Origin: Orbicella franksi
Taxonomy: Eukaryota
Length of the DNA: 64,000 nucleotides
Direction: 5' to 3'
NCBI GenBank assembly: GCA_964199315.1
Contig: OZ116711.1
Span: 3,596,001-3,660,000, forward strand
Part shown: positions 1 through 64,000 of the stretch, piece after piece
Layout: the number at the start of each line of letters is the position of its first letter
Numbering within the stretch: the first letter of the stretch is position 1
The notes under the pieces: model-generated
The model's database searches: none
The model's input: only the letters and a program-made list of their open reading frames with translations
Told to the model about the DNA's origin: nothing
Translations under genes and position numbers: made by a program

Positions 1-370
1 TAATAATAAGTCTTTTTTGTTTTCTTTTCGTTTTCGTCAATTAATAAAAAAAAGGAGTATTTGTAAGGTTGATCAAAGGTTGATCAAAAACGTAAAAAAA
101 AAAACAGTTTTCAGGACGTATTTCCGGTTGTAATGTTCTTCTCGGAAGTTGCGAAATGATCCTATACCTTTACGTGTTTCACTCAATCGTTTAAACTTTA
201 CGCACGAAAGCGAAGGTCTGGATCTTTCTCTGTTGGAAGATGCACGTACTGCGACTCATTCGAAGTGTAGGCAGACAATTTGAAATGCAAAGTTTGTACA
301 ACACAATGGACTTGGGCAAATTTAATTACATTCAGTCACTGGAATGATGAATGCGAAAATGTAAAAGGAA

Positions 371-555
371 CAGAGCGTTTTCTGTCACGTGGCCAGCAGC
401 CATGCAAGTTTATTGGAACGAAAGAAAGTGTTTACATATGAAAAGAGTTCAACTCTCACAATCACAGGAATGGTTTGGGACATCAACATGGCCGCCGTTT
501 CATTGTCTTAGGACGCCAATATGGCTGCTGTCACGTCATGTGAAAACACTTTATA
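371..555. mobile_element. ~185-bp MITE (non-autonomous DNA transposon), copy in duplication 1
   Basis: Short imperfect TIRs agagcgttttc ... gaaaacactttat. Internal aacatggccgcc/aatatggctgc motifs match a recalled common anthozoan MITE. Confidence 0.7.
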
Positions 556-949
556 CCAGACTCTCCTTGAAAGACTTGAGCTAGTCTTTTACAAACCGAA
601 GATACAAAGAACTGCACAAAAATATCCAATATCAGACAAAATAGTCAAAATAAATACTTTGGTTTTGGATTACCTATAACAGTGGACTAAATGCAAGAGA
701 TACTGAGATTACTTAACCACCCCCCACTCCCCACCCCCTTCCCCGCCCCAACTTAGGGTTTTTTTGTACAAGAAGTCAAAAGCTATGAAATTTAAATTCC
801 TTTGAGTTTGAAACGAGCCTTCGTCTTCTAAACTGCAGTGAAGACTGCTTATTTTGAATAGCCCTTTTCAAGGTTAACTTTTCTCATTTGCATAACAATG
901 TAATCCAACTCGGGTAGAGACTCCAATTCCTTCTATGGGCAACTCATAC

Positions 950-1068
950 TGTTTGCCAAACATGTTTGATACCATTTGGTCATTCTGTACAACATCAACA
1001 TGTCTGGTCATCAAACAACGTTTCATCATGTTTGATCGCCAAACATTTTCTGTTTGGACAGGGCCTTA
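950..1068. mobile_element. Terminal fragment of a CCAAAC/GTTTG-rich MITE (paralogous copy ~9451-9569)
   Basis: Iterated ccaaac/gtttg motifs ending ...gtttggacagggcctta. Family recognised from recollection only. Confidence 0.45.
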
Positions 1069-2575
1069 GATTATATTATAATGCATATATGAGAAAAGTT
1101 AACCGTGAAAAGGGCTATAGTCCTTTTGGCAATGTTTCAATTAGACGGGTTGTTTTTTACATCTGCTATTTCAATGCGTGAAACTGTTCTAATGCCTTTT
1201 AGAACGTTTTAGAACATACCGTAAAACAAAATATTCGCAATACACTTGTTGCAACAAGTTTTTGGCGTTAGTCGAAAACCGAGAGATTGTCTGCTTGTCA
1301 AATTTCACGTCCGTTTTTGAACACTTTGATCCTTGCCTTCGACAGTCACGAATTCCTGTTGACTCAATTAGCCATGGGTCCCGTTATTCTACCGGGTCTT
1401 TTCACGTCTCGTTACCGTATCTGTACTCTGATCGGTCTCAATATCAAGATTTCTAGAAACTAACCTGATTCCAGCGAAATTCTGAGCGGCAGTGCAAACA
1501 AATTCGTCCACGCTGAAAACAATTATGAGCTGAATCCCTCAAGACTTAAGCGGAGTCAGCGCCCCCAAATAAAACGTGCGTTTTCTAACGAACTATCAAA
1601 TATGGTCACAACGTGGAACCTTAGTGATTTTCGTCATCAAGAGTCTTTTGTCATGACAGTTGACTTCCTGCTTACCAGCAGATGTTTTCCTAGCTAAATA
1701 CAAGACACGAAATCAATAAAAAAAACAATAGTTGGAACGATCTGCGCGGAACTAGTGCAGTTGAGCACAATTCCTGTGCAAATTTCCAATTTTCAGGTTG
1801 TTTTAATTAAAACATTGAATTTATTTTTTAGGTTTGTTTTAAAATTGTCACGTAACAATTCTTGGTAGCCTCTCAACTTCCTTACATGAACGTTACAAAA
1901 TAGCCAGGAAAATTGACAAGATATAGGAACGTTCGGTCTTGAGATCCACTAAGTGAATTCTGAGCCATTCAGGTCTTGGATGACTTATGCAAAGTTGATT
2001 AATCAGCAGGAACGAATTTATAAACTGACGTTGTGTATACACTTGCTAAAACAGGCGTCACCGGATACAGTAAAAAAGTCCTGGTTACCTCCAGGTCGCA
2101 TCTTTAGGCTTTTAATGTTCAATAACACGTCTGGAAACCAACTGAAGCTCACGCAAAGCGGATTATATATTGTCTATACATTACTTTATCCTTGTATTAC
2201 CTAGCCCTGAAGAATTGTTGTAAGAAATGTTCCGTTTGAAATTTTGTATAAACTTTCCTTGAGCTGAATTGCAACTAAATGTGTCTGAACATAATAAACA
2301 CTGAGTCCATGAAGTGAAAGCGTGCAAATATATTTTTTTGAAGTCACAAAGCTGGTTTAACTGGTTAGAGACTCCCGTTTTAAAAAATCTCCTTAACACC
2401 ATGGGGCAAAATACATTTTTGTTTGGATATTACTTGGATGCTAAGTCGGAGAATTTGCATCGAATAGAAAGAGAGACCACATAGAGAACTTTAGCAGCTG
2501 CAGTGCGTACGATCACATGTGCACATGTTTTGTATCTTAGTTTAACACTTAGCGAAATTTCGCAGTTTTCACTTG

Positions 2576-2852
2576 GACGGGGGTGTTAAGACCTGTCTCA
2601 GACCTGCCTTATGAGGGCATTGTGAAGGGCTTTTGCTGATGGTCTTATCGATAATGATGAAAGAGCATAACTTCTTCTAAAAAACGATACCCAATTCAAT
2701 ACTAGAGTGCAAAAAGCGTACCCTATTTGAGACCAAAATGGGTAATATCGATACATGTACTCTATTTCTGACGAAAATGGCTACAACAACCGTACCCTTC
2801 GGGGCATACTCATACTTATATTTCCCATTCAAGGGAACCCCCCTGCCCCGGG
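2576..2852. mobile_element. MITE of the ...GGAGTACCCCCGGG-ended family (paralogous copy ~11079-11370)
   Basis: Iterated accctattt...accaaaa motifs and a cccc-ggg end, present at the same position in both duplication copies. Confidence 0.55.
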
Positions 2853-3572
2853 TATTGTCCAAGGTAATATAAGAAAATTTCTGTAGGCGTGTCGTGGGAT
2901 GTGTCTGAAAATATCAAAGTTGTGAACAGAGGCTTAAGCTGTAGCGTGCTACTGAGATCAACTCAGTATCGTATCTTATCCTGTAAACATTCTATTTCGT
3001 CTATGAACCCCGGCTCGTCGTTACTATCAAGTCGAAGGTCACCCATTAAATAGTTAAGTTGATGCGAATAGACCAAATAACTTAAAACAATGTTTGTCGC
3101 TCTCGCGTGATCAAACGAGTTAGAGGACTGCGGAAAACTAGTTAAACCGGTCTTTCAGAACACAGACAACGTTAGGTCGCTTTGTTATTGGTTTCGTGAG
3201 TTATCTGTTCTCTACTACATGGATGGGAATTGTATTGTATTAAAGTCGAGATATCCCGTTGCATCGTGTCAGAAGACGTAAGAAAATCTTCGGAAAATTC
3301 GTAACTGTGCACAAACTTTAAATACCATCGAGAGGTCTAACGACTTGTATTATCCCTCGTGTTTGTGAAATATTTGACAGTGTTTCATAGCAAACCACAA
3401 AATAACCAGTAAATAAGTGTAATTGAGATAGGAGACATACGACGTGTCTTCTAGATAAGTTCGTTATTTTCTTCTCCAGAAACCTCCAACTTGTTTTACA
3501 GCACACAATGATTCCTTAGCGAAACTAAAACACGTACGGGCAGATAGCGGTGATAATAAAGAGAGTCTGGAT

Positions 3573-3717
3573 CCGGGGGGTACTCTACAAAGTTTTGTGC
3601 GGGGAGTCTCCGTCCCAAGGTCCAACCATTTACCTTTTCGTTTACCACTTTGACAGAAATTGTACCCCTTTCGGGCGGAGCCTCCCCCTATAGCTTGTTA
3701 TAGGGAGTACCCCCGGG
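3573..3717. mobile_element. ~145-bp MITE with CCGGGGGTACTC / GAGTACCCCCGG TIRs (paralogous copy 12226-12370)
   Basis: TIRs visible in both copies. Copy 2 flanks gtctggat / atctggat resemble an 8-bp TSD. Confidence 0.75.
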
Positions 3718-5696
3718 TATCTGGTTGAGGATACCAGAATCCCGTGATATTGTCTGTTTATTTTGCCACAGACAGAACAAACTAAAATTATATATAGATC
3801 AGTTCCCGACTAGGAATTGCAAGTGCGATTCGTTTTATAGAAGCAAACATGTCCGTAATGGTCGGTGTACATTCACTTACCATAAATATTCTGCTGAAGC
3901 TGGGATAAAATCCGAGTCGGAAAATATCTGCACAAACTCTCAGTTCGTGCAAGAATGACTTCATATATTTCACCCAGTGTGAAAAATTAACGGATGTTGA
4001 TGGGACCAAGAAAAAGAAAACTCAGTTTGCATGTGAAGATGGCTGCGTCTGTTCATACAAATAGCAGTGGAATAAACTATTTAATCATGCTATGAAGAGT
4101 GAGCTGTACGTGATGTTATGATAAAATATCAGTTACATGTGTTGCCAAGTCAAGCTGAGAGTAAATCGTCGGCAGCCGGGAAAAACATTTCTTTCTTTCA
4201 TCTGGTTTGGCTTTATAACTCGTTTAAACAAATAAACGCTGTTTTGGCACCACATAAGTATGGAAGTGTTAGTTACCACGATGTAAAGAAATTTAAATTT
4301 CTGTTACTATATTGTTCTTCAGCCTGTTCAGTCTCTTTCCATGTACTTGCACGGTCCTTATATGGATACTTTACCTTCTGAATTAACAGTGATAAGCCGC
4401 TACAGGCAACTGATGTGGGAGTCTGGGCCTTTCAGTCCCTTATATGGAATTAATACTAAGTTCGGCCGTGAATCTATTAAAACATTACCCGTTTCTTTTT
4501 CTTCAGTTATTTTAAGTGGGTCAAGAAGTTAACGAGCTGATTGTTTCTGAAAGCTTGATTTATTGACTCCAAACCATGAATTCCAAGACGAATTATGGTG
4601 TAATTAAAAACAAATTAGAATAAGCTTCCTGTTGATCTTGGCCTCAAGCACAATGAGAGGTTAAGCACGTCAACATGTTTTTCGTTTCGCGAGTCTAAGA
4701 ATATTTCAGTTGTTAAAATGGAGATTTCTTTACGTATTTCAAACGCAAAAGGGAGAGAGCTCTTCTTTTAACTAGTGACTTACAGAACTAATATGACAAT
4801 AAATTAGCGATAAGAGAGGCCTCGAAAGAAGACGAGGAAAGATGAAGATGGGAAATGTCGAGAATGTATGTCCAGCTGGTTTTATTTATTTATTTAATAT
4901 GGTTTGAAATCAATAACTTCCTTTGGATTTAGGTCTGATCTCAAATTCTTAGCTTGGGCTCGAACGCACTCACATGAACAAAGGAAGGCGAGTTGAGAAT
5001 GCGAAGCTCGTAAGCAACACAGAAACACAAGATGGGTTACGAAGAGTTATCAAAACGTATTTTATCCATACACTGTCAGTTCATTGTACACTAAACAGGT
5101 GATAAGAATAAAAAAAATCATCAACTAAGGAATGTTATTTTGATATTTGCGTTGATTTTCTTTTTCTTGCTTTTTAACATGTCCAAACCACAGTGATTTA
5201 TATCATTTTTTTGCTTGATATAGCATCATCTGCACATCTTGTCATTCTTGTGTCAGTAGTTCTAAGATGTAGTGCAAAAGCAATAACATTCTGTGAATTG
5301 CCTTTTCAGGCACTTTCTACTTTCTTGCATCCAGTCGTCTTTGAAAAACATCAAGAAATCGTTCATATTTTACTTTTTAACTGCAAGGAATCTCTCAAAC
5401 ACAGAAACGTCACGTCTCTCACCACCTAGTGGTAGTGCTAAGCAGTTCTTTCGCACCAACGTTGTGACTGTCATGGTACTACATCTACCAAAACTTTCGA
5501 CAATCACCTCGAATCGGTTGACTGTTGACTGTCACGGAGCTGTTGATTGACAGGTAAATGTTGCCACTAAGCTCGTGATTAGCTGTCACGGAACCGTGCG
5601 AAGTTGTTGACTGTCACGTTCAAGAGAGTAGTAATGAATTTCCGTGTTGACTATAACATAGACGTCTCTGAAAGTCACGAAATTCTTTGCCTCCTG

Positions 5697-6278
5697 TCAT
5701 GAAACCGTTGACTCTAGTGAACAAAGACTGTCAACACTGCCACTAACGCTTGGGATCTTTGAGTATGTGGCTCGTCTATTCCAATAATTCAGTTCTCTGA
5801 AGGACAATACCAATGCTAGCATGGTCAAAATCGCTGTAGCTGCGAAAAGTCCCCCCAATATGACCAGATAACCGTTACGCTGGAAAATCCTCCGACTCGT
5901 GACTAGAGTGGCATGATTACATTCCTTTCCACTACACTCTTGTACGCAGCGTTTGGCGTTACACGTGAACGAGCATGCTCCAGATAGACAGTGCTGTCCA
6001 CAATAACCGACGTCACTTGTACATTCCATATGGCAGTTATGACATCTTTGGTAACAAGTCCCGGATGTGCACGTCATTTTCTTACATTTGAAGCCATCGC
6101 AGGCCTGGTTACAGGTAGCGTATTGTGAGTCTCCGTACGTAACGCCACACTTGCATGACACGTCACTGCACTGCTGAAAGCAAGTGTTTGATACTGTGAC
6201 GTTGCAGTTTTCTGTTGATGACGCGTCAACGACGGCAGCCAGAAGAAATTCCGTGATAATCACAATGAAGCAAAGCAT
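5697..6278 (-). CDS. Cys-rich (CxQxC 4-Cys repeat) type I membrane protein, paralog 1, 193 aa
   Basis: Signal peptide MLCFIVIITEFLLAAVVDA, 20 regularly spaced Cys, TM YLVILGGLFAATAILTMLALVLSF, 34-aa tail. Intact ORF conserved in three paralogs. Splice acceptor tcttcacag 8 nt upstream of the ATG. Confidence 0.88.
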   Translation of the reverse strand: MLCFIVIITEFLLAAVVDASSTENCNVTVSNTCFQQCSDVSCKCGVTYGDSQYATCNQACDGFKCKKMTCTSGTCYQRCHNCHMECTSDVGYCGQHCLSGACSFTCNAKRCVQECSGKECNHATLVTSRRIFQRNGYLVILGGLFAATAILTMLALVLSFRELNYWNRRATYSKIPSVSGSVDSLCSLESTVS

Positions 6279-6419
6279 CTTAATATCTGTGAAGAGATGC
6301 AGAATGATAATAGGAGGTTATAGCTTTTTCTTGTCAAACTTACGTTAAAGAATGATTGACATATAATTCATGTATATGCAAGATCCGTGTCAATAATGGC
6401 CTTGATCACCATGAATCTT

Positions 6420-6550
6420 TCTGTGGCTCAGTGGATACTCGAGTAGAGCGCCCCCGCCAGGTCTTCGGGAGGTCATTGGCCCTGAATCCTGTTGAGGACT
6501 CAGAATTTTTTTCCTTTGTCACACGCTGTTGACATGTAACGATTACATCT
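6420..6550 (+). mobile_element. Degenerate tRNA-derived SINE (paralogous copy 15041-15175)
   Basis: A-box-like tggctcagtgg, eroded B box (ctgaatcc), then ggactcagaattttttcctttgtc...gacatg...attacatct. Confidence 0.7.
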
Positions 6551-6689
6551 AGTTTTTCCTTACAGTCTTAATAGATTTTCAAACAGACAGGTAAGGAGAA
6601 TAAACACAATCATCAGCTAGGAGATGTTGCCTTGATGTAGCACTACATGAGCACTGGCACCATGATAACATAGTCAGTAACGAGAATTA

Positions 6690-8150
6690 ATTTTGAGCTT
6701 CACTGGTTCGGTGTGAATTGACTGGCGAGTGTGTGCTGAGATTTACAGGTGAAACCCGTCGGAATTCCGATGCAGTGTCCCCATCTTCTGTCTTCTCCAT
6801 GTCAACATATCCCGATTTAAGTGAATGTTTCGAATCAATCAAAATCTGCATGACCAAACATGTTCGGCCAGTGTGAAAGAGAAAGATCACTCATTAGATT
6901 AACGGGTGACTTAAATTGATTTTTACCATACTTTCGAGAATTTTAAAACGTATCAAGCACGAAGTTCTCACACTTTCCAGGGAGAAACAGCGAAAAACAC
7001 CATTATCGAGTTGAGATACAGTCTTAGGACAGAGAAGAGAAACTATATTGTCCAGGTTTTTCACACATTTGTCATATAGGAATTCCCTTCTGTATAGCTC
7101 GTTATTTGGGTAGATATTTCTTGTACTACTATAAATCGACTGGAGTAAATATTTGGTCGCTTGAATTCGAGATTGAAATACTGATCGTGAATCGAACAAA
7201 CCTTAGATTGATCCTCAATGCAATGAGAATTGAACTGAGGCGTACTGTGACATGCTGTTTCGAACAGAGATGACTTACTATGAGCGGTCTATATAGTCAT
7301 CGGTTTTTCTAATTAGATAAATTACGCTTTGTGGAAGGTAGATTGTATGCCAGTGCTTGCAACAGTGTGACTGCTCCGTGATCAGGTAAAATAAATCAGT
7401 TTACTTTTGGCATTAAATTGACATGTTTGCATTTTGTAAGCGCTAAAGGTGTTTTAGACTCGAAGATAATGGCAAAAGTTGAAATGCTAACCATTTCTTT
7501 ATATTTAGTATATTTGCTTTGGCTTGTTTTAGTTCTATATCAAAAACGATGTTTTCATTGCGCTAGACTGAAAGAGCTGCCCCCTTCTTCCCCGTCTGGC
7601 GGAGGACAGATTTAGTTGTAAAGATCTTCCAAGGGACTCAAACCTACACACGTAACCTTTACGGCTATGGCCAATTAAATTAATAAAAAAAGCCTATCAA
7701 AGAAAACTGTAAGCATACCAACCTTCAAAAGATTGCTGTTAGTCTCGCTAAACGGAGCTTAAACCGACTGTTTTTTTGAGGTATCTGTCTGTATGTGACT
7801 TGTGAAAATGCCGTATAAGCAATATTCATCAGACGCTAATGGACTGAATGTGATTAATAAGCGCTATTTATAAGGGAAAACCCCCCCAGTGACGGCACTG
7901 ACGTCAGCATTCCATTGTCTGATAAGAGTCAGGCGGAAAAAGAAAGCAAATAACGGTTTCTTAGAAAGTAAGGAACTTTAAAAACGCGCTGTATTGAGAT
8001 GAGGTATGTTAATTTACATCACGTACACTGGAAGAGGTTAAGATATGCTTTTTTCAGACAAGCCACATTCAATTTTCGTTCTATCACTTTCTGTTTACCC
8101 TACTCGTGATCACAGAACGCTGTCGGATAAGACGGTCAGGTCAAAAGGAT
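6690..8150 (-). pseudogene. Decayed LRR gene remnant upstream of paralog 1
   Basis: Fragments LQLNLSS (~7610), SSLKHL*RLQNAN (~7430-7475), LPDHGAVTLLQALAYNL (~7340-7390), TVSQLDNGVFRCFSLESV and KINLSH (ORF 6894-7199). Multiple stops. Confidence 0.45.
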
Positions 8151-8854
8151 CAAATAATTTTCCTTTCTGTTTCTGTTGGTTTTTCCATTAAAACAATACA
8201 ACAATAGAAACATAAAGATTAGACAGCTATCAATAATTTGAACTAGACCTTTCTTAGCAAACAAAAGCTGAAATTGGGTTGACTAAATATCTTCTAATCA
8301 GTGGCAGAAAATTTGATTTTACCCTCGGGTGTGTACTTGCCTTCACTCATGTTTGAATCGACTCAGTTTCTCTCCGTCTAAGAGTCTGGTTAAATAACTA
8401 ATTATCCATGCTCATGGAAAAGAAGCGCCATATTGTTTGGGCTGCTTGAGTATCATTCCTGTAATAACAAATCTTTGTTTTGTTTTGTTTTTTTTCCTTT
8501 TTTGTCAAATAATGATGAAAAAAGGAATCTCATTGCTGTGTGGGGGTGATCAAAGACGTAAAATGAAAAAGAAACAGTTTTTAAAACGTAAAACTAAAAC
8601 TCCATTTCCTGTTGTAAAGTACTTCTCGGAAGTTGGGTAATAATTCTATACCTTTACGTGTTTCACTCAATCGTTTAAACTTTACGCACGAAAGCGAAGG
8701 TCTGGATCTTTCTTTGTCGGGAGATGCACGTGCTACGACTCACTCGAAGTGTAAACAGACAATTTGAAATGCAAAGCTTGTACAACAAAATGGACTTGGG
8801 CAAATTTAATTACATTCAGTCACTGGAATGATGAGTGCGAAAATGTAAAAAGAA

Positions 8855-9040
8855 CAGAGCGTTTTCTGTCACGTGGCCAGCAGCCATGCAAGTCTTATTG
8901 GAACGAAAGAAAGTGTTTACATATGAAAAGAGTTCAACTCTCACAATCACAGGAATGGTTTGGGGCATCAACATGGCCGCCGTTTCATTGTCTTAGGACG
9001 CCAATATGGCTGCTGTGAGGTCATGTGAAAACACTCTATA
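8855..9040. mobile_element. ~185-bp MITE, copy in duplication 2
   Basis: Paralog of 371-555 with ends agagcgttttc ... gaaaacactctata. Confidence 0.7.
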
Positions 9041-10299
9041 CCAATAACTCTCTTTGAAAGACTTGTGCTAGTCTTTTACAAACCAAAGATACAAAGAACT
9101 GCACAAAAATATCCAATATCAGACAAAATAGTCAAAATAAATACTTTGGTTTTGCATTACCTATAACAGTGGACTAAATGCAAGAGATATTGAGATTTCT
9201 AAACCACCCCCCACCCCCTTCCCCGCCATCACTCCGGGTTCTTTTGTACAAGAAGTCAAAAGCTATGAAATTTAAATTCCTTTGAGTTTGAAACGAGCCT
9301 TCGTCTTCTAAACTGCAGTGAAGACTATTTATTTTGAATTGTCCTTTTCAAGGTTAACTTTTCTCATTTGCATAACAATTTAATCCAACGTGGCCGGATG
9401 CGAGGCAATCTCGGGTAGAGACTCCAATTCCTTATATGGGCAATTCTTACTGTTTGCCAAACAGGTTTGATACCGTTTGACCACTCTGTACAACATCAAC
9501 ATGTCTGGCCATCAAACAATGTTTGATCATGTTTGATCGCCAAACATTTTCTGTTTGGACAGGGCTTTAGATTATATCATAATACACATGAGAAAAGTTG
9601 ACCGAGAAAAAAGTTGTTGTCGGCCTTCGGGCAATGTTTGAATTGGACAGTTTGTCATTTACATCTGTTATTTCAATGCGTTAAACTGTTCGAATCACGC
9701 CTTTAGACGTTTTAGAACATACTGTAAAACAAAATATTTGCAATACACTTGTTGCAGCAAGTTTCTTGCGTTATTTCGGAAACTGAGAGATTGTCTGTTT
9801 GTCTAAATTCAGGTCCGTTTTGGACCACTTTGATCCTTGCGGTCTTCGACAGTCATGAATTCCTGTTGACTCAATTAGTAATGGGTCCTGGTATTTTACC
9901 GAGTCTTTTCACTTCTCGTCACCGTATCTGTCCTCTGATCGGTCTTGATATCAAGATTTCCAGAAACTAACCTGATTTCAGCGAAATTCTGAGCGGCAGT
10001 GCAAACGAATTAATCCAAGCTGAAAAGAATTGCGCGCTGAATCCCTCCAGACTTGCAATTGCGCGGAGACAGCGCCCCCAAATAAAACGTGCGTTTTCTA
10101 ACGAACTGTCAAGTATAGTCACAACGGGGAACCTTAGTGATTCTCATCTTCAAGAGTCTTTTGTCGTGACAGTTGACTTCCTGCTTACCAGCAGATGTTT
10201 TCTTAACTAAATACACAACAGGAAATCAATAAAAAAACAACGGTTGGAACGATATGCACACATCTCGTGCAGTTTAGCACAATTCCTGTACAAATTTAT

Positions 10300-13150
10300 A
10301 ACTTTCAGGTTGTTTAAATACATTGAATTTTTTTCGAGGTTTATTTTAAAATTGTCACGTAACAATCGTTGGTAGCTCAGTCAATTTCGTTATACATGAA
10401 CGTTACAAAATAGCCAGGAAAATTGACAAGATATAGGAAAGCTCCACTATGTGAATTCTGAGCCATTCAGGTCTTGGATGACTAATGCGAAGTTGATTTA
10501 TCAGCAGGAACGAATTTATAATTTTATGTATACACTTGCTCGAACAGGCGTCACCGGAAACAGTAAAAAAATATCCTGGCTACCTCAGGTCACATCTTTA
10601 GGCGTTTAATGTTCAATAACACGTCTAGAGACCAACTGAAGCGCATGCAACGCAGATTATCTGTTGTCTATACATTGCTTAATCCTTTTATTACCCAACT
10701 CTGAAGAACTGTTGTAAGAAATGTTGCCTTTGAAATTTTGTATAAACCTTCCTTACTTCCTTGAGCTGAATTTCAACTGTGTCTGAACATAACTGAGCAG
10801 TGAGTCCACGAAGTGAAAGCGTACAAATATATTTTTTTGAAGTCGTAAAGCTGGTTTAACTGGTTAGAGACTCCTGTTTGAAAAAATCTTCTTAGCACCA
10901 TGGGGTGAAATACATTTTTTGTTTGGATATTACTTGGATTCTAAGTCAGAGAATTTGCACCGAATAGAAAGAAGGACCTCTTCGACTGAGAACTTCAACA
11001 GCTGCAGTGTGTTCGGTCACATGTGCATAGGCGTTGTATCTTAGTTCAATTCTTAGCGAAATTTCGCAGTTTCCGTTTGGACGGGAATGTTACGACCTGA
11101 CCCTTAAATCAATACCCTGTCTCCGACCGGCCTTATAAAGCCATTGTTAAGGGCTTTTGCTAATGGTCTTATCGATAATGATGAAAGAGTAGCTTCTGAA
11201 AAAAAAACATACCAAATTCAAGACTAGAGTGCAAAAGCTATACCCTATTTGAGACCATAATGGTCAACATCGATACATGTACCCTATTTCTGACCAAAAC
11301 GGCTAAAAAAACCATTCCCTTCGAGTTCGGGGCACGCTCATACTTATATTTCCCATTCAAGGGAGAAACCCTTAACCAAGGAAATATAGGAAATGTCTGT
11401 AGGCGTGCCGTGGGATGTGTCTGAAAAGGTCAGAGTTGTCAACAGAAACCTAAACTAACTGTAGCGTTCTACTCAGATCAATTTACTATCAAATGTTATC
11501 CCCGGGTATATTTTCAAGGTAATATAAGAAAGTGTCTGTGGGCGTGTAGTGGGATGTGTCTGAATATATCAAAGTTGTGAACAGAGGCTTAAGCTGTAGT
11601 GTGCTACTGAGATCAACTCAGTATCGTATTTTATCCTGTAAACATTCTATTCCATGTATGAATCCAGGCTCGCGGTTACTATCAAGTAAAAGTCAAGCAT
11701 TCAATAGTTTTTAATGCGTATAGATCAAAAAACTTAAAACAATGTTTGTCGCTCTCGCGTGATCAAACGAGTTAGAGGACTACGGAAAACTAGTTAAACC
11801 GGTCTTGCAGAGCACAAACAACGTTAGGTCGCTTCGTTATTTGTACGGGTTTAGCGAGTTATCTGTTGTCTACGGCATGGATAGGAATCATATTGTATTA
11901 AAATCGGGATATTCTATTGCATCGTGTCAGAAGACGTAAGAAATCTTCGGAAAATTCGTAACTGTGCACAAACTTCAAATACCCGAGGTCTAACGGCTTG
12001 TATTATCCCTCGTGTTTGTGAAATATTTGACAGTGTTGCATAGCAAACCGTAAAATAACCAGTAAATATGTATAACTGAGATAAGAGACAATCACGACGT
12101 GTCTTCTGAATAAGTTCGTTGTTTTGTTCTCCAGAAACCTTTACTGTTTTGCAGCACACAATGATTCCTTGGCGAAACTAAAACACGTACGGACAGATAG
12201 CGATGATAACAAAGAGAGTCTGGATCCGGGGGTACTCTACAACGTTTCGCACGGGGAGGCCTCGCTCTTAGGTCCAATCCAATTACCTTCTTGTTTACCA
12301 CTTTGACAGAAAAGGTGCCACTTTCGGGCGTAGCCTCCCCCTATAGGTTGTTATAGGGAGTACCCCCGGGATCTGGATGACCCCGCGATATTGTCGATTT
12401 ATTTTACCACAGACAGAACAAACTAAAATTACATATAGAAGGTTCCCGGTAACTAGAATTCAAGTGGGATTCGTTTAGAAGCAAACATGTCCGTAATGGC
12501 CAGTGTACATTCACTTACCATAAATATTTTGCTGAAGCTGGGATAAAATCCGAGTCGGAAAATATCTGCACAAAGGCTCCAGTTCGAGCGAGATGAGTTC
12601 ATATATTCACCTAGTGCGAAAAATGAACGGATGTCGATGTGACCAAGAAAAAAATCTCAGTTTCCACGTGAAGATCTGGATGGCTGCGTCGTTTATACAA
12701 ATAGCACTGGACTAAACTATTAAATCACGCTGCGAAGAGTGAGCAGTACGTGATGTTATGATAAAATATCATTTACATGCGTTGCCAAGTCAAGTTGAGA
12801 GTAAATCTTCGGCAGCTGGGAAGGATATTTCTTTGTTCCGTCTGGTTTGGCTTTATAACTCGTGTAAACAAACAAACGCTGTTTTAGCACTACATGAATG
12901 TGCAAGTGTTAGATAGCATGATGTGATGAAATTATAATTTCTATGTTACTATATTGTTCTTTAGCCTGTTCAGTCTTTTTCCATGTACTTGCGCTACCCT
13001 TATATGGATACTTAACCTTCTGATTCTCAACAGTGATAAGCCGCTACAGGCAATGTGGGAGTCTGGGCCTTTCAGTCCCTTATATGGAATTAATACTAAG
13101 TTCGGCTGTGAATCTATTAAAACAATTCCCTTTTCTTTTTCTTTGGTTAT
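10300..13150 (-). pseudogene. Decayed LRR gene, paralog of 1750-4500
   Basis: Duplicate of the copy-1 remnant. ORF 11914-12159 contains IQAVRPRVFEVCAQLRIF, and LDVLLNIKRLK lies near 10600. Same two MITE insertions. Confidence 0.5.
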
Positions 13151-14319
13151 TTTAAGCAGGTCAAGAAGTTAACGAGCTGATTGTTTCTGAAAGCTTGATT
13201 TATTGACTTCAAACCATGAATTCCAAGACGAATTATGGTATAATAAAAACAAATTAAAATAAGTTTCATGTTGATCTTCGCCTCAAGTGCAATGAGAGGT
13301 TAAGCACGTCCACATTTTTTTTCTTTTCGCCAGTCTAAGACTATTTCAGTTGTTCAAGTGGAGATTTTTTCATATATATGATCGGAAATCCAAACTTAAA
13401 TTACTAGTGACTGACGAAACTAATATCACAATAAATTTGTGATAAGACTGAAAAACCTCGAAAGAAGACGTGGAAAGATGAAGATGGGAAATGTCGAGAA
13501 TGCATATCCAGCTGTTTTTATTCATTTAATCAATATGGTTTGAAATCAGTAACTTCCTTTGTACTTAAGTCTGATCTCAAATTCTTGGCTCGGGCTCTAA
13601 CGCACCCACCTGAACAAAGGAAGGCGAGATTAGAATGCGAAGCTCGTAAGCAACACAGGAACACAAGATGGGTTACGAGGAGTTATCAACACGTATTTCT
13701 CCATACTCTGTTAGTTCATTGTACACTAAACAGGTGATGAGAATGCAAAAATCATCAACCAAGGAATGTTATTTCGATATTAGCGCTGATTTTATTTTTC
13801 TTGCTTTTTAACATTTCCAAAACCCAGTGATATATATTATTGCCGTTCTTGTCTCAGAAGTTCTTGCCATTCTTGTCATTCATTATCTCAAAAGTACAGA
13901 AGCAATAATTGTGTATTGCCTTTTCAGGCACTGTCTACTTTCTTGTATTCAGTCGTCTTTGAAAAACATCAAGAAATCGTTGATATGCGACATTTTAACT
14001 GCAAGGAATCTCTCTAACACAGAAACGTCACGTCTCTAACTACCTTGTGGTAATGCTAAGCAGTTCTTTCTCACTAACACTTTGACTGTCATGGTACTAC
14101 ATCTACCAAAACTTTCGACAGTCACCTCGAAACGGTTGACTGTTGACTGTCACGGAGCTGTTGATTGACAGGTAAATGTTGAGTATCACCAAGCTCATGA
14201 TTAGCTGTCACGGAACAGTACGAAGTTGTTGACTGTCACGTTCAAGAGAGTAGTAATGAATTTCCGTGGACTATAACCTAGAGGATTTTGAAAGCAGTCA
14301 CGAAATTCTTTGCCTCCTG

Positions 14320-14901
14320 TCATGAAACTGCCGACTCTAGTGAACAAAGACTGTCAACACTGCCACTAACGCTTGGGATCTTTGAGTATGTGGCTCGTCT
14401 ATTCCAATAATTCAGTTCTCTGAAGGACAATACCAATGCTAGCATGGTCAAAATCGCTGTAGCTGCGAAAAGTCCCACCAATATGACCAGATAACCGTTA
14501 CGCTGGAAAATGCTCCGACACGTGACTGGAGTCGCTTGGTTGCATTCCTTTCCGTTACACTCTTTCACACAGCGTTTGGCGTTACACGTGAACGAGCATG
14601 CTCCAGAAAGACACTGCTGCCTACAATAACCGACGTCGCTAGTACACTCCATGTGGCAGTTATGACATCTTTGGTAACAAGTCCCGGATGTGCACGTCAT
14701 TTTCTTACATTTTGAGCCATCGCAGGCCTGGTTACAGGTAGCGTATTGTGAGTCTCCGTACGTAACGCCACACTTGCATGACACGTCACTGCACTGCTGA
14801 AAACAAGTGTTTGATACTGTGACGTTGCAGTTTTCTGTTGATGACGCGTCAACTACAGCAGCCAGAAGAAATTCTGTGATAATCACAATGAAGCAAAGCA
14901 T
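14320..14901 (-). CDS. Cys-rich type I membrane protein, paralog 2, 193 aa
   Basis: 11 aa differences from paralog 1 and all 20 repeat Cys retained. Acceptor ctctttacag lies 8 nt before ATG 14901, so the ORF-track extension MYLFTDTK is largely intronic. Confidence 0.88.
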   Translation of the reverse strand: MLCFIVIITEFLLAAVVDASSTENCNVTVSNTCFQQCSDVSCKCGVTYGDSQYATCNQACDGSKCKKMTCTSGTCYQRCHNCHMECTSDVGYCRQQCLSGACSFTCNAKRCVKECNGKECNQATPVTCRSIFQRNGYLVILVGLFAATAILTMLALVLSFRELNYWNRRATYSKIPSVSGSVDSLCSLESAVS

Positions 14902-15239
14902 CTTAGTGTCTGTAAAGAGATACAAAATGATAATGGGAGGTTATAGCTTTTTCTTGTCAAACTAAAGTTAAAGAATGATTGACACGTAATTCATGTATGC
15001 AGGATCCGTGTCAATAATGGCCTTGATCACCATGAATCTTTCTGTGGCTCAGTGGATACTCGAGTAGAGCGCCCCCGCCAGGCCTTCGGGAGATCTTTGG
15101 CGCTGAATCCCGTTGGGGACTCAGAATTTTTTTCCTTTGTCACACGCTGTTGACATGATGAACATTACATCTAGTTTCTCCTTACTGTCCTAATAGATTT
15201 TCAAGCAGAAAATAAACAGAATAAAGAAAACCATCAACT

Positions 15240-17100
15240 AAGAGATACTGCCTTGATATAGCACTACATGAGCACTAGCACTGTGATAACATAGTAGCGA
15301 GAATTTATTTTGAGTTTCACTGGTTCGGTGTGAATTGACTGGCGAGTGTGTGCTGAGATCTACAGCTAAAACCCGTCGGAATTCCGATGTGGTGTCCCCA
15401 CCTTCTGTCTTCGGCTCCATCTCAAAATATCCAAATTTATTTAAAATTGAGGGAATGTTTCGTGTACAACAGAAACCTCGCGTTGCTTAGATTTAAGTCC
15501 TAAGGCCGTACGAGGTTCTTCCAAGCTCAGTATTGTGTTAGCCGATTTCTGTCAAACATCCCTTCACTTTTCCGATTGCGATCTGATAGTGACGGAATCA
15601 ACTGTCATATAGGGCAACGTTTAAAAATTCTTCGACGACGGTTACAATTCAATTTATCCAGGCTCTTAGCTCTTCGCAAACCTCTTATACACACTGAACT
15701 GAAGAAAGATTGCATGTTGAAGCAGAGTCTACCAGCTCGCTATTGAGTTACAATAAGCCATTAGATTTAAACAACGTACTTTGCTTTCTGTGCTTCTATC
15801 AGCTTTCGACAATCTTAGATCAACTTATTTCAAGATTCAATTCGAATTAACTCAATTATCTTTGCGACGGTGGCAGCCAAGAACTTAGACACATCGAAAC
15901 ACAATGTTCCTGAACTACTTATTTTATAACTACTTACCTCAGATTGTTTTATCGTAAAGTTCAGAAGATGTCTCCAGCTAAGTGTATTGCACGGAGAATT
16001 CAAGATAATTACAATCGCTGAATTTACAAGTTTAAACTTGTTTTACCAAATGGGCGTTGTAACACGCTTCCGACAAACAGATTGGTGAAACTTGAGTAAA
16101 TTCTGAAAATAGGCATGGATGTCACCACCGTTATTTGTTTCAAGACGACCTCATGCAGACAATTTTCGAAAAGAAAATAACGCTCTTAATTAAGGAGAGA
16201 TTATTTTTGGTATGGGACTTTAAACAAAGCGATATTTTATTCGTATTTTCTTTTTGCCAAATATTTAGCCTCCCACTCGCTATTATCAACATATTTACAA
16301 CCACAGAATTTCTCCTCCTTTGTAGGACAATGGAAACTAGATATCATTCTAACAAGTCTTGTGACTGAAAAAAATAACTTTTGAACTTGCACAATTAAAA
16401 CCGGAAAGGAAGTAAAACTGACCTTTTGTCTTTCCAAAATTAAGCCTAAGACTTGTCCAAAGCGAAAATGCTTTCGACCACATAGTTCCAAGACCCTTAA
16501 AGTATCAAGGATAAAAGAGAAATCAGGAGAGAAATGTATCTCTTGGAGCTGAAATATTCGTGACATGAAACATGCATGCTAAGCAAAGTTAATTTTGGTT
16601 TTCAACCACGTGGGCGACACTAAAAACCTCAACTTGAAGAGGTGCAAAACCGATTTCCTGATTTCGTTTTCGTATCATTGGAACACAAGTTCAAGAGCTT
16701 CTCTACGCCCACATACTTTCGACTAGAGTGAACCACATAGTAGGAGAGCATTCCCAGAAGAAACTTATGCTTTTGGTCTTCCAGATATAAGTAAAATACT
16801 TTCCTCTTGTTAGATTCCTGTTATATGACGCTTGGGTAACGAGCTGTCAGAGCTCATATCCTGAACAAACCCATATATCGTGTTTGAGACATGCTATATA
16901 CTATTTCAAGACAGAAAACCCTGAAAACAATACCTTATCGACTGACACGTGCGCCAACGAAAAAGACAAACAGGAGAGTGGCTAGTTCCCCCTCTGGACT
17001 GTTAAAGCAGTACAGTCATCCGCGATCGATATGTGCCCAAATAACAAGTAAACAGGAAATTGTTTCTTCATTGAAAAGCAGCTTTAACTTTATCACAACT
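15240..17100 (-). pseudogene. Decayed LRR gene remnant upstream of paralog 2
   Basis: Fragments VEKLLNLCSN (~16700), FKGL...AFSLWTSLRLN (~16440-16500), LK*VDLR...KVRCLNL (~15760-15835), DLNLSN (~15480-15500). The 3' end is shared with the 6690-8150 remnant. Confidence 0.4.
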
Positions 17101-17612
17101 GATAAAAGGATTTACTTAAATAGACTTTGATAATCACAGAGATTATTCAGAGAGCATTTCAAAGGAGCCCGAGCCAATTTAAAAAAGACAACACTCACAT
17201 TTTCAAGTGTTGTGCCCAGGACCATGATTTGTCGGTCATACTCGCTTCCTATTTCCTCTTTTTCTGAGTCATGCTAACACAACCGTCCGTGAAAAGATTA
17301 CACGTATGTTGAGTCTCATCTTTAACCTGTGCGTTTAAACAGTTCCTTAAACTCTACGCAACATCACGTTGCGTTTAATTGATTACAAATGTGTTTTTTT
17401 CCTTTGAATTGCCGGCTGATTTCACGTCACCAGACGATTGCTATCAACTGCTCAAAACCCGGTGACCGACCTTCAGTATGAGGATTAATATCAATAAATA
17501 TGGAATGTGCCAATAATACTTCCTTCTTAGACTTTAGACCTGAGGCAAGATAAGATCAGTTTCTCTAACAACGCGTCATGATAAAAATCTGGGGGCGTGT
17601 CATATCACCAAG

Positions 17613-17745
17613 TAGCCTGTTCCAGGCTCTCGGTAGTTGGGGACGAGGAAAAAAAAGGGCGAGCGAGGGAAAAAATGAGGGAGGACGTTTTTTTCTCTCG
17701 CTCGTTTTCGCTCGTCCCCAGCTACCGAGAGCCTGGAACAGGCTA
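17613..17745. mobile_element. 133-bp MITE, TAG...CTA ends, 35-bp TIR, perfect 9-bp TSD
   Basis: TIR tagcctgttccaggctctcggtag(t/c)tggggacgag with 1 mismatch. TSD atcaccaag at 17604-17612 and 17746-17754. Confidence 0.93.
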
Positions 17746-18153
17746 ATCACCAAGTGTCTAGGTCACTCCATTAGACCAAGTAAGAGGACCTTGGGAACGA
17801 GGTTGGTTGATACGTACAAAATGTTCAACAAATAAAACCTTTTAAAAAATATTGTTTCAAGGATCGACAATTAAACTTGGAGCGCCGGGCGAGTTTAAAG
17901 CAAAGGTATGGCAGTGCTCAAAACTTTTGGGTCAATTTTTATGCTGCGAAATTCTCTTTATGTTTGATATAGCTAAGATTTTATAATTGCTTAGTTCGGG
18001 GACTACAATTCGAGTTGTAATTCGTTGGCACACTTGAGCGACATATTGAGTTAATGTTAGCTTTAGCCGTCATGTATACCTCGTGTCCATTCGATCGTTA
18101 TATATTGCGGCGGTATTTCTCGTCGCGCGAGCAACCAACGATTAATGGCACTT

Positions 18154-18255
18154 GAGGGAGGGCATGGGGTTTGGGTGTGTAAGGGGGAGTGGGTGGGGCG
18201 TGGATGTGTGAGGGGTGGGGGCGGGGGGTGGGTGTGTGACGGGGAGGGTGGGATG
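18154..18255 (+). repeat. G-rich low-complexity tract (G-quadruplex-capable)
   Basis: More than ten G3-G6 runs in ~100 nt. Confidence 0.75.
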
Positions 18256-18720
18256 TCAACAGTTGTGATAGAGCTATTTAAGAGGAGAGGTTAACCTTGA
18301 CCTATTCACGTAAATTGAATATGATTTAAAACTATTTTACTTGCAAATCCTGAAGTGCGAGCATTGATCGCAAGCTTTATACAAAGAAAGCTGGGCCTGG
18401 AAGAGCTCTGCTTTAATTTCTTGCCACGAGTTAAGGTATAAAATGGACGTGTCGAAAAGGAATTAGCCAAATTTGTATAAAACGCTTTGTTGAAGGAGCT
18501 ATTATGCACAAACGGATGTGTTGCCGGAGAGCTTGTCTGGGTTACCAGCTGCCAACACAAATATTTAAAGATTATGTGCTTGAGGTTAAGAATACAGTTG
18601 ATAGTTATATTGTCACTGAATGTTTTAAAGCCCACGGAATGACCTCATGAATGGGGGTTCGTCTAACTAAGGTCTGAATCTCAATTATCAGTTAGATTTT
18701 AATTCCGGTGATTTCTCAGT

Positions 18721-19109
18721 TATTGCTGGTTTTCAGTGTCACGCAATTCGAAAAAGATCAAAATAAAAAAACAAAACCGGTCAATAGACAAAGTCCAGAA
18801 TCTGGGAAATAAAAGAAGGTAAATATGCAAAGACTCTCGCCAAAATTCTGATCACAGCAATTTTTCTTATCCGAGATATGCGGAGAAATTTTTTACCCAA
18901 ATTTACAGAGATTTGTATGGACACGCCATGTTGGTGCCCCATCTGTCACTGAGTTTTGATACAAAAGCGTGAATTTATCCCTGGAGAAACTCTAAAACAT
19001 TAAAATAATACTTTTTCTAAGACATGAACTGTTCAGATAGCCAAGTTCCCCGAAATGAGTCACTTTTTTAACCATCATGACCGCTCTCTAGGCCGTCATG
19101 TAAATGCCG

Positions 19110-19142
<33 letters not shown>

Positions 19143-19290
19143 GTATCACAAAATCAAGAACCCATTCGGAGCGAAAATTTGTATGAATATTAGTTTTCAG
19201 CTGCTCTTATACATCGTTTAAGTAAAATCTCAGGAAGATCAATAGTTTTGTTGTTTGAATTTTAGTGACGTCATGTGAAAACCAGCTATA
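18721..19290. mobile_element. ~570-bp MITE, second copy at 55561-56137
   Basis: Ends gctggttttca... / ...tgaaaaccagctat. Colinear with 55561-56137, each copy carrying a different internal deletion. Confidence 0.85.
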
Positions 19291-19336
19291 CATAAATTTT
19301 GCAGATCTCGGATCTCAGCTATCCGGCAGAGTTATA

Positions 19337-19637
19337 GGAGCGGTGGCCTCATGGTTAGTGGGCTCGATTTCGGAGCGAGTGGTCCGGGTTCGAGCCCTGG
19401 CCAGGGACACTGTGTTGTGTTCTTGGGCAAGACACTTTACTCTCACAGTGCCTCTCTCCACCCAGGTGTATAAATGGGTACCGGCGAATTTAATACTGGG
19501 GGTAACCGTACAATGGACTAGCATCCCATCCAGGGGGGAGTAGAAATAATCTTAGTCGCTTCATGCTGCAGAAACCGGGATAAGCTCCGGCCTGATGCAC
19601 CACTTGGCTGGTATGCAGACTTACTTTACCTTTTTTT
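19337..19637 (+). mobile_element. Full-length tRNA-derived SINE with CORE(MIR)-like central domain
   Basis: A box tggcctcatgg and B box ggttcgagccc. Segment tgtgttgtgttcttgggcaagacactttactctcacagtgcctc...tataaatggg resembles the MIR CORE. Tail ttactttaccttttttt. Confidence 0.85.
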
Positions 19638-19644
19638 ACAAATA

Positions 19645-20020
19645 AAAAAAGAGTAAATCTTGCTCTACACGGGACTCTTCTGAGGTTAAATTGTTTTTTA
19701 AACGCGATGTCTCGGGCAGTTTTACTGCTCTTCTTCAGGCAACGTATCTCCAGCTCAGTATGACGGACGTTGTAAACAGGAGAGGTTCTGAAAGTTTCAG
19801 AAAAACTGTTAAATAACATTTTTCAGTTCGTGGATATCGATGGCAATCCGTGTTAATCTTCTCCATCCTTATGCATCTTTGTTCCTTAAGTTTATGCTTT
19901 ATTATTATCTCTTTGGTGTTTTTCTACCTTAGTCAACTATTACTTTCAGGTTTCCTTCAATTTAAAAGTAATTTCGTACGTGGCCAGAATAAATCACAAT
20001 ACCGTGGCTGAGCTCCTTAA
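19645..20020 (-). mobile_element. Non-autonomous DNA transposon (TTAA-adjacent end), related partial copy at 31548-31800 on +
   Basis: The reverse complement ttaaggagctcagccacggtatt...cgtacgaaattac matches ttaaaggagctcaggcacagcatt...cgtacaaaattac. Both share ggagaagattaac. Confidence 0.65.
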
Positions 20021-20098
20021 TTTGCGCAACCTTTCTCATATTTGCGCGTTTGTAAATTAATCTCTCGGTGTCTCGCTTTTTAAGTGCTGGAAGCGTAA

Positions 20099-20596
20099 GG
20101 AGGGGGGTGAATAGGGGTATGCAAATCCACCGATCCGTGCCATTTTTTCGCCAAATCCGTCGATCCGCCAATATTTTTGTTCAAATCCGAAACCACAACC
20201 ACATCCGGAAACAGAAGCGTAAAAGTTCAAAGGTAAACTGATAAATGTAAATGCCATTGTTAATTTTGTAAAGAAGGCAACATGCCTGGTGACTATAACA
20301 CAGTACAATTCCAATGACTGTTTAAATGAGCTTCGTTGTTAAAAAGAAATAATTTGGATGAACTCATTAGCATACCGACCAAGGATGAAGAAAGATCTAT
20401 GATTCAAATTTCGTTTAGGACCTAAGATCAGAAAATCAAGACAGGCAGAATCCGGAATCCGCACCAAAATTCAGCTGATCCACGATCCACTGTGTTTTCA
20501 AAATCCGCGAATCCGCTCGATTTACGGCAAAAATCTACAATCCGCGAGCTTTTTAAGGCCAAATCCGTCGATCCGAAAACCTATTCATCCCCCTCC
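20099..20596. mobile_element. ~500-bp non-autonomous element with ATCCG subterminal repeats (Kolobok-like ends)
   Basis: TIR ggagggggg(t)gaatagg / cctattcatccccctcc, flanks gtaa / ttaa, many atccg repeats near both ends. Confidence 0.7.
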
Positions 20597-21594
20597 TTAA
20601 GGTACAATCACGCTTGGATAAAGAATGGATGATAAACAAGTTTGCATGACTTTAGCCAGTCCTCTGCACGTTACAAACAAGTCTGGAAACAAAATCACGT
20701 AGTTAAGCGTCAGGCAAACAGAAAACAGATGAAATTTGGCCGAACAAACTGCATATAAACATAGCAAACAAACACTAAATCAGGAGCTTGGAAAATTTCC
20801 AGTAAAGTCAAGAAATTATTTTTCTGCATGGGCGAGTCATTTCTGCGTACATGAGTCATAAACCTTGTTGACGTTTAGCTTAGGAAATTCGTAATAATTA
20901 TAGATTAAACAGATTGGTGACGTACAGGTAGCAGTGAGCGAGGGATCTCAGCGGGATCATTTTGATTCCCAGTTCCACTGTCAGTGAAAATGTCACAGAG
21001 TGACTTGCAGCCAGCTAGACCAACCGTTGACCAAGGAAACTGACAGCAACAAGTGAATGTATGAAAGATCACATGTATTTGAACTGCGGAAAAAGATATG
21101 AAGACATGACTGATCATCGCAGTTATATGCACGACACAACGAAACTGACCTTGCCACGCCTTTTAGATCGCGACAGTCCCGGAACAAGATTAGAGTTGAA
21201 CCCGTAATCGAGTGGACTTTTTATGACATACACATTGCATTCAGCATGAAGGGACGGGGGTAGTAAAAAACTTTTCCCAGCTCCTAAGTTTCGATATTTC
21301 AACGCGGTCAATACTTTTTTGGTCACGCGGTCCAAGCAGATGCGTCACGAAATGAATTGACCGTGAAAGTCTGGGAGAAAGTTGCACTAGGCAAAGACAA
21401 ACTAACCTATAGATGTCAGAATAGACGCGGTATAAGTTGACGACAGCATAAGGTGAGCTCTAGACGTTTGAGCGAGACTAGAACAGCGCCGGAACTGGTT
21501 TTTACGTCAACGACTGAACTAGACACCTTAATGGTAACTTGAGTCAGAAAAGTTCACATTCTACAGACGTGGAATAATGTTACGATGGTGCTCG

Positions 21595-21916
21595 CATGCT
21601 AGGAAATTAAAAATACACGTTATTGATTCATATTGAATATTACGATTATTTTAATTATTTCATAAGGATATATTCTGTTCCGCTGTAAGTTTCCATTCTG
21701 TTTGTATCTTTATATTTGTGTGTGTGTGTGTGTGTGTAAGTGTGTTACCGACCGATAACTGTATAAATAATCTATGTAACTTAATGTCTGCCCATTCTTT
21801 TTAGCCCTTATGGTTATTTTGGGCAGGCAGTACTCTATACTAATTTAATGTTTATTGTAATTATTTTATAAATTGTGAGTACAAATAAATGGTTGTTGTT
21901 GTTGTTTGTTGTTGTT
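21595..21916 (+). mobile_element. Probable LINE 3' end with (GT)n and AATAAA-(GTT)n tail
   Basis: (gt)n at ~21718-21738, and aataaa followed by (gtt)n at ~21884-21915, the typical layout of a CR1/L2-type 3' end. Confidence 0.45.
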
Positions 21917-24109
21917 AGGCGCCGGCGTAGTGACACACACTAAAATAGATTTACTTGAATGAAGGAAGAGAGACGTCTAATTTAAATCTCCTATAAAAGA
22001 TTGATCAGATGAATACAATGTGGACGAAAAACACAGGCAAGAGTCGAACACAAATACGAAATTGTTTTGTTCCTTTTTTTTGAAATAAGTGGCCCGGGAA
22101 TATTAATTTAGCCTCTTCTTTTGTGCTAGCACGTATCGGCTTACTGCTTCACTTATGCAGCATTATAAAATATCAATAAAAAGAAAAAAATATTGTTAAT
22201 GCCGCAAGATTGTCATAACAAACTCTCGCTTCTCACGCGCTGTTACTAGCTGCCACGTAGATTTTGAAAGTCTTCATAATGGCTGCTGAGGATTTGTTGG
22301 TAAATCAAGACATTCTCAACAGCCAATGCGTCATCTGCCTGTTTGTTAATGTATGTGGAAACCAATCACTCCAATATGATAATCTATTACCCTTATAAAA
22401 TTTTAGATTTCGATCAGGGGAACCTTCTCAGTACTCAACTTTAATCCTCATTGCATGTGGAAAGAAGTTAGTACACAATATTTAGAAAGTACTCAAAGAA
22501 AATGGAAGCAATTTCTGTCTTCGTTCAAAAGTCAAGTGATACTTGCTTGCCTTGTTTTCGCTTTTTAAAAGGAGAAAACAAATCTCACAAGTACTCGATC
22601 GCAGCCACCTTAAAAAGGTCAGAACGGCACATGAAATCCTTAGTGTTCTTAAAAACCTTCTACATATGTGTTAGTTGAGTTCGCATGACGAATATTAACA
22701 TCTTTGAAAGCTTTTGTATGAGTTCCTTAATGCAGTAAAGGCCTGCCAACCTGAGCTTTCTAAACACCATACAAAACTAAAAGCGCGACAAAACGACCCA
22801 CAACTGTAACTGACTTACTTTGTAACAGAGACGTCTTGCCGGCCGGCTCCAAGCAAACTCTGCTTCAAGGGAACTCCCCTACTAGTAGATAAAGTAAAAC
22901 AAAGGCGAGTTCAAAAAAGAATGCTGTAGATCAGAAGTAATGAAATATGCTCAAAGCAATTTCGGCCTCACTTAATTATCTTTCCCCATAATAAGATATA
23001 TAAAGCAAGCTCGAAGCAGAACCTCCCCTTTAGGTAGATTAAGTGAAAGTATGTTACTTTTGACTTAATTGCGCCGAAGTCCCTCAAAAGTGTTCGAAAA
23101 TTTCAGTCGAATGGAACTTAGTGAGGTTCAGTTAGAGAATCGAAACCCTCAAACCGGCACATCTGCACCAGCAGTACCTTATGAGGCAAGATTTACCTTT
23201 AGCGACTTGCTTCTAGCGTACGATCATGAACACAAAGATGTAAGTTTGCCAGCTAGTCAAAGGTTAAAGGCATCGAGTTGACAGTCAAAGCGTTACGGCT
23301 TAGGACGCAACTTCAAAACAGATGTACAGTTATATGGGCGTTACTCGGAAGCAGGCATGTGTATTGTCAATACCTGCGTAATTATGAGAGCGTACAACAT
23401 TTCCCTCTGACATTGACCCACAACTAAGAAAAGAAGCGTTGAGCTGAAGGTTTATCGTGAAAAAAATTCTTATGAGTCGTCAGACCACCATGGTATTGAA
23501 AAAGAAAAAATAAAGAAAACTTTTCAGGTCGATTTTCCGAAGGTCAAAAGCACTCGGCACTACATAGCTCACAACAAAAGCTTGCTTGGAGCTACGAGCA
23601 TGGCACAACGCACGTTTATAATTCAGCGCTTACCTCGTAAACTAGATTGTTCCTTTCACCTGGATTGAAAGAACTCTTGATGAAGTCTTCTATTTCAAGA
23701 ACACTCTCGAGTCTTCTATCATCAGTGACAAGCACGGTTTTTTAATTATTGTTTGCTTTGAATTTCCTTCATGTCGTTTTAAAAATTTTACCCAGGTTTG
23801 ATTAATTTCATGCCGCGTTTAGGTGCAGAAAAAATGATCAGAATTTAACTAGACCTGTCATGATGATTTCTAACTTAAAAGATATGTTATTTATTTAATG
23901 GTCAATACAAAGCATTCAGTTACAGATAAGCAATTTATCACATAGTTTAAAAGCACGGACTATTCTTATTGGATGGTATTTCTTTTTGTCTCTTTGTTTT
24001 CTGGCTCTTGGCCATCATTGTTAAATTCGGTGACCTTGGGATCAACTAAAGAAAACAACATTTAATACTTGTCATACAGGGGCATACAGTAATGAACGAC
24101 GCGTGCTTC

Positions 24110-24380
24110 CATATGGAACCGTCTGCACCAAAAAATTCCATCGGGACTCCCAGGAGTTCCTCTGCTGGGTCCCCGAGGAGCCTTTCCCCCTATTCCCTCA
24201 ACACATTCTCAAGTTTAGAACCGTCTTTTTCGTTTCTCGATGTCAAGGGACAATCCTTTGTCGGGCTCGACCACAGGGAGCCGTCTGCACCCAAAAAATT
24301 CCATCGGGACTCCCAGGGGTTCCTCTCCTGGCCCTCGAGGAGCCTTTCCCCCATTCCCTGAACACACTCTCAAGTTTGCG
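24110..24380. repeat. Direct repeat, two ~105-bp copies ~160 bp apart
   Basis: ccgtctgcac(c)aaaaaattccatcgggactcccagg...gaggagcctttcccc...aacac(a)tctcaagttt occurs twice. Confidence 0.9.
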
Positions 24381-24956
24381 ACCCTCCTTTTTGTTTTTCC
24401 ATTCAGATATTGTTTTGTTAAGGTAAAAGTAGAAGAGTGGATGATACCTAATCTGGTCTAATCTGAAGCATTAAGTCAATCCGAAATTCTCAAGGTAATC
24501 TTCTTATTTCAATACCTGACATCTTTGTATTCCTTTATTTTGTTCAAAACGTATTCCTGTTATGAGCAATTAATTATTATAATTATGAGTGAATATAACA
24601 AAAGTTTGTTGAAGGGAATATAATAGACATAATAGGCTTGAATCTTCCTTTCTTTAAATAGGCTTTTCTGTCTCTAATTTTTAATGTTGGGCAAATACCG
24701 TTTTTCTGAATATCTAACGGCTTTATGTTGTTTTTCATAGCTACGTTTAAACAACTGCAATTTGCAGAATTCTGTTTCTAATCCGACTCACAGCAATGTC
24801 ACTTCTTAGAAGTTGTTCATCTCTACAGGTCTACGCGAGTCATATGCACATGACTTGCGGTATAAACTGTAGCTGAATGTTACACTACAAAAACGAGTCA
24901 GTGCATTCTTGTCTTCATCGAAAGCGACCCTTATATTTGGAGTACATGAAGTATTA

Positions 24957-25133
24957 CTTTGTTCCCTCCACGGGGAACTACACAAGAGTCTTGTGTGAGT
25001 AGGCTGTGTTCCCTCTCGTACTACACTATTGAATACCCTGTGTTCCCTCTTGTACTACTCTAATGGATGCCCTGCGTTCCCTTTTGTACTGCACTATTGG
25101 GTTCCCTGTGCTCCCGCATGTTCTACACAATTG
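24957..25133. repeat. 34-bp tandem repeat (4 units from 25004) plus left arm of an inverted repeat pairing with 25927-25991
   Basis: Units start ctgtgttccc-like at 25004, 25038, 25072 and 25106. The reverse complement of 24957-25021 matches 25927-25991. Confidence 0.85.
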
Positions 25134-25704
25134 TTGACTTCGTCAGAAAAATTCTGACACTGCCGCCAAGATTACGAGTTACAAGGGGAGCAGGTCTTCG
25201 TCTTCTTCTTCTGAATCCCATCTGACTACAAGACAAAGCCAGAGCTAGACAAGTCAAAACGGTAGTGGCTGCGAACAATCCCGCTAAAATAACCAAGTAG
25301 AGGCGCGGTATAAAAGGTTCCTTGTGGTCTGAGGGCAAGTGTTTACACGTCTTCCCATCACACTCTTGTACACATCGTTTGGCGCTGCACTTAAACGAGC
25401 ATGCTCCGGACAAACACTGCTGATTGCAATAATCGACGTCACTGGTGCATTCCATCTGGCAGTCATGACACTTTTGATGACAAGTCCCGGATGAGCACGT
25501 GATCTCCTTGCACTTGTTACGTTCGCAAGTTTGGCTACATTCAGTGTAAACATAATCTCTGTCACTTGATGAACATTTACATGAAGTGCTGTTACACTGT
25601 TGAAAGCACGTGTTTGATAATATCGAGTTGCATTTTTCGGTCGGCGATGACTGGACGGTCAAGGCGAGTTGGAAAACAGCTGAAACCAAGATGATCCTTA
25701 GCAT
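25123..25704 (-). CDS. Cys-rich type I membrane protein, paralog 3, 193 aa
   Basis: Signal peptide, the same 20-Cys scaffold, TM LYLVILAGLFAATTVLTCLALALSC and juxtamembrane RRRRRR. Acceptor tttctccag 8 nt before the ATG. Confidence 0.88.
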   Translation of the reverse strand: MLRIILVSAVFQLALTVQSSPTEKCNSILSNTCFQQCNSTSCKCSSSDRDYVYTECSQTCERNKCKEITCSSGTCHQKCHDCQMECTSDVDYCNQQCLSGACSFKCSAKRCVQECDGKTCKHLPSDHKEPFIPRLYLVILAGLFAATTVLTCLALALSCSQMGFRRRRRRPAPLVTRNLGGSVRIFLTKSTIV

Positions 25705-25926
25705 TTTATCGTCTGGAGAAAGGAAAAAAACACAATTAACATGAATGCTGTCAAGCCCTCGACCTCGTTCTCAGGGTCGCTGGGTACGTCAAGACGAGAG
25801 GCGCTGGGAACTAGGTTGTCTGGACTATGCTCCCCAAGTCCCACCCATGACTATGAGTCTCCACTCACGGGAGGGGTCCGTTGGCGGTGATTCAACTGTG
25901 TAAAGACTACGCGAAAACACCGAGGA

Positions 25927-25991
25927 GTTCAGAGCGAACACAGGGTACTAACACAAGACTCTTGTGCAGTTTCCTGTGGAGGGAGCAGAAG
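25927..25991. repeat. Right arm of inverted repeat pairing with 24957-25021
   Basis: agagcgaacacagggtactaacacaagactcttgtgcagtttcctgtggagggagca versus the reverse complement of the left arm, agagggaacacagcctactcacacaagactcttgtgtagttccccgtggagggaaca. Confidence 0.85.
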
Positions 25992-27339
25992 TCTGGCATG
26001 GCACAAAGTTAAGATGCTATTAAAAACGCTCACTAGCATTTTAAATTCAAGTGGTCAACAATTATTTCTTCTTCAGTTCAGTGCAAAATCAGTACACTTC
26101 CATGCAGAGAGGTAACGAGAATAAGACGAGATGTCTTGATGAGATATCAAAAGTTCTCGAAACTGTGCATAAAGGGAATGATATGTATAGCAATCAGAAT
26201 TTCGAGCGTAGAAGATTCTTAGGGTGAAAGTTATCATAGCATATGAAATGAAGATTTGGCAAGATTCCTAAAGTAAGAGACGATGATATATTTAGACTGA
26301 TCGGGATAATTTATTCGAACTTTAGCCCATCACGCAGATGTTTGGCTGCCAGACCGTTTTCCTCTTTCCCCAGGCCTCCCCTGTTTTTCCAATCCAAAAT
26401 GGCGCTCGCGGCGTTGTTGGGTTGAAGCTCAGAAAGTTTGCTTAAAACTGAATCATTCGCCATGATTTTTGTCTAAAATTTGCTCTTCGTTTGGTGCGAA
26501 CGTACTGAATAAATCCTACAGCTGCTCTTTGTCCAGTAAGGATATGCCCGTTATTGTTCATCAACTGTAGCTATCTTTCCTGGCTTCCGGGAAGACTTGG
26601 TAATTAACTTCTCGTAAAAGATGTCGGAATGCGGAATGGTTTGTAATCAGGAAACAGGGCAATGCCAATCGGTTTTTATGCGATCTCGATCAGTGCGCAG
26701 GGATCTGATGGAGCCCAAAATAACTGTGATAAACAGAAAATAGACAGCCAATGTAGATAAAAATTATTCCTTTAATTTAGAATATCCCATTACTCAGTCA
26801 ACAGCTGGTAAAAAAATTCTCGAAATTTTCGTTCTCTGCTCCAGGGTAAACATGAACAGCCTCCTTACTGTTTACCAGGCATCTGGGCAAGTGTATACAC
26901 GAACCGAATCAAACTTTTAATCAAAAAGCGTTATTACTAATTTGACAGATCTGGTTGAACGTTTCAAAAAGAAGATAAAATCTAGTCGACAGAGGATCAA
27001 AAAACCAAAACCGCTCGGAAACTGATAGTACATGTTTGGCCCTATCCGCACTGGCAAAAAAGTTATGTAGCGATGAGTTTTCTATATTTTGGTGTTGTGT
27101 TTCTTCCACATGTATAGTGTTCGATGTAGAATAAAAGATGTACCGTCTTTGCCAAATCCTATTGTTTCTTCTAATACTTATAAACTAGATACCGCAGGCA
27201 TAGTTTACTAGTGAGAATCTTGAATCGTGAGTGATTGTTTATACTGGCTGGTTCGTTAATCTCTGGGAAACGTCCCTCATTGCGTAAATCTGCTTGAGAT
27301 AAGCTTAAAGAAGCTTCAAACAAGTACAAAATCCTTCCG

Positions 27340-29700
27340 TTTAAATATCATTGTTGATAGTGACAATGCAATGCGGTGTGAGGCACGGCATTCTTTTCGC
27401 GCTCAATCTTCTCTCTCGGGTAATACCGTCTTTGCAGAGTTTGTATCGACTGTAGTTGAACTCGAGATTGACAAAGACATGCACGCAGACTTCCGTGACT
27501 GAGAATGGTGCAAAGTTTAACCTCGTCACGGGGAAACTACCTGATCGCACGCTGGCGTAAAACATGTTTAGGAAATGCTCACATTACCCCATTGAGTAAA
27601 ACACAAGTCGCGAACTCTTATCATTCTCTTGAAACCTAACACGCAAAGACGAACATGTAAAAGACACCTCATAACTGTTGTTCTTATAGGGAAAACACAC
27701 CATTTTTTTCGAGTAATTCGAAGCACACAATTTCGTCGCTCGTGCACCTTGATGCTAAAGGTAACAGCATCGAAACAGCACCTTCCGATTTGAATTTTGA
27801 GAGCCTGTGAAATCTCACTGTAGCTATCAGACCTTTGACTATTGTTCGTAATTGTTCGGTTTTCATTTTTTAGAGACAATGCGTCTTTTGTTGGGAGCCA
27901 TATTGGAAATATTACGTGTTTAAAGTTAGGAGCGATTAAACATACTTGCTGGGCCATCCCAAAACTGGATAAATCGACAAACAGAACATTTACCTTGATT
28001 TGAATAAATTCCTCCGGCTCTAACGGTCTATTGAGTCAAGTTCAGGCTGACATATGTACACTTGTTTGTACAAAAGAGCTGTGAACAATGGCCTTTGTGA
28101 GGATTAATAAGCCGGCCGGGGGCTTGGCATCTGTCTGTCATATGTCTCTTCCAAACAAACCGCATACAACGTTCATTGTCTTTGTCAAAAATCGATGGAA
28201 AGTTCGAAAAAGGTTGTTTTGAAGTGAGAGAAATTCCACATCTACGATTTTTCCATCGAGTTGGTGTACTTTTCTTGAGATGGGCAGTTCGCCAGAATTT
28301 TCGTGGCCAGCTCCTTTGATACCGGGTCACGGCTTCTAGTTACCATGGTTTTAACGTAATTTCAAAAACATGCACGGTTTGGGGGTCCAAAGATCAAAAA
28401 AAAAAAAAGAAAGAAAGAAAGAAAGAAAGAAACTTTGACCGAAAGCTCTAACCGAACCAGAAAGGGTCTATTTCTCGATAAAGTACGCCAATTCTGGAAT
28501 AACGAATAAAACATATTGTCATCGATGACTTTAAAAATAAAGTACAAAAAACAAAGGGAAGTTTCAGTTTCAATGGGCATTCCAGAATTTTTGGAATTTT
28601 TTTCGCACATTCATAAAGGCAGAACAAATATCATACTGCTTGTTAGTCTACAACAGATGAAAGGATTACTTTTTTAAACCAGAAAAGAAAGGGGTTTTAA
28701 AGTTTTAAAATCCTCAGTGGCATCCACAAATTATATTAAAACATGATTGTTCCCGGCTGCTGAAGGATACCGGTGACCTTTAATTTCCTTCCTTTGCTCG
28801 GACATTTCCTCGAATATTAACGACTCTGTTCTCTGATTAATTCTAAACACTTTCCCCACGCACGTTTATAAAGTATTGTCGTTGGCATCGTCGTTGAGGA
28901 AGAGAAATTCACGTGATAAAGGATTTCTTGCAGACACTGTCTTGACTTCAACGAGCCCCAATAAATTTGAGAATTTACAAAATACATTCCCGAATTATTG
29001 AAATTTTTCGCAAAATCGTCTAAAAGCAAACAGCACCGCATAAAAATCTTGATCAATGGCAACTGTTTGAAAGATCAAACTTCAAGATGCATAAAACCAC
29101 CGCATCAACCCGGTGTTTCTCTGAAAATAAAGAGTTCCGTTTGCATTGCGTTTTGCATTACCTTCAAACCGAGAGAAACCCGCACAATCACGGTCGTTTA
29201 CTTCAGTATGAAGAAACAAACAGAAGATTAGGGAAGATACCTGAAAATTTTTGGCAAATATTTTAATCTTTTGGGGGGCGTTGTAACGTCTGGACCGTGA
29301 AAACTCTTCAACCGGAAATAACCTCATCAGAAACCGTACATCGTTCAAACAAAACCAGAATCTTTTAAGATGTTCTTTCTGTATTGAAATTGCACGTGAT
29401 TACACACTTGGTTCTAGCATAGCAAAATTGCCAAGACTTACCGATGGGTGCAACGCACAGCTCCAGATAGATCAAGTGATTTTCACCTGAACTTGATCAC
29501 GAAGGCTAAGATCTGTTGTTTCTTCCAAGTGCTTGTAAGATTGAACTCCTTTACCTTGGTGAAGAAGTATGTCGGTGGAGATGCCAGTTAAGATATCTCT
29601 TTGATGGTTTCCAGAAAGGTTTTTGACGGACTGCCAGAAGGTCCAGAAGCGTCAAATGATCATACAATTGTCAAAGCACGTACAAACAAAGTTCGCTGAC
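27340..29700 (-). pseudogene. Decayed LRR gene remnant upstream of paralog 3
   Basis: Fragments VKNLSGNH (~29610), KSLDLSG (~29470), RLKYLPKIFRYLP (~29230-29270), LKFDLSN (~29070), RVVNIRGN (~28810), VEFLSLQNNLFRT (~28200-28240), and LRRCT-like WKRHMTDRCQAPGRL (ORF 28028-28330). Confidence 0.42.
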
Positions 29701-30499
29701 CCGTTTCGTGAAAGAGGTCAGACTGTGCTGTTTACAGTACGTGAAAATTCTATCGGTTTTTTCTCTCTGTCGAAAGCTCAGTTAATTCAGTTTACCAACT
29801 TTAGATACGACCGAGAAATACCCAGACGTTTTTTAAATAAACCTTCCTTCAAGACGTTGTACTCAACAAATCAAAGAAGAATGGCATCAAACTGTTGACA
29901 GATTCGAGAAGAAAAGAAAGATAAGCTTTTCAGTCACGTGAATTTGAAATTTCCTCGTGATCTGCAAATGTTCTCTCAAAAAATGGCGGGACAAGTCACG
30001 CGTGACGGAAACTAACCAATCAGAACTAATCACGTTCAGAGTCGTACCCAGTCTTCGTTTTTCAACGGAGAGGGCGGCGGTGAAGTAGACTTCTCAGCCG
30101 AAATCAAAAACGAATATATTGTTAGACATTTTGTTATTGTTGCATATTTTCACGAGTAGCCCAACTGACGGGCAGAAAGAAACACCGACCAATAGAGATT
30201 CGACGGTTTCTTTTCCAATATCCAGTCTTTAAAGCTTTTTGGCACTTTTGTATCAAGCCGTTTTCTCAGAGTACAAATATCGTGAGACATTTGCAGCTAT
30301 CTGTACTCGCTTCACACGTTACCTGCGGATTTTGTCTTATGCTGAACCAAGAAAGGATGATCATCTTCAGCTGAGCATACTAACACGGTCAACAATTTTC
30401 TTGTACTCGAAGTATTTTCGAAAAGGCTTTACTATTTAAGGGGCCCGCTGAACTCTTCCGCGCAAGTGTGGCGAGTTGAATATTAGACCGTCGTTCCAA

Positions 30500-30587
30500 T
30501 AGCCTGCAGAACAGGCGGATTAGCGTGTGTCGCGTTTCGCTCTAGCGTTTCGCTATCTGCCCCGCTAATCCGCCTGTTCTGCAGACT
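30500..30587. mobile_element. 88-bp MITE, TAG...CTA ends, 26-bp TIR, perfect 9-bp TSD
   Basis: TIR tag(c/t)ctgcagaacaggcggattagcg. TSD tcgttccaa at 30491-30499 and 30588-30596. Confidence 0.92.
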
Positions 30588-32113
30588 ATCGTTCCAATTT
30601 CCAAAGTTGGGCTCGGTGACGGAGGATAATCCTTCTCCCACCGAGATCAATCTTGTGGGACCTGCCGTGAAAGTTATCGTAACTATATTCTAGAGGATAT
30701 TTGTCATTTGTGGAGTGTTTTCACAGCATTGTTTTTTTGTGAGTGTCGTAGAGAAATCTGACGTTCCGGCGGGAAGTGTACAAAGCGGCTTGTTCCACAC
30801 GAAGGGTCGAATGCGGGAAGAAAGTTGCAAATTATCTCGGACAGCCATGGTAAGGGGTCATTCGTGAGCTTCCAGTGTCAATAAAATGCGCAATATATAT
30901 CAGCTTATATCGTGACACAAACCTCCTTATGGCAAGTCACGTACTCCTCCCCAGGGACCGCTAATCGCGACACAGGGAAAATATTTTACGTAAGCATAGT
31001 TCGGCTTTAGGGAGACGAAAAGGGCCTATTTCATCGGATCTTGTTGAATTCAAAACCGAAGTAAACTTACCCGACGAAGCAACTAATTTGATAATTTTAT
31101 TTTTTTAAACCTTTAACACCACTCTCTCGACTTTTCTGCGTCCAAAAGTTATAGCTTCTGTTTCTTTGGACTGGGTCAGAAGTCCTGAGTATTAACCATT
31201 TGGTAATTCTCCCCATTTTCATATCAGCAGGTCGAGGTTGCATTGTCATTTTATTTTTTCTCAGATTTATATCTCAAATTACTTTTCTAATTTTATCATT
31301 TTAATACTTTATTTACAAAATCTCCCATGTTGTTAGATTCTAGCTAATTTTTCAGATACAAAAGGGATGAAATCTTTGAAGGTTTAATATTGAAATCCTT
31401 GGCCTTATGTTTTCTCTTAAACTAATTGGCTAATATGAGTTGTTAGTATGGTTGTACCAAATAATATAGTCTATATAAACTTTAATATGATAGATCACAA
31501 ATTAATTTTCTTCTAATAAGTCTTAAACTGAACCATGCAGCGTAGCCTTAAAGGAGCTCAGGCACAGCATTCTGAGTTATTTTAGCCGCGTACAAAATTA
31601 CCTTTAAATCGAAGGACACCTGAAAATAGTAGTTTACTAAGAATGAAAAGCACTAAAAAAATATTAATAAAACATAAAGGAACAATTATAGCTACGGTTG
31701 GAGAAGATTAACGCGGATTACAAGCGACGAACTTGAAAAAATTAGGCTGAACTTTTCAAGAAGTGCAAACCGTGACGTAACACCTCTATAACTACCAGCA
31801 TTACACTCACCCTTTTATGCCTCAAGCTATGACGCTAAAATCTTAGGAATTTTATCGCCATATTCTTAATATTGGGGTAGTGTAATATTTTCTTATATTT
31901 ATTTGAGTTGTATATCTACTATTCTCTACTTGGTTTTTTCCCAGCGTTTGTGGGTGAAGCATTTATGTATTTTTACTGATATTTATATTTAAATATTTTT
32001 AACATATTTTATTTTTAATTGATATTTACTTACATTAGTTCTTTTCAATGTTTCGTTATTTTACTCTACTTATTGTCAAGCGTTTTATACATCAGCTTCA
32101 CACGAGCCTCCAG

Positions 32114-32201
32114 CAACCTTGATCCCAGTTTCTCTCTCCTTTGCGTCCCTTGTCGAAATCAGGCAAAGGAGAGAGAAACAGAGAGTCTGGGATCAAGGTT
32201 G
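32114..32201. mobile_element. 88-bp MITE, CAACC...GGTTG ends, eroded 9-bp TSD
   Basis: 15-bp TIR caaccttgatcccag. Flanks agcctccag / agcctctgg (7/9). Confidence 0.8.
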
Positions 32202-32314
32202 AGCCTCTGGCTCGGATCTGGAGGGCAACCTCAGCCCACGTTTTGACACTAATAGATTGATGATTTATTGATTGATTGATTGTCTCTTTGATCTTTATCA
32301 CTACATCATGTTCT

Positions 32315-33603
32315 CTATGAGCTTAAGAGCCTTACACAAGCGATCAGAACAGCTAACGTCTCACTTTGCAGAACTGATGCTTTACTCTGTGAACGCCCGA
32401 TGTAATTACATCTTCCTTTGAAACATTGTCTTTTACAATGCTTTGCTTGACACTTCATCTCACATCTACCCCCAAGACACATCTGATCGCACCTCTCCAC
32501 TCCACTGGTACACTCCATAGTACAGTTTGCGCAGACCTGGTGACAAATAGCCGATGAGCACGTGATCTGAACACATTTGGCTCTCCATACACATGACTGT
32601 GAGCAGAACTGACTAGACGAACATTCCATGTTACAGTGACCGAAAAAGCACTTCTGCGAACAACCATGTCTCCCTAACGAAACAGAAGAAATACATGTTA
32701 GTTATGGCAAAGGGTTCGCCTCAAGGACTAGCAGGTGGATCAAGTGATTCTGCCATTTCCCATCAACCCCTTTTCGCTGAAAAATAACTGGAAAAGTCAA
32801 GAGAGCCCAAAATTCCGTTAAAATATGGACCAAAAACTGCTCCACCTTTACCCAATTATACCTTTCCCGAACAAGAAAGGTCCTTCTTCACTTCTCAACC
32901 CTCTTCCCCCCGCCCCCTACCCCCTCTTAAGATTCGCCACGCAATACACTGATTTACTTTAGACCTCTGGAATCTAGCCTCGGGATTTCTTATATGCAAG
33001 AGAGGTGGGGGAGGGGAGGGTAAGCTTTCCCATCTGAAACGCTATTAGGTAGCATCCAGTGAACAGGGTCTGAATACCAGTAGCACCTTGGGGAAGGGTG
33101 CTCGTACGCGAATTAGATCTTGAGCTCGAATTACTAAATACTGAGGGTATCCCTCTTTACATAGAAAAATACTTTTACTGCTGGCAGCCGGTTTTTTCTC
33201 TAAAGGTCATTTAGACGAGTGTTTAGCCATCGCGAACGCAAAAAGGCGGTGTGGCCGTGGCCAATTAGGGATCAGAAGGCGAGAAAAGCGCGGTACGGCA
33301 GAGGAGGGAAGAAGACTAGACAAGGATGGTAAAGCCTCATAACCCCTGCTGAATTTCGAGAGGGACTGTCAACAGTCTAAAAACATCCGGCTTACCAGAA
33401 CAAATCATTTTAGGACAAGAAGAGAAGAAATGGCACTTTTGTGCGCAGCTGGTGAAGGGGGAAATATCAGTCATATCACACGAGCAACTGGTCAAGTTAC
33501 ATGTCTTTTGACAGAGATGTTGATTGATGTTTCCTCCTTTGCATTTTTCATCCGCTTGTGATACTGTCATAAACAGAGCCACTCCTATCACCACTGCTAT
33601 CAT
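32315..33603 (-). CDS. Cys-rich surface protein, paralog 4: join(33603..33396,32673..32315), 188 aa, 28 Cys, GPI-like C-terminus
   Basis: Donor TCT G|GTAAGC at 33396/33395 and acceptor ttcgttag|GG AGA CAT at 32674/32673. The phase-1 join keeps the Cys repeat in register (…MICSGRHGCSQKC…). AATAAA on the minus strand at 32264-32269. Confidence 0.78.
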
Positions 33604-36600
33604 GCTTTGTAGTAAAACCCTGTAATTGTAAACATATACTCAGATTTAAACATAGTAGCAGTTTACTTAGGCATAGAAAAAAATAGTAATAATGGAAAAC
33701 CGTCAAGTTCCACGACAAATTAAAGGCCAAAACAAAATCTAGACCATTTCCTCTACATCCGTGTTCATTCAAAAACGCTTGTGGTTTTTGTGTTTGAAAT
33801 GATCCCAAATTTTCGTGAAACAGACATCGGATTACGAGCTATATACTTAAAAATTTATTTTTGAATGATATTAGAACAATGGGGGGTTGACAAGGTTTAC
33901 ACAGAGAACGAAAAAATGCCCTTTTCTGTTTTTAGCTTCTTGGAGTTTCGCCGCGCGCAAAGGCTGGCAAAAGAAGCACTACTGTACTCTAAGGTTTACA
34001 TGAAACACAAAGCCATAAGGTTGGGTTTACATAAACGACTTCAACTGCGCTGATGGGTGATGTTTTTCTCTATCAGGTGGCATGTCAGTACAACAGACAT
34101 TAAATTTTATACCTCATGCTGATTCGTTGTGCCAACAATAAAGCGAAGAACGTTCTAGCAATACACACTGTTTTCAATCTGTGGACTGCAAGTAAGGTCT
34201 AATAACATTTACTGTTTTCGCAGCAAGTCCTTATTTTTTTACAACTCTGATATGGTAACCACGAATCAGAAGGAATGTTGGTCAAATATTTAATCATGTA
34301 GCATTTGAAAATACTGAAATTAGGAATAATATATTGAAAAAATCAATTTGGATTAATTTACTGCACCTACTGTAAAGAGAAAGAACTTCAAAAACGAGCG
34401 GTATCAGCAAGCTAAGTCGTGGGGTCAAAACATTATTGAACACCTACAGAGGATGTAGTACCTCTGTGATAATTATATATCCATAAGTCATTCGGCCAAA
34501 GAAGTGCCCTTCGATTCCCGCTGTTTATCGAGACCCTCTCTTTTTGATCTTTAATAATTTACAATTTATGGAGTTTCATTGCAGAGGGATCTTAAGGATA
34601 AAATAATAGTAAATAATGGAAAATTAATGATGGGATATGATGTCTAAAACGAAAAGCTAACTTACACCACAAATCGGAACCGGGGTCCGGCGTCTGCTGT
34701 TAGGATCATAAAATAAACAATGAAACAAAAACACACACATACTCATTAGCGTTACTGGAAGTTAACGTTGAAAAACACCCACGTGAATGGGCGAGCGTTA
34801 TGACTTTTTCCTACTCACGCAGAAAGCATACAAGTTAAGATACATTTCGCTTTTTCTCTCCGCTTTTAAATTTTAATGTACAATAATTTAGTTGTAGGGA
34901 AGTCAATTTTTCCCCAGGTAAAAAAATCGCACGAAAACAAAATTGATAATTTACTGCCGAATCTGCAGAGTATTAAAGTAGTGTATGTAAATATTCAAAA
35001 GAAGCATAACATTCTTAAATGTCTTTAGGTTAAAACTAAAAATACTCATAATACTCTTATAAGCCTATAAGTTTGACATTTGGTTGTAACTGACTTTACT
35101 TTATAAGATCAGTTTAAAATAATTACTCAAACAGAGTGGCTTAAAAACTTACTTGTTCAAACGTTGATTGGTGCTTTTTTCGCTTCTTGTTTTCTTTTCC
35201 CACCGAAATTATTTTGATTTCACTCTTCGGCGATATAGAAGCTCATTTCGACATGTATGCCAGCGGCGGTCGCGCCCCAATATCTTGTTACTCCTGAAAA
35301 ACACGGAACTTTAAATTTGTAGGTAGTGCGTTTCCTGAAAATTCAATTAGTATACATATACCTCGCGACCAACATGCATTATACGTACGATTAATTATTT
35401 AAACTGAACTTTCGTCAAAACGTCGAGAAAAACTCTATGATATAGCTTATTCGTTTTGTATGTTATCTGTTATTGGTGTTAGAATCCTTGTGGCTTAATC
35501 AATGCATCGTACTCGACAAATGTACTTGTCCGACTTCATGTTTTCGTGACCTATTACAAACGCTTGCCGTTTCACACTGGGTTAATCGAGATTGGGAGAC
35601 TTCACTGGGCTCTTGTTTACAGTTCCGAGGTGAAATGTCTTTGTTCAAAATTTTAGTAACAAGGTGAAAGATGATAATTATGTAAATTTACTGATTTCCT
35701 CGAAAGCCCAAGGTCAAACCGATTGTAAAAATACTAGAGCCAATCACAATAGGGTGAAAATTTTCCATGTCAAAGACAGGATTATTAATTTCTGTCGTTA
35801 CACATATTCACCGACAATATCAAAGATGGCACGAAAAATTTTAAAAATTAGAAAACGTTTTGGAATATTTTCAATGCACCAAAGAATGTCGACGTCACAT
35901 GCTCCTTACATTAAAGTAACCCGGCAACGGAGTCTCCAAACAAATTCCATTCCTTTTTTTTCAAGATACTTGCCAGCAGCTTGTTACATCGATCACTTAT
36001 GGAAAATTACTTTTTGTTATCTGTTGTATTTATCTGTCTCTTCGACTTATCTTTAGTGAGTTGAGGTATGTACATGGCCTGACCAAGAAAAATCTGGAAC
36101 ATGATAAGGGTTGCGTTTTTGTGTAAAGTTAATTGGTTATAAACTGCCGGGAATTTGGAGAAAAACTACTTGAAAACTTAAAGTGATAAATTAGGACATG
36201 GCTTTTAACATAGTGTTGAGGAAATGGAATGGTTTCTCAGAGTCAGTCATGGACTACTTCAAGACATGGGCTCCTTGGTTCAAGATGATGAGATCTACTG
36301 CTAAAACGGTGTTTGTAAGCTTAGTCAACCCCCAGTGCTGTTAATAAAGAGACTGAGGGGTCGCAAAGCCACTGCGCCGAGCAAGTAATATTTGAAAAAA
36401 TATTTGCTTCTGCCTTAGTGCTCAGGTCTCCACTCCCTTAATTACACGCACGGTCCTTTTCAATCTCGCGTGGAAAGTAAGCAAGCTACTTGGGATTAGT
36501 CTGTCCTTTCCGTCCATTTGTGTTAAAAGCGTAGGCCAGGGAATTGTATGTTCTGGACCGTACAGTCAGTTCCGCGCCTTTTTATTAGTCCGTCAAGCGA

Positions 36601-37132
36601 GAAGCGAGAGAAAAAACGTTTGTGACAAACAAGGGGTGCGTGAAAACACAAGGCAGGCGAGACGCGCCCGCATCAATCATTCTATGGATTTTTATCAGGG
36701 TTCTGCCCCGCTAAACCACCTGCTGCAGGCTTCAAAAACCACAGGAGGACCTGATGGGTGATGAGACCCACAAGACTGGTTTGTCCACAGACATGTGTTC
36801 TTTTCTAAAAGCGAGCTCGCGAGGCAAGTCGTAGGCTCCATTTCCACTGCTCTCCTGAGTCCAGTGTTCCTGAACAGCGCGCGCTTCCTTTCCCGAACAG
36901 CGGCTGGTTATCGATCCTAGGCGAGGCAATAACGGCAATAACGACTACAAAATTGAGCAAAAAAAATGCATCCATAAGCTTCTGTGAACCCGGTGGGATT
37001 ACTGTGTTTCAGGAGGTTTTATCGAGTTAGAGAGAGAGAGTAGAAGTTGGGGGGGAGGGGGAGGGGGGGAAGGTGGGAAGCCTTTCACCGGGAGGAGTTT
37101 TACGTTTCAAAAATTTTGACTATTCCCTTGCG

Positions 37133-37210
37133 TAGCCTACGTGCAGCCGTACCTGCAACCCGAAGAAGAAACGTTTATCCTCGGGGGTGGGTACTGTTAC
37201 ACGTAGGCTA
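37133..37210. mobile_element. 78-bp TAG...CTA MITE, no TSD seen
   Basis: tagcctacgtg(cagcc)gtacc / ggtac(tgtta)cacgtaggcta. Confidence 0.6.
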
Positions 37211-37214
37211 CCAT

Positions 37215-37621
37215 TTAAAGCGATACGATCTGGTGAAAATCAAACCCACGGAGTCGGAAGAAGAACACCCATTACGCTTATGACTCCGTCGCTTACGAAC
37301 TAGTGAAGACTAGATTGTCGCAGTCGGAAGTAAAAGCGGAAGAATAAGCCAATCACAATTCTCGATTCCGGGCCTTGTGATTGGCTTGTTCTTCCGCTTC
37401 TGCTTCCGACTCCGACAATCTGTTTTCACTAGATCCTGAGCGACGGAGTCGTAAACGGAATCGGAAGAAATGAAAACGTTCTGATTCTTCCGACTCCGAT
37501 TCTGTCGAGATTATGACTCCACTTACGACTCCGATTTTCGATTTTCACTAGGTCGTAAGCACTCTTTCGTCTCCGACTCCGACTCCGACTACGACTTCGT
37601 CGCTAGTGAAAACCAGCCTTT
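37215..37621. mobile_element. Foldback-type MITE with GACTCC/GGAGTC iterations
   Basis: Central hairpin agccaatcacaa...ttgtgattggct with flanking arms partly self-complementary. End ...gtcgctagtgaaaaccagccttt. Confidence 0.7.
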
Positions 37622-40600
37622 TTTACGAGCACTTCCTGTGAGCGGACGCCTGGTTATATTAGCGTACTTCAACGACATAGAAAATACAAATTAAGCCCTT
37701 AGATATGCACTGATCCCGAGGGAAACAGTTATGTTTTCCTTCGAATCTCTATGTTTCCAGAGACGATTTAGATTCAGCCATTGCCACGTGACCATAAATC
37801 AACCAATGGGAGCGCTCGTTAATTAGATTGAACTATAAACTGTTGTTATATAACAAGGGACTGTATTTCCGCGTGCTTGGGAGTTTCTCCAATCGGGCGC
37901 CTTTCCTTTGCATTGCAGAAAATATAGTGCAGAGGTTTGCCATAAACTCAGAATTTTTGAACAGTTTGTGTTGTGATTTTTGCGCTAAAAAGTAAAGAAA
38001 TTTAATGAGGTTTATAATTGACCCGCGAGTTCATTTTAAAACTTCTAGTTTGTGCGCGGTATTTTGGAGTGTTTGCTCAAAAGGAACCTCAAGAAACCCT
38101 TATCAAAACCATTGAAAAGCCAGAGTAATCAAAGAAGCCACTCAGAAATCAGACCTAACCCACGTGGGTCAGGGAGCCAATAAGAAATCAGATTTAACCC
38201 AGGTGGATAAATATGAGTCAATTTCGCGGACCTCTTTGTCCCTGAAAGTTTACTGAATAGTCTTGGATAGCGAGAGAAAGTAGGAAATATTCACAGAATT
38301 CGCAGTTAGTTTTTCTTAAACATCTTTAAGATACAGTTTTCAAACTGTTTAAATGGCTTTTTTCCATGAAATTGAGAGTCAATAGTAGTCTATGACGTAA
38401 GCTAGGAAAGCAAGTGCTACGAAGCAAGCCAATCAGCGAAGAGAAGTTAATCACGTGATGTGCGGGCGAAAAACGCGCAGCTTTCAAAATTTTCACTCCC
38501 CGCCAAACATCTAGCTTGAAGGACGTGAAACATTTCTTCCTGAAAAAGCTTGGAATTTCTCTTCTTCACCGACTTAACTGACGGTGTAACCAGCTTCAGC
38601 GACATTCTTCTAGTTACGAGAACCTTAATGGGACAAACATGTGAGTGCATTATTGTTTCAGGCTGCAAAATGTTTCAAAATAACATAACATGTTGCTCCA
38701 TGCGCGAATTTGTGTTCTCCGTTTACGAGGAAGAAAACTCGTTTTTCTCCGCTCACGGACATTTCCCTTCACAGTATTTTGTGTGCCAAGTAGTTTCTCT
38801 TTAGTGACTAACTATAATTTTGTATTTGCACACAGAATTTGCCGGAGAAAATGAAAACATTGGTCCGTACACCTCCGTACACAAAATTGTAGTTGCTGTA
38901 CACGCGCTCTCGCCATGTGGGATTAAAAACCATGTTGACAGCTCACAAATCGACCGGTAAACGTAATTCTCTTGTTAAACTTAAGTCAAATTAAAAAAAG
39001 TAGCTGAAATTATTTTTCTGTGCAATATTTTCTACGAAATTCCCTTGAAATTCCAGAAATGAGGAAATACTGGAGAGTTCCCGCGCGAAGCGCTACTTTT
39101 GCCGCCAAACTAAAACAGTGCCTGGTTTCCAAAATGTTTCTGATGTGGTTTTGCGTTTTTCGCGGAATTAAATTTTTTTTTTTCAAGCCATGGTTTTTAT
39201 TAAAGGTAAATTACCTAATTTCTGTGACGAGTTAGTTATTTTACAGTCCGTTGTCGGCATTATTAAAATAGTAACTCTAGAATCATTCTCTTGAATTGTT
39301 CAATAACTAAACACATGGCGCGATTTAGCTCAACGTATCGTTTGAATTATTATTGCTGCTTCCAAATTCCGCCAGTAAAAGGGAATCTCTTCAGAATGTC
39401 GCCATAATTAACCAAATTTTCTGTTGCACCTAAAATTCGTAAACAATGTTCTGTACTGCATGAACGCATTTTTTGGGGGATCTTGCTGTTCAGAGATCTT
39501 GTTTTCGTTTTACTTCGCTTGCAATGCTTATTTCAGAAATTTAAATTTCTGTATAGATAATTCAGTTTAGCCTCGGCCGTTTCAGTTTTTGACTGTAATT
39601 CCGCACCCTTTCTGAATATTTCAGTTGTTGCGAATTGCGCGAGACAGACATGATTTGGTAAATAGTGTTTACATGTAAGGAAAAAATAACTTGATTATCG
39701 TTCTGTGAAAAATGATGACTCGTAATAGTTGTTGAATCGAGAAATGTGCTTTTAGTTCTAGTTGCAAAGAAGAGTTACGTTTCGTGACTACAGGAGTAAA
39801 CCCTTCGAAAGTTCGCGGAAAAATTTGAAACTCAAGGGTTACTAAATTAACTGCACTGTAACTTTAAAAAGCGAATTTTGGAAAATTATTTCCCATTTGT
39901 CTAGGTGATGTTCTTTCCCACATAAAAATAAATTAAACCAATTTTAGACACATTGACAACAGATTTGTTCAATAATTTATGTAATAAATAAATTTTACCT
40001 GGAGTCACACCCTTTGCTCCTCTTGGAACTCGAAGAACTTAGTCAGTCAGTTGTTTCTAACTCTATGTGTAATGTCTTGCAATTTCTAGAGCAAACTTGT
40101 TACTACTACACCTTGTCTAGAATTCTTATCTTTTTTGTTTTAGTGTTTCTTGATCTTGGAGGAGGAAAATCCTGGATTCATCACTTCAGCACCATACAGT
40201 CCACCTGCGCAAGACCAGGCCTGACTCTGACCCGATCAACTCTGATGGGGACATTATAAGATGCAAGGATAATGGAAGGGTGTGGAAGAAGAAGTAACCT
40301 CTTCTCTTTCCTCCTTCCCATTGTCTACTGCTACTTACGATTTACTCAGATGAGGAGAGTGGGAACGAGTCAGTTAGAAGATTCTGAAGGAAGGCTTTTT
40401 TGCATATCTAAACATATGCAGTTGGTTGGTAACATTGATTGTGGGTTGGTAGGGGAGGTTTTAAAATACTGTAAAGCTCTGGATGAACCTTAACATCAAA
40501 TTTCGGCCAGAGGTCAACAAACCTCTGATTCGGCTTAACTTAATGTAGTTAGGTTAGTTAGTTGGGTCCCAAGGTTTTGGGTGGTTCCTCCCTTAAGGTT

Positions 40601-41757
40601 TTTCCATTGGGTTCCTTTTCAGGTTATTTCGGTCACGATTCGACTCTTCAACTCGACGCTGGGTCTACTACAAGGATTTATTCGGACAAGATTCGACTTT
40701 GTTTAACTGGACGCTGGCTCTACAATGTGGATATTTTCGGCATCCACTTCGGCTCGACATTTTCAGCACTTCGTCTCCCGCTTAGTTGCGCAATAAAAAC
40801 TTTTTTTCATGTTTTACTTGATGACAGGGACTGTGATCAAGTGAAACTATTTCGACCAAAATTTTTCAAAAAACCTTTTTTTCAGTAAAACCATTTCGGT
40901 CCAAAGGTTCAACCAGACATGACTTAAAAGTAGATGGCTGGAGATTTCAGGTCATTCAGCTGAAAGGAGGAAGGCTGTTTTTGCTACTCCTATGCAGCTT
41001 AGTAGCTTGACTCTAGTTCTAGCTAATAGTTAAGGCCAGGACTACAAAGCAGTTTAGGAGGGAATATAGGGGACGATACACACACTTCAGTTTAGTTTGT
41101 TTGCATACATCTAGGCCAATTGTCTGACATCATATTTTGACAGCTTCACAACTGTCAGTCAAAATTCTGGGCCATTGTGTACATTGTAGGGTTTAAGCCA
41201 ATTGTCTTGTTGTGGCAGTTTGTCAACTGTCTGCTAAATTATTACTCCAACAAACAAAAGGTTGTCAGTTTTCAAGTTTCAACAATGGCCCATACAGTTG
41301 TTTTCACTTTGAAACACTTTAGGCCAATTGTCTTGACACGGCAGTTTCAGCTGCCCACCAAATTTTCATAACTTAAATCATCGCCAATCTTCTGATGAGC
41401 ATGGAGAGCAGAAGGAACACTGGTGTCTAACAGCAACCCATGTAAGGTAGGGCAAGTTCTACACCCTGGCATCAGGTACGTGGTGTAACTCAAGGACGAC
41501 AAACTTTGCTTTCGGATTCAATTTTCGGTTCAGCTAGTGTTCGGCTTTCGACTCAGAACACCAATTGGCGCTAATTTACAAATAAAGGCTTGGTATCGAC
41601 TATAACTTGTTAGCAAGCCGCTAATAACCCCCATGTACCATCCGGGGCACCCTAAGTGTTCATTTCGGCGTGTCGACATTTACTGACACAGAACACTTGA
41701 GGTTTCTTAGGATGTCAAATTTTTCACCTAGGAATGCGCGTCCCCTTAATTAGGTCC

Positions 41758-42278
41758 TGTGGATAATGTAGGAAGCATGTAACATACTTCAAACAATAAA
41801 TCCAACAAAACTGTGTCTGTGTCATTTTTTAAAACCTCATAGCTAACATTAATTTAAGGCAATTATGCATAGCATGAAGCATTGTTGTTGAACAATGCAA
41901 AAAAAGAAAAATTAAGTACTAACTATTCGCAATTTCAGGAACCAATGTTGACAAAGGTAAGTTACTTGGAATATTTATTTAATCCGCACTCAGCCCATTT
42001 TCGGGGGCACGCCCACTTTAATGTAGGATAATGTAGGAAACATGTAACATATTTGAAACAATAAATCCAACAAAACTGTGTCTCTGTGTCTTTTTTTAAC
42101 CTTAAATAGCTAACTAAAGATTAATTTAATGCAATTATGCATTGCGTGAAGCATTGTTGTTGAACAATGCAAAACAAGATTAATTAAGTACTAACCATTT
42201 GCAATTTCAGGACTTTTGACAATGGCAAGTTACTTGGCATATTTAATCCACACTGAGCCCATTTTCGGGGGCACACTT
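41758..42278 (+). repeat. Tandem duplication of a ~265-bp unit containing a micro-exon-like cassette
   Basis: taatgtagga...aataaatccaacaaaactgtgtct...tactaac...caatttcagg...cccattttcgggggcac occurs twice. Confidence 0.9.
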
Positions 42279-45200
42279 GCAACCGACTGCACATTTAAAA
42301 AAAATTGACAATAAGGTGAGTAATACAGGTGTTTCTGGCCTACTTTCGGGGGCTAGCTCATTTTCGGGAGCATTATTTGTTATAACTTGAATTGTGCAGC
42401 CTAATATAGATATGTGCAAAGTGGTTCTGAGGACAACGACATCACAGATGCTTAAGGAAGGGACTTGTGGAAAATTGGTCTAGATGAAATTAACATCTGT
42501 CAGTGTACAGGAGGATTTTGGATCATGTTTGTTTAGAAGATGGTAAGTTATACATGCATAAATAGGAACATGAACATGATAACATTTTTGCTCTCATTTA
42601 AGTTTCCAGGAAGCCTCAACACAGCCAGTGACACCAGTCACAAGGAAAGAGCCTCTTCAAATGTGACCTAAAGAAAAGCAGGTAAAGAGACAAATCAATC
42701 ATGCCATTTAGCTGCTGACACATTTTTTTTTAAAACATGGATCATGTTTAAGCAAGTTAAGAAATGAATTGTCAGTCATCATCACCATCATGTCCTTTGC
42801 CCAAACGAAAAATGAAACTTCATGAATTATCTGTCGATGAGCTTTTGAGCTGAAATTTTATTACCTGACGGTGCCATTTTTTCGAAGGCACAAGATGATA
42901 AAAAAATTCCAAGGTCAATTGTCTGCGAAGGAGGCCAAATTATATGCCTTTATTTATGACATTTACAAATTAAATGTCTTATTTGACATCATATACTCAA
43001 GGTAGAGTGTCTGAAATGAGATCAAACTACACAGCACTTTTCACCATCAATTGTGGATACAGGAGGTCAAAAGTTTAGTTTATTTATTTTTCAATTATCA
43101 TCATTACTAAACTATTGACTGTCATTTTTTACCAGGTACACGCAATTGTCTGTCGAGGAGCTCAAATCGATCATATGCCACTTATCAGCATCAAACAAAC
43201 AGTGCATTTATCATTATTTCAAAACAACAGGGCCCACATTGATAACAGTTAAAAAAACTGATGTGGGTACCCTGTATAAATAGTTCAATTATTTAATATC
43301 AATTCAAATTGTTTGCAGAGGAAGAGATGATCAAGGTCAATTGCCAGGAGATTAAATTAATTCAAAATTCCCAATGACATTTCCCAGCAGCAAAATATGC
43401 CGAGTGATGATAATAGTTTGTCTGAACAAAATAAAAAAAAGGCCAATGATTGCCTTTAGATGCTTATAAGCCAATTGTCTGTCAAAGGGGCTCAAATTAC
43501 ACACAATTTTTCACTGTAAAACTGAAAAATGGAAGGATGCAACATGCCCAATTGTCTGTTGATGAGAAAAATAATGGACAACATTTTTCACCAGTATGGA
43601 AAAGACAATTGCACCAGGATAATTGTCTGTCACTTCAAAATTTGTTTAAAAAAATTGAATTCCACATGTATTTACCCTCAATGGTGTGTAGTTTTAACTT
43701 TTGCTAGGAGCAGGATAACCAGAAACAACTGGAACAACAGCCTCGAGGTCAAGCAGCCAACAACACAGATGACCTCCAGAAGCATGGTCCCAATGGAGAA
43801 ATGTTTCCCTGCTAAACTGGTGTTTAGGGTACTTGGAAACAGCCTGAATGCAAAGAAGTATGACACACCAACACTTGAAACAGTCAAATCCATTTCAAAG
43901 GAACTGGTGGGGAGAAACAGACAAGGGCTCTGAAAGCAACAAGTGAGGAGATCTGAAGTGAAAGAAGTACTACACAGAACTTCTTGTTTTGATGATACGA
44001 GGGGTTGTTTGAATGCTGTGCAATCATTCCTTCACTCTGCTCTGTTTAAGAAGTCTCTCAGGAAGACTTGGATGCCAATGTAGAATTATCTTTCCTCTGG
44101 TAAGCTTGGAAACCCATCAAGTGAGTCTTCACTGTCCAGCATCTTTATTGATAAATGGGGGTCTGAGGGTGCCTCTTTGGTTGTCAGTGTGTGTTTGCCA
44201 TTTGGACATGAAATATTCTTGTGAGAGGAGTGTTGGGTTGTTTGATGGCCACTGCATTGCAGGGCCTTATTTGAACCCCTCCCTTATCCCCAATGACTTG
44301 TTTTATCGCAGTGGCCACATTCCAGCTTGCACTTGAGAAAAAGCTTTGTCATGCTAAATATATTAGTTCACTACAGTCCTCAAAATCAGAGGAGTAGACA
44401 ATATGACTAATCTCAGTGTATGCCAGCACTTACAAATGGCTTCTGATAAAGGATGTAGCTAGCATTTTTTGGCCCTCCAACATGGTGTGATGTTGGCACA
44501 ATTCCACTTGCTGATTAACTGAGGCTGTCTACATTGGGGAAGCTGTGCAAGGGATCTTCATCCTCACCGAAGAGGGAAGTCTACAAGTCCAATAATGTAA
44601 TCATGCTTTAAACTGCCCAGGAATCGCGTTTTCTTTCATGGTTTGCTTTTGTTGCCTGTATGTCCCTATCCACAGTCCATTAGACTGCAGGTAGTGAGTG
44701 ATGGCCTCTAGCCATGATTTGTGCATGTACTGGTTGTACATTCAAATGAACTGACATCAATTTCTAATCCTCTGACAAAGACCTTAAACTTTAGTCTTTT
44801 AAGAGGCTCAGTAGAACAGTCCTTTTCAGGACTATCCCACCCACACAATCACAATAGATGAGTGCGACTTTTTTCAGTATACAATATTTTTTTCCCTACT
44901 GGAATACAGGTACCACGACAATCACACAAACTCCTTACTTATCATCAAAAGGACCACATTGCTAACCTGGTGATCGAGTTGACATTGAAAAATTATCAGC
45001 TCTGGACAAACAAAACCTCCACTGTGCACACTGGGGCAAAAAGTCTTTCTGTGACTCAGTCTCTGCTCTATTGATGGTTTTAATGTGTACTGCATTGCGA
45101 TAACTTCTAATGCATGGATACCAGGTCAGAACACTGTACTGCAGTGGCTTATGCTTGTGCAAATAATAGGCTACTGTAATATGTGAACTCTATCTGCAAT

Positions 45201-48200
45201 CTCAGAGGTTGCTTTAAGGCTATATCCATGGAACAATGTGATTGCACAACAACTTTACATCTATCTCTGTTCCCTTTTTGCTCGTGGATGATGTAATTTA
45301 CGTCATCCACATGAGCTTAGTAGGCAGTCCAATGGCACTCACTCACACACTCGATTCTGATTGTAACTGGCTGTCATCCGCATCAAACCAACACACAAGG
45401 AAGTCCTCTGAGCAGCTGTTGAGCTTTAAGTCTTTCTCTTTGACAATGTAGAGCTTGGTTATCCTCTGGTACCAGTACCTCTTTCTGGTTGCTTTAATTT
45501 GCTGATCATCACTTTAAAAGGTGCTGCATGGCATACGGCTATCTGAGGCAAAAATTCTGCACCCCACAGGGGTGTCATTAAGGGCCGGGTACCAGGCAAA
45601 CTGAGTGGCTGTGTGGACAATTTTGCCCATCTAGTTTGACCATCAAGCAGGAAGCTTTTCCCCGCCTGTGAAAACCACTTACCCTCCTGCTGAAAACGCT
45701 AATGAAATCCCTGATCCCAAGGGCTTGGCAGCATTGACAAAAGTAGCCCACTGGCAAAATACAATTGCTATGTACTTCGTGATCTTGGCTGGGTGCCGTG
45801 CCTGGGTATTTGTCTGATTCTTTAGCAAATGATGGCAAAATTAACCACCTACTCCAAGACCAAAACAATTGTGCAGACAAACAGTGACAAAAGAGCTGGA
45901 GAGCATTGGAAGACATGAGTGAGGCCAAACTGAATGGAAGCAACAGAGTCTGGTGGAGAGCTATGGTTCAAGTGCGTGCTTCTTGAGGGGCAAAGAGGAT
46001 TCCAACCAAGACTCCAACGATAAATCTACCTACTTCAAACCTTTATGACAACCCTGGCTTGCGCTCTATGCTCTACCACTTTAAAGGAGTTGTTATTGAC
46101 TGACCACAGATCTCTGCTTGAATAGAGACTACTCGGAAAAAAAACAGCGTGATCATTCACATTTCTACAACAGACTGCAAAAGCTTATAATAATATTTAG
46201 TCCACATCCAATCATTTCACAAAACAACTATGTGCAACTGCTGATCTGAAGCTTCACATGGTCCCTAATTCTTTCTAACAGATTGTAGAACTTGGTCTCC
46301 CTATGTTATTATTCACTTGCAAATTTGTATTTGCTTTGCTGATGCTTTCAATGAGTGCTTCATTGTGATGAAATCTTCCAAAAATTATGTGGATACCAGG
46401 CTATAATAATGCAACCAAATAGCTTGTGCTCTGCGATGGAAAGTCAAATATTTCTCCATACTTAAATGAGCTCCTGACCACTGTTTGATTCAAAGCCTTT
46501 TCTCAAAGACTACCAACAATTCACAATGCAGCTACCTCTGAACCAGAGAGTTTTGTGCTGACACTCAACTACAGGGTGTATAGGTATGGCTTATGAAGCA
46601 CGAAGCTTATTTAAAGCCACTTCCCCTTGTTACTTTTCGTGTTTGCTATAGTTCAGTTTAATTAAGACAACTTGGACAATGCATGATTTTCCAGATTACA
46701 TTGCTCTGACTGACTCTGGCCCTGACCATTACACCATGGCAACCCTAGATTGCAATGAGCACTCAAAAGTGGAACAGCTCTGACTCATGTTTCTGCAAAA
46801 GTGGCACTACCGGAGGACATCAGAGATCTCATTCAAGATGGCAAGGAGCTTGCTGGAGATGTCACATCCTTTAACATTAACCAAATGTGTGTCACCAAAA
46901 CCTATTCTTAAGGTGGTGGAGCTACTGTAAACAATGGACCTGATGGTGGATCAGAAGATTATCTTAGACCTGTGAGGAGATCTAACGTCACTGCAAGTTA
47001 ATTACAAAGATCAAGTTGCACATCTAAAAAAGAAACCAGCCTGCAAATTCAAAATGGTGCTCGTGTGTCTCAGTGACCTGGAAGACATTTGTGTTTTGCA
47101 ACCAATAAATAGCAAACTTACAGCTTACTCACAACATCCTGCACATTTCCTGGGTGGAAAGATCACTGAGAAAGGAACTTTGGAAGAAAAAAAAAGGCAA
47201 GATAGACACTGGATCTGCTTAATCAAATGGCAGTGAACTCTCTAACCACTGAAACATCGCCGTCATAAACTGGTTTGAATTCAAAATGTCTGAATGCTTG
47301 GTAGTTGTTCATCGCTGTCTAGCTTCATGGCTAGGCTAAAAGCTATCATTAGTCTTTTGTGTCAGAGAGACAAAAGACCTGGGCACCCTGTAATGGACAC
47401 TACCCTGCTACTGTGATAGGAAAGTGCTCAGCTTGACCCACGATAACTGGGTTCCTAATTATGCCCCGGTAAAATCTTAAGTTTTCTTCCTGGTGATTGC
47501 AAAGTTGTGAATCAAGGAGTGGGATCTTTTGTTTCCTCCAGAGCTTCCAACTTACAGTAATTCTTACTATTGACTCCCAGTCTGCATTGCTTTAAGAGGC
47601 TAACATGGAGCACCAACTTGCAGAAGTAAAAAGTGGTTCCTTCTAGTTCACTTGTTATCCTCATCATCATTGATTGCAGCATTGGCACTGCTTGATCATC
47701 TCCTCTCGCGATGAAGACTCAACCAATCACAATGTACCGAAATCACATGTAGGATTTTGCTTTCAGTTCTGTATCTTAATTATCTGTCTCTGAAATATTA
47801 AAGGGCATCAGTGATATATCCTGGATCAGAAGCCTTTTTCGTCAAGGCTGCAGATCTTTCTTCACTGGTTCCACCCTCCAAGCTGACTTTGCTTGAAGTC
47901 ATGTGGTGACCATTTTCTTCATAACTTTATACTGTACACAATTCCTGGTTTACCAGTTAAAGTCAATCAAGCAATATTGCTGTGACATCACATTTTACAA
48001 TCTACACCTGGATACAATTTGGACTTCATGTTAGAACAACACATCAAGTAATCTTCAGTGGAATCATCTCATGAAACCTTTCTCTACTCTATGACACCTT
48101 CCTCTATTGAAAAACCAACTTCAAAAAATATGGAATAAACTCTACCCCCAACTAGATTGTACAATTCTGCTCTTATTCGATGTCTGCTTTAAATGCCTGC

Positions 48201-49084
48201 CATGACTGATCTGCACACAAGAGAGAATTTCAATTGCTTGCTCCTGTGGACTTGCAACTTGGATCTGCCCTTTTAAAGCCTTGCCTGCACTGACTTGTAA
48301 TAATTTATTCCAACACTGGTTTAAACAGTGTTCACCAATATTAGCTTTTCTCCTCTCAACAGTATATCAGGCTTAACACCATTAATTAAAAGACAGAACG
48401 CTCACCTGCCCCTGACATATCAAGAATTGATGATTATTTCATTCTTACAGGATTTAACTCTCACTGTTCAACCTCACAAAGAACAGGTCTACGGTTTTGT
48501 TACCTTTCAGGATGCTTAAAATTAAACATCCTCCTGCAAATTAGTGCTTTACAACATGCACAATAATTGTCCTGGAGTTTCACTTCACATATTTTAGCTT
48601 TCAAAGAGCACACAGATTTTCTCCAGCTTTATTTCCTTGCTTTCTAGGGCTTTGCTTCACCTCACCTATATGTGTCTCTTTCATGACCAGGTGTCATATA
48701 AGGCCTCACTAGCGCTTGATGCTGCTGAGAACTTCAAAATGCAAGGCATACTTTTTCCAACAGACTGGAACAAGATGGCCTTCTTGACCTGAGGTCTGGT
48801 TTTGGTTTGTTGTCTTCCAACAGCGTCTTTACATGTACATGTCCTTTCTCTCTTCACAGTGATTTAGGCTGTTGTTGCTTGTGTATACTCTACACAGTTC
48901 TCTCTCTGACAGGAGTTTTCTGCCTTCTATTACTCAAACCCCACCTGCTGCACTATACTAATTAATTTATTCTCAACAGTTGTCTGCATGTCTCGTGAAA
49001 AATCATTCTTCTCCCATTTTAACAATATAAGTTCAAATTAAAACAATATGCCATTTGAGGAAGTAAGTAACAAAATGTATTCAT

Positions 49085-49740
49085 GCAAGCCAACAATGGG
49101 ATTCAAACCTATAACGTTTAAATTGCTGATCAAAATGCTCCACTGAGTGCTGAGCTGAAGGATCCACTGGGAGTGTTTGAGGTGACTTACACCAGCAATT
49201 GTCTTACAGGTGTATAAGATGAAAATTGTCTGAGTCACAAAGTTAATGCTGTTCATAATTTTCTCCAGGTTTGGAACTGAAGTAGGTTTGTATGTAAAGA
49301 CAGGTCAGCCAGCAACGTGTTTAGCAGAAGTGAACACACATGTATTTTCAATTGAAAATTCAGGCTTGAATGGGATTCAAACTCATATTAGACTGCAGTC
49401 TTGTACACCTCCAAGGGCAAATTTAATTACATCGTAAGCCACTTCAGGAGCAGGTCAATTACCAGATATACTTGATTTTTGAAATCGTAAAAAGGAACTG
49501 ATGTTCAAGTCCTCTGGTTTTTATGCAATGACTGTTTAATTCTGACACCAAAAGAATTATGCGAAAGGAAAGGTCAAGCAAATTCTTTGAACTTAGTATG
49601 TAACAAAAGTTGGTGAGTTCTTAAAAAAGGAAAAACAAAACAACATTGAGGCTACAATGGGATTCAAACCCATGAAATAGGACTGCAGTTCTACTGCTCA
49701 ATCAGAGCTACAAAGCTGCTGGGAGCATGTCTTTGTACAA
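49085..49740 (-). mobile_element. Three eroded tRNA-derived SINE heads
   Basis: atgggattcaaac at ~49097, ~49370 and ~49658 is the reverse complement of a B box (ggattcgaacc) with CpG converted to CpA. Confidence 0.6.
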
Positions 49741-49964
49741 TTATTCAGGCCATGAAAAGATGACTACATAATAAATTATTATCAATGAAATAAATCCTAG
49801 GATGTGCACATGAACTTGGTGGTTGAAATTCATTGCAGGCCTGAATTTCAGTCATGCTACAGTTCACATGATTGTATGATTTATTTCATATAATTGTACT
49901 ATCATGAAAAGTGATGTGTGCTATAGAGTTACAGTCCTCAGCAACCATGTGCAGCAGAAAATGT

Positions 49965-50285
49965 CAACCATAAGCCCATACAAAGCAATCAAGTCAGACC
50001 ATCAGCACCAACCAGAACAGTGGATCTGTGAGTCCATAGAGAGCAGTCAAGTCAGACCATCATCAGGATCAACCAGGACAGTGGATTGGGCAGTGGATCT
50101 GTCAGCCCATACAGAGCAGTCAAGTCAGACCATCAGGACCAACCAGGACAGTGGATCTGTCAGCCCATACAGAGCAGTCAAGTCAGACCATCAGGACCAA
50201 CCAGGAAGGTGGGTCTGTCTATACAGAGCAGTCGGGACCAACTAGGACCACAGAGCTCAAGTTTGAAAGCCAGTCAAGTCAGGTA
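49965..50285. repeat. 58-bp minisatellite, ~5 units
   Basis: Unit gtcagcccatacagagcagtcaagtcagaccatcaggaccaaccaggacagtggatct, period 58 (50101 to 50159). Confidence 0.9.
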
Positions 50286-53200
50286 CAGTGTATATGTAGT
50301 CAAGAATGCTACATCGAGTTATAATGGTCAGTAATCACTTTATATTACACAAGTATAAGGTAGTACCACTACCCAAAAGGCAAAACTTGTTCCTCTCCAT
50401 GTACATGTAAACAAAATGCATGTCTTAGAAGTAAATAATGTTCCTGGTCAATTATTTATTTCTTCTAAATGTCAAAACAATAAAACAAGTTGGCCTCAAC
50501 ATCAAAAAGGAGGAGCATAATCATAAAAGTTAGTGGCAAAAAACACTTTGCCCAAACTCGGTGCTCTGAATTGAAATATTTTGATTCACTCTAAAAGTGT
50601 TGTACAATATTGTCATCTGTAGACTAGAACTACAGTAGATTATAAATGATCAGACTTGACTAATGAATACCTGTCCAGTATTTATTGACAGTCAAAGAGA
50701 TATAGAAAATGACATTAATTTCTGATTGCTTTTCTTCCACATTTTAGATCAACCATGTAAAAAGTTGTCTGAGATGCCTGCTTATAAAAGGACTTTCATT
50801 TTGTGTACCTGTCAATATGTAGCTGATCATGATGCCAAAGTCATAAGAGGTGAAAGAACACAGCAGCCCAGTCAGATCAACCTGAAAGGAATTGATGAAC
50901 AAAAAGCTCCAGCTTAACTCTGGTCTTGAAGGTAAGAAATATGTAATTATATCTGACCAAATGAGAAAAAACATGCCCGCATTGGCTCAAAGACAGTCCC
51001 ACCGGCCAGAAGTCCTCTGACCACCAACCCCTCCCCCCTGACTAAGGGATTGGCCCTTCGTGCATGCACGTGGCATGGACCACTCCAGCAGGGCCATGTC
51101 AAAACAGAAGCCTCAAAAGAGGTTAAACAACTGAGTAAAATGGCAGAAACACGGTCAATATCAAGGTTATTTCACAATGAACACTAGGTCTGGCTAGCAG
51201 AGGATGTCAGTACAAGACACCCTCCCCTCCCCGCTGCCTTTGACAGCTGGCCGCCAGCAGACCACCAGGAGATAGGCCAGCACCTGGGCCATGTGCCCAG
51301 CCTGGCCTTAAAAGAGCCCCCCCCCCCCCCCCCTTGGGTTTAAGGTCACTAGCTTAGCCTGAATCCAGGTGAAAACCTTGAAATCACTCAGATATACATG
51401 TACATGTAGCTAATTGACCGACCTTTCTGACTAATACTCTGACAAACTATGTCAGTGTTGACAGAAGTGCCAAGAACTGTTATTAATAATAAAGTTGTTA
51501 CAGAGCAAGACCTTGATCTCCAGTTACTATGGATCAACTTTTAAAATAGAAATCCTGAAAATAGTTAAAAGATTCAAAGTGCCATAAAAATAATTTTCCC
51601 CTTGAATATCAGTGACCCCAAACTTTGTCAACCATGTTGCTAATTGCTCTTTCCTTTTTTAAAGGCTGCACTCTTTTTCATGTACAGTTGAAGCCCTTTA
51701 GTTAGTATATTTTTCTTGACAAAAACAGGTCCCCTTCAAAACTAACCATCAGTAATCAATAAATAAATGTGTACACAAGCACAAGCATAAGCTAGAGAGG
51801 ATGGCAGCAACATCAAGTATAACGACACTCTCTTTCTTCTTAGGCCATGGTTAAACATCAAAATTTACATGAGCTGGACCTAATGCAAATCATAGGACTC
51901 GTGATGGAGATTCAACAACATATGAAGAGTAAGTTTGTGTTTGTTTTTTTATATTTTCCCTAAGACTGTTATGTTGTTAATGATAACCAGCCACTTTACA
52001 TGGCCAGTGGCACCTGGTTTTGTTTCCCACCTACATTGTATTAAGTACTCAGTGAAAAATAAAAATTGAAAATTATAATTTATAATTATTATTTACTCTT
52101 CAAGTCATGAACATAGTTTACTTTAAATTAATTTCTAAAGTTTATGCAATTTTGTACACAGATGATTTGTTAAAATCTTTAGAATCTACAGAACCATAAA
52201 TCTAATATTTCTCAAGCAAGGGAAGAAATTTATTCCTATGCAGAAACATTGTATGTGTTAAAGGCAGTCCTAGTGACACAATTTTACATCTACAGTGTGT
52301 ATGTCCAAGTAATGAGTCTGAGAAACATTTATTAACTTGCAAAAGTTTGGTGTGCAGTTATTATAGTGTGATATTTTTTGGTTATTTTCAGCCGACAATC
52401 GTGGATGATTCATGCTGGAGAGGAGAAAGGCAAATCACTGGATCACACAAAGGACAAGCAACTTGATGAATCACGGAAGATGTCAGGAGACCATGATAAT
52501 CAAGACAATGCAAAGTGTTCAGGAGGACAAGTTTATATTTAATTAATAAATTATTTATCTAGTAACATTATGTTTGTCATGGTACTTCTTTTCAGTGGAC
52601 AGCATAGTCACATACAGATTTGTGTCGTGCATCAAATGAAAATTCTAATAAAATATCCCTATTTACTACAAATAATAGCAACAAAGCTATTTATTTAAAG
52701 ACTTATAAATAGCTTAAAATGCTATTATTTAAAAACAACAGTCAAGCATTATTAAGAAATAGTTGCCTGATGCTATCATTAAAGAAATGATAGCTTTGAA
52801 TGCAATTATTTCAAAATAATAGCTTGATGAATTTTTTCTATTCAAAAATTATAGCTTACAGGAAGCTATAATTTTTAAAATGGATTCTGGAAAGTTATTC
52901 TTTTTGATATAAGAATAGCTTCAGAGTTCTTACAAATTAGAATTTCATTTGATGTCAAGACTCGTGTCTGTATGTGATTAGATTTGTCCTCTGAAGAGAA
53001 AGATACTGACATGACAATTAAGCTTGTTGGCAAAATTGGACACCATTTACTGATTACATATTCAATAACTTGATTTCTGTCAGTCTGTGAATATCAAGAC
53101 CATTGAAGCCAGGCTTGAATTTTAAATCACCAGATTAATCATTGGAAATTCAATAGCCAGGAAACATCTGGACATCATGAACTCTTCATGATTAACTTTC

Positions 53201-53550
53201 AAAGCTAAGCTGATCATAACAATTAACCCTGAACAACAACTAATGCTCTTATAACTCATGGAGAGTTCTACATGTTCCAGTTTAGACTGGAAAAAAAAAT
53301 TAAATTAAAAGCCTTTTTGCATGATTCAAATCTCCTTTAAAATTCAAGTCTAGCTGCTACTTAAATTAAAAATTGCTTTGCTGAAAAGAAACTTTTATGT
53401 TAACTAGCCAATGTAAAGTACATGTTCTGGTCAGCTGTTAGGCCCTAGGCTTTTTGCAATGTTAAGCAAGTTACTTTTGTCATTTAAGAGAAGTCGTTAT
53501 TGTTTTTGGTAAAGAAATAGAATCCACCATGATGCATTTTTATGTGACTA

Positions 53551-53866
53551 GCCTGCTACAAACGTGGAAGTTAGTTTGTGAGAACTTAAAAGTTTGGGAT
53601 TTGGGATGGATTGGGGGTTTAGGGTGCCAAGGGAGATGGATTTTGGTTAGGGATAAGGGCTAAGGTTTGGGCCAGGAATTGGGCTCGGGTGGGGGTTAAG
53701 GGCAAGGGTTTGGGTTGGGGGGTTGGGGACCATTTGGGAACTTGGGACTTGACGGTTAGGGTGAGGGATTAGGGTTTGGGTCGGGGTGAACAATTGGGGA
53801 TTTGGGTGAGGGTTAGGGTATGTGGGTTGAAGTTCTCACAATCTCACTCAAGTTTTTGCAGCAAGT
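53551..53866. repeat. Degenerate TTAGGG-like G-rich tract (53590-53829) enclosed by ~37-bp imperfect inverted repeats
   Basis: Several ttaggg/ttgggg/tttggg units. Inner IR ttgtgagaactt / aagttctcacaa is perfect over 12 bp. Confidence 0.75.
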
Positions 53867-54084
53867 TACATGAATCTTTGATATGCTAGGCATGATGTTA
53901 CAGAACATGTGTAAATTATCATTTATACCAGGTATCCTCGAGAGATAATTATTCTTCACTTGATGCTGACCAGTTCTGTGCATTACTTGGGATTATTTTG
54001 TTATTACTTACAATAGGTCTTAGTTTCATTCATTTATTTTTGACAGTGATTAAACAAGTACAAGTACATGTTAGAATTTTCTTA

Positions 54085-54560
54085 ACCTTTAAACTCCAGA
54101 GGTTTAGGTGAGGTGCAGTGGTTTGGAGAATATGTTTCCAGTTTTTCTCCGGGTGAGGAGTTTTACTGGTTTTCGCATCCGGCATTTCACCACTATTTAT
54201 ATATTTGTGTAGATGGCAGTATTAATTAATTACAAGGTGTTTCACTTAGGATTATTAATCATAGCTTTTTTGACCTTTAAACTCCAGAGGTTCCTGGTGA
54301 GGTGTAGTGGTTTGGAGAATGTTTCCAGTTTTCCTCAGATTGAGTTTTTTCTGGTTTTTTGCATCTGGCATTTCACCACTACAATATTGCGTAGTTGTAT
54401 TTTTCTGATTACACTGCGTTTCACCTAGGATCATAGCTCTTTTGACCATAAATTAAACTCCAGAGTTTCCAGTGAGGTGTTCAAAGTGGTTTGATGTTTC
54501 CAGTTTTTCTCTGATTGAGTTCTTACTGGTTTTTTGCATCTGGCTTTTCACCACTGTAGT
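54085..54560. repeat. Three ~180-bp tandem units
   Basis: aaactccagag...gtgaggtg...tgtttccagtttt...gcatc(c/t)ggc.tttcaccact at ~54090, ~54279 and ~54454. Confidence 0.85.
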
Positions 54561-54861
54561 GCTTCCGCATATTCAACACTTTCATAATTTCACCAATTTT
54601 CAATTCGCATAACATAAGCCAGAATAGTTTACACTTTACTTGTAGCAAGTTGTTAGTCACCCTTGCTACTTTTTTTTAAATCAACGAAAATGAATTTAGG
54701 ATTATAAATCAATAAAATAATCATATGACATCCATGTACTATTGTTTTAGTTCTGTTTATACATTCAAAAGTTTTTCGAGCAAGCAAGACTGACCCATTT
54801 TTGTGCACACAATCTACACAGAGGTACACTGTAGCTACTGTTACATGTATATTTTATTTAA

Positions 54862-55044
54862 GGGTGCGTTCCTTTGAGGTGATCTGGATCAGGATCAGTA
54901 ATCCAAGATCACTCGGATCATGGTGCATCAAGGGAGCCGATGAATCCACTCAGGTCACGGATTCATCGGCTCCTTTGACGCAACACGATCCGAGTGATCT
55001 TGGATCACTGGTCCTGATCCAGATCACCCCAAAGGAACGCACCC
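54862..55044. mobile_element. 183-bp palindromic MITE (~86-bp arms, 11-nt loop)
   Basis: gggtgcgttcctttg.ggtgatctggatcagga...gccgatgaatcc | actcaggtcac | ggattcatcggc...tcctgatccagatcacc.caaaggaacgcaccc. Confidence 0.9.
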
Positions 55045-55560
55045 GCTGCCTGCGTACTAATTGGTTGGACTTGGAGCCAAACTAGTGAGCTCGGTTTTTA
55101 CTTTCTTCAGGAGTAGAATGGTAGGGACTGTTTAAGAAATAACAAATTTTTGAGCTATTGAAATCACACGAGACAAGCCGAAATCGATCAAAAGGCGAGC
55201 ATAACTTCCATTATTGTAGCAAACTTATTTGTGAATCAATCACAGAAAATAATCTTACCGGCAAAACCTTGGTGAAGAAATAATTGCAAGCTACGTTCAC
55301 TTAGCTTTACGAATTTATGCCGCTTTTGTTGAAATCAAACAAGTTATGCTTACCTGTGATCATAAGCTGCGATATCAGTGTACACAAATAACAAACCTAT
55401 CTTGAAGCAAAGGAATAGTGAAATCGCCTAGTGAAATCATGCTAAACTCTTGCCTGTGGCGAGTGGAGCGATCAACGTTTGTGCTCAGTTCGGCCGCGCG
55501 AAAGTTGGGGCCGGGGCAAATAGCGGGTCGCGCGGCCGCACAGCAAATCGTAATGAAAAC

Positions 55561-55813
55561 AATGCTTGGTTTTCAGTGTCACGCAATTCAAAGTAGATCA
55601 AAATAAAAGTCAAAACTGGTCAATAGATAGTCCAGAATCTGGGAAATGAAAGAAAGTAAATATGCAAAGACTCTCGCCAAAATTCTGGTCACAGCAATTT
55701 TTCTTATGCGAGATATGCGGAGAAATTTTTTACCCAAATTTATGGAGATTTGTATGGAGACGCCATGCTGGTGCCCATCCGTATGGGCACCAACATGGCG
55801 GCCGGAAACCAAC

Positions 55814-55845
<32 letters not shown>

Positions 55846-56137
55846 ACGTGAATTTATCCCTCGAGAAACTCTAAAACATAAAAATAATACTTTTTCTAAG
55901 ACATGAACTGTTCAGATAGCCAAGTTCCCCGAATCTAGGCCGTCACGTAAATGCCACGTCACGCAAAAGTTTAGAAATTCAAGCGTAGTGTATCACAAAA
56001 CCAAAAACCCATTCGGAGCGAAAATTTGTATGAGTATTAGTTTTCAGCTGCTCTTATACATCATTTAAGTAAAATCTCAGGAAGATCAATAGTTTTGTAG
56101 TTCGAATTCTAGTGACGTCATGTGAAAACCAGCTATA
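55561..56137. mobile_element. ~575-bp MITE, second copy of 18721-19290
   Basis: Colinear with 18721-19290. Source of the spurious ORFs at 55588-55874. Confidence 0.85.
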
Positions 56138-56164
56138 GCCTCCATTAGGGCGCGAAATCGTCCT

Positions 56165-56440
56165 TGGACATTATCTGTTCCTCGAAGCTCACAGTTTTTC
56201 CTCGAGCTACCCTCTCGGAAAACTGTTTGCTTCTCGGAACAGACAATGTCCCGAACAAATATCCGAGGGTATTTTTGCGCCAAATGAAGGCTGTTATTTA
56301 CATATTTTCGCGCCAGATGGAGGCTATTGTGTTTATTATCCTTCAAATATGCGCACGCGCAGTTTTGAAAACTGGCGAATATCACCCGGATATTCCCTAG
56401 CTTTAGCTGGGGCACATTCAGTCACATGACGAGTTTAGAC
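56165..56440. mobile_element. Interspersed repeat (recalled common anthozoan MITE fragment)
   Basis: ttatctgttcctcgaagctcacagtttt...ctcggaacaga.aatgtcc, with an internal short duplication gcgcca.atg.aggct.tt. Confidence 0.5.
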
Positions 56441-56889
56441 TAATGAACGAATCAAGTCAAGTTACGCGCGCGATGCCACTTGTTACAAAAAGAGTCAAGT
56501 GAAATTGCCCGGGTGATGCTACTGACTACAGAGGGAATCAAGTCAAGTTACGCGCGTGTTGCAGATGACTACAGGTGTCAAATAAAATCACGTGCAGTTC
56601 CACTGACTACTAAGTAAAATTACGCGCGCGATTCCACCGACTACAGAAGAAATCAAGTGAAATTACGCGCGCGATGCCACTGTCTTTAAACAATTATTGG
56701 ATAAGGTTTTGTGATATCCAGAATAATCAAGGTCAACCAAGGTAGGAGTTACCAGTCGAAGGCTAAGGCTGATAACCCTTACAATTGTTTTATTATATAT
56801 TGAACGAAAAAAAATGGAAGTTATGTTTTTGCTTCTTCACTGACGGCAAGCACACAAACACAAACACAAAGCGCGCGAGCTTGACATGA

Positions 56890-57072
56890 TACACGTTATT
56901 CCAAAATGGCCGCCATTTAAGTATTCTTTTGTTTACTTGCAAATTAGCCCTTTTTGCCTCGTTCTTAAACTCGAAATTCAAAAGAATATTTTTCCTTAAA
57001 CGAGGCAACAAGGGCTCATTTTCAAGTAAACAAAAGAATACTAAAATGGCGGCCATGTTGGAATAACGTGTA
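56890..57072. mobile_element. Palindromic MITE with ~60-bp TIRs
   Basis: tacacgttattccaa(a/c)atggccgccattt(a/t)agtattcttttgtttacttg and its reverse complement. Confidence 0.9.
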
Positions 57073-57084
57073 TTACCCTTATCC

Positions 57085-57475
57085 CTGGTCCTAACTAACG
57101 ACGCAAACATAAGCATAAGCATAAGGATAAAAGAAGCTTATGCGTTAGTGAGGACAGCCACGACATAAGCATAAGCATAAGCATAAGAATATTAAAACCT
57201 TGCGTTCTTGTTATGCTTATGCTTATGCCTATGTCGCTATTGCGTCCAGTCAGGACATGTTGGCATAAGCATAAACATAAGCATAAGCGTAAGACTATCA
57301 GCCAATCAGCGAGCACTTTATGCTTATGTCAACATGTCCTCAGTGAGCATAAGCCTAAGCATAAGAAGAAAGCTTATGCTATGCTTAAGTCGCGGCTGTC
57401 CTCACTAGCATATGAGCTTCTTACTGCTTATGTTTATACTTATGCTTGCGTCGCCAGTGAGGACCGGCCTTTAAA
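57085..57475. mobile_element. Foldback element with internal (AGCATA)n / (TATGCT)n
   Basis: Ends ggtcctaactaacgacgcaaacataagc / gcttatgcttgcgtcgccagtgaggacc are complementary. Confidence 0.8.
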
Positions 57476-59548
57476 AATCATGCACCGCGGTTACACAGGA
57501 CATGATTACCCGTGACCTTGAGTGGCCTTGAAATGATTATTGTATAATCTGCAGCTAGATGACGTCACAGGCGCTGATTTCGAAAATTCATTGTACGCTT
57601 TCGGCCAATCAGAAAAGAGATAGTAAGTTCAATGTGTAATAATAGAAGAAATCAATTGGAATCACGCGCGCGATGCCACTGACTACGGAAGGAATCATGT
57701 GAAATTACACGCGTGATGCCACTGACTACAGAAGAAATCAAACAAAATTAAGCGCGTGATGCCACTGACCACAGCAGGAATCAAGTGAAATTAAGCGCGT
57801 GATGCCACTGACTACAGAAGGAATCAAACTCAATATAACACGCGCGATGACGCCGACTATAGAAGAAATCAAGTGAAATTACGCGCGAGATGTCACTGAT
57901 TAGTAGAAGAAATCGAGTGAAATTACGCACGTGATGTCATTGACTACAGAAGAAATCAAATGTGCCACTGACTACAGCAGGAATCAAGTGAAATTACGCA
58001 CGCGCTGCCACTGACTACAGAAGGAATCAAGCTCAACATAACGCCGAATATAGAAGGAATCAAGTGAAATTACGCTCGGGATGCCACTAACTAGCAGAAG
58101 GAATCGAGTGAAATTATGCACGTAATGTCACTGACTACAGAAGGAATCAACTGTGCCACTGCCACTACAGTAAGAATCAAGTGAAATTACGTGCGCCCTG
58201 CCACTGACTACAGAAGGAATCATGTGAAATTACGCGCGCGATGCCACTGATTACAGTGTAAGAATGAAGTGAAATTAGGCACGCGATGACACTGACTATA
58301 GCAGGAATCAAGGTCAATAACGCGTGTGATTACACCGACTGCAGAAGGAATCAAGTGAAATTACGCGCGGGATGCCACTCACTACAGAAGGAATCAAGAA
58401 TCAAGTGAAACAACGCGCGTGATGCCACTTACTACAGAAGAAAATTAGTCAAGTTACGCGCGCGATGTCACTCAGTACAAAAGGACTCAAGGCGAAAAAA
58501 ACTGAGATGTTTGTATCACCAGGGATGAATCGCGCGCGAAAGTCCCGCGCGATGCCTGACTGGATTAGTCATATCAAGTTAAGGTCATGTACGCAGATTT
58601 TCGTGCAGATGTACTACGTATTAGGATTTCTGAACTTGACGTTATTAAAAAGACGGTATAAAGATAATTTTACTAAATTTACTTCAAAATGGCAATAGTT
58701 GCTGTTGCTTCATGTTATTTTATTTCACTGACAAGAGTAAAATAAATTTGTACCAGCATTTTATATACTCAGTATACACCTCAATCAAAGACAGATAATA
58801 CAAATTTGAAGTTAACGAATAGCAAAGGGTATAAATTATCCAAGTAAGCAATTAAATTCAAAGGTTTTTTAAATCGCGGAAATTTGTATTTTGAGACCAA
58901 ATATGTTGAAAAATTTTCCAAGAAAATGTTGAAATTGGTTTTCTTTTTGAAAATTTCTAAAAGCTGTATTTGGGAATGCCTTGCATTTGTAAATTTAATA
59001 CTATTTGTGCACTATAGTAAATATCTATAGCGCAACGCAAAACACGGGTTAAAAGTTTGGCTGCAGTACTTCGGCGAGCCCTTAGGGCGAATCAGAGTTC
59101 AAATAACAAGTAGAAATGTTCGGTGATACGCACATTCAAATGTCTAGTAAGACACGTTTTATCCTCATAGTGTCATCCCTAGACTTCCAAAAAATCAATA
59201 AAAAAAATACTGATAATGTACAGGCAATTAGGTTCCAGTCTTTCTCCGTAGCATTTAAATTGAATTGAGGATGTATGTTGAAGAATACGAAACGTCTTTC
59301 CAGCAGACTTAAAGATAGGTCCGTATATTATCAGTTTTTCACTACTCAATCATTTCTTTTACAATAAGTTTCTAGTCTTTCTCCATAATATTTAAATTGA
59401 ACTGAATTGTATTCCTTCAGAGGAGCATCTGGCCATTTTTTTCCGTACGGTACTCGGCTTTCGCAGCTGTCCTGATAGCATCTGTCGTTTTCTGAATCCA
59501 CTTGTTAAGCTTGATAGAAAAAAAAATTCGCAGTATATTCAATGAAAC

Positions 59549-61187
59549 TCATTTTTCGCATACAGCTCCCTGCTCAAACCTGTATTGTGCCATTTGACAG
59601 ATTCCGTACAGATGAACAAACGCTGCAGCCAGAACAAGTAAATGGAAGATCTGATGGCTCTGGAACTAAAGAAGATAGAAACGATACTTTAAATGTGACA
59701 AAAGGATAAATCGGTAGGCGATAAAAGTTTTTGCTTAACAGACTTTTCAAAGGTCTGTTAAGCAAAAACTTCTTTTGAGTTTTAGTTTCCAGTATGTCGG
59801 CAGGAACTCGTTGTTTGATTGTGGCTGATGGTATCCGCTGGCCTGCGAGCAAGGTCACCTCTGGGTTACACGCGCATGCAGCGACCCTGTTCGTTGGAAG
59901 TTAGCGCCCCGCTGAAAATTACTCGCCAAATGGAGTGAGTGGAACGGGGGAGCCAATTCTCTTGGCTTATACAAACTGAAGCAACGAAAAGAGAGACACT
60001 AGAATATGAAAGTTATCTGCTCACCCAGATGTCACATTTGCCGGGAAAAAATCTCTCAGGAATCCTTGTAGCATACATGACAGCACTGGCAGTGTACAAG
60101 AGGCACATGAGAGATACCCATCCACCGGCCGCCTGTCGATAAGCTAGCGTCAAACCGTACTCAGCTATCAGGTGAATGGCGGGAATAAATCCAGAATATC
60201 CAAAAGAAATTACTAGACCTGTAAAACACATGATTGTAAGGTTACTGATCGTACATAGCCTGCTTAGCTGGGCATAGCGCGAACGTGATACACGGGCTGG
60301 GAGCTCGACAACAAGCGCTTTTTTTTCGCACTCCGCCTTCGCACTTCGCTCTCGAGAATCATTCTCGCCTTTGCTCCGCTAAACTACGTGTTCTGTAGGC
60401 CATACTAGATCGTGCATTGCATTCAAGTCCAGCGCCTGGGTTTTGTGCGCACCTTTACTGGGAACGGATTTCATGTTGCTACATCACGCTTTAAGTGCCA
60501 GAGTAACAAACTGGACAAGTTATAGAGTTTTAGACGCTGAAATAGCTTTGCCTCGGATTTGCCTCTCTTAGATGTCTGGTGATCCTCGTTTTTTCTTTCA
60601 AAAGATCGATTCATTTATTGCTAATCTCCACTTTCACAGGAAGCAAAATGTCTGAGTATGTGAAAGTTGTTTCAATTGTTGTTCTACTCGCGAGCGATCG
60701 AATTCACCTCATATGTCTGAGTGACTACGCATGTCTTAGAAGCATCCGCATGAGAAGTATATTCTACCTGAGGGAATTACATCCTTGACGAGACATTCTG
60801 CTTTCTAAAGAAGACACGCTGCAAAAGCATCGTAATACGACGTCTAAGAAAACGCTACCCACAAATGCTCTAAAAAAATATATAAAAACCTTACCTGCTC
60901 TCAACAGTCGGTACTCAGGAGCGTTGAACTTGTCCCACAAAGAAACGATGATGCAAATGATACCAAGAGAACAGATCAGACAAATGTAAACGACCTTGAG
61001 AACTCTTGAACAATAGAATCCATAATAAAGAGGAGGGATGAAAGATCCCATAATGAAGATAGCAATGCCTGAGTAGTCAAGTCTTAAAAAACAATAGTAC
61101 AAAATGTCAGTCACTTTCCAAGTAATGAAAAGTATGAACATGGAAAACAGAAACTTTACATCGAAGCATTTTAATGATAAACTATCA

Positions 61188-61226
<39 letters not shown>

Positions 61227-62141
61227 AATAAGATTTACATTTTCATACATTTACATAAACTAATAACAGTGAGGTAACTGTAACTTTTACTACAGCAAAA
61301 ATATTTTGACTCTCTGGCTGGCTAAATGACTGACTTACTGCAGATCTAGACTGACGACTGACTGACTGACTGATTGAGTGACTGACGGACGGACTGACTG
61401 ACTGACTGACTGGCTAGCTTGCTGACTGACTGACTGGCTGGCTGGCTGGCTGGCTGAATAACTGACTGACGGACGGCGAGACGGACCGACCGAGACCGAC
61501 TGGCTGGCTGGCTGATGGACGGACGGACTGATTGACTGACTGACTACCTGATTGAGTAACTGAATGAATGACTGATTCTAATCTACGTTTAAACCTTACC
61601 TGCGAAATATCTTGGAAACCACCTTAGAGTGACAGTAGACGGTGTGAAAAATCCACGAAATACCCAAACACAAGATTGCACCGGCAAAGAAACAACCAAA
61701 TATAAGCTTCTCCTGCCAGTCTTTAGGAAATGGGGGGTAAGCAGTGATTGGTCGTAAAAGCATGTAACTTGTAATGCAAACAAAGATAATAAAACCAATC
61801 AAGTGAGTCCATATATTTCCAGTTTCACTGTGAATTTTAAAAATGCTCTTGAAGCAGGATGTAAAGGATGGCATGGGCGGTCTGTGGAAGTGAGATAAAA
61901 ACTCGTTCCCGCGTAGCCATTCCGGAAGTTCAGAGTGGGACAGAAGTTTCCTTCTTGAGGGTTCTGTGGTTCGCTCTGGGCAATCCGATAGCTCATACTG
62001 AGGTAAAAGATATCTTTCAGGAGGTACTAACTCTATGGCTCTCGGTGAAACAATCTTGAGTTGCTCTGCAGCACCATTCATGCTTTCTTGTACATTCTCC
62101 TCTGAATTTTTCTGTTTATCTTTTTCACTATAGTCGGACAT
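59549..62141 (-). CDS. ADIPOR: Adiponectin receptor (PAQR family): join(62141..61600,61082..60895,60218..60025,59665..59549), 346 aa
   Basis: Diagnostic LPEWLRGNEFL..HRPPMPSF..CFKSIF.IHSETGNIWTHL, SWIFHTVYCHS, RLDYSGI, YATRIPERFFPGKCDIW and FQSHQIFH. All three introns are GT-AG with matching phases, 1041 nt in total. Confidence 0.95.
60256..60407. mobile_element. 152-bp TAG...CTA element in ADIPOR intron 2, 9-bp TSD (8/9)
   Basis: Flanks gatcgtaca (60247-60255) and gatcgtgca (60408-60416). The TIR is eroded. Confidence 0.6.
61313..61578. repeat. Compound tetranucleotide microsatellite (GACT/GGCT/GACG)n in ADIPOR intron 1
   Basis: Runs of gact, ggct and gacg ending ~20 nt from the exon-1 donor. 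Confidence 0.92.
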
Positions 62142-62148
62142 GTCTTTT

Positions 62149-62410
62149 CTGGAGTTAATATACAGTACTTCCTACCGTTAGCTTGCAAAGACTCTTTTTC
62201 TGTTTTCACCATGAAGACCTACAAAATGAAACATGCAAGGAATACTTCATGAACAAACTAAACAGAGTTTTTAGGTTTGGTAATATGAACAGCAAAAAAA
62301 ATTCGGGTTTAGTTCTCCTGCTTCAAATGTTAACTTACTGCGGTATAATAGAGCAATTAAGTGAGCTCATTTACTTGTTTTCGCACCGTTGTGCTGATTA
62401 ATAATCTCAC
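62149..62410 (-). other. Probable 5'-UTR intron of ADIPOR
   Basis: Donor AG|GTGAGA at 62411/62410 and acceptor aactccag| at 62149/62148, 7 nt before the ATG. Confidence 0.6.
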
Positions 62411-64000
62411 CTGTTTTCAAGTCCGCACTAGCCTGGATAAATTTGAATTCAAAAACGCAATTTTTTTCCGTCGGCTAGCTTGACCTATAGCTCACACAAA
62501 ACGACGTTTTCCACCACCAAAACATAGCTTTTTCGGAAACGGAAATACGTTACAATCGAATTTCTGACAACGCTAATGTCGCTTCTGTTTTGGGGCTGTT
62601 TTCAGTGCGGACAGAAAGCAAAGCCGAGAGAAAAGTGAGGATGGAAAATATTTTATCCGTTTTCGTGGCGAAAAATGACGGCTTCAAACGCAAATACTGG
62701 GATTATTTGGGGCGGAGCTTGACTGGCAGTTCCAAACTTTAGCAAGAGAAGCCAAAAGTTTAAACTCGTTTGCTTCTAACCCTTATTTCATCTCAAACTC
62801 GTCACTCTCGCTCATAAACTCTCTACTTCTGTCGTCGAATTTAAACATGCTTAAACTTCATAACAGTCGACGAGAGTTTTCGCTCTCGCACCGCACAAGT
62901 GTTGTCAACTCTCGTGTATTGGCGACGCTCGAATGATAGTCAATGAATTAACTCTTGGCAGTTATTACCTTCTTTTTGCGCGGACTTGTTTTTTTGTTAG
63001 GGGGGTAGGTAGGGAGGGGGCTCTTGACGCTAGACCCTGACCGAGTATTTCATCACTGCATCATTCATTCAAATCAATAACTTAAGCCAATAAATACCAG
63101 ATGCAATAACAATGAAGTCAATAAAAGAGGCTTCGCGTGGCTCAAACGGGCTAAACTGCTCTCTTTTGAAGCATTGAGGTAAGCGTTTTACGGTCTTTTC
63201 GCGGAAAGCATTAAAACAAGTTCACATAAAGCCGGTGCGCATATTTTATACTGGTAATTCCGAGTATGATTCCATTATACCGGCGTTACTGAGGCCACGG
63301 AGATTGAATCGAATCCCCTGAGCGCATAAGATAATGAAAGATAGGTTATGTTACTGGCACAATAAAAATAATGGTCGAGTTGTGTCTTAATTGATGTGAT
63401 CATAAACTGTCAAGTTATATACTCGTTTCACACTTTGACTGATTCGGTGTGTTTGTAGTTACATACCTTATGGTAATCTCCGATGTCCGTGCAGGTCCAT
63501 GGTCTGTTTCGGCGCTGTTGATATATTGTAATGAACGGCCGGCCTCGTGATACAAAGGTAGCTATGAACAGGATCTCCTGAATCAGAATTGTATCGAGTT
63601 TCCGCTCTCAGCAAATGACGTCTCGGACAATAGAGAGCGCACAAAGCCGGGTCTTAACTTTAATCTCTAAAGAACTCCAGACTATGTTTAATAAATCATT
63701 CAAACACATCACCGCGACATGCGTATGAATATTTTCACTCCTATAATAACACCATGGTAAAGCAAGCTCTCAAGCACTTGTTTTCGGTTTTCAAGCAAAA
63801 CTAGCTCGGACTCAAGATGAAAAAAATTATAGTTAAATTTTAAATTAATCGCCGTTTTTTTCCTAGTTTTATAAATCACTCAGTGCTAGTCTAGATTCCA
63901 AGCTATAGGTGAGAATGTTTATCAACTAAAGTCGAGCACGGTGTGATTATAGTTTTTGGTGGAATACCACATTTCGTCATCTCAGACCGACCATCCGGGC

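Follow-up and report, generated by a model that had tools for sequence, protein, structure and literature searches.

Disulfide-stapled solenoids, the fold predicted here for a coral surface domain, are to our knowledge found mainly in insect antifreeze proteins. The beetle proteins TmAFP/DcAFP (PF02420) are, like the coral domain as we predict it, small beta-solenoids in which a ladder of disulfides crosses the core, one or two per coil, and both have short, regular Cys spacing and small residues. TmAFP, however, is a secreted and soluble right-handed beta-helix whose coils span 12 residues and carry an ice-binding TCT ladder, whereas the coral domain is membrane-anchored, lacks a Thr ladder, and is predicted to form two-strand coils of 18-19 residues with a conserved Gln on the A strand. 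Neither PF02420, the TmAFP repeat (E ≤ 10), nor any solved TmAFP chain matches the coral proteins.

The best structural match to the coral model is the RTX beta-roll (PF00353) of the Bordetella CyaA blocks and of serralysin and lipase C-terminal domains (rmsd 2.6-3.7 Å over 91-96 residues). The two share an 18-residue coil and a flattened two-sheet shape, but RTX coils belong to bacterial secreted proteins and hold Ca2+ at GGxGxD turns, whereas the coral turns are flanked by Cys. PF00353 is unmatched in Pfam searches and the GGxGxDxUx nonapeptide motif is absent from the sequences; the resemblance is convergent in shape and not homologous. Similarly, the curli subunit CsgA shares strand-arc-strand repeats with the coral model (~19-23 residues long, each holding a conserved Gln), but it forms a bacterial amyloid fiber, contains no Cys, superposes on the coral model with an rmsd of 8.7 Å, and has no sequence relationship to it. 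Mammalian keratin-associated proteins are also Cys-rich, with short Cys repeats and predicted models that superpose loosely on the coral model, yet they are cytoplasmic hair-matrix proteins without signal peptide or anchor, both of which the coral proteins have. Fungal Ecm33/Sps2 and receptor L-domain proteins, the next-nearest language-model neighbors of glycosylphosphatidylinositol (GPI)-type coral relatives (0.65-0.68, below the lead threshold), are surface-tethered, GPI-anchored beta-helical modules, as those relatives appear to be. L domains, in contrast, form bigger three-sided helices that are rich in leucine and have no Cys ladder, and Pfam finds none in the coral proteins.

The 64-kb stretch of reef coral DNA analyzed here (the window) contains four genes that form a tandem cluster encoding small membrane-tethered cell-surface proteins of one unnamed domain family (Table 1). 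An earlier note on this DNA had described four intact minus-strand genes with signal peptides. Their positions, strand, and signal peptides were confirmed, and P1, P2, and P3 are indeed single open reading frames (ORFs), the three longest in the window; the fourth copy, however, is not one ORF but two exons. For P2, we take the ATG at 14901 as the start, the mechanical ORF beginning further upstream, at a TTG. Spliced P4 encodes 188 amino acids with 28 ectodomain Cys, and its intron position is kept in orthologues. A polyA-RNA contig contains the spliced form, ruling out two pseudogene fragments. The contig also rules out a third exon after a GTAAGG near the 3′ end, since it follows the genomic sequence without a break past the stop codon. 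P4 ends in a short hydrophobic tail and has neither the transmembrane (TM) helix nor the cytoplasmic tail of P1 to P3. Rfam identified no RNA family in the window.

Table 1. Positions of the genes, protein regions, and duplicated blocks in the window
Feature	Positions	Strand	Description
P1	5697..6278	-	Intronless CDS, 193 aa
P2	14320..14901	-	Intronless CDS, 193 aa
P3	25123..25704	-	Intronless CDS, 193 aa
P4 exon 1	33395..33603	-	Signal peptide and coils 1-2; ends ...TGT TCT G, then GTAAG
P4 intron	32673..33394	-	722 nt, GT..AG; RNA contig joint 32672->33395
P4 exon 2	32315..32672	-	Five further coils, small-residue stretch, C-terminal hydrophobic tail, stop codon
P3 ectodomain	25330..25644	-	aa 21-125; predicted disulfide-stapled beta-solenoid, N-glycosylation sequon N38
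P3 transmembrane core	25231..25299	-	aa 136-158, conserved motif L-A-G-L-F-A-A; AF2 helix 134-166
Segmental duplication block A	120..6819	.	Self-blastn, pairs with 8604-15439
Segmental duplication block B	8604..15439	.	Self-blastn, partner of 120-6819

P1 and P2 arose from the segmental duplication that produced blocks A and B, which are 86-88% identical at the nucleotide level by self-blastn. P2 is a recent tandem duplicate of P1 (94% amino acid identity, dS 0.16, dN/dS 0.16), and P3 is ~52% identical to either.

In all four proteins, the ectodomain is built from the unit CxQxC-x(2-4)-C-x(3-4)-C, and the Cys pattern repeats every 16-20 residues. As the earlier note had read from the sequence, P1 carries five cores (CFQQC, CNQAC, CYQRC, CGQHC, and CVQEC) and 20 scaffold Cys. 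These Cys lie between residues 25 and 120 (96 residues) and are retained at the same 20 positions in P2 and P3. The strict CxQxC core that the note described holds for P1; the fifth core of P2 is CVKEC, leaving it with only four. Strands follow the patterns C-x-Q-x-C and C-x-[MF]-x-C, with strict i, i+2, i+4 spacing. Across 50 sequences, the invariant or near-invariant non-Cys ectodomain residues are Q58, Q77, H80, M84, E85, T87, D89, V90, Q95, L98, S99, G100, F104, and A108. Cys 1 and 2 are lost together in 15 sequences and Cys 19 and 20 in 5, a pattern that fits disulfides between adjacent Cys; joint losses of Cys 5 and 9 and of Cys 12 and 13 in distant members are at odds with such pairing but may be alignment errors. 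From co-loss and parity, we infer an adjacent-pair connectivity.

Profile searches agree with the earlier statement that the domain belongs to no named family. Pfam hmmscan found no named domain in the four window proteins at E ≤ 10 and no real domain in 112 family representatives (E ≤ 0.01) or 10 long relatives; the sole matches, to SNAP, FSIP2, and New_glue, were all below their cut-offs. The TNFR, EGF, laminin-EGF, and furin-like profiles were unmatched (E ≤ 10 for the window proteins, E ≤ 0.01 for the 112 relatives), as were Keratin_B2 and Keratin_B2_2 (PF01500, PF13885) in both sets, and a sequence-profile search of all PDB sequences returned just one unrelated chain (E 8.9). RefSeq names coral relatives "keratin-associated protein 9-1-like"; this "keratin-associated protein-like" label is a misnomer, a compositional artefact.

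Close homologues fall in 60 clusters, P0147 is an orthologue of P4, and the family occurs in hexacorallian cnidarians (stony corals and sea anemones). The product of Nematostella LOC116618230 has the same architecture, with a YQRL motif. Longer relatives contain up to ~10 matched stretches of the domain. GPCR-named entries in the P0134 cluster look like a fused gene model rather than a real domain combination. A search for literature on the family, including by LOC and XP accessions, found none.

Copies of the family are expressed: P1 and P3 sequence is found in many polyA RNA-seq runs, and spliced P4 is in the RNA contig mentioned above. No P4 reads were found in the ~12% read of each of the raw runs X23 and X24, an uninformative negative, X23 having no reads on the whole stretch. 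The contig index has no entry for the exact P1 protein. Presence in polyA RNA-seq, the 60 clusters of close homologues, and dN/dS ratios of 0.11-0.30 in all pairwise comparisons of paralogues and orthologues together indicate that the genes are real, and they are under purifying selection. The gene order P4->P3->P1 recurs with its ~8-kb spacing at two loci of other coral assemblies (L005 and L008), and the order P3->P1 recurs at L007. In the tree, P1 and P3 form separate clades, each supported at 99/99, with the Nematostella group outside both.

The description of these products as cell-surface proteins is borne out by their topology, which combines a signal peptide with a TM or GPI-like anchor. 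P1 to P3 have a TM helix, conserved and with a small-xxx-small motif, and a cytoplasmic tail. P1 and P2 conform to a type I single-pass layout, with signal peptide, one TM helix (AF2), and a cytosolic YxxPhi. In the P1 tail the motif is YSKI, accompanied by a Ser/acidic cluster, and in P1-type and anemone homologues alike YxxPhi lies ~13 residues past the membrane together with such a cluster. Among 72 TM members, half (36), Nematostella included, keep YxxPhi as Y-x-[KR]-[LIM], and 26 end in [ST]-x-[VIL]; a C-terminal hydrophobic-Val is present in many members. The P3 tail lacks YxxPhi and is poly-Arg, ending in ...KSTIV. A strict class I PDZ ligand was rejected for the P3-type C terminus, in which position -2 is not a conserved Ser/Thr and only K-S-x-Phi-V is kept. 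Receptors that are sorted or endocytosed typically carry YxxPhi and C-terminal hydrophobic-Val motifs. We infer a function for these tail motifs from sequence; they are short and could occur fortuitously. By inspection, the C terminus of P4 consists of a small-residue (omega) region, a short spacer, and a terminal hydrophobic tail, an arrangement conserved in three orthologues, and GPI-like C termini are found in 59 family representatives. P4 and many of the longer relatives appear to be GPI-anchored.

The ectodomain is predicted with fair confidence to be a two-sheet beta-solenoid with Cys at every arc. The AF2 full-length model shows alternating short strands in the ectodomain (pLDDT ~88-92) and a TM helix at 134-166, and the ectodomain-only model has a pTM of 0.73; the five AF2 models differ, with mean ectodomain pLDDT of 54-79. 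When clusters of this family that have ESM Atlas models are compared with the AF2 model, the TM scores are 0.89 (rmsd 1.9 Å over 106 residues) and 0.76. The best solved structural matches are all beta-solenoids: RTX beta-rolls (Z 10.0, 8.7, and 7.9), CsgA (9.1), the CAP C-terminal domain (7.3), MpAFP (6.6), Rhagium AFP (6.5), and Lolium IBP (6.3), where a Z of 7-10 only slightly exceeds the typical best Z of unmatched models. Foldseek found no significant match in the PDB, AFDB clusters, or Swiss-Prot, with lists dominated by beta-helices; the top AFDB cluster match was a 481-amino-acid "keratin-associated protein 10-5-like" protein (E 7e-3, TM 0.29). Predicted models of mammalian keratin-associated proteins superpose on the ectodomain model with a TM of 0.71, suggesting that predictors may give Cys-rich repeats this shape by default. 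The repetitive solenoid guessed at in the earlier note is thus upheld as a prediction by AF2, ESM Atlas, and the structural matches; its comparison with insect antifreeze proteins stands for the fold class, with no homology found.

In a rival architecture, the ectodomain would be an extended rod of small disulfide-knotted modules of the TNFR, laminin-EGF, or furin-repeat type and the solenoid an artefact of predicting a Cys-rich repeat. The varying quality of the AF2 models, the look-alike keratin-associated protein models, the lack of a significant Foldseek match in the PDB, and the presence of small single-pass receptors such as TNFRSF12A among weak language-model neighbors (score 0.67) would all be consistent with such a rod. 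However, TNFR, EGF, and furin-like Pfam profiles find nothing even at E ≤ 10, two predictors converge on the same shape, and the i, i+2, i+4 Cys pattern with its ~18-residue period fits stacked two-strand coils, making the rod unlikely in our judgment.

Two rival roles can be weighed against the same data. The earlier note had called the family diversifying, and a family engaged in allorecognition or in symbiont or microbe discrimination, with its Cys scaffold kept and its surface residues evolving fast, would suit the surface topology, the tandem cluster with its recent lineage-specific P1/P2 duplicate, and the considerable differences between subfamilies at non-Cys positions (~52% identity). 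Yet no comparison, not even that of the young P1/P2 pair, gives an ectodomain dN/dS outside 0.11-0.28, the 50 sequences vary little or not at all at many non-Cys ectodomain residues, the locus has just four copies, and the subfamilies show 1:1 synteny between assemblies. The subfamilies are old and conservatively evolving, and the data do not support a recognition locus that diversifies rapidly, a reading we judge improbable. Even less probable is that the proteins bind crystals or mineral in the calcifying epithelium, a flat solenoid face docking on aragonite. The host is a reef coral and the predicted fold class is that of ice-binding beta-helices, MpAFP among them, but Nematostella, which has no skeleton, carries a homologue of the same architecture, which speaks against mineral binding as the core role of the family. 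Moreover, neither Thr nor acidic residues form a regular ladder on the strands, the proteins have membrane anchors and sorting motifs and are not secreted into a matrix, and no link to a skeletal proteome was found in the literature.

Our preferred reading, which we consider reasonably probable, is that the locus is a conserved tandem cluster of membrane-tethered glycoproteins with a predicted solenoid, serving as a hexacorallian receptor or adhesion module. The ~100-residue ectodomain would form a flattened beta-solenoid with two sheets and ~18-19 residues to the coil; P1 to P3 would have five coils and P4 seven. In each coil, the A strand would read C-x-Q-x-C and the B strand C-x(3-4)-C, with Cys and Gln side chains probably pointing into the solenoid core. 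A disulfide between sequence-adjacent Cys would close every arc, giving ten consecutive pairs, and these disulfides would take the stapling role played by Ca2+ in RTX beta-rolls. The ectodomain may offer a rigid surface for binding or adhesion to an extracellular partner that is itself conserved and probably repetitive, for example a glycan or a matrix polymer, and the TM forms (P1 to P3) would act as trafficked receptors. A bolder proposal, which we advance tentatively and regard as possible but doubtful, is that the domain founds a fold family new to eukaryotes, a "cystine beta-roll," with an internal Gln ladder and two disulfides in every 18-residue coil replacing the RTX Ca2+. It would be used in Hexacorallia by TM- and GPI-anchored endocytic or adhesive receptors for a repetitive ligand, such as cell-wall glycan of microbes or symbionts or matrix made by the animal itself.

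Lineage-restricted surface proteins that lack an assigned role are numerous in corals and anemones. Here, a compact family of this kind is conserved from coral to Nematostella, is transcribed, and is not in Pfam. The misleading "keratin-associated protein-like" database label is corrected, and the locus no longer counts among the candidate hypervariable recognition systems. Should the fold prove correct, it would contribute a new domain family and a miniature scaffold of great stability. The function of the family can be tested by knock-down of the Nematostella homologue.

The minus strand between 5697 and 33603 carries four related genes, P1 to P4, predicted to encode cysteine-rich surface proteins. 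The ORFs of P1, P2, and P3 are the three longest in the 64-kb window, and a tblastn search of the window with their products finds only one more copy, P4. P1 and P2 are 94% identical and lie within a tandem segmental duplication (86 to 88% nucleotide identity); P3 is ~52% identical to either. A 34-nt tandem repeat begins just downstream of P3, overlaps its last codons and stop, and presumably sits in the 3' UTR. Two short ORFs located among the paralogues appear to be interspersed-repeat fragments, not genes.

Features of the window, in window coordinates
Feature	Position	Strand	Description
P1	5697-6278	-	single ORF, 193 aa
P2	14320-14901	-	single ORF, 193 aa
P3	25123-25704	-	single ORF, 193 aa
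P4	32.3-33.6 kb	-	two ORF pieces
Segmental duplication	120-6819 and 8604-15439		contains P1 and P2
34-nt tandem repeat	25004-25133		3.8 copies, 79% matches
Short ORF	17578-17835	+	no Pfam match
Short ORF	19265-19543	+	no Pfam match
RNA pile-up	31600-31790		stacked short contigs
Smaller 43-nt repeat array	56438-56574
43-nt tandem repeat arrays	57644-58491		7-8 copies each, 72-79% matches
PAQR-type gene	60764-62141	-	two ORF pieces, 152 and 181 aa
(TGAC)n microsatellite	61327-61575		in intron of PAQR-type gene

For P4, sequence reading places a splice donor (...TCT G/GTAAG) at 33395/33394 and a pyrimidine-rich acceptor (...TCGTTAG/GG) at 32673/32672. In a polyA RNA-seq run, a 465-nt contig connects 33395 straight to 32672, leaving out a 722-nt minus-strand segment that has GT..AG ends, and continues past the stop codon, still colinear with the genome, to 32298. 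Because this contig joins the two exons, P4 is an intact, spliced, and transcribed two-exon gene of 188 aa. P4-like genes in two other assemblies share its intron position and type of C terminus. Among named proteins, those nearest to P4 are 193-aa Montipora entries, whose ORF is uninterrupted in ~1.1-kb contigs.

P1 to P3 have a hydrophobic N terminus, 20 cysteines at identical positions between residues 25 and 120, a transmembrane (TM) segment, and a tail of ~35 residues. Their repeat reads C-x-Q-x-C, 2 to 4 residues, C-x(1-4)-C, and 4 to 11 residues, giving a cysteine period of 16 to 20 residues. The P4 ectodomain has 28 cysteines in ~7 units, and the protein closes with a run of small residues and then, at the very C terminus, ~13 hydrophobic ones, a candidate GPI attachment signal judging by its usual form. 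The ORFs, the P4 splice contig, and the 20 shared positions bear out the four-gene cysteine-scaffold family described in the earlier note. Of the 20 scaffold cysteines, 16 are invariant among 50 homologues and 2 others are retained in at least 90% of the sequences, with the first pair variable. Little or no variation occurs at Q58, Q77, Q95, M84, F104, H80, E85, T87, D89, V90, L98-S99-G100, and A108, and much of the TM helix is conserved as well (R134, Y136, L137, L140, A141, L143, F144, and A145). Conserved strand residues (C/Q/C and C/[MF]/C) fall at i, i+2, and i+4, the spacing expected of beta-strands with one buried face.

Cysteine losses were counted in 109 near-full-length domain matches. 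C1 and C2 are jointly absent in 15, and neither is lost singly in close homologues; C19 and C20 are jointly absent in 5, and C19 alone in 3. Pairing of sequence neighbors would take up all 20 cysteines and close every arc. A nested scheme with two disulfides per hairpin would leave cysteines unpaired at either end. In a small number of distant members the patterns fit neither scheme and may be misalignments.

Pfam searches of the window proteins (E ≤ 10) gave no match except a sub-threshold SNAP, and no domain was found in ten long relatives or 112 family representatives. A profile search against all PDB sequences was also negative. These searches confirm the earlier view that no named domain is present. 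In the full-length AF2 model, residues 30 to 110 have a pLDDT of ~88 to 92, the A and B segments coincide with pairs of short strands, and residues 134 to 166 form a TM helix; the ectodomain-only model has a pTM of 0.73, and the five AF2 models differ among themselves. ESM Atlas models of two family clusters match the AF2 model with TM scores of 0.89 (rmsd 1.9 Å, 106 residues) and 0.76; models of keratin-associated proteins superpose on it too, loosely. In a Foldseek-independent structural scan of 48,161 PDB chains, where Z scores of 7 to 8 are common for unmatched models, beta-solenoids occur throughout the top of the list: RTX beta-rolls (Z 10.0, 8.7, 7.9, and 7.5), CsgA (9.1), the CAP C-terminal beta-helix (7.3), the Ca2+-dependent MpAFP (6.6), and the Rhagium (6.5) and Lolium (6.3) ice-binding proteins. 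Foldseek itself returned no significant match, its lists consisting of beta-helices. These predictions lend support to the disulfide-laddered beta-solenoid proposed earlier, and we regard a beta-solenoid as the probable ectodomain fold.

Pairwise Nei-Gojobori dN/dS values (whole gene/ectodomain) are 0.16/0.12 for P1 versus P2 and, against orthologues at loci in other coral assemblies, 0.18/0.11 (P3, L007), 0.26/0.25 (P3, L008), 0.29/0.28 (P1, L008), and 0.16/0.13 (P3, L005). L005 and L008 repeat the order P4, P3, P1-type at intervals of ~8 kb, and L007 repeats P3, P1. A maximum-likelihood tree, midpoint rooted for drawing only, separates P3-type and P1-type clades (99/99 each), each spanning several assemblies, with the P1/P2 pair window specific (100/99) and a Nematostella group outside the coral clades. 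With dN/dS low in every comparison (0.11 to 0.29) and gene order syntenic, the earlier description of the family as diversifying is unsupported; pairwise dN/dS, synteny, and tree indicate a conserved paralogue set that is not fast-diversifying. The mineral-binding idea is also unsupported.

A word-indexed search returned 60 clusters of ~190-aa proteins, none with a Pfam domain, and an exhaustive profile search returned 114 representatives (E ≤ 1e-3), including proteins of 300 to 731 aa with 5 to 10 matched stretches. A simple hydropathy criterion assigns 72 members a TM segment and tail, 59 a hydrophobic C terminus, and 41 neither; the last may be fragments. Most matches have no taxon attached; among the few Atlas cluster members with a record, Cnidaria is the commonest phylum. 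Named members include Acropora millepora LOC114970600 and Nematostella vectensis LOC116618230, the latter laid out like P1 to P3 (signal peptide, 20-Cys domain, TM helix, and tail). Montipora RefSeq orthologues of P4 (e.g., XP_068676091.1) are auto-named "keratin-associated protein 9-1-like" or "4-3-like," likely a misnomer, since they lack a Keratin_B2 Pfam match and carry a signal peptide and GPI-like tail. A 488-aa secreted Acropora protein (P0134/P0243) contains several copies of the cysteine domain. Its 90% cluster also holds GPCR entries ("beta-2 adrenergic receptor-like" and "histamine H2 receptor-like"), apparently linked through one 865-aa fused model, KAK2568576.1, probably an annotation fusion of neighboring genes.

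Many polyA and metatranscriptomic coral RNA runs contain 0.55 to 0.88 of the sampled words of P3 and P1, and one run with P3/P1 sequence is a single-cell library; P4 was found in 1 of 4 runs compared, at low depth. At 31600-31790, short RNA contigs, many with loose ends, stack to a summed depth of ~3,500 to 4,000, versus <20 on P4, the pattern that an abundant transcribed repeat common to other loci would give. Elsewhere in the window are arrays of a 43-nt repeat and a gene of the progestin/adipoQ-receptor type. An intron interrupts this gene, and its two ORF pieces match Pfam HlyIII/PAQR (E values of 2e-18 and 8e-19; profile positions 55 to 146 and 1 to 78).

P1-type tails follow the pattern ...Y-x-[KR]-[LIM]-x-S-x-S-S-S-[VL]-[DE]-S-L..., and Nematostella-group tails keep Y-Q-R-L; YxxPhi is the canonical AP-complex sorting signal. 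P3-type tails are poly-Arg and terminate in K-S-x-Phi-V; in several further clades the terminus is [ST]-F-V. A hydrophobic residue plus Val at the C terminus has two known roles, as a PDZ ligand and as an ER export signal. The TM helix is unusually conserved at L-A-G-L-F-A-A, a small-xxx-small motif. Together, the tail motifs and conserved helix point to a trafficked receptor or co-receptor rather than a passive anchor. P1 to P4 most likely belong to a conserved family of hexacorallian receptors or adhesion modules, tethered to the membrane and built on a predicted Cys-stapled beta-solenoid, with a putative ligand.

What the first reader, a model, noticed from the sequence alone, without database searches (positions are those of the whole stretch)
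32315..33603. Fourth paralog is hidden by an intron, has two extra repeats and appears GPI-anchored rather than transmembrane
Seen: the ORF track shows two unrelated pieces. Joining donor 33396 to acceptor 32673 gives a 188-aa protein with 28 Cys, exactly 8 more than paralogs 1-3, so the repeat count changes in whole 4-Cys units (7 versus 5). It ends ...SQSKASVLQSETLAVLIACVRLLSS*, a small-residue site, spacer and short hydrophobic tail with no cytoplasmic part, and AATAAA lies ~45 nt downstream. Inference: a GPI-anchored or secreted member beside three signalling-competent members, the receptor/decoy arrangement known from other surface receptor clusters. Caveat: TGT|GTAAGG at ~32335 could be a second donor leading to a TM exon.
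Basis: partly seen in the sequence, partly recalled or inferred. Interest (0 to 1): 0.7.

Follow-up and report, generated by a model that had tools for sequence, protein, structure and literature searches.

The report
Coral lipid-anchored cysteine-rich surface protein gene
This is a real two-exon coral gene for a small cysteine-rich surface protein that probably sits on the cell by a lipid (GPI) anchor; it is an old, conserved gene already in public annotation, and its membrane-spanning neighbours, not it, look like the derived form.

Summary
Joining 33396 to 32673 on the minus strand (GT-AG, phase 1, 722-nt intron) gives 188 aa. It has 29 Cys: 28 in the mature part and 1 in the tail. The three single-exon 193-aa paralogs have 20 core Cys. 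AATAAA lies 45 nt after the stop.

RefSeq already has the same 188-aa model for Orbicella faveolata, misnamed "keratin-associated protein 5-5-like". In Pocillopora, spliced cDNA contigs laid on genomic DNA show the intron at the same place and phase. There the last exon runs unspliced through the stop and 3'UTR, so the "second donor" caveat gets no support.

The C-terminus is conserved in kind across Orbicella, Oculina, Pocillopora, Montipora and Acropora. It has a small-residue site (S-K-A/T), a 7-residue spacer and a 13-residue hydrophobic end. It evolves as fast as a signal peptide, which fits a cleaved GPI signal. This was judged by rule only; no trained predictor was available.

The 28-Cys, GPI-like form is the widespread one in this cnidarian family. 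The TM forms are one clade that lacks two coils and the intron. The order GPI-type then TM-types is conserved between Orbicella and Pocillopora. A "decoy" role is unsupported. Pfam has no family for it, and the predicted fold is a beta-solenoid. The scan had not found this before on other DNA.

The parts
33396..33603 (-). Coding exon 1 (208 nt, ATG at 33603-33601). It encodes residues 1-69 plus the first base of Gly70. It includes a predicted signal peptide (about residues 1-17, 33603-33553) and the N-terminal Cys cap.
   Evidence: The donor is TTCTG|GTAAGC. RefSeq O. faveolata protein P0001 begins and joins identically. An RNA contig of run X1 lies on 33395-33543 and then leaves the genome. 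The signal peptide is by inspection only.
32674..33395 (-). Phase-1 GT-AG intron, 722 nt. It lies inside the 41-aa block that the TM paralogs lack and contains a dispersed repeat at about 33163-33343.
   Evidence: Pocillopora has an intron at the same place and phase (395 nt), shown by laying cDNA L012 on genomic L014. In X1 the contig depth is lower in the intron than in exon 2.
32315..32673 (-). Coding exon 2, encoding residues 70-188 and the stop TAG (32317-32315).
   Evidence: An X1 RNA contig of 467 nt lies on 32228-32674, and its last 20 letters then leave the genome. The break is at the acceptor, within 1 nt because of a shared G.
32585..32673 (-). The exon-2 part of the two-unit (41 aa, 8 Cys) block that the TM paralogs lack. 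The block is residues 59-99; its exon-1 part is 33396-33429.
   Evidence: Alignments.
32318..32386 (-). GPI-attachment-like C-terminal signal. The candidate omega site is S166 (32386-32384), followed by K-A, a 7-aa spacer (S169-T175) and a 13-aa hydrophobic end (L176-S188, 32356-32318). No residue follows the hydrophobic stretch.
   Evidence: Rule-based scan across 9 orthologues. Identity to the orthologues is 65-79% in the ectodomain but only 10-35% in the spacer and tail. No trained GPI predictor could be run.
32264..32269 (-). AATAAA polyadenylation signal, 45 nt after the stop.
   Evidence: The X1 exon-2 contig starts at 32228.
32333..32338 (-). It is probably not used.
   Evidence: Present in the sequence. 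No joint from here was seen, though coverage was thin. The motif is absent from the Pocillopora cDNA, whose last exon is collinear with the genome through the stop and about 290 nt of 3'UTR.
33619..33621 (-). Likely acceptor (…ttacaattacag|G) of a 5'UTR intron, 16 nt upstream of the ATG. The 5'UTR exon itself was not located.
   Evidence: Sequence. This rests on analogy with Pocillopora, where a 78-nt 5'UTR exon is spliced on just before the start codon. Inferred, not shown for this genome.
25123..25704 (-). Paralog 3 (context). It is a single-exon 193-aa type I membrane protein with 20 core Cys, a conserved TM helix and a poly-Arg tail ending KSTIV.
14320..14901 (-). Paralog 2 (context). It is a single-exon 193-aa TM type, 94% identical to paralog 1 over the columns kept for the tree.
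5697..6278 (-). Paralog 1 (context). It is a single-exon 193-aa TM type.

Best explanation
The stretch is a genuine gene with two coding exons. It is the orthologue, in an Orbicella-type coral, of a gene conserved across stony corals.

Its 188-aa product enters the secretory pathway through an N-terminal signal peptide. It folds into a disulfide-braced all-beta rod, predicted to be a beta-solenoid: a 5-Cys cap, five four-Cys coils and a 3-Cys cap. It ends in a GPI-attachment signal.

The GPI transamidase would cut near S166, remove the last ~22 residues and attach the protein to the outer leaflet of the plasma membrane, leaving no cytoplasmic part.

It heads a conserved same-strand cluster. 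The downstream genes encode the same kind of ectodomain, two coils shorter, on a strongly conserved TM helix with a cytoplasmic tail of roughly 35-40 aa. The GPI-like, 28-Cys, intron-bearing form is the older architecture. The TM genes most likely arose once, through an in-register loss of two coils together with the intron and through extension of the terminal hydrophobic stretch into a full TM helix plus tail.

Shown: the gene model, the conservation, the synteny and the clade structure. Inferred: GPI processing, the beta-solenoid fold and the direction of change. The ligand and biological role are unknown. My guess is a surface binding or adhesion protein that acts without direct cytoplasmic contact.
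For: Gene model:
- The splice sites and reading frame fit.
- RefSeq O. faveolata has an identical 188-aa model, 97% identical over exon 2.
- Two X1 RNA contigs break exactly at the two junctions, and exon depth exceeds intron depth.
- Fourteen RNA runs hold 0.28-0.52 of the words of a stretch that is about 40% exon.

Orthologous intron with cDNA proof:
- Pocillopora cDNA contigs L010-L013 laid on genomic L014 show the same site and phase. The last exon is collinear through the stop and 3'UTR.
- Genomic ORF fragments P0243 and P0248 break at the same Gly.

GPI-like end:
- All 9 orthologues carry S-K-A/T 22 residues from the end (24 in P0006), a 6-8-aa spacer and a 12-13-aa (16 in P0006) hydrophobic terminus.
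- The tail is 10-35% identical where the ectodomain is 65-79% identical.
- By contrast, the TM block of the TM type has 68% mean pairwise identity.
- Deep family branches and other members in this genome (L006, L008) end the same way, after Ser/Thr-rich stalks.

Polarity:
- The TM type is one clade (SH-aLRT 100). The p4 clade (support 96) includes Montipora. Every non-TM row of about full length (at least 190 aa) has 28 or more Cys, except P0100 (22).
- p4-type proteins also exist in Acropora.

Synteny:
- In Pocillopora contig L016 the order is p4-type, then par3-type, then par1-type, all on one strand, as in the window.
- Fused public gene models in P. meandrina and A. muricata also imply that the two genes are adjacent.

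Fold:
- The AlphaFold2 model has pLDDT 79.5 and is all-beta.
- Its best structural neighbours are beta-solenoids at Z about 9.
- The nearest predicted-structure clusters are unnamed cnidarian ones.
Against: - No trained GPI predictor and no experiment were available.
- The hydrophobic end is short (13 aa) and in this species contains an Arg.
- One orthologue (P0006) ends in a polar hexapeptide.
- The last structural Cys is only 8 residues before the proposed omega site, a short linker for the transamidase.
- Two poly-A raw-read runs showed no reads on the gene in the 12% of each run that was read, so expression is low there.
- Some RNA runs also hold intron sequence, from pre-mRNA or DNA carry-over.
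- No explicit junction-spanning joint was listed for this species.
- The tree is unrooted. If the root lies on the TM stem, the direction of change is undetermined.
- The beta-solenoid matches do not stand above the background usual for repeat proteins.
Confidence: 0.62

Rival explanations
1. The protein is secreted or otherwise soluble. The short hydrophobic C-terminus is not recognised by the GPI transamidase, so the protein is released. Alternatively it is held in the ER and degraded.
For: The hydrophobic end is only 13 aa, with an Arg inside it in this species. P0006 ends in polar residues. The linker between the last Cys and the proposed omega site is short.
Against: A terminal hydrophobic stretch of the same length and position persists in five coral genera and in deep family branches, although its sequence is free to change. 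That argues for a selected function of the GPI-signal type rather than a meaningless tail.
Confidence: 0.18
2. The protein is a type I membrane protein held by a very short C-terminal TM segment with no cytoplasmic tail. On this view it is a truncated remnant of the paralogs' TM helix that remains uncleaved.
For: The tail aligns with the first part of the paralogs' TM helix. The model predicts a helix at residues 172-187.
Against: The mean Kyte-Doolittle score of the best 19-residue window is 1.1-2.0, against 2.1-3.5 in the TM paralogs. Only 13 apolar-type residues is too short to span a bilayer. The tail evolves like a removed peptide.
Confidence: 0.08
3. A minor transcript uses the donor at 32335, or reads through into the next gene, and so links the p4 ectodomain to a TM-bearing product.
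For: GTAAGG is present at 32335. A RefSeq model in Acropora muricata (P0272, 436 aa) joins a p4-type protein, two residues before its stop, to the complete downstream TM-type protein.
Against: No such joint was seen. The donor is not conserved. The Pocillopora cDNAs end at a poly-A signal after an unspliced last exon. RefSeq models in Orbicella, Oculina, Pocillopora, Montipora and Acropora millepora all stop at the same place. The fused product would carry the second gene's signal peptide internally, which looks like an annotation or read-through artefact.
Confidence: 0.07
4. Functional reading: the GPI form is a decoy that competes with the TM paralogs for one ligand, as TRAIL-R3 does for TRAIL-R1/2.
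For: It is lipid-anchored and has no tail, it sits beside TM paralogs of the same fold, and the adjacency is conserved between coral genera.
Against: The ectodomains share only 36-39% identity and differ by two coils. The lineages are old and separate. There is no TNFR or other receptor signature. The GPI-like state seems ancestral, so it was not derived to blunt a signal. No ligand is known.
Confidence: 0.08

Closest known systems
RefSeq models named 'keratin-associated protein 5-5-like / 5-1-like / 9-1-like' in Orbicella faveolata, Pocillopora damicornis and verrucosa, Montipora capricornis and foliosa, and Acropora millepora
   Same: These are orthologues. They have 188-197 aa, the same 28-Cys layout, the same C-terminal type and the same exon join.
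   Different: The name is a composition artefact. There is no Pfam keratin-B2 match. The proteins have a signal peptide and a GPI-like end, and they are cnidarian. Nothing has been published on them that I could find.
GPI-anchored / transmembrane paralog pairs of surface receptors (TRAIL-R3 vs TRAIL-R1/2, Fc-gamma-RIIIB vs IIIA, GFR-alpha with RET); from general knowledge
   Same: One gene family yields both lipid-anchored and TM forms, and the GPI signal is homologous to the start of the TM helix.
   Different: Here the GPI-like form appears to be the older one and the TM form derived. The ectodomains are only about 37% identical and differ by two coils. The fold is unrelated, and no signalling domain is present.
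Disulfide-braced beta-solenoids such as insect antifreeze proteins, and bacterial beta-helical adhesins or curli (structural analogy)
   Same: The model is a regular all-beta repeat rod with Cys at fixed positions in each coil. The best structural neighbours are CsgA, HpmA, the ryegrass ice-binding protein and Bacteroides adhesins, at Z 9.1-9.4.
   Different: There is no sequence relation and Foldseek finds nothing below E 0.001. Z about 9 is ordinary for repeat models. The coil is about 19-20 aa with four Cys, unlike the 12-aa one-disulfide coil of the beetle antifreeze protein (the latter from memory).
TNF-receptor Cys-rich domains (UniRef names the fused Pocillopora meandrina model 'TNFR-Cys domain-containing protein')
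   Same: Both are Cys-rich extracellular repeats on a type I membrane protein.
   Different: There is no Pfam TNFR_c6 hit at E up to 1 for that protein, nor at E up to 10 for the window's proteins. The predicted fold is a solenoid, not a ladder of CRDs.

Membership tests
GPI-anchored proteins | N-terminal signal peptide for ER entry | tested here: met
   A hydrophobic N-terminus is followed by S-Q-A|D, and the model makes residues 2-20 a helix. This is by inspection only; no SignalP run.
GPI-anchored proteins | Omega site: small residues at omega and omega+2, about 20-30 residues from the C-terminus | tested here: met
   S166-K-A, 22 residues from the end in this protein; the triplet is S-K-A/T in all 9 orthologues, 22 residues from the end in 8 of them and 24 in P0006. 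Rule-based.
GPI-anchored proteins | Polar spacer of about 5-10 residues, then a hydrophobic stretch that runs to the very C-terminus with no cytoplasmic residues | tested here: met
   The spacer is 7 aa and the tail 13 aa, followed directly by the stop. The tail is at the short end of the usual range and contains one Arg.
GPI-anchored proteins | Positive call by a trained predictor (NetGPI, PredGPI, big-PI) | not testable with these tools
GPI-anchored proteins | Release by PI-PLC, or a lipid moiety on the mature protein | not testable with these tools
   This needs an experiment.
Keratin-associated proteins (the RefSeq name) | Match to the Pfam keratin high-sulfur B2 families; intracellular hair-matrix protein of mammals | tested here: not met
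   No Pfam family at E up to 10 or up to 1. The protein has a signal peptide and belongs to a cnidarian lineage.
TNF receptor superfamily (basis of the decoy analogy) | TNFR_c6 Cys-rich domains | tested here: not met
   No Pfam hit for the window's proteins, for P0001 or for the fused P0255. No PDB sequence relative.
Cnidarian Cys-rich solenoid family (unnamed; defined here by profile A1) | Significant match to the profile built from coral homologues; the invariant Cys/Q framework | tested here: met
   There are 23 invariant columns, including 18 Cys. A search of 1.84 billion representatives gave 164 hits at E<=1e-3. The nearest Atlas clusters are cnidarian.
Beta-solenoid fold | Stacked coils of short strands, with structural matches clearly above background | tested here: inconclusive
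   The model is all-beta with pLDDT 79.5. The top 25 VIA rows are almost all solenoids, but Z of 8-9.4 is within the usual background, and Foldseek E is above 0.4. Coordinates could not be inspected.

The most novel reading that the evidence does not exclude
The conserved cluster would be a two-component surface system specific to anthozoans. In it, a GPI-anchored long solenoid (this gene) captures a ligand or partner in the outer leaflet and hands it to the shorter TM solenoids. Their unusually conserved TM helix and their YxxPhi or PDZ-ligand-like tails would then couple to sorting or signalling. This would be a co-receptor arrangement of the GFR-alpha/RET or CD14/TLR4 type, built on a disulfide-braced beta-solenoid fold that I do not know from any animal receptor.
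Probability: 0.1. Interest if true: 0.7.

Novelty: new variant of a known kind. Interest (0 to 1): 0.38.

Why it matters
For annotation: several public coral gene sets call this family "keratin-associated protein-like". At least two models fuse the GPI-type gene to its TM neighbour (P. meandrina CAH3116747.1 and A. muricata XP_067026586.1). The correct picture is a separate, conserved two-coding-exon gene.

For biology: corals have an unnamed family of disulfide-rich surface proteins, so far seen mainly in cnidarians, in lipid-anchored and membrane-spanning forms. The two forms have stayed neighbours at least since Orbicella and Pocillopora diverged. Such families are candidates for cell-cell, cell-symbiont or cell-microbe recognition, which is poorly understood in corals. 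The case also shows a TM receptor-like form arising from a GPI-type ancestor by in-register loss of repeat coils together with an intron.

It is not a surprise at the level of principle. GPI/TM paralog pairs are common, and no function is known here.

Tried and rejected
- Pfam on all pieces and on relatives gave nothing.
- A PDB sequence search with the family profile gave nothing.
- Foldseek against PDB gave no match below E 0.4.
- Rfam on 29000-34500 gave nothing.
- tblastn with the TM-plus-tail parts of the paralogs against the whole window found no relic TM or tail exon on the minus strand between p4 and paralog 3. A lost or hidden TM exon is therefore rejected.
- An exact 23-nt pattern across the predicted exon junction found nothing in JGI metagenome contigs. 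This says little.
- Raw reads of two 2026 poly-A runs had no reads on the gene, so they could not show the junction.
- I tried an intron-only word search as a control for RNA runs. It was not clean: some RNA runs hold intron words, and only six RNA rows are shown.
- Two literature searches for the RefSeq name in corals found no relevant paper.
- Earlier notes of the scan held nothing on this family.
- P0005 (Oculina) could not be located on a contig.
- I did not run complex prediction, because I do not claim that the GPI and TM forms bind each other.
- I did not look up the window's exact spliced 188-aa protein in the contig index, because that would have meant typing a long sequence.

Full report
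**1. What is in the sequence**

On the minus strand the mechanical ORF list shows two pieces, 33337-33603 (88 aa) and 32315-32629 (104 aa).

- Exon 1 runs from the ATG at 33603 to 33396 and ends TTCTG|GTAAGC.
- After a pyrimidine-rich tract...TTTCGTTAG|GGAGAC opens exon 2 at 32673.
- The join is in frame (208 + 359 nt, phase 1) and gives 188 aa ending at TAG 32317-32315.
- AATAAA lies at 32269-32264, 45 nt after the stop.

The protein has 29 Cys, 28 in the mature part and one in the C-terminal hydrophobic stretch.

The three paralogs in the window are single ORFs of 193 aa, at 5697-6278, 14320-14901 and 25123-25704, all on the minus strand. Each has 20 Cys in the ectodomain core, a strong TM helix and a tail of roughly 35-40 aa.

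The eight additional Cys of the fourth gene lie in one contiguous 41-aa block, residues 59-99. That is two ~20-aa four-Cys units, in register. The intron sits inside that block.

A fifth TM-type paralog lies just outside the window.

**2. Is the gene model real?**

The database search returned a RefSeq protein of Orbicella faveolata of exactly 188 aa. It has the same N-terminus, the same join and the same end, and it is 97% identical over exon 2. It is named "keratin-associated protein 5-5-like".

Evidence from RNA assemblies of Orbicella-type samples:

- A 467-nt contig lies on 32228-32674, and its last 20 letters then leave the genome.
- A 151-nt contig lies on 33395-33543, and two letters leave the genome.
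- Both break at the predicted junctions. The one-base overhang is explained by a G shared between exon and intron ends.
- Exon 2 has depth 12.9, against 1.6-4.8 in the non-repeat part of the intron.

Weaknesses of this evidence:

- Another RNA run has unspliced contigs over both junctions, and several RNA runs hold intron words. Pre-mRNA or DNA carry-over is therefore present.
- Two poly-A raw-read runs had no reads on the gene in the 12% that was read, so expression there is low.

The clearest proof comes from the orthologue in Pocillopora (P0007, identical or nearly so to RefSeq proteins of P. damicornis and P. verrucosa).

- Four transcript contigs share one 3' end, 12 nt after an AATAAA.
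- They align to a genomic scaffold in three blocks: a 5'UTR exon, coding exon 1 and a last exon.
- The coding intron (395 nt, GT-AG) is at the same Gly codon and in the same phase as in the window.
- The last exon is collinear with the genome through the stop and about 290 nt of 3'UTR.
- Genomic ORF fragments in the same protein cluster break at the same residue.

The GTAAGG at 32335 is not conserved, and nothing splices out of the end of the coding region in the species where transcripts could be read.

One RefSeq model in Acropora muricata does fuse a p4-type protein, two residues before its stop, to the complete downstream TM-type protein. I read that as a read-through or annotation artefact. 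I keep a minor conjoined transcript as a low-probability rival.

**3. The C-terminus**

Orthologues from Orbicella, two unnamed close relatives, Oculina, Pocillopora, Montipora and Acropora all end in the same way:

- a short linker after the last structural Cys;
- a small-residue triplet, S-K-A/T (N-A-S in Montipora);
- a 6-8-residue spacer that often contains xLQ;
- a hydrophobic stretch of about 12-13 residues, followed within 0-6 residues by the stop.

Against the window's protein, the ectodomain is 65-79% identical in these orthologues. The spacer and tail are only 10-35% identical, which is like the N-terminal signal peptide at 28-72%.

The TM block of the TM-type relatives behaves differently. 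Its mean pairwise identity is 68% across proteins that are only 45-90% identical overall.

A segment kept for its physical character and position but not its sequence, at the extreme C-terminus of a protein with a signal peptide, is what a cleaved GPI-attachment signal looks like. The best 19-residue hydrophobicity window is 1.1-2.0, against 2.1-3.5 in the TM paralogs. Thirteen residues cannot span a bilayer.

I could not run a trained GPI predictor, so this remains a rule-based inference. The short tail, the Arg inside it in this species, and the 8-residue distance from the last Cys to the proposed omega site are real weaknesses. I put GPI anchoring at about 0.6.

**4. What family, and which form came first?**

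- Pfam has no family for any member.
- No PDB chain is related by sequence.
- A profile of 35 coral sequences searched against 1.84 billion representative proteins found only 164 hits at E<=1e-3.
- The nearest predicted-structure clusters are unnamed and cnidarian.

The AlphaFold2 model has pLDDT 79.5, above 90 in the core, and is all-beta. Its structural neighbours are almost all beta-solenoids: curli CsgA, HpmA, a plant ice-binding protein and Bacteroides adhesins. They score Z 8-9.4, which is not above the usual background for repeat models. I therefore treat the solenoid as likely, not shown.

Most family members outside the TM group end in a short terminal hydrophobic stretch, usually after a Ser/Thr/Pro-rich stalk. 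This includes 500-aa multi-repeat proteins and other members in this same genome.

In a maximum-likelihood tree of 55 members:

- The TM type is one clade, with SH-aLRT 100 and a long stem.
- The window's TM paralogs fall into three different old subclades. Only paralogs 1 and 2 are recent duplicates.
- The fourth gene sits in a clade (support 96) with Oculina, Pocillopora and Montipora proteins.
- Every non-TM row of about full length (at least 190 aa) has at least 28 Cys, except P0100 with 22.

Unless the root lies exactly on the TM stem, the simplest history is as follows. The GPI-like, 28-Cys, intron-bearing form is ancestral. The TM lineage arose once, by in-register loss of two coils that took the intron with it, and by extension of the terminal hydrophobic stretch into a TM helix plus tail.

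The gene is not a late decoy derivative.

**5. The cluster**

In a 1.13-Mb Pocillopora-type contig the order is p4-type, then par3-type about 6 kb downstream, then par1-type about 7 kb further, all on one strand. This matches the window. Fused public gene models in P. meandrina and A. muricata also imply adjacency of the p4-type and the par3-type gene.

The arrangement therefore predates the divergence of these coral lineages.

Motifs in the cytoplasmic tails of the TM paralogs, among 54 TM-type sequences with tails of 33-44 aa by the counting used:

- 25 carry YxxPhi;
- 24 end in [ST]x[VIL], a PDZ-ligand-like end that is almost universal in the par3 subclade.

No known signalling domain is present, so "signalling-competent" is unproven.

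A decoy relation is unsupported. The ectodomains share 36-39% identity, differ by two coils, and have been separate for a very long time. A co-receptor relation is possible but untested.

**6. Verdict**

The finding is a correct piece of gene-finding on a gene that public pipelines already model, under a misleading name. Its GPI reading is plausible and gains support from conservation.

The family itself is uncharacterised and of moderate interest. It is a cnidarian group of disulfide-rich, probably solenoid, surface proteins in lipid-anchored and TM forms, held in a conserved cluster. Function is unknown.

Noticed in passing
window 31534-31895: A dispersed repeat between the fourth gene and paralog 3. 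In RNA assemblies it reaches summed contig depths of about 12,000 (X1) and about 1,100 (X3), with many loose ends, so many copies elsewhere are transcribed. Rfam has no match.
   Followed up: partly
window 33163-33343 (inside the intron): A second repeat with RNA-contig depth of about 70-120, far above the gene's own exons. It is probably a transposable-element fragment expressed from other loci.
   Followed up: no
window 32114-32201: Nested inverted repeats (22-nt arms, 91% complementary) form a hairpin about 60-150 nt beyond the poly-A signal. It looks like a MITE.
   Followed up: no
window 5697-6278 and 14320-14901: Paralogs 1 and 2 are 94% identical (over the columns kept for the tree) and lie 8623 nt apart. 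Neighbouring ORFs are also duplicated (for example 5193-5429 and 13827-14039). This is a recent segmental tandem duplication.
   Followed up: partly
G000:C14:3593911-3594414 (L004:1459-2022, minus strand): A fifth family member, TM type, 187 aa, lies just outside the window. It belongs to a third old TM subclade.
   Followed up: yes
P0255 (P. meandrina CAH3116747.1) and P0272 (A. muricata XP_067026586.1): These public gene models fuse the GPI-type gene with the downstream TM-type gene. UniRef labels the first 'TNFR-Cys domain-containing protein', although Pfam finds no TNFR domain. The 90% clustering lumps both gene types because of such fusions.
   Followed up: yes
TM paralogs, e.g. window 25123-25704: The TM helix (YLVILAGLFAATT.L.CLAL.LS) is conserved at 68% mean pairwise identity across the whole TM clade, more than much of the ectodomain. 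This hints at a partner within the membrane. The par3 subclade ends almost universally in a KSxxV-type PDZ-ligand-like motif after a poly-Arg run.
   Followed up: partly
L006, L008, L009 (G000 contigs C4 and C3): Other members of the same Cys-rich family lie elsewhere in this genome, some with 66-83 Cys in ORFs of 417-535 aa. L006 and L008 end in GPI-like tails after Ser/Thr-rich stalks.
   Followed up: partly
L017:920-5121: An intact-looking gag-pol retrotransposon (RVT_1, RNase H, integrase) lies upstream of the TM-type gene in an Acropora-type contig. The GPI-type gene was not found within the 10 kb fetched upstream of that gene.
   Followed up: no
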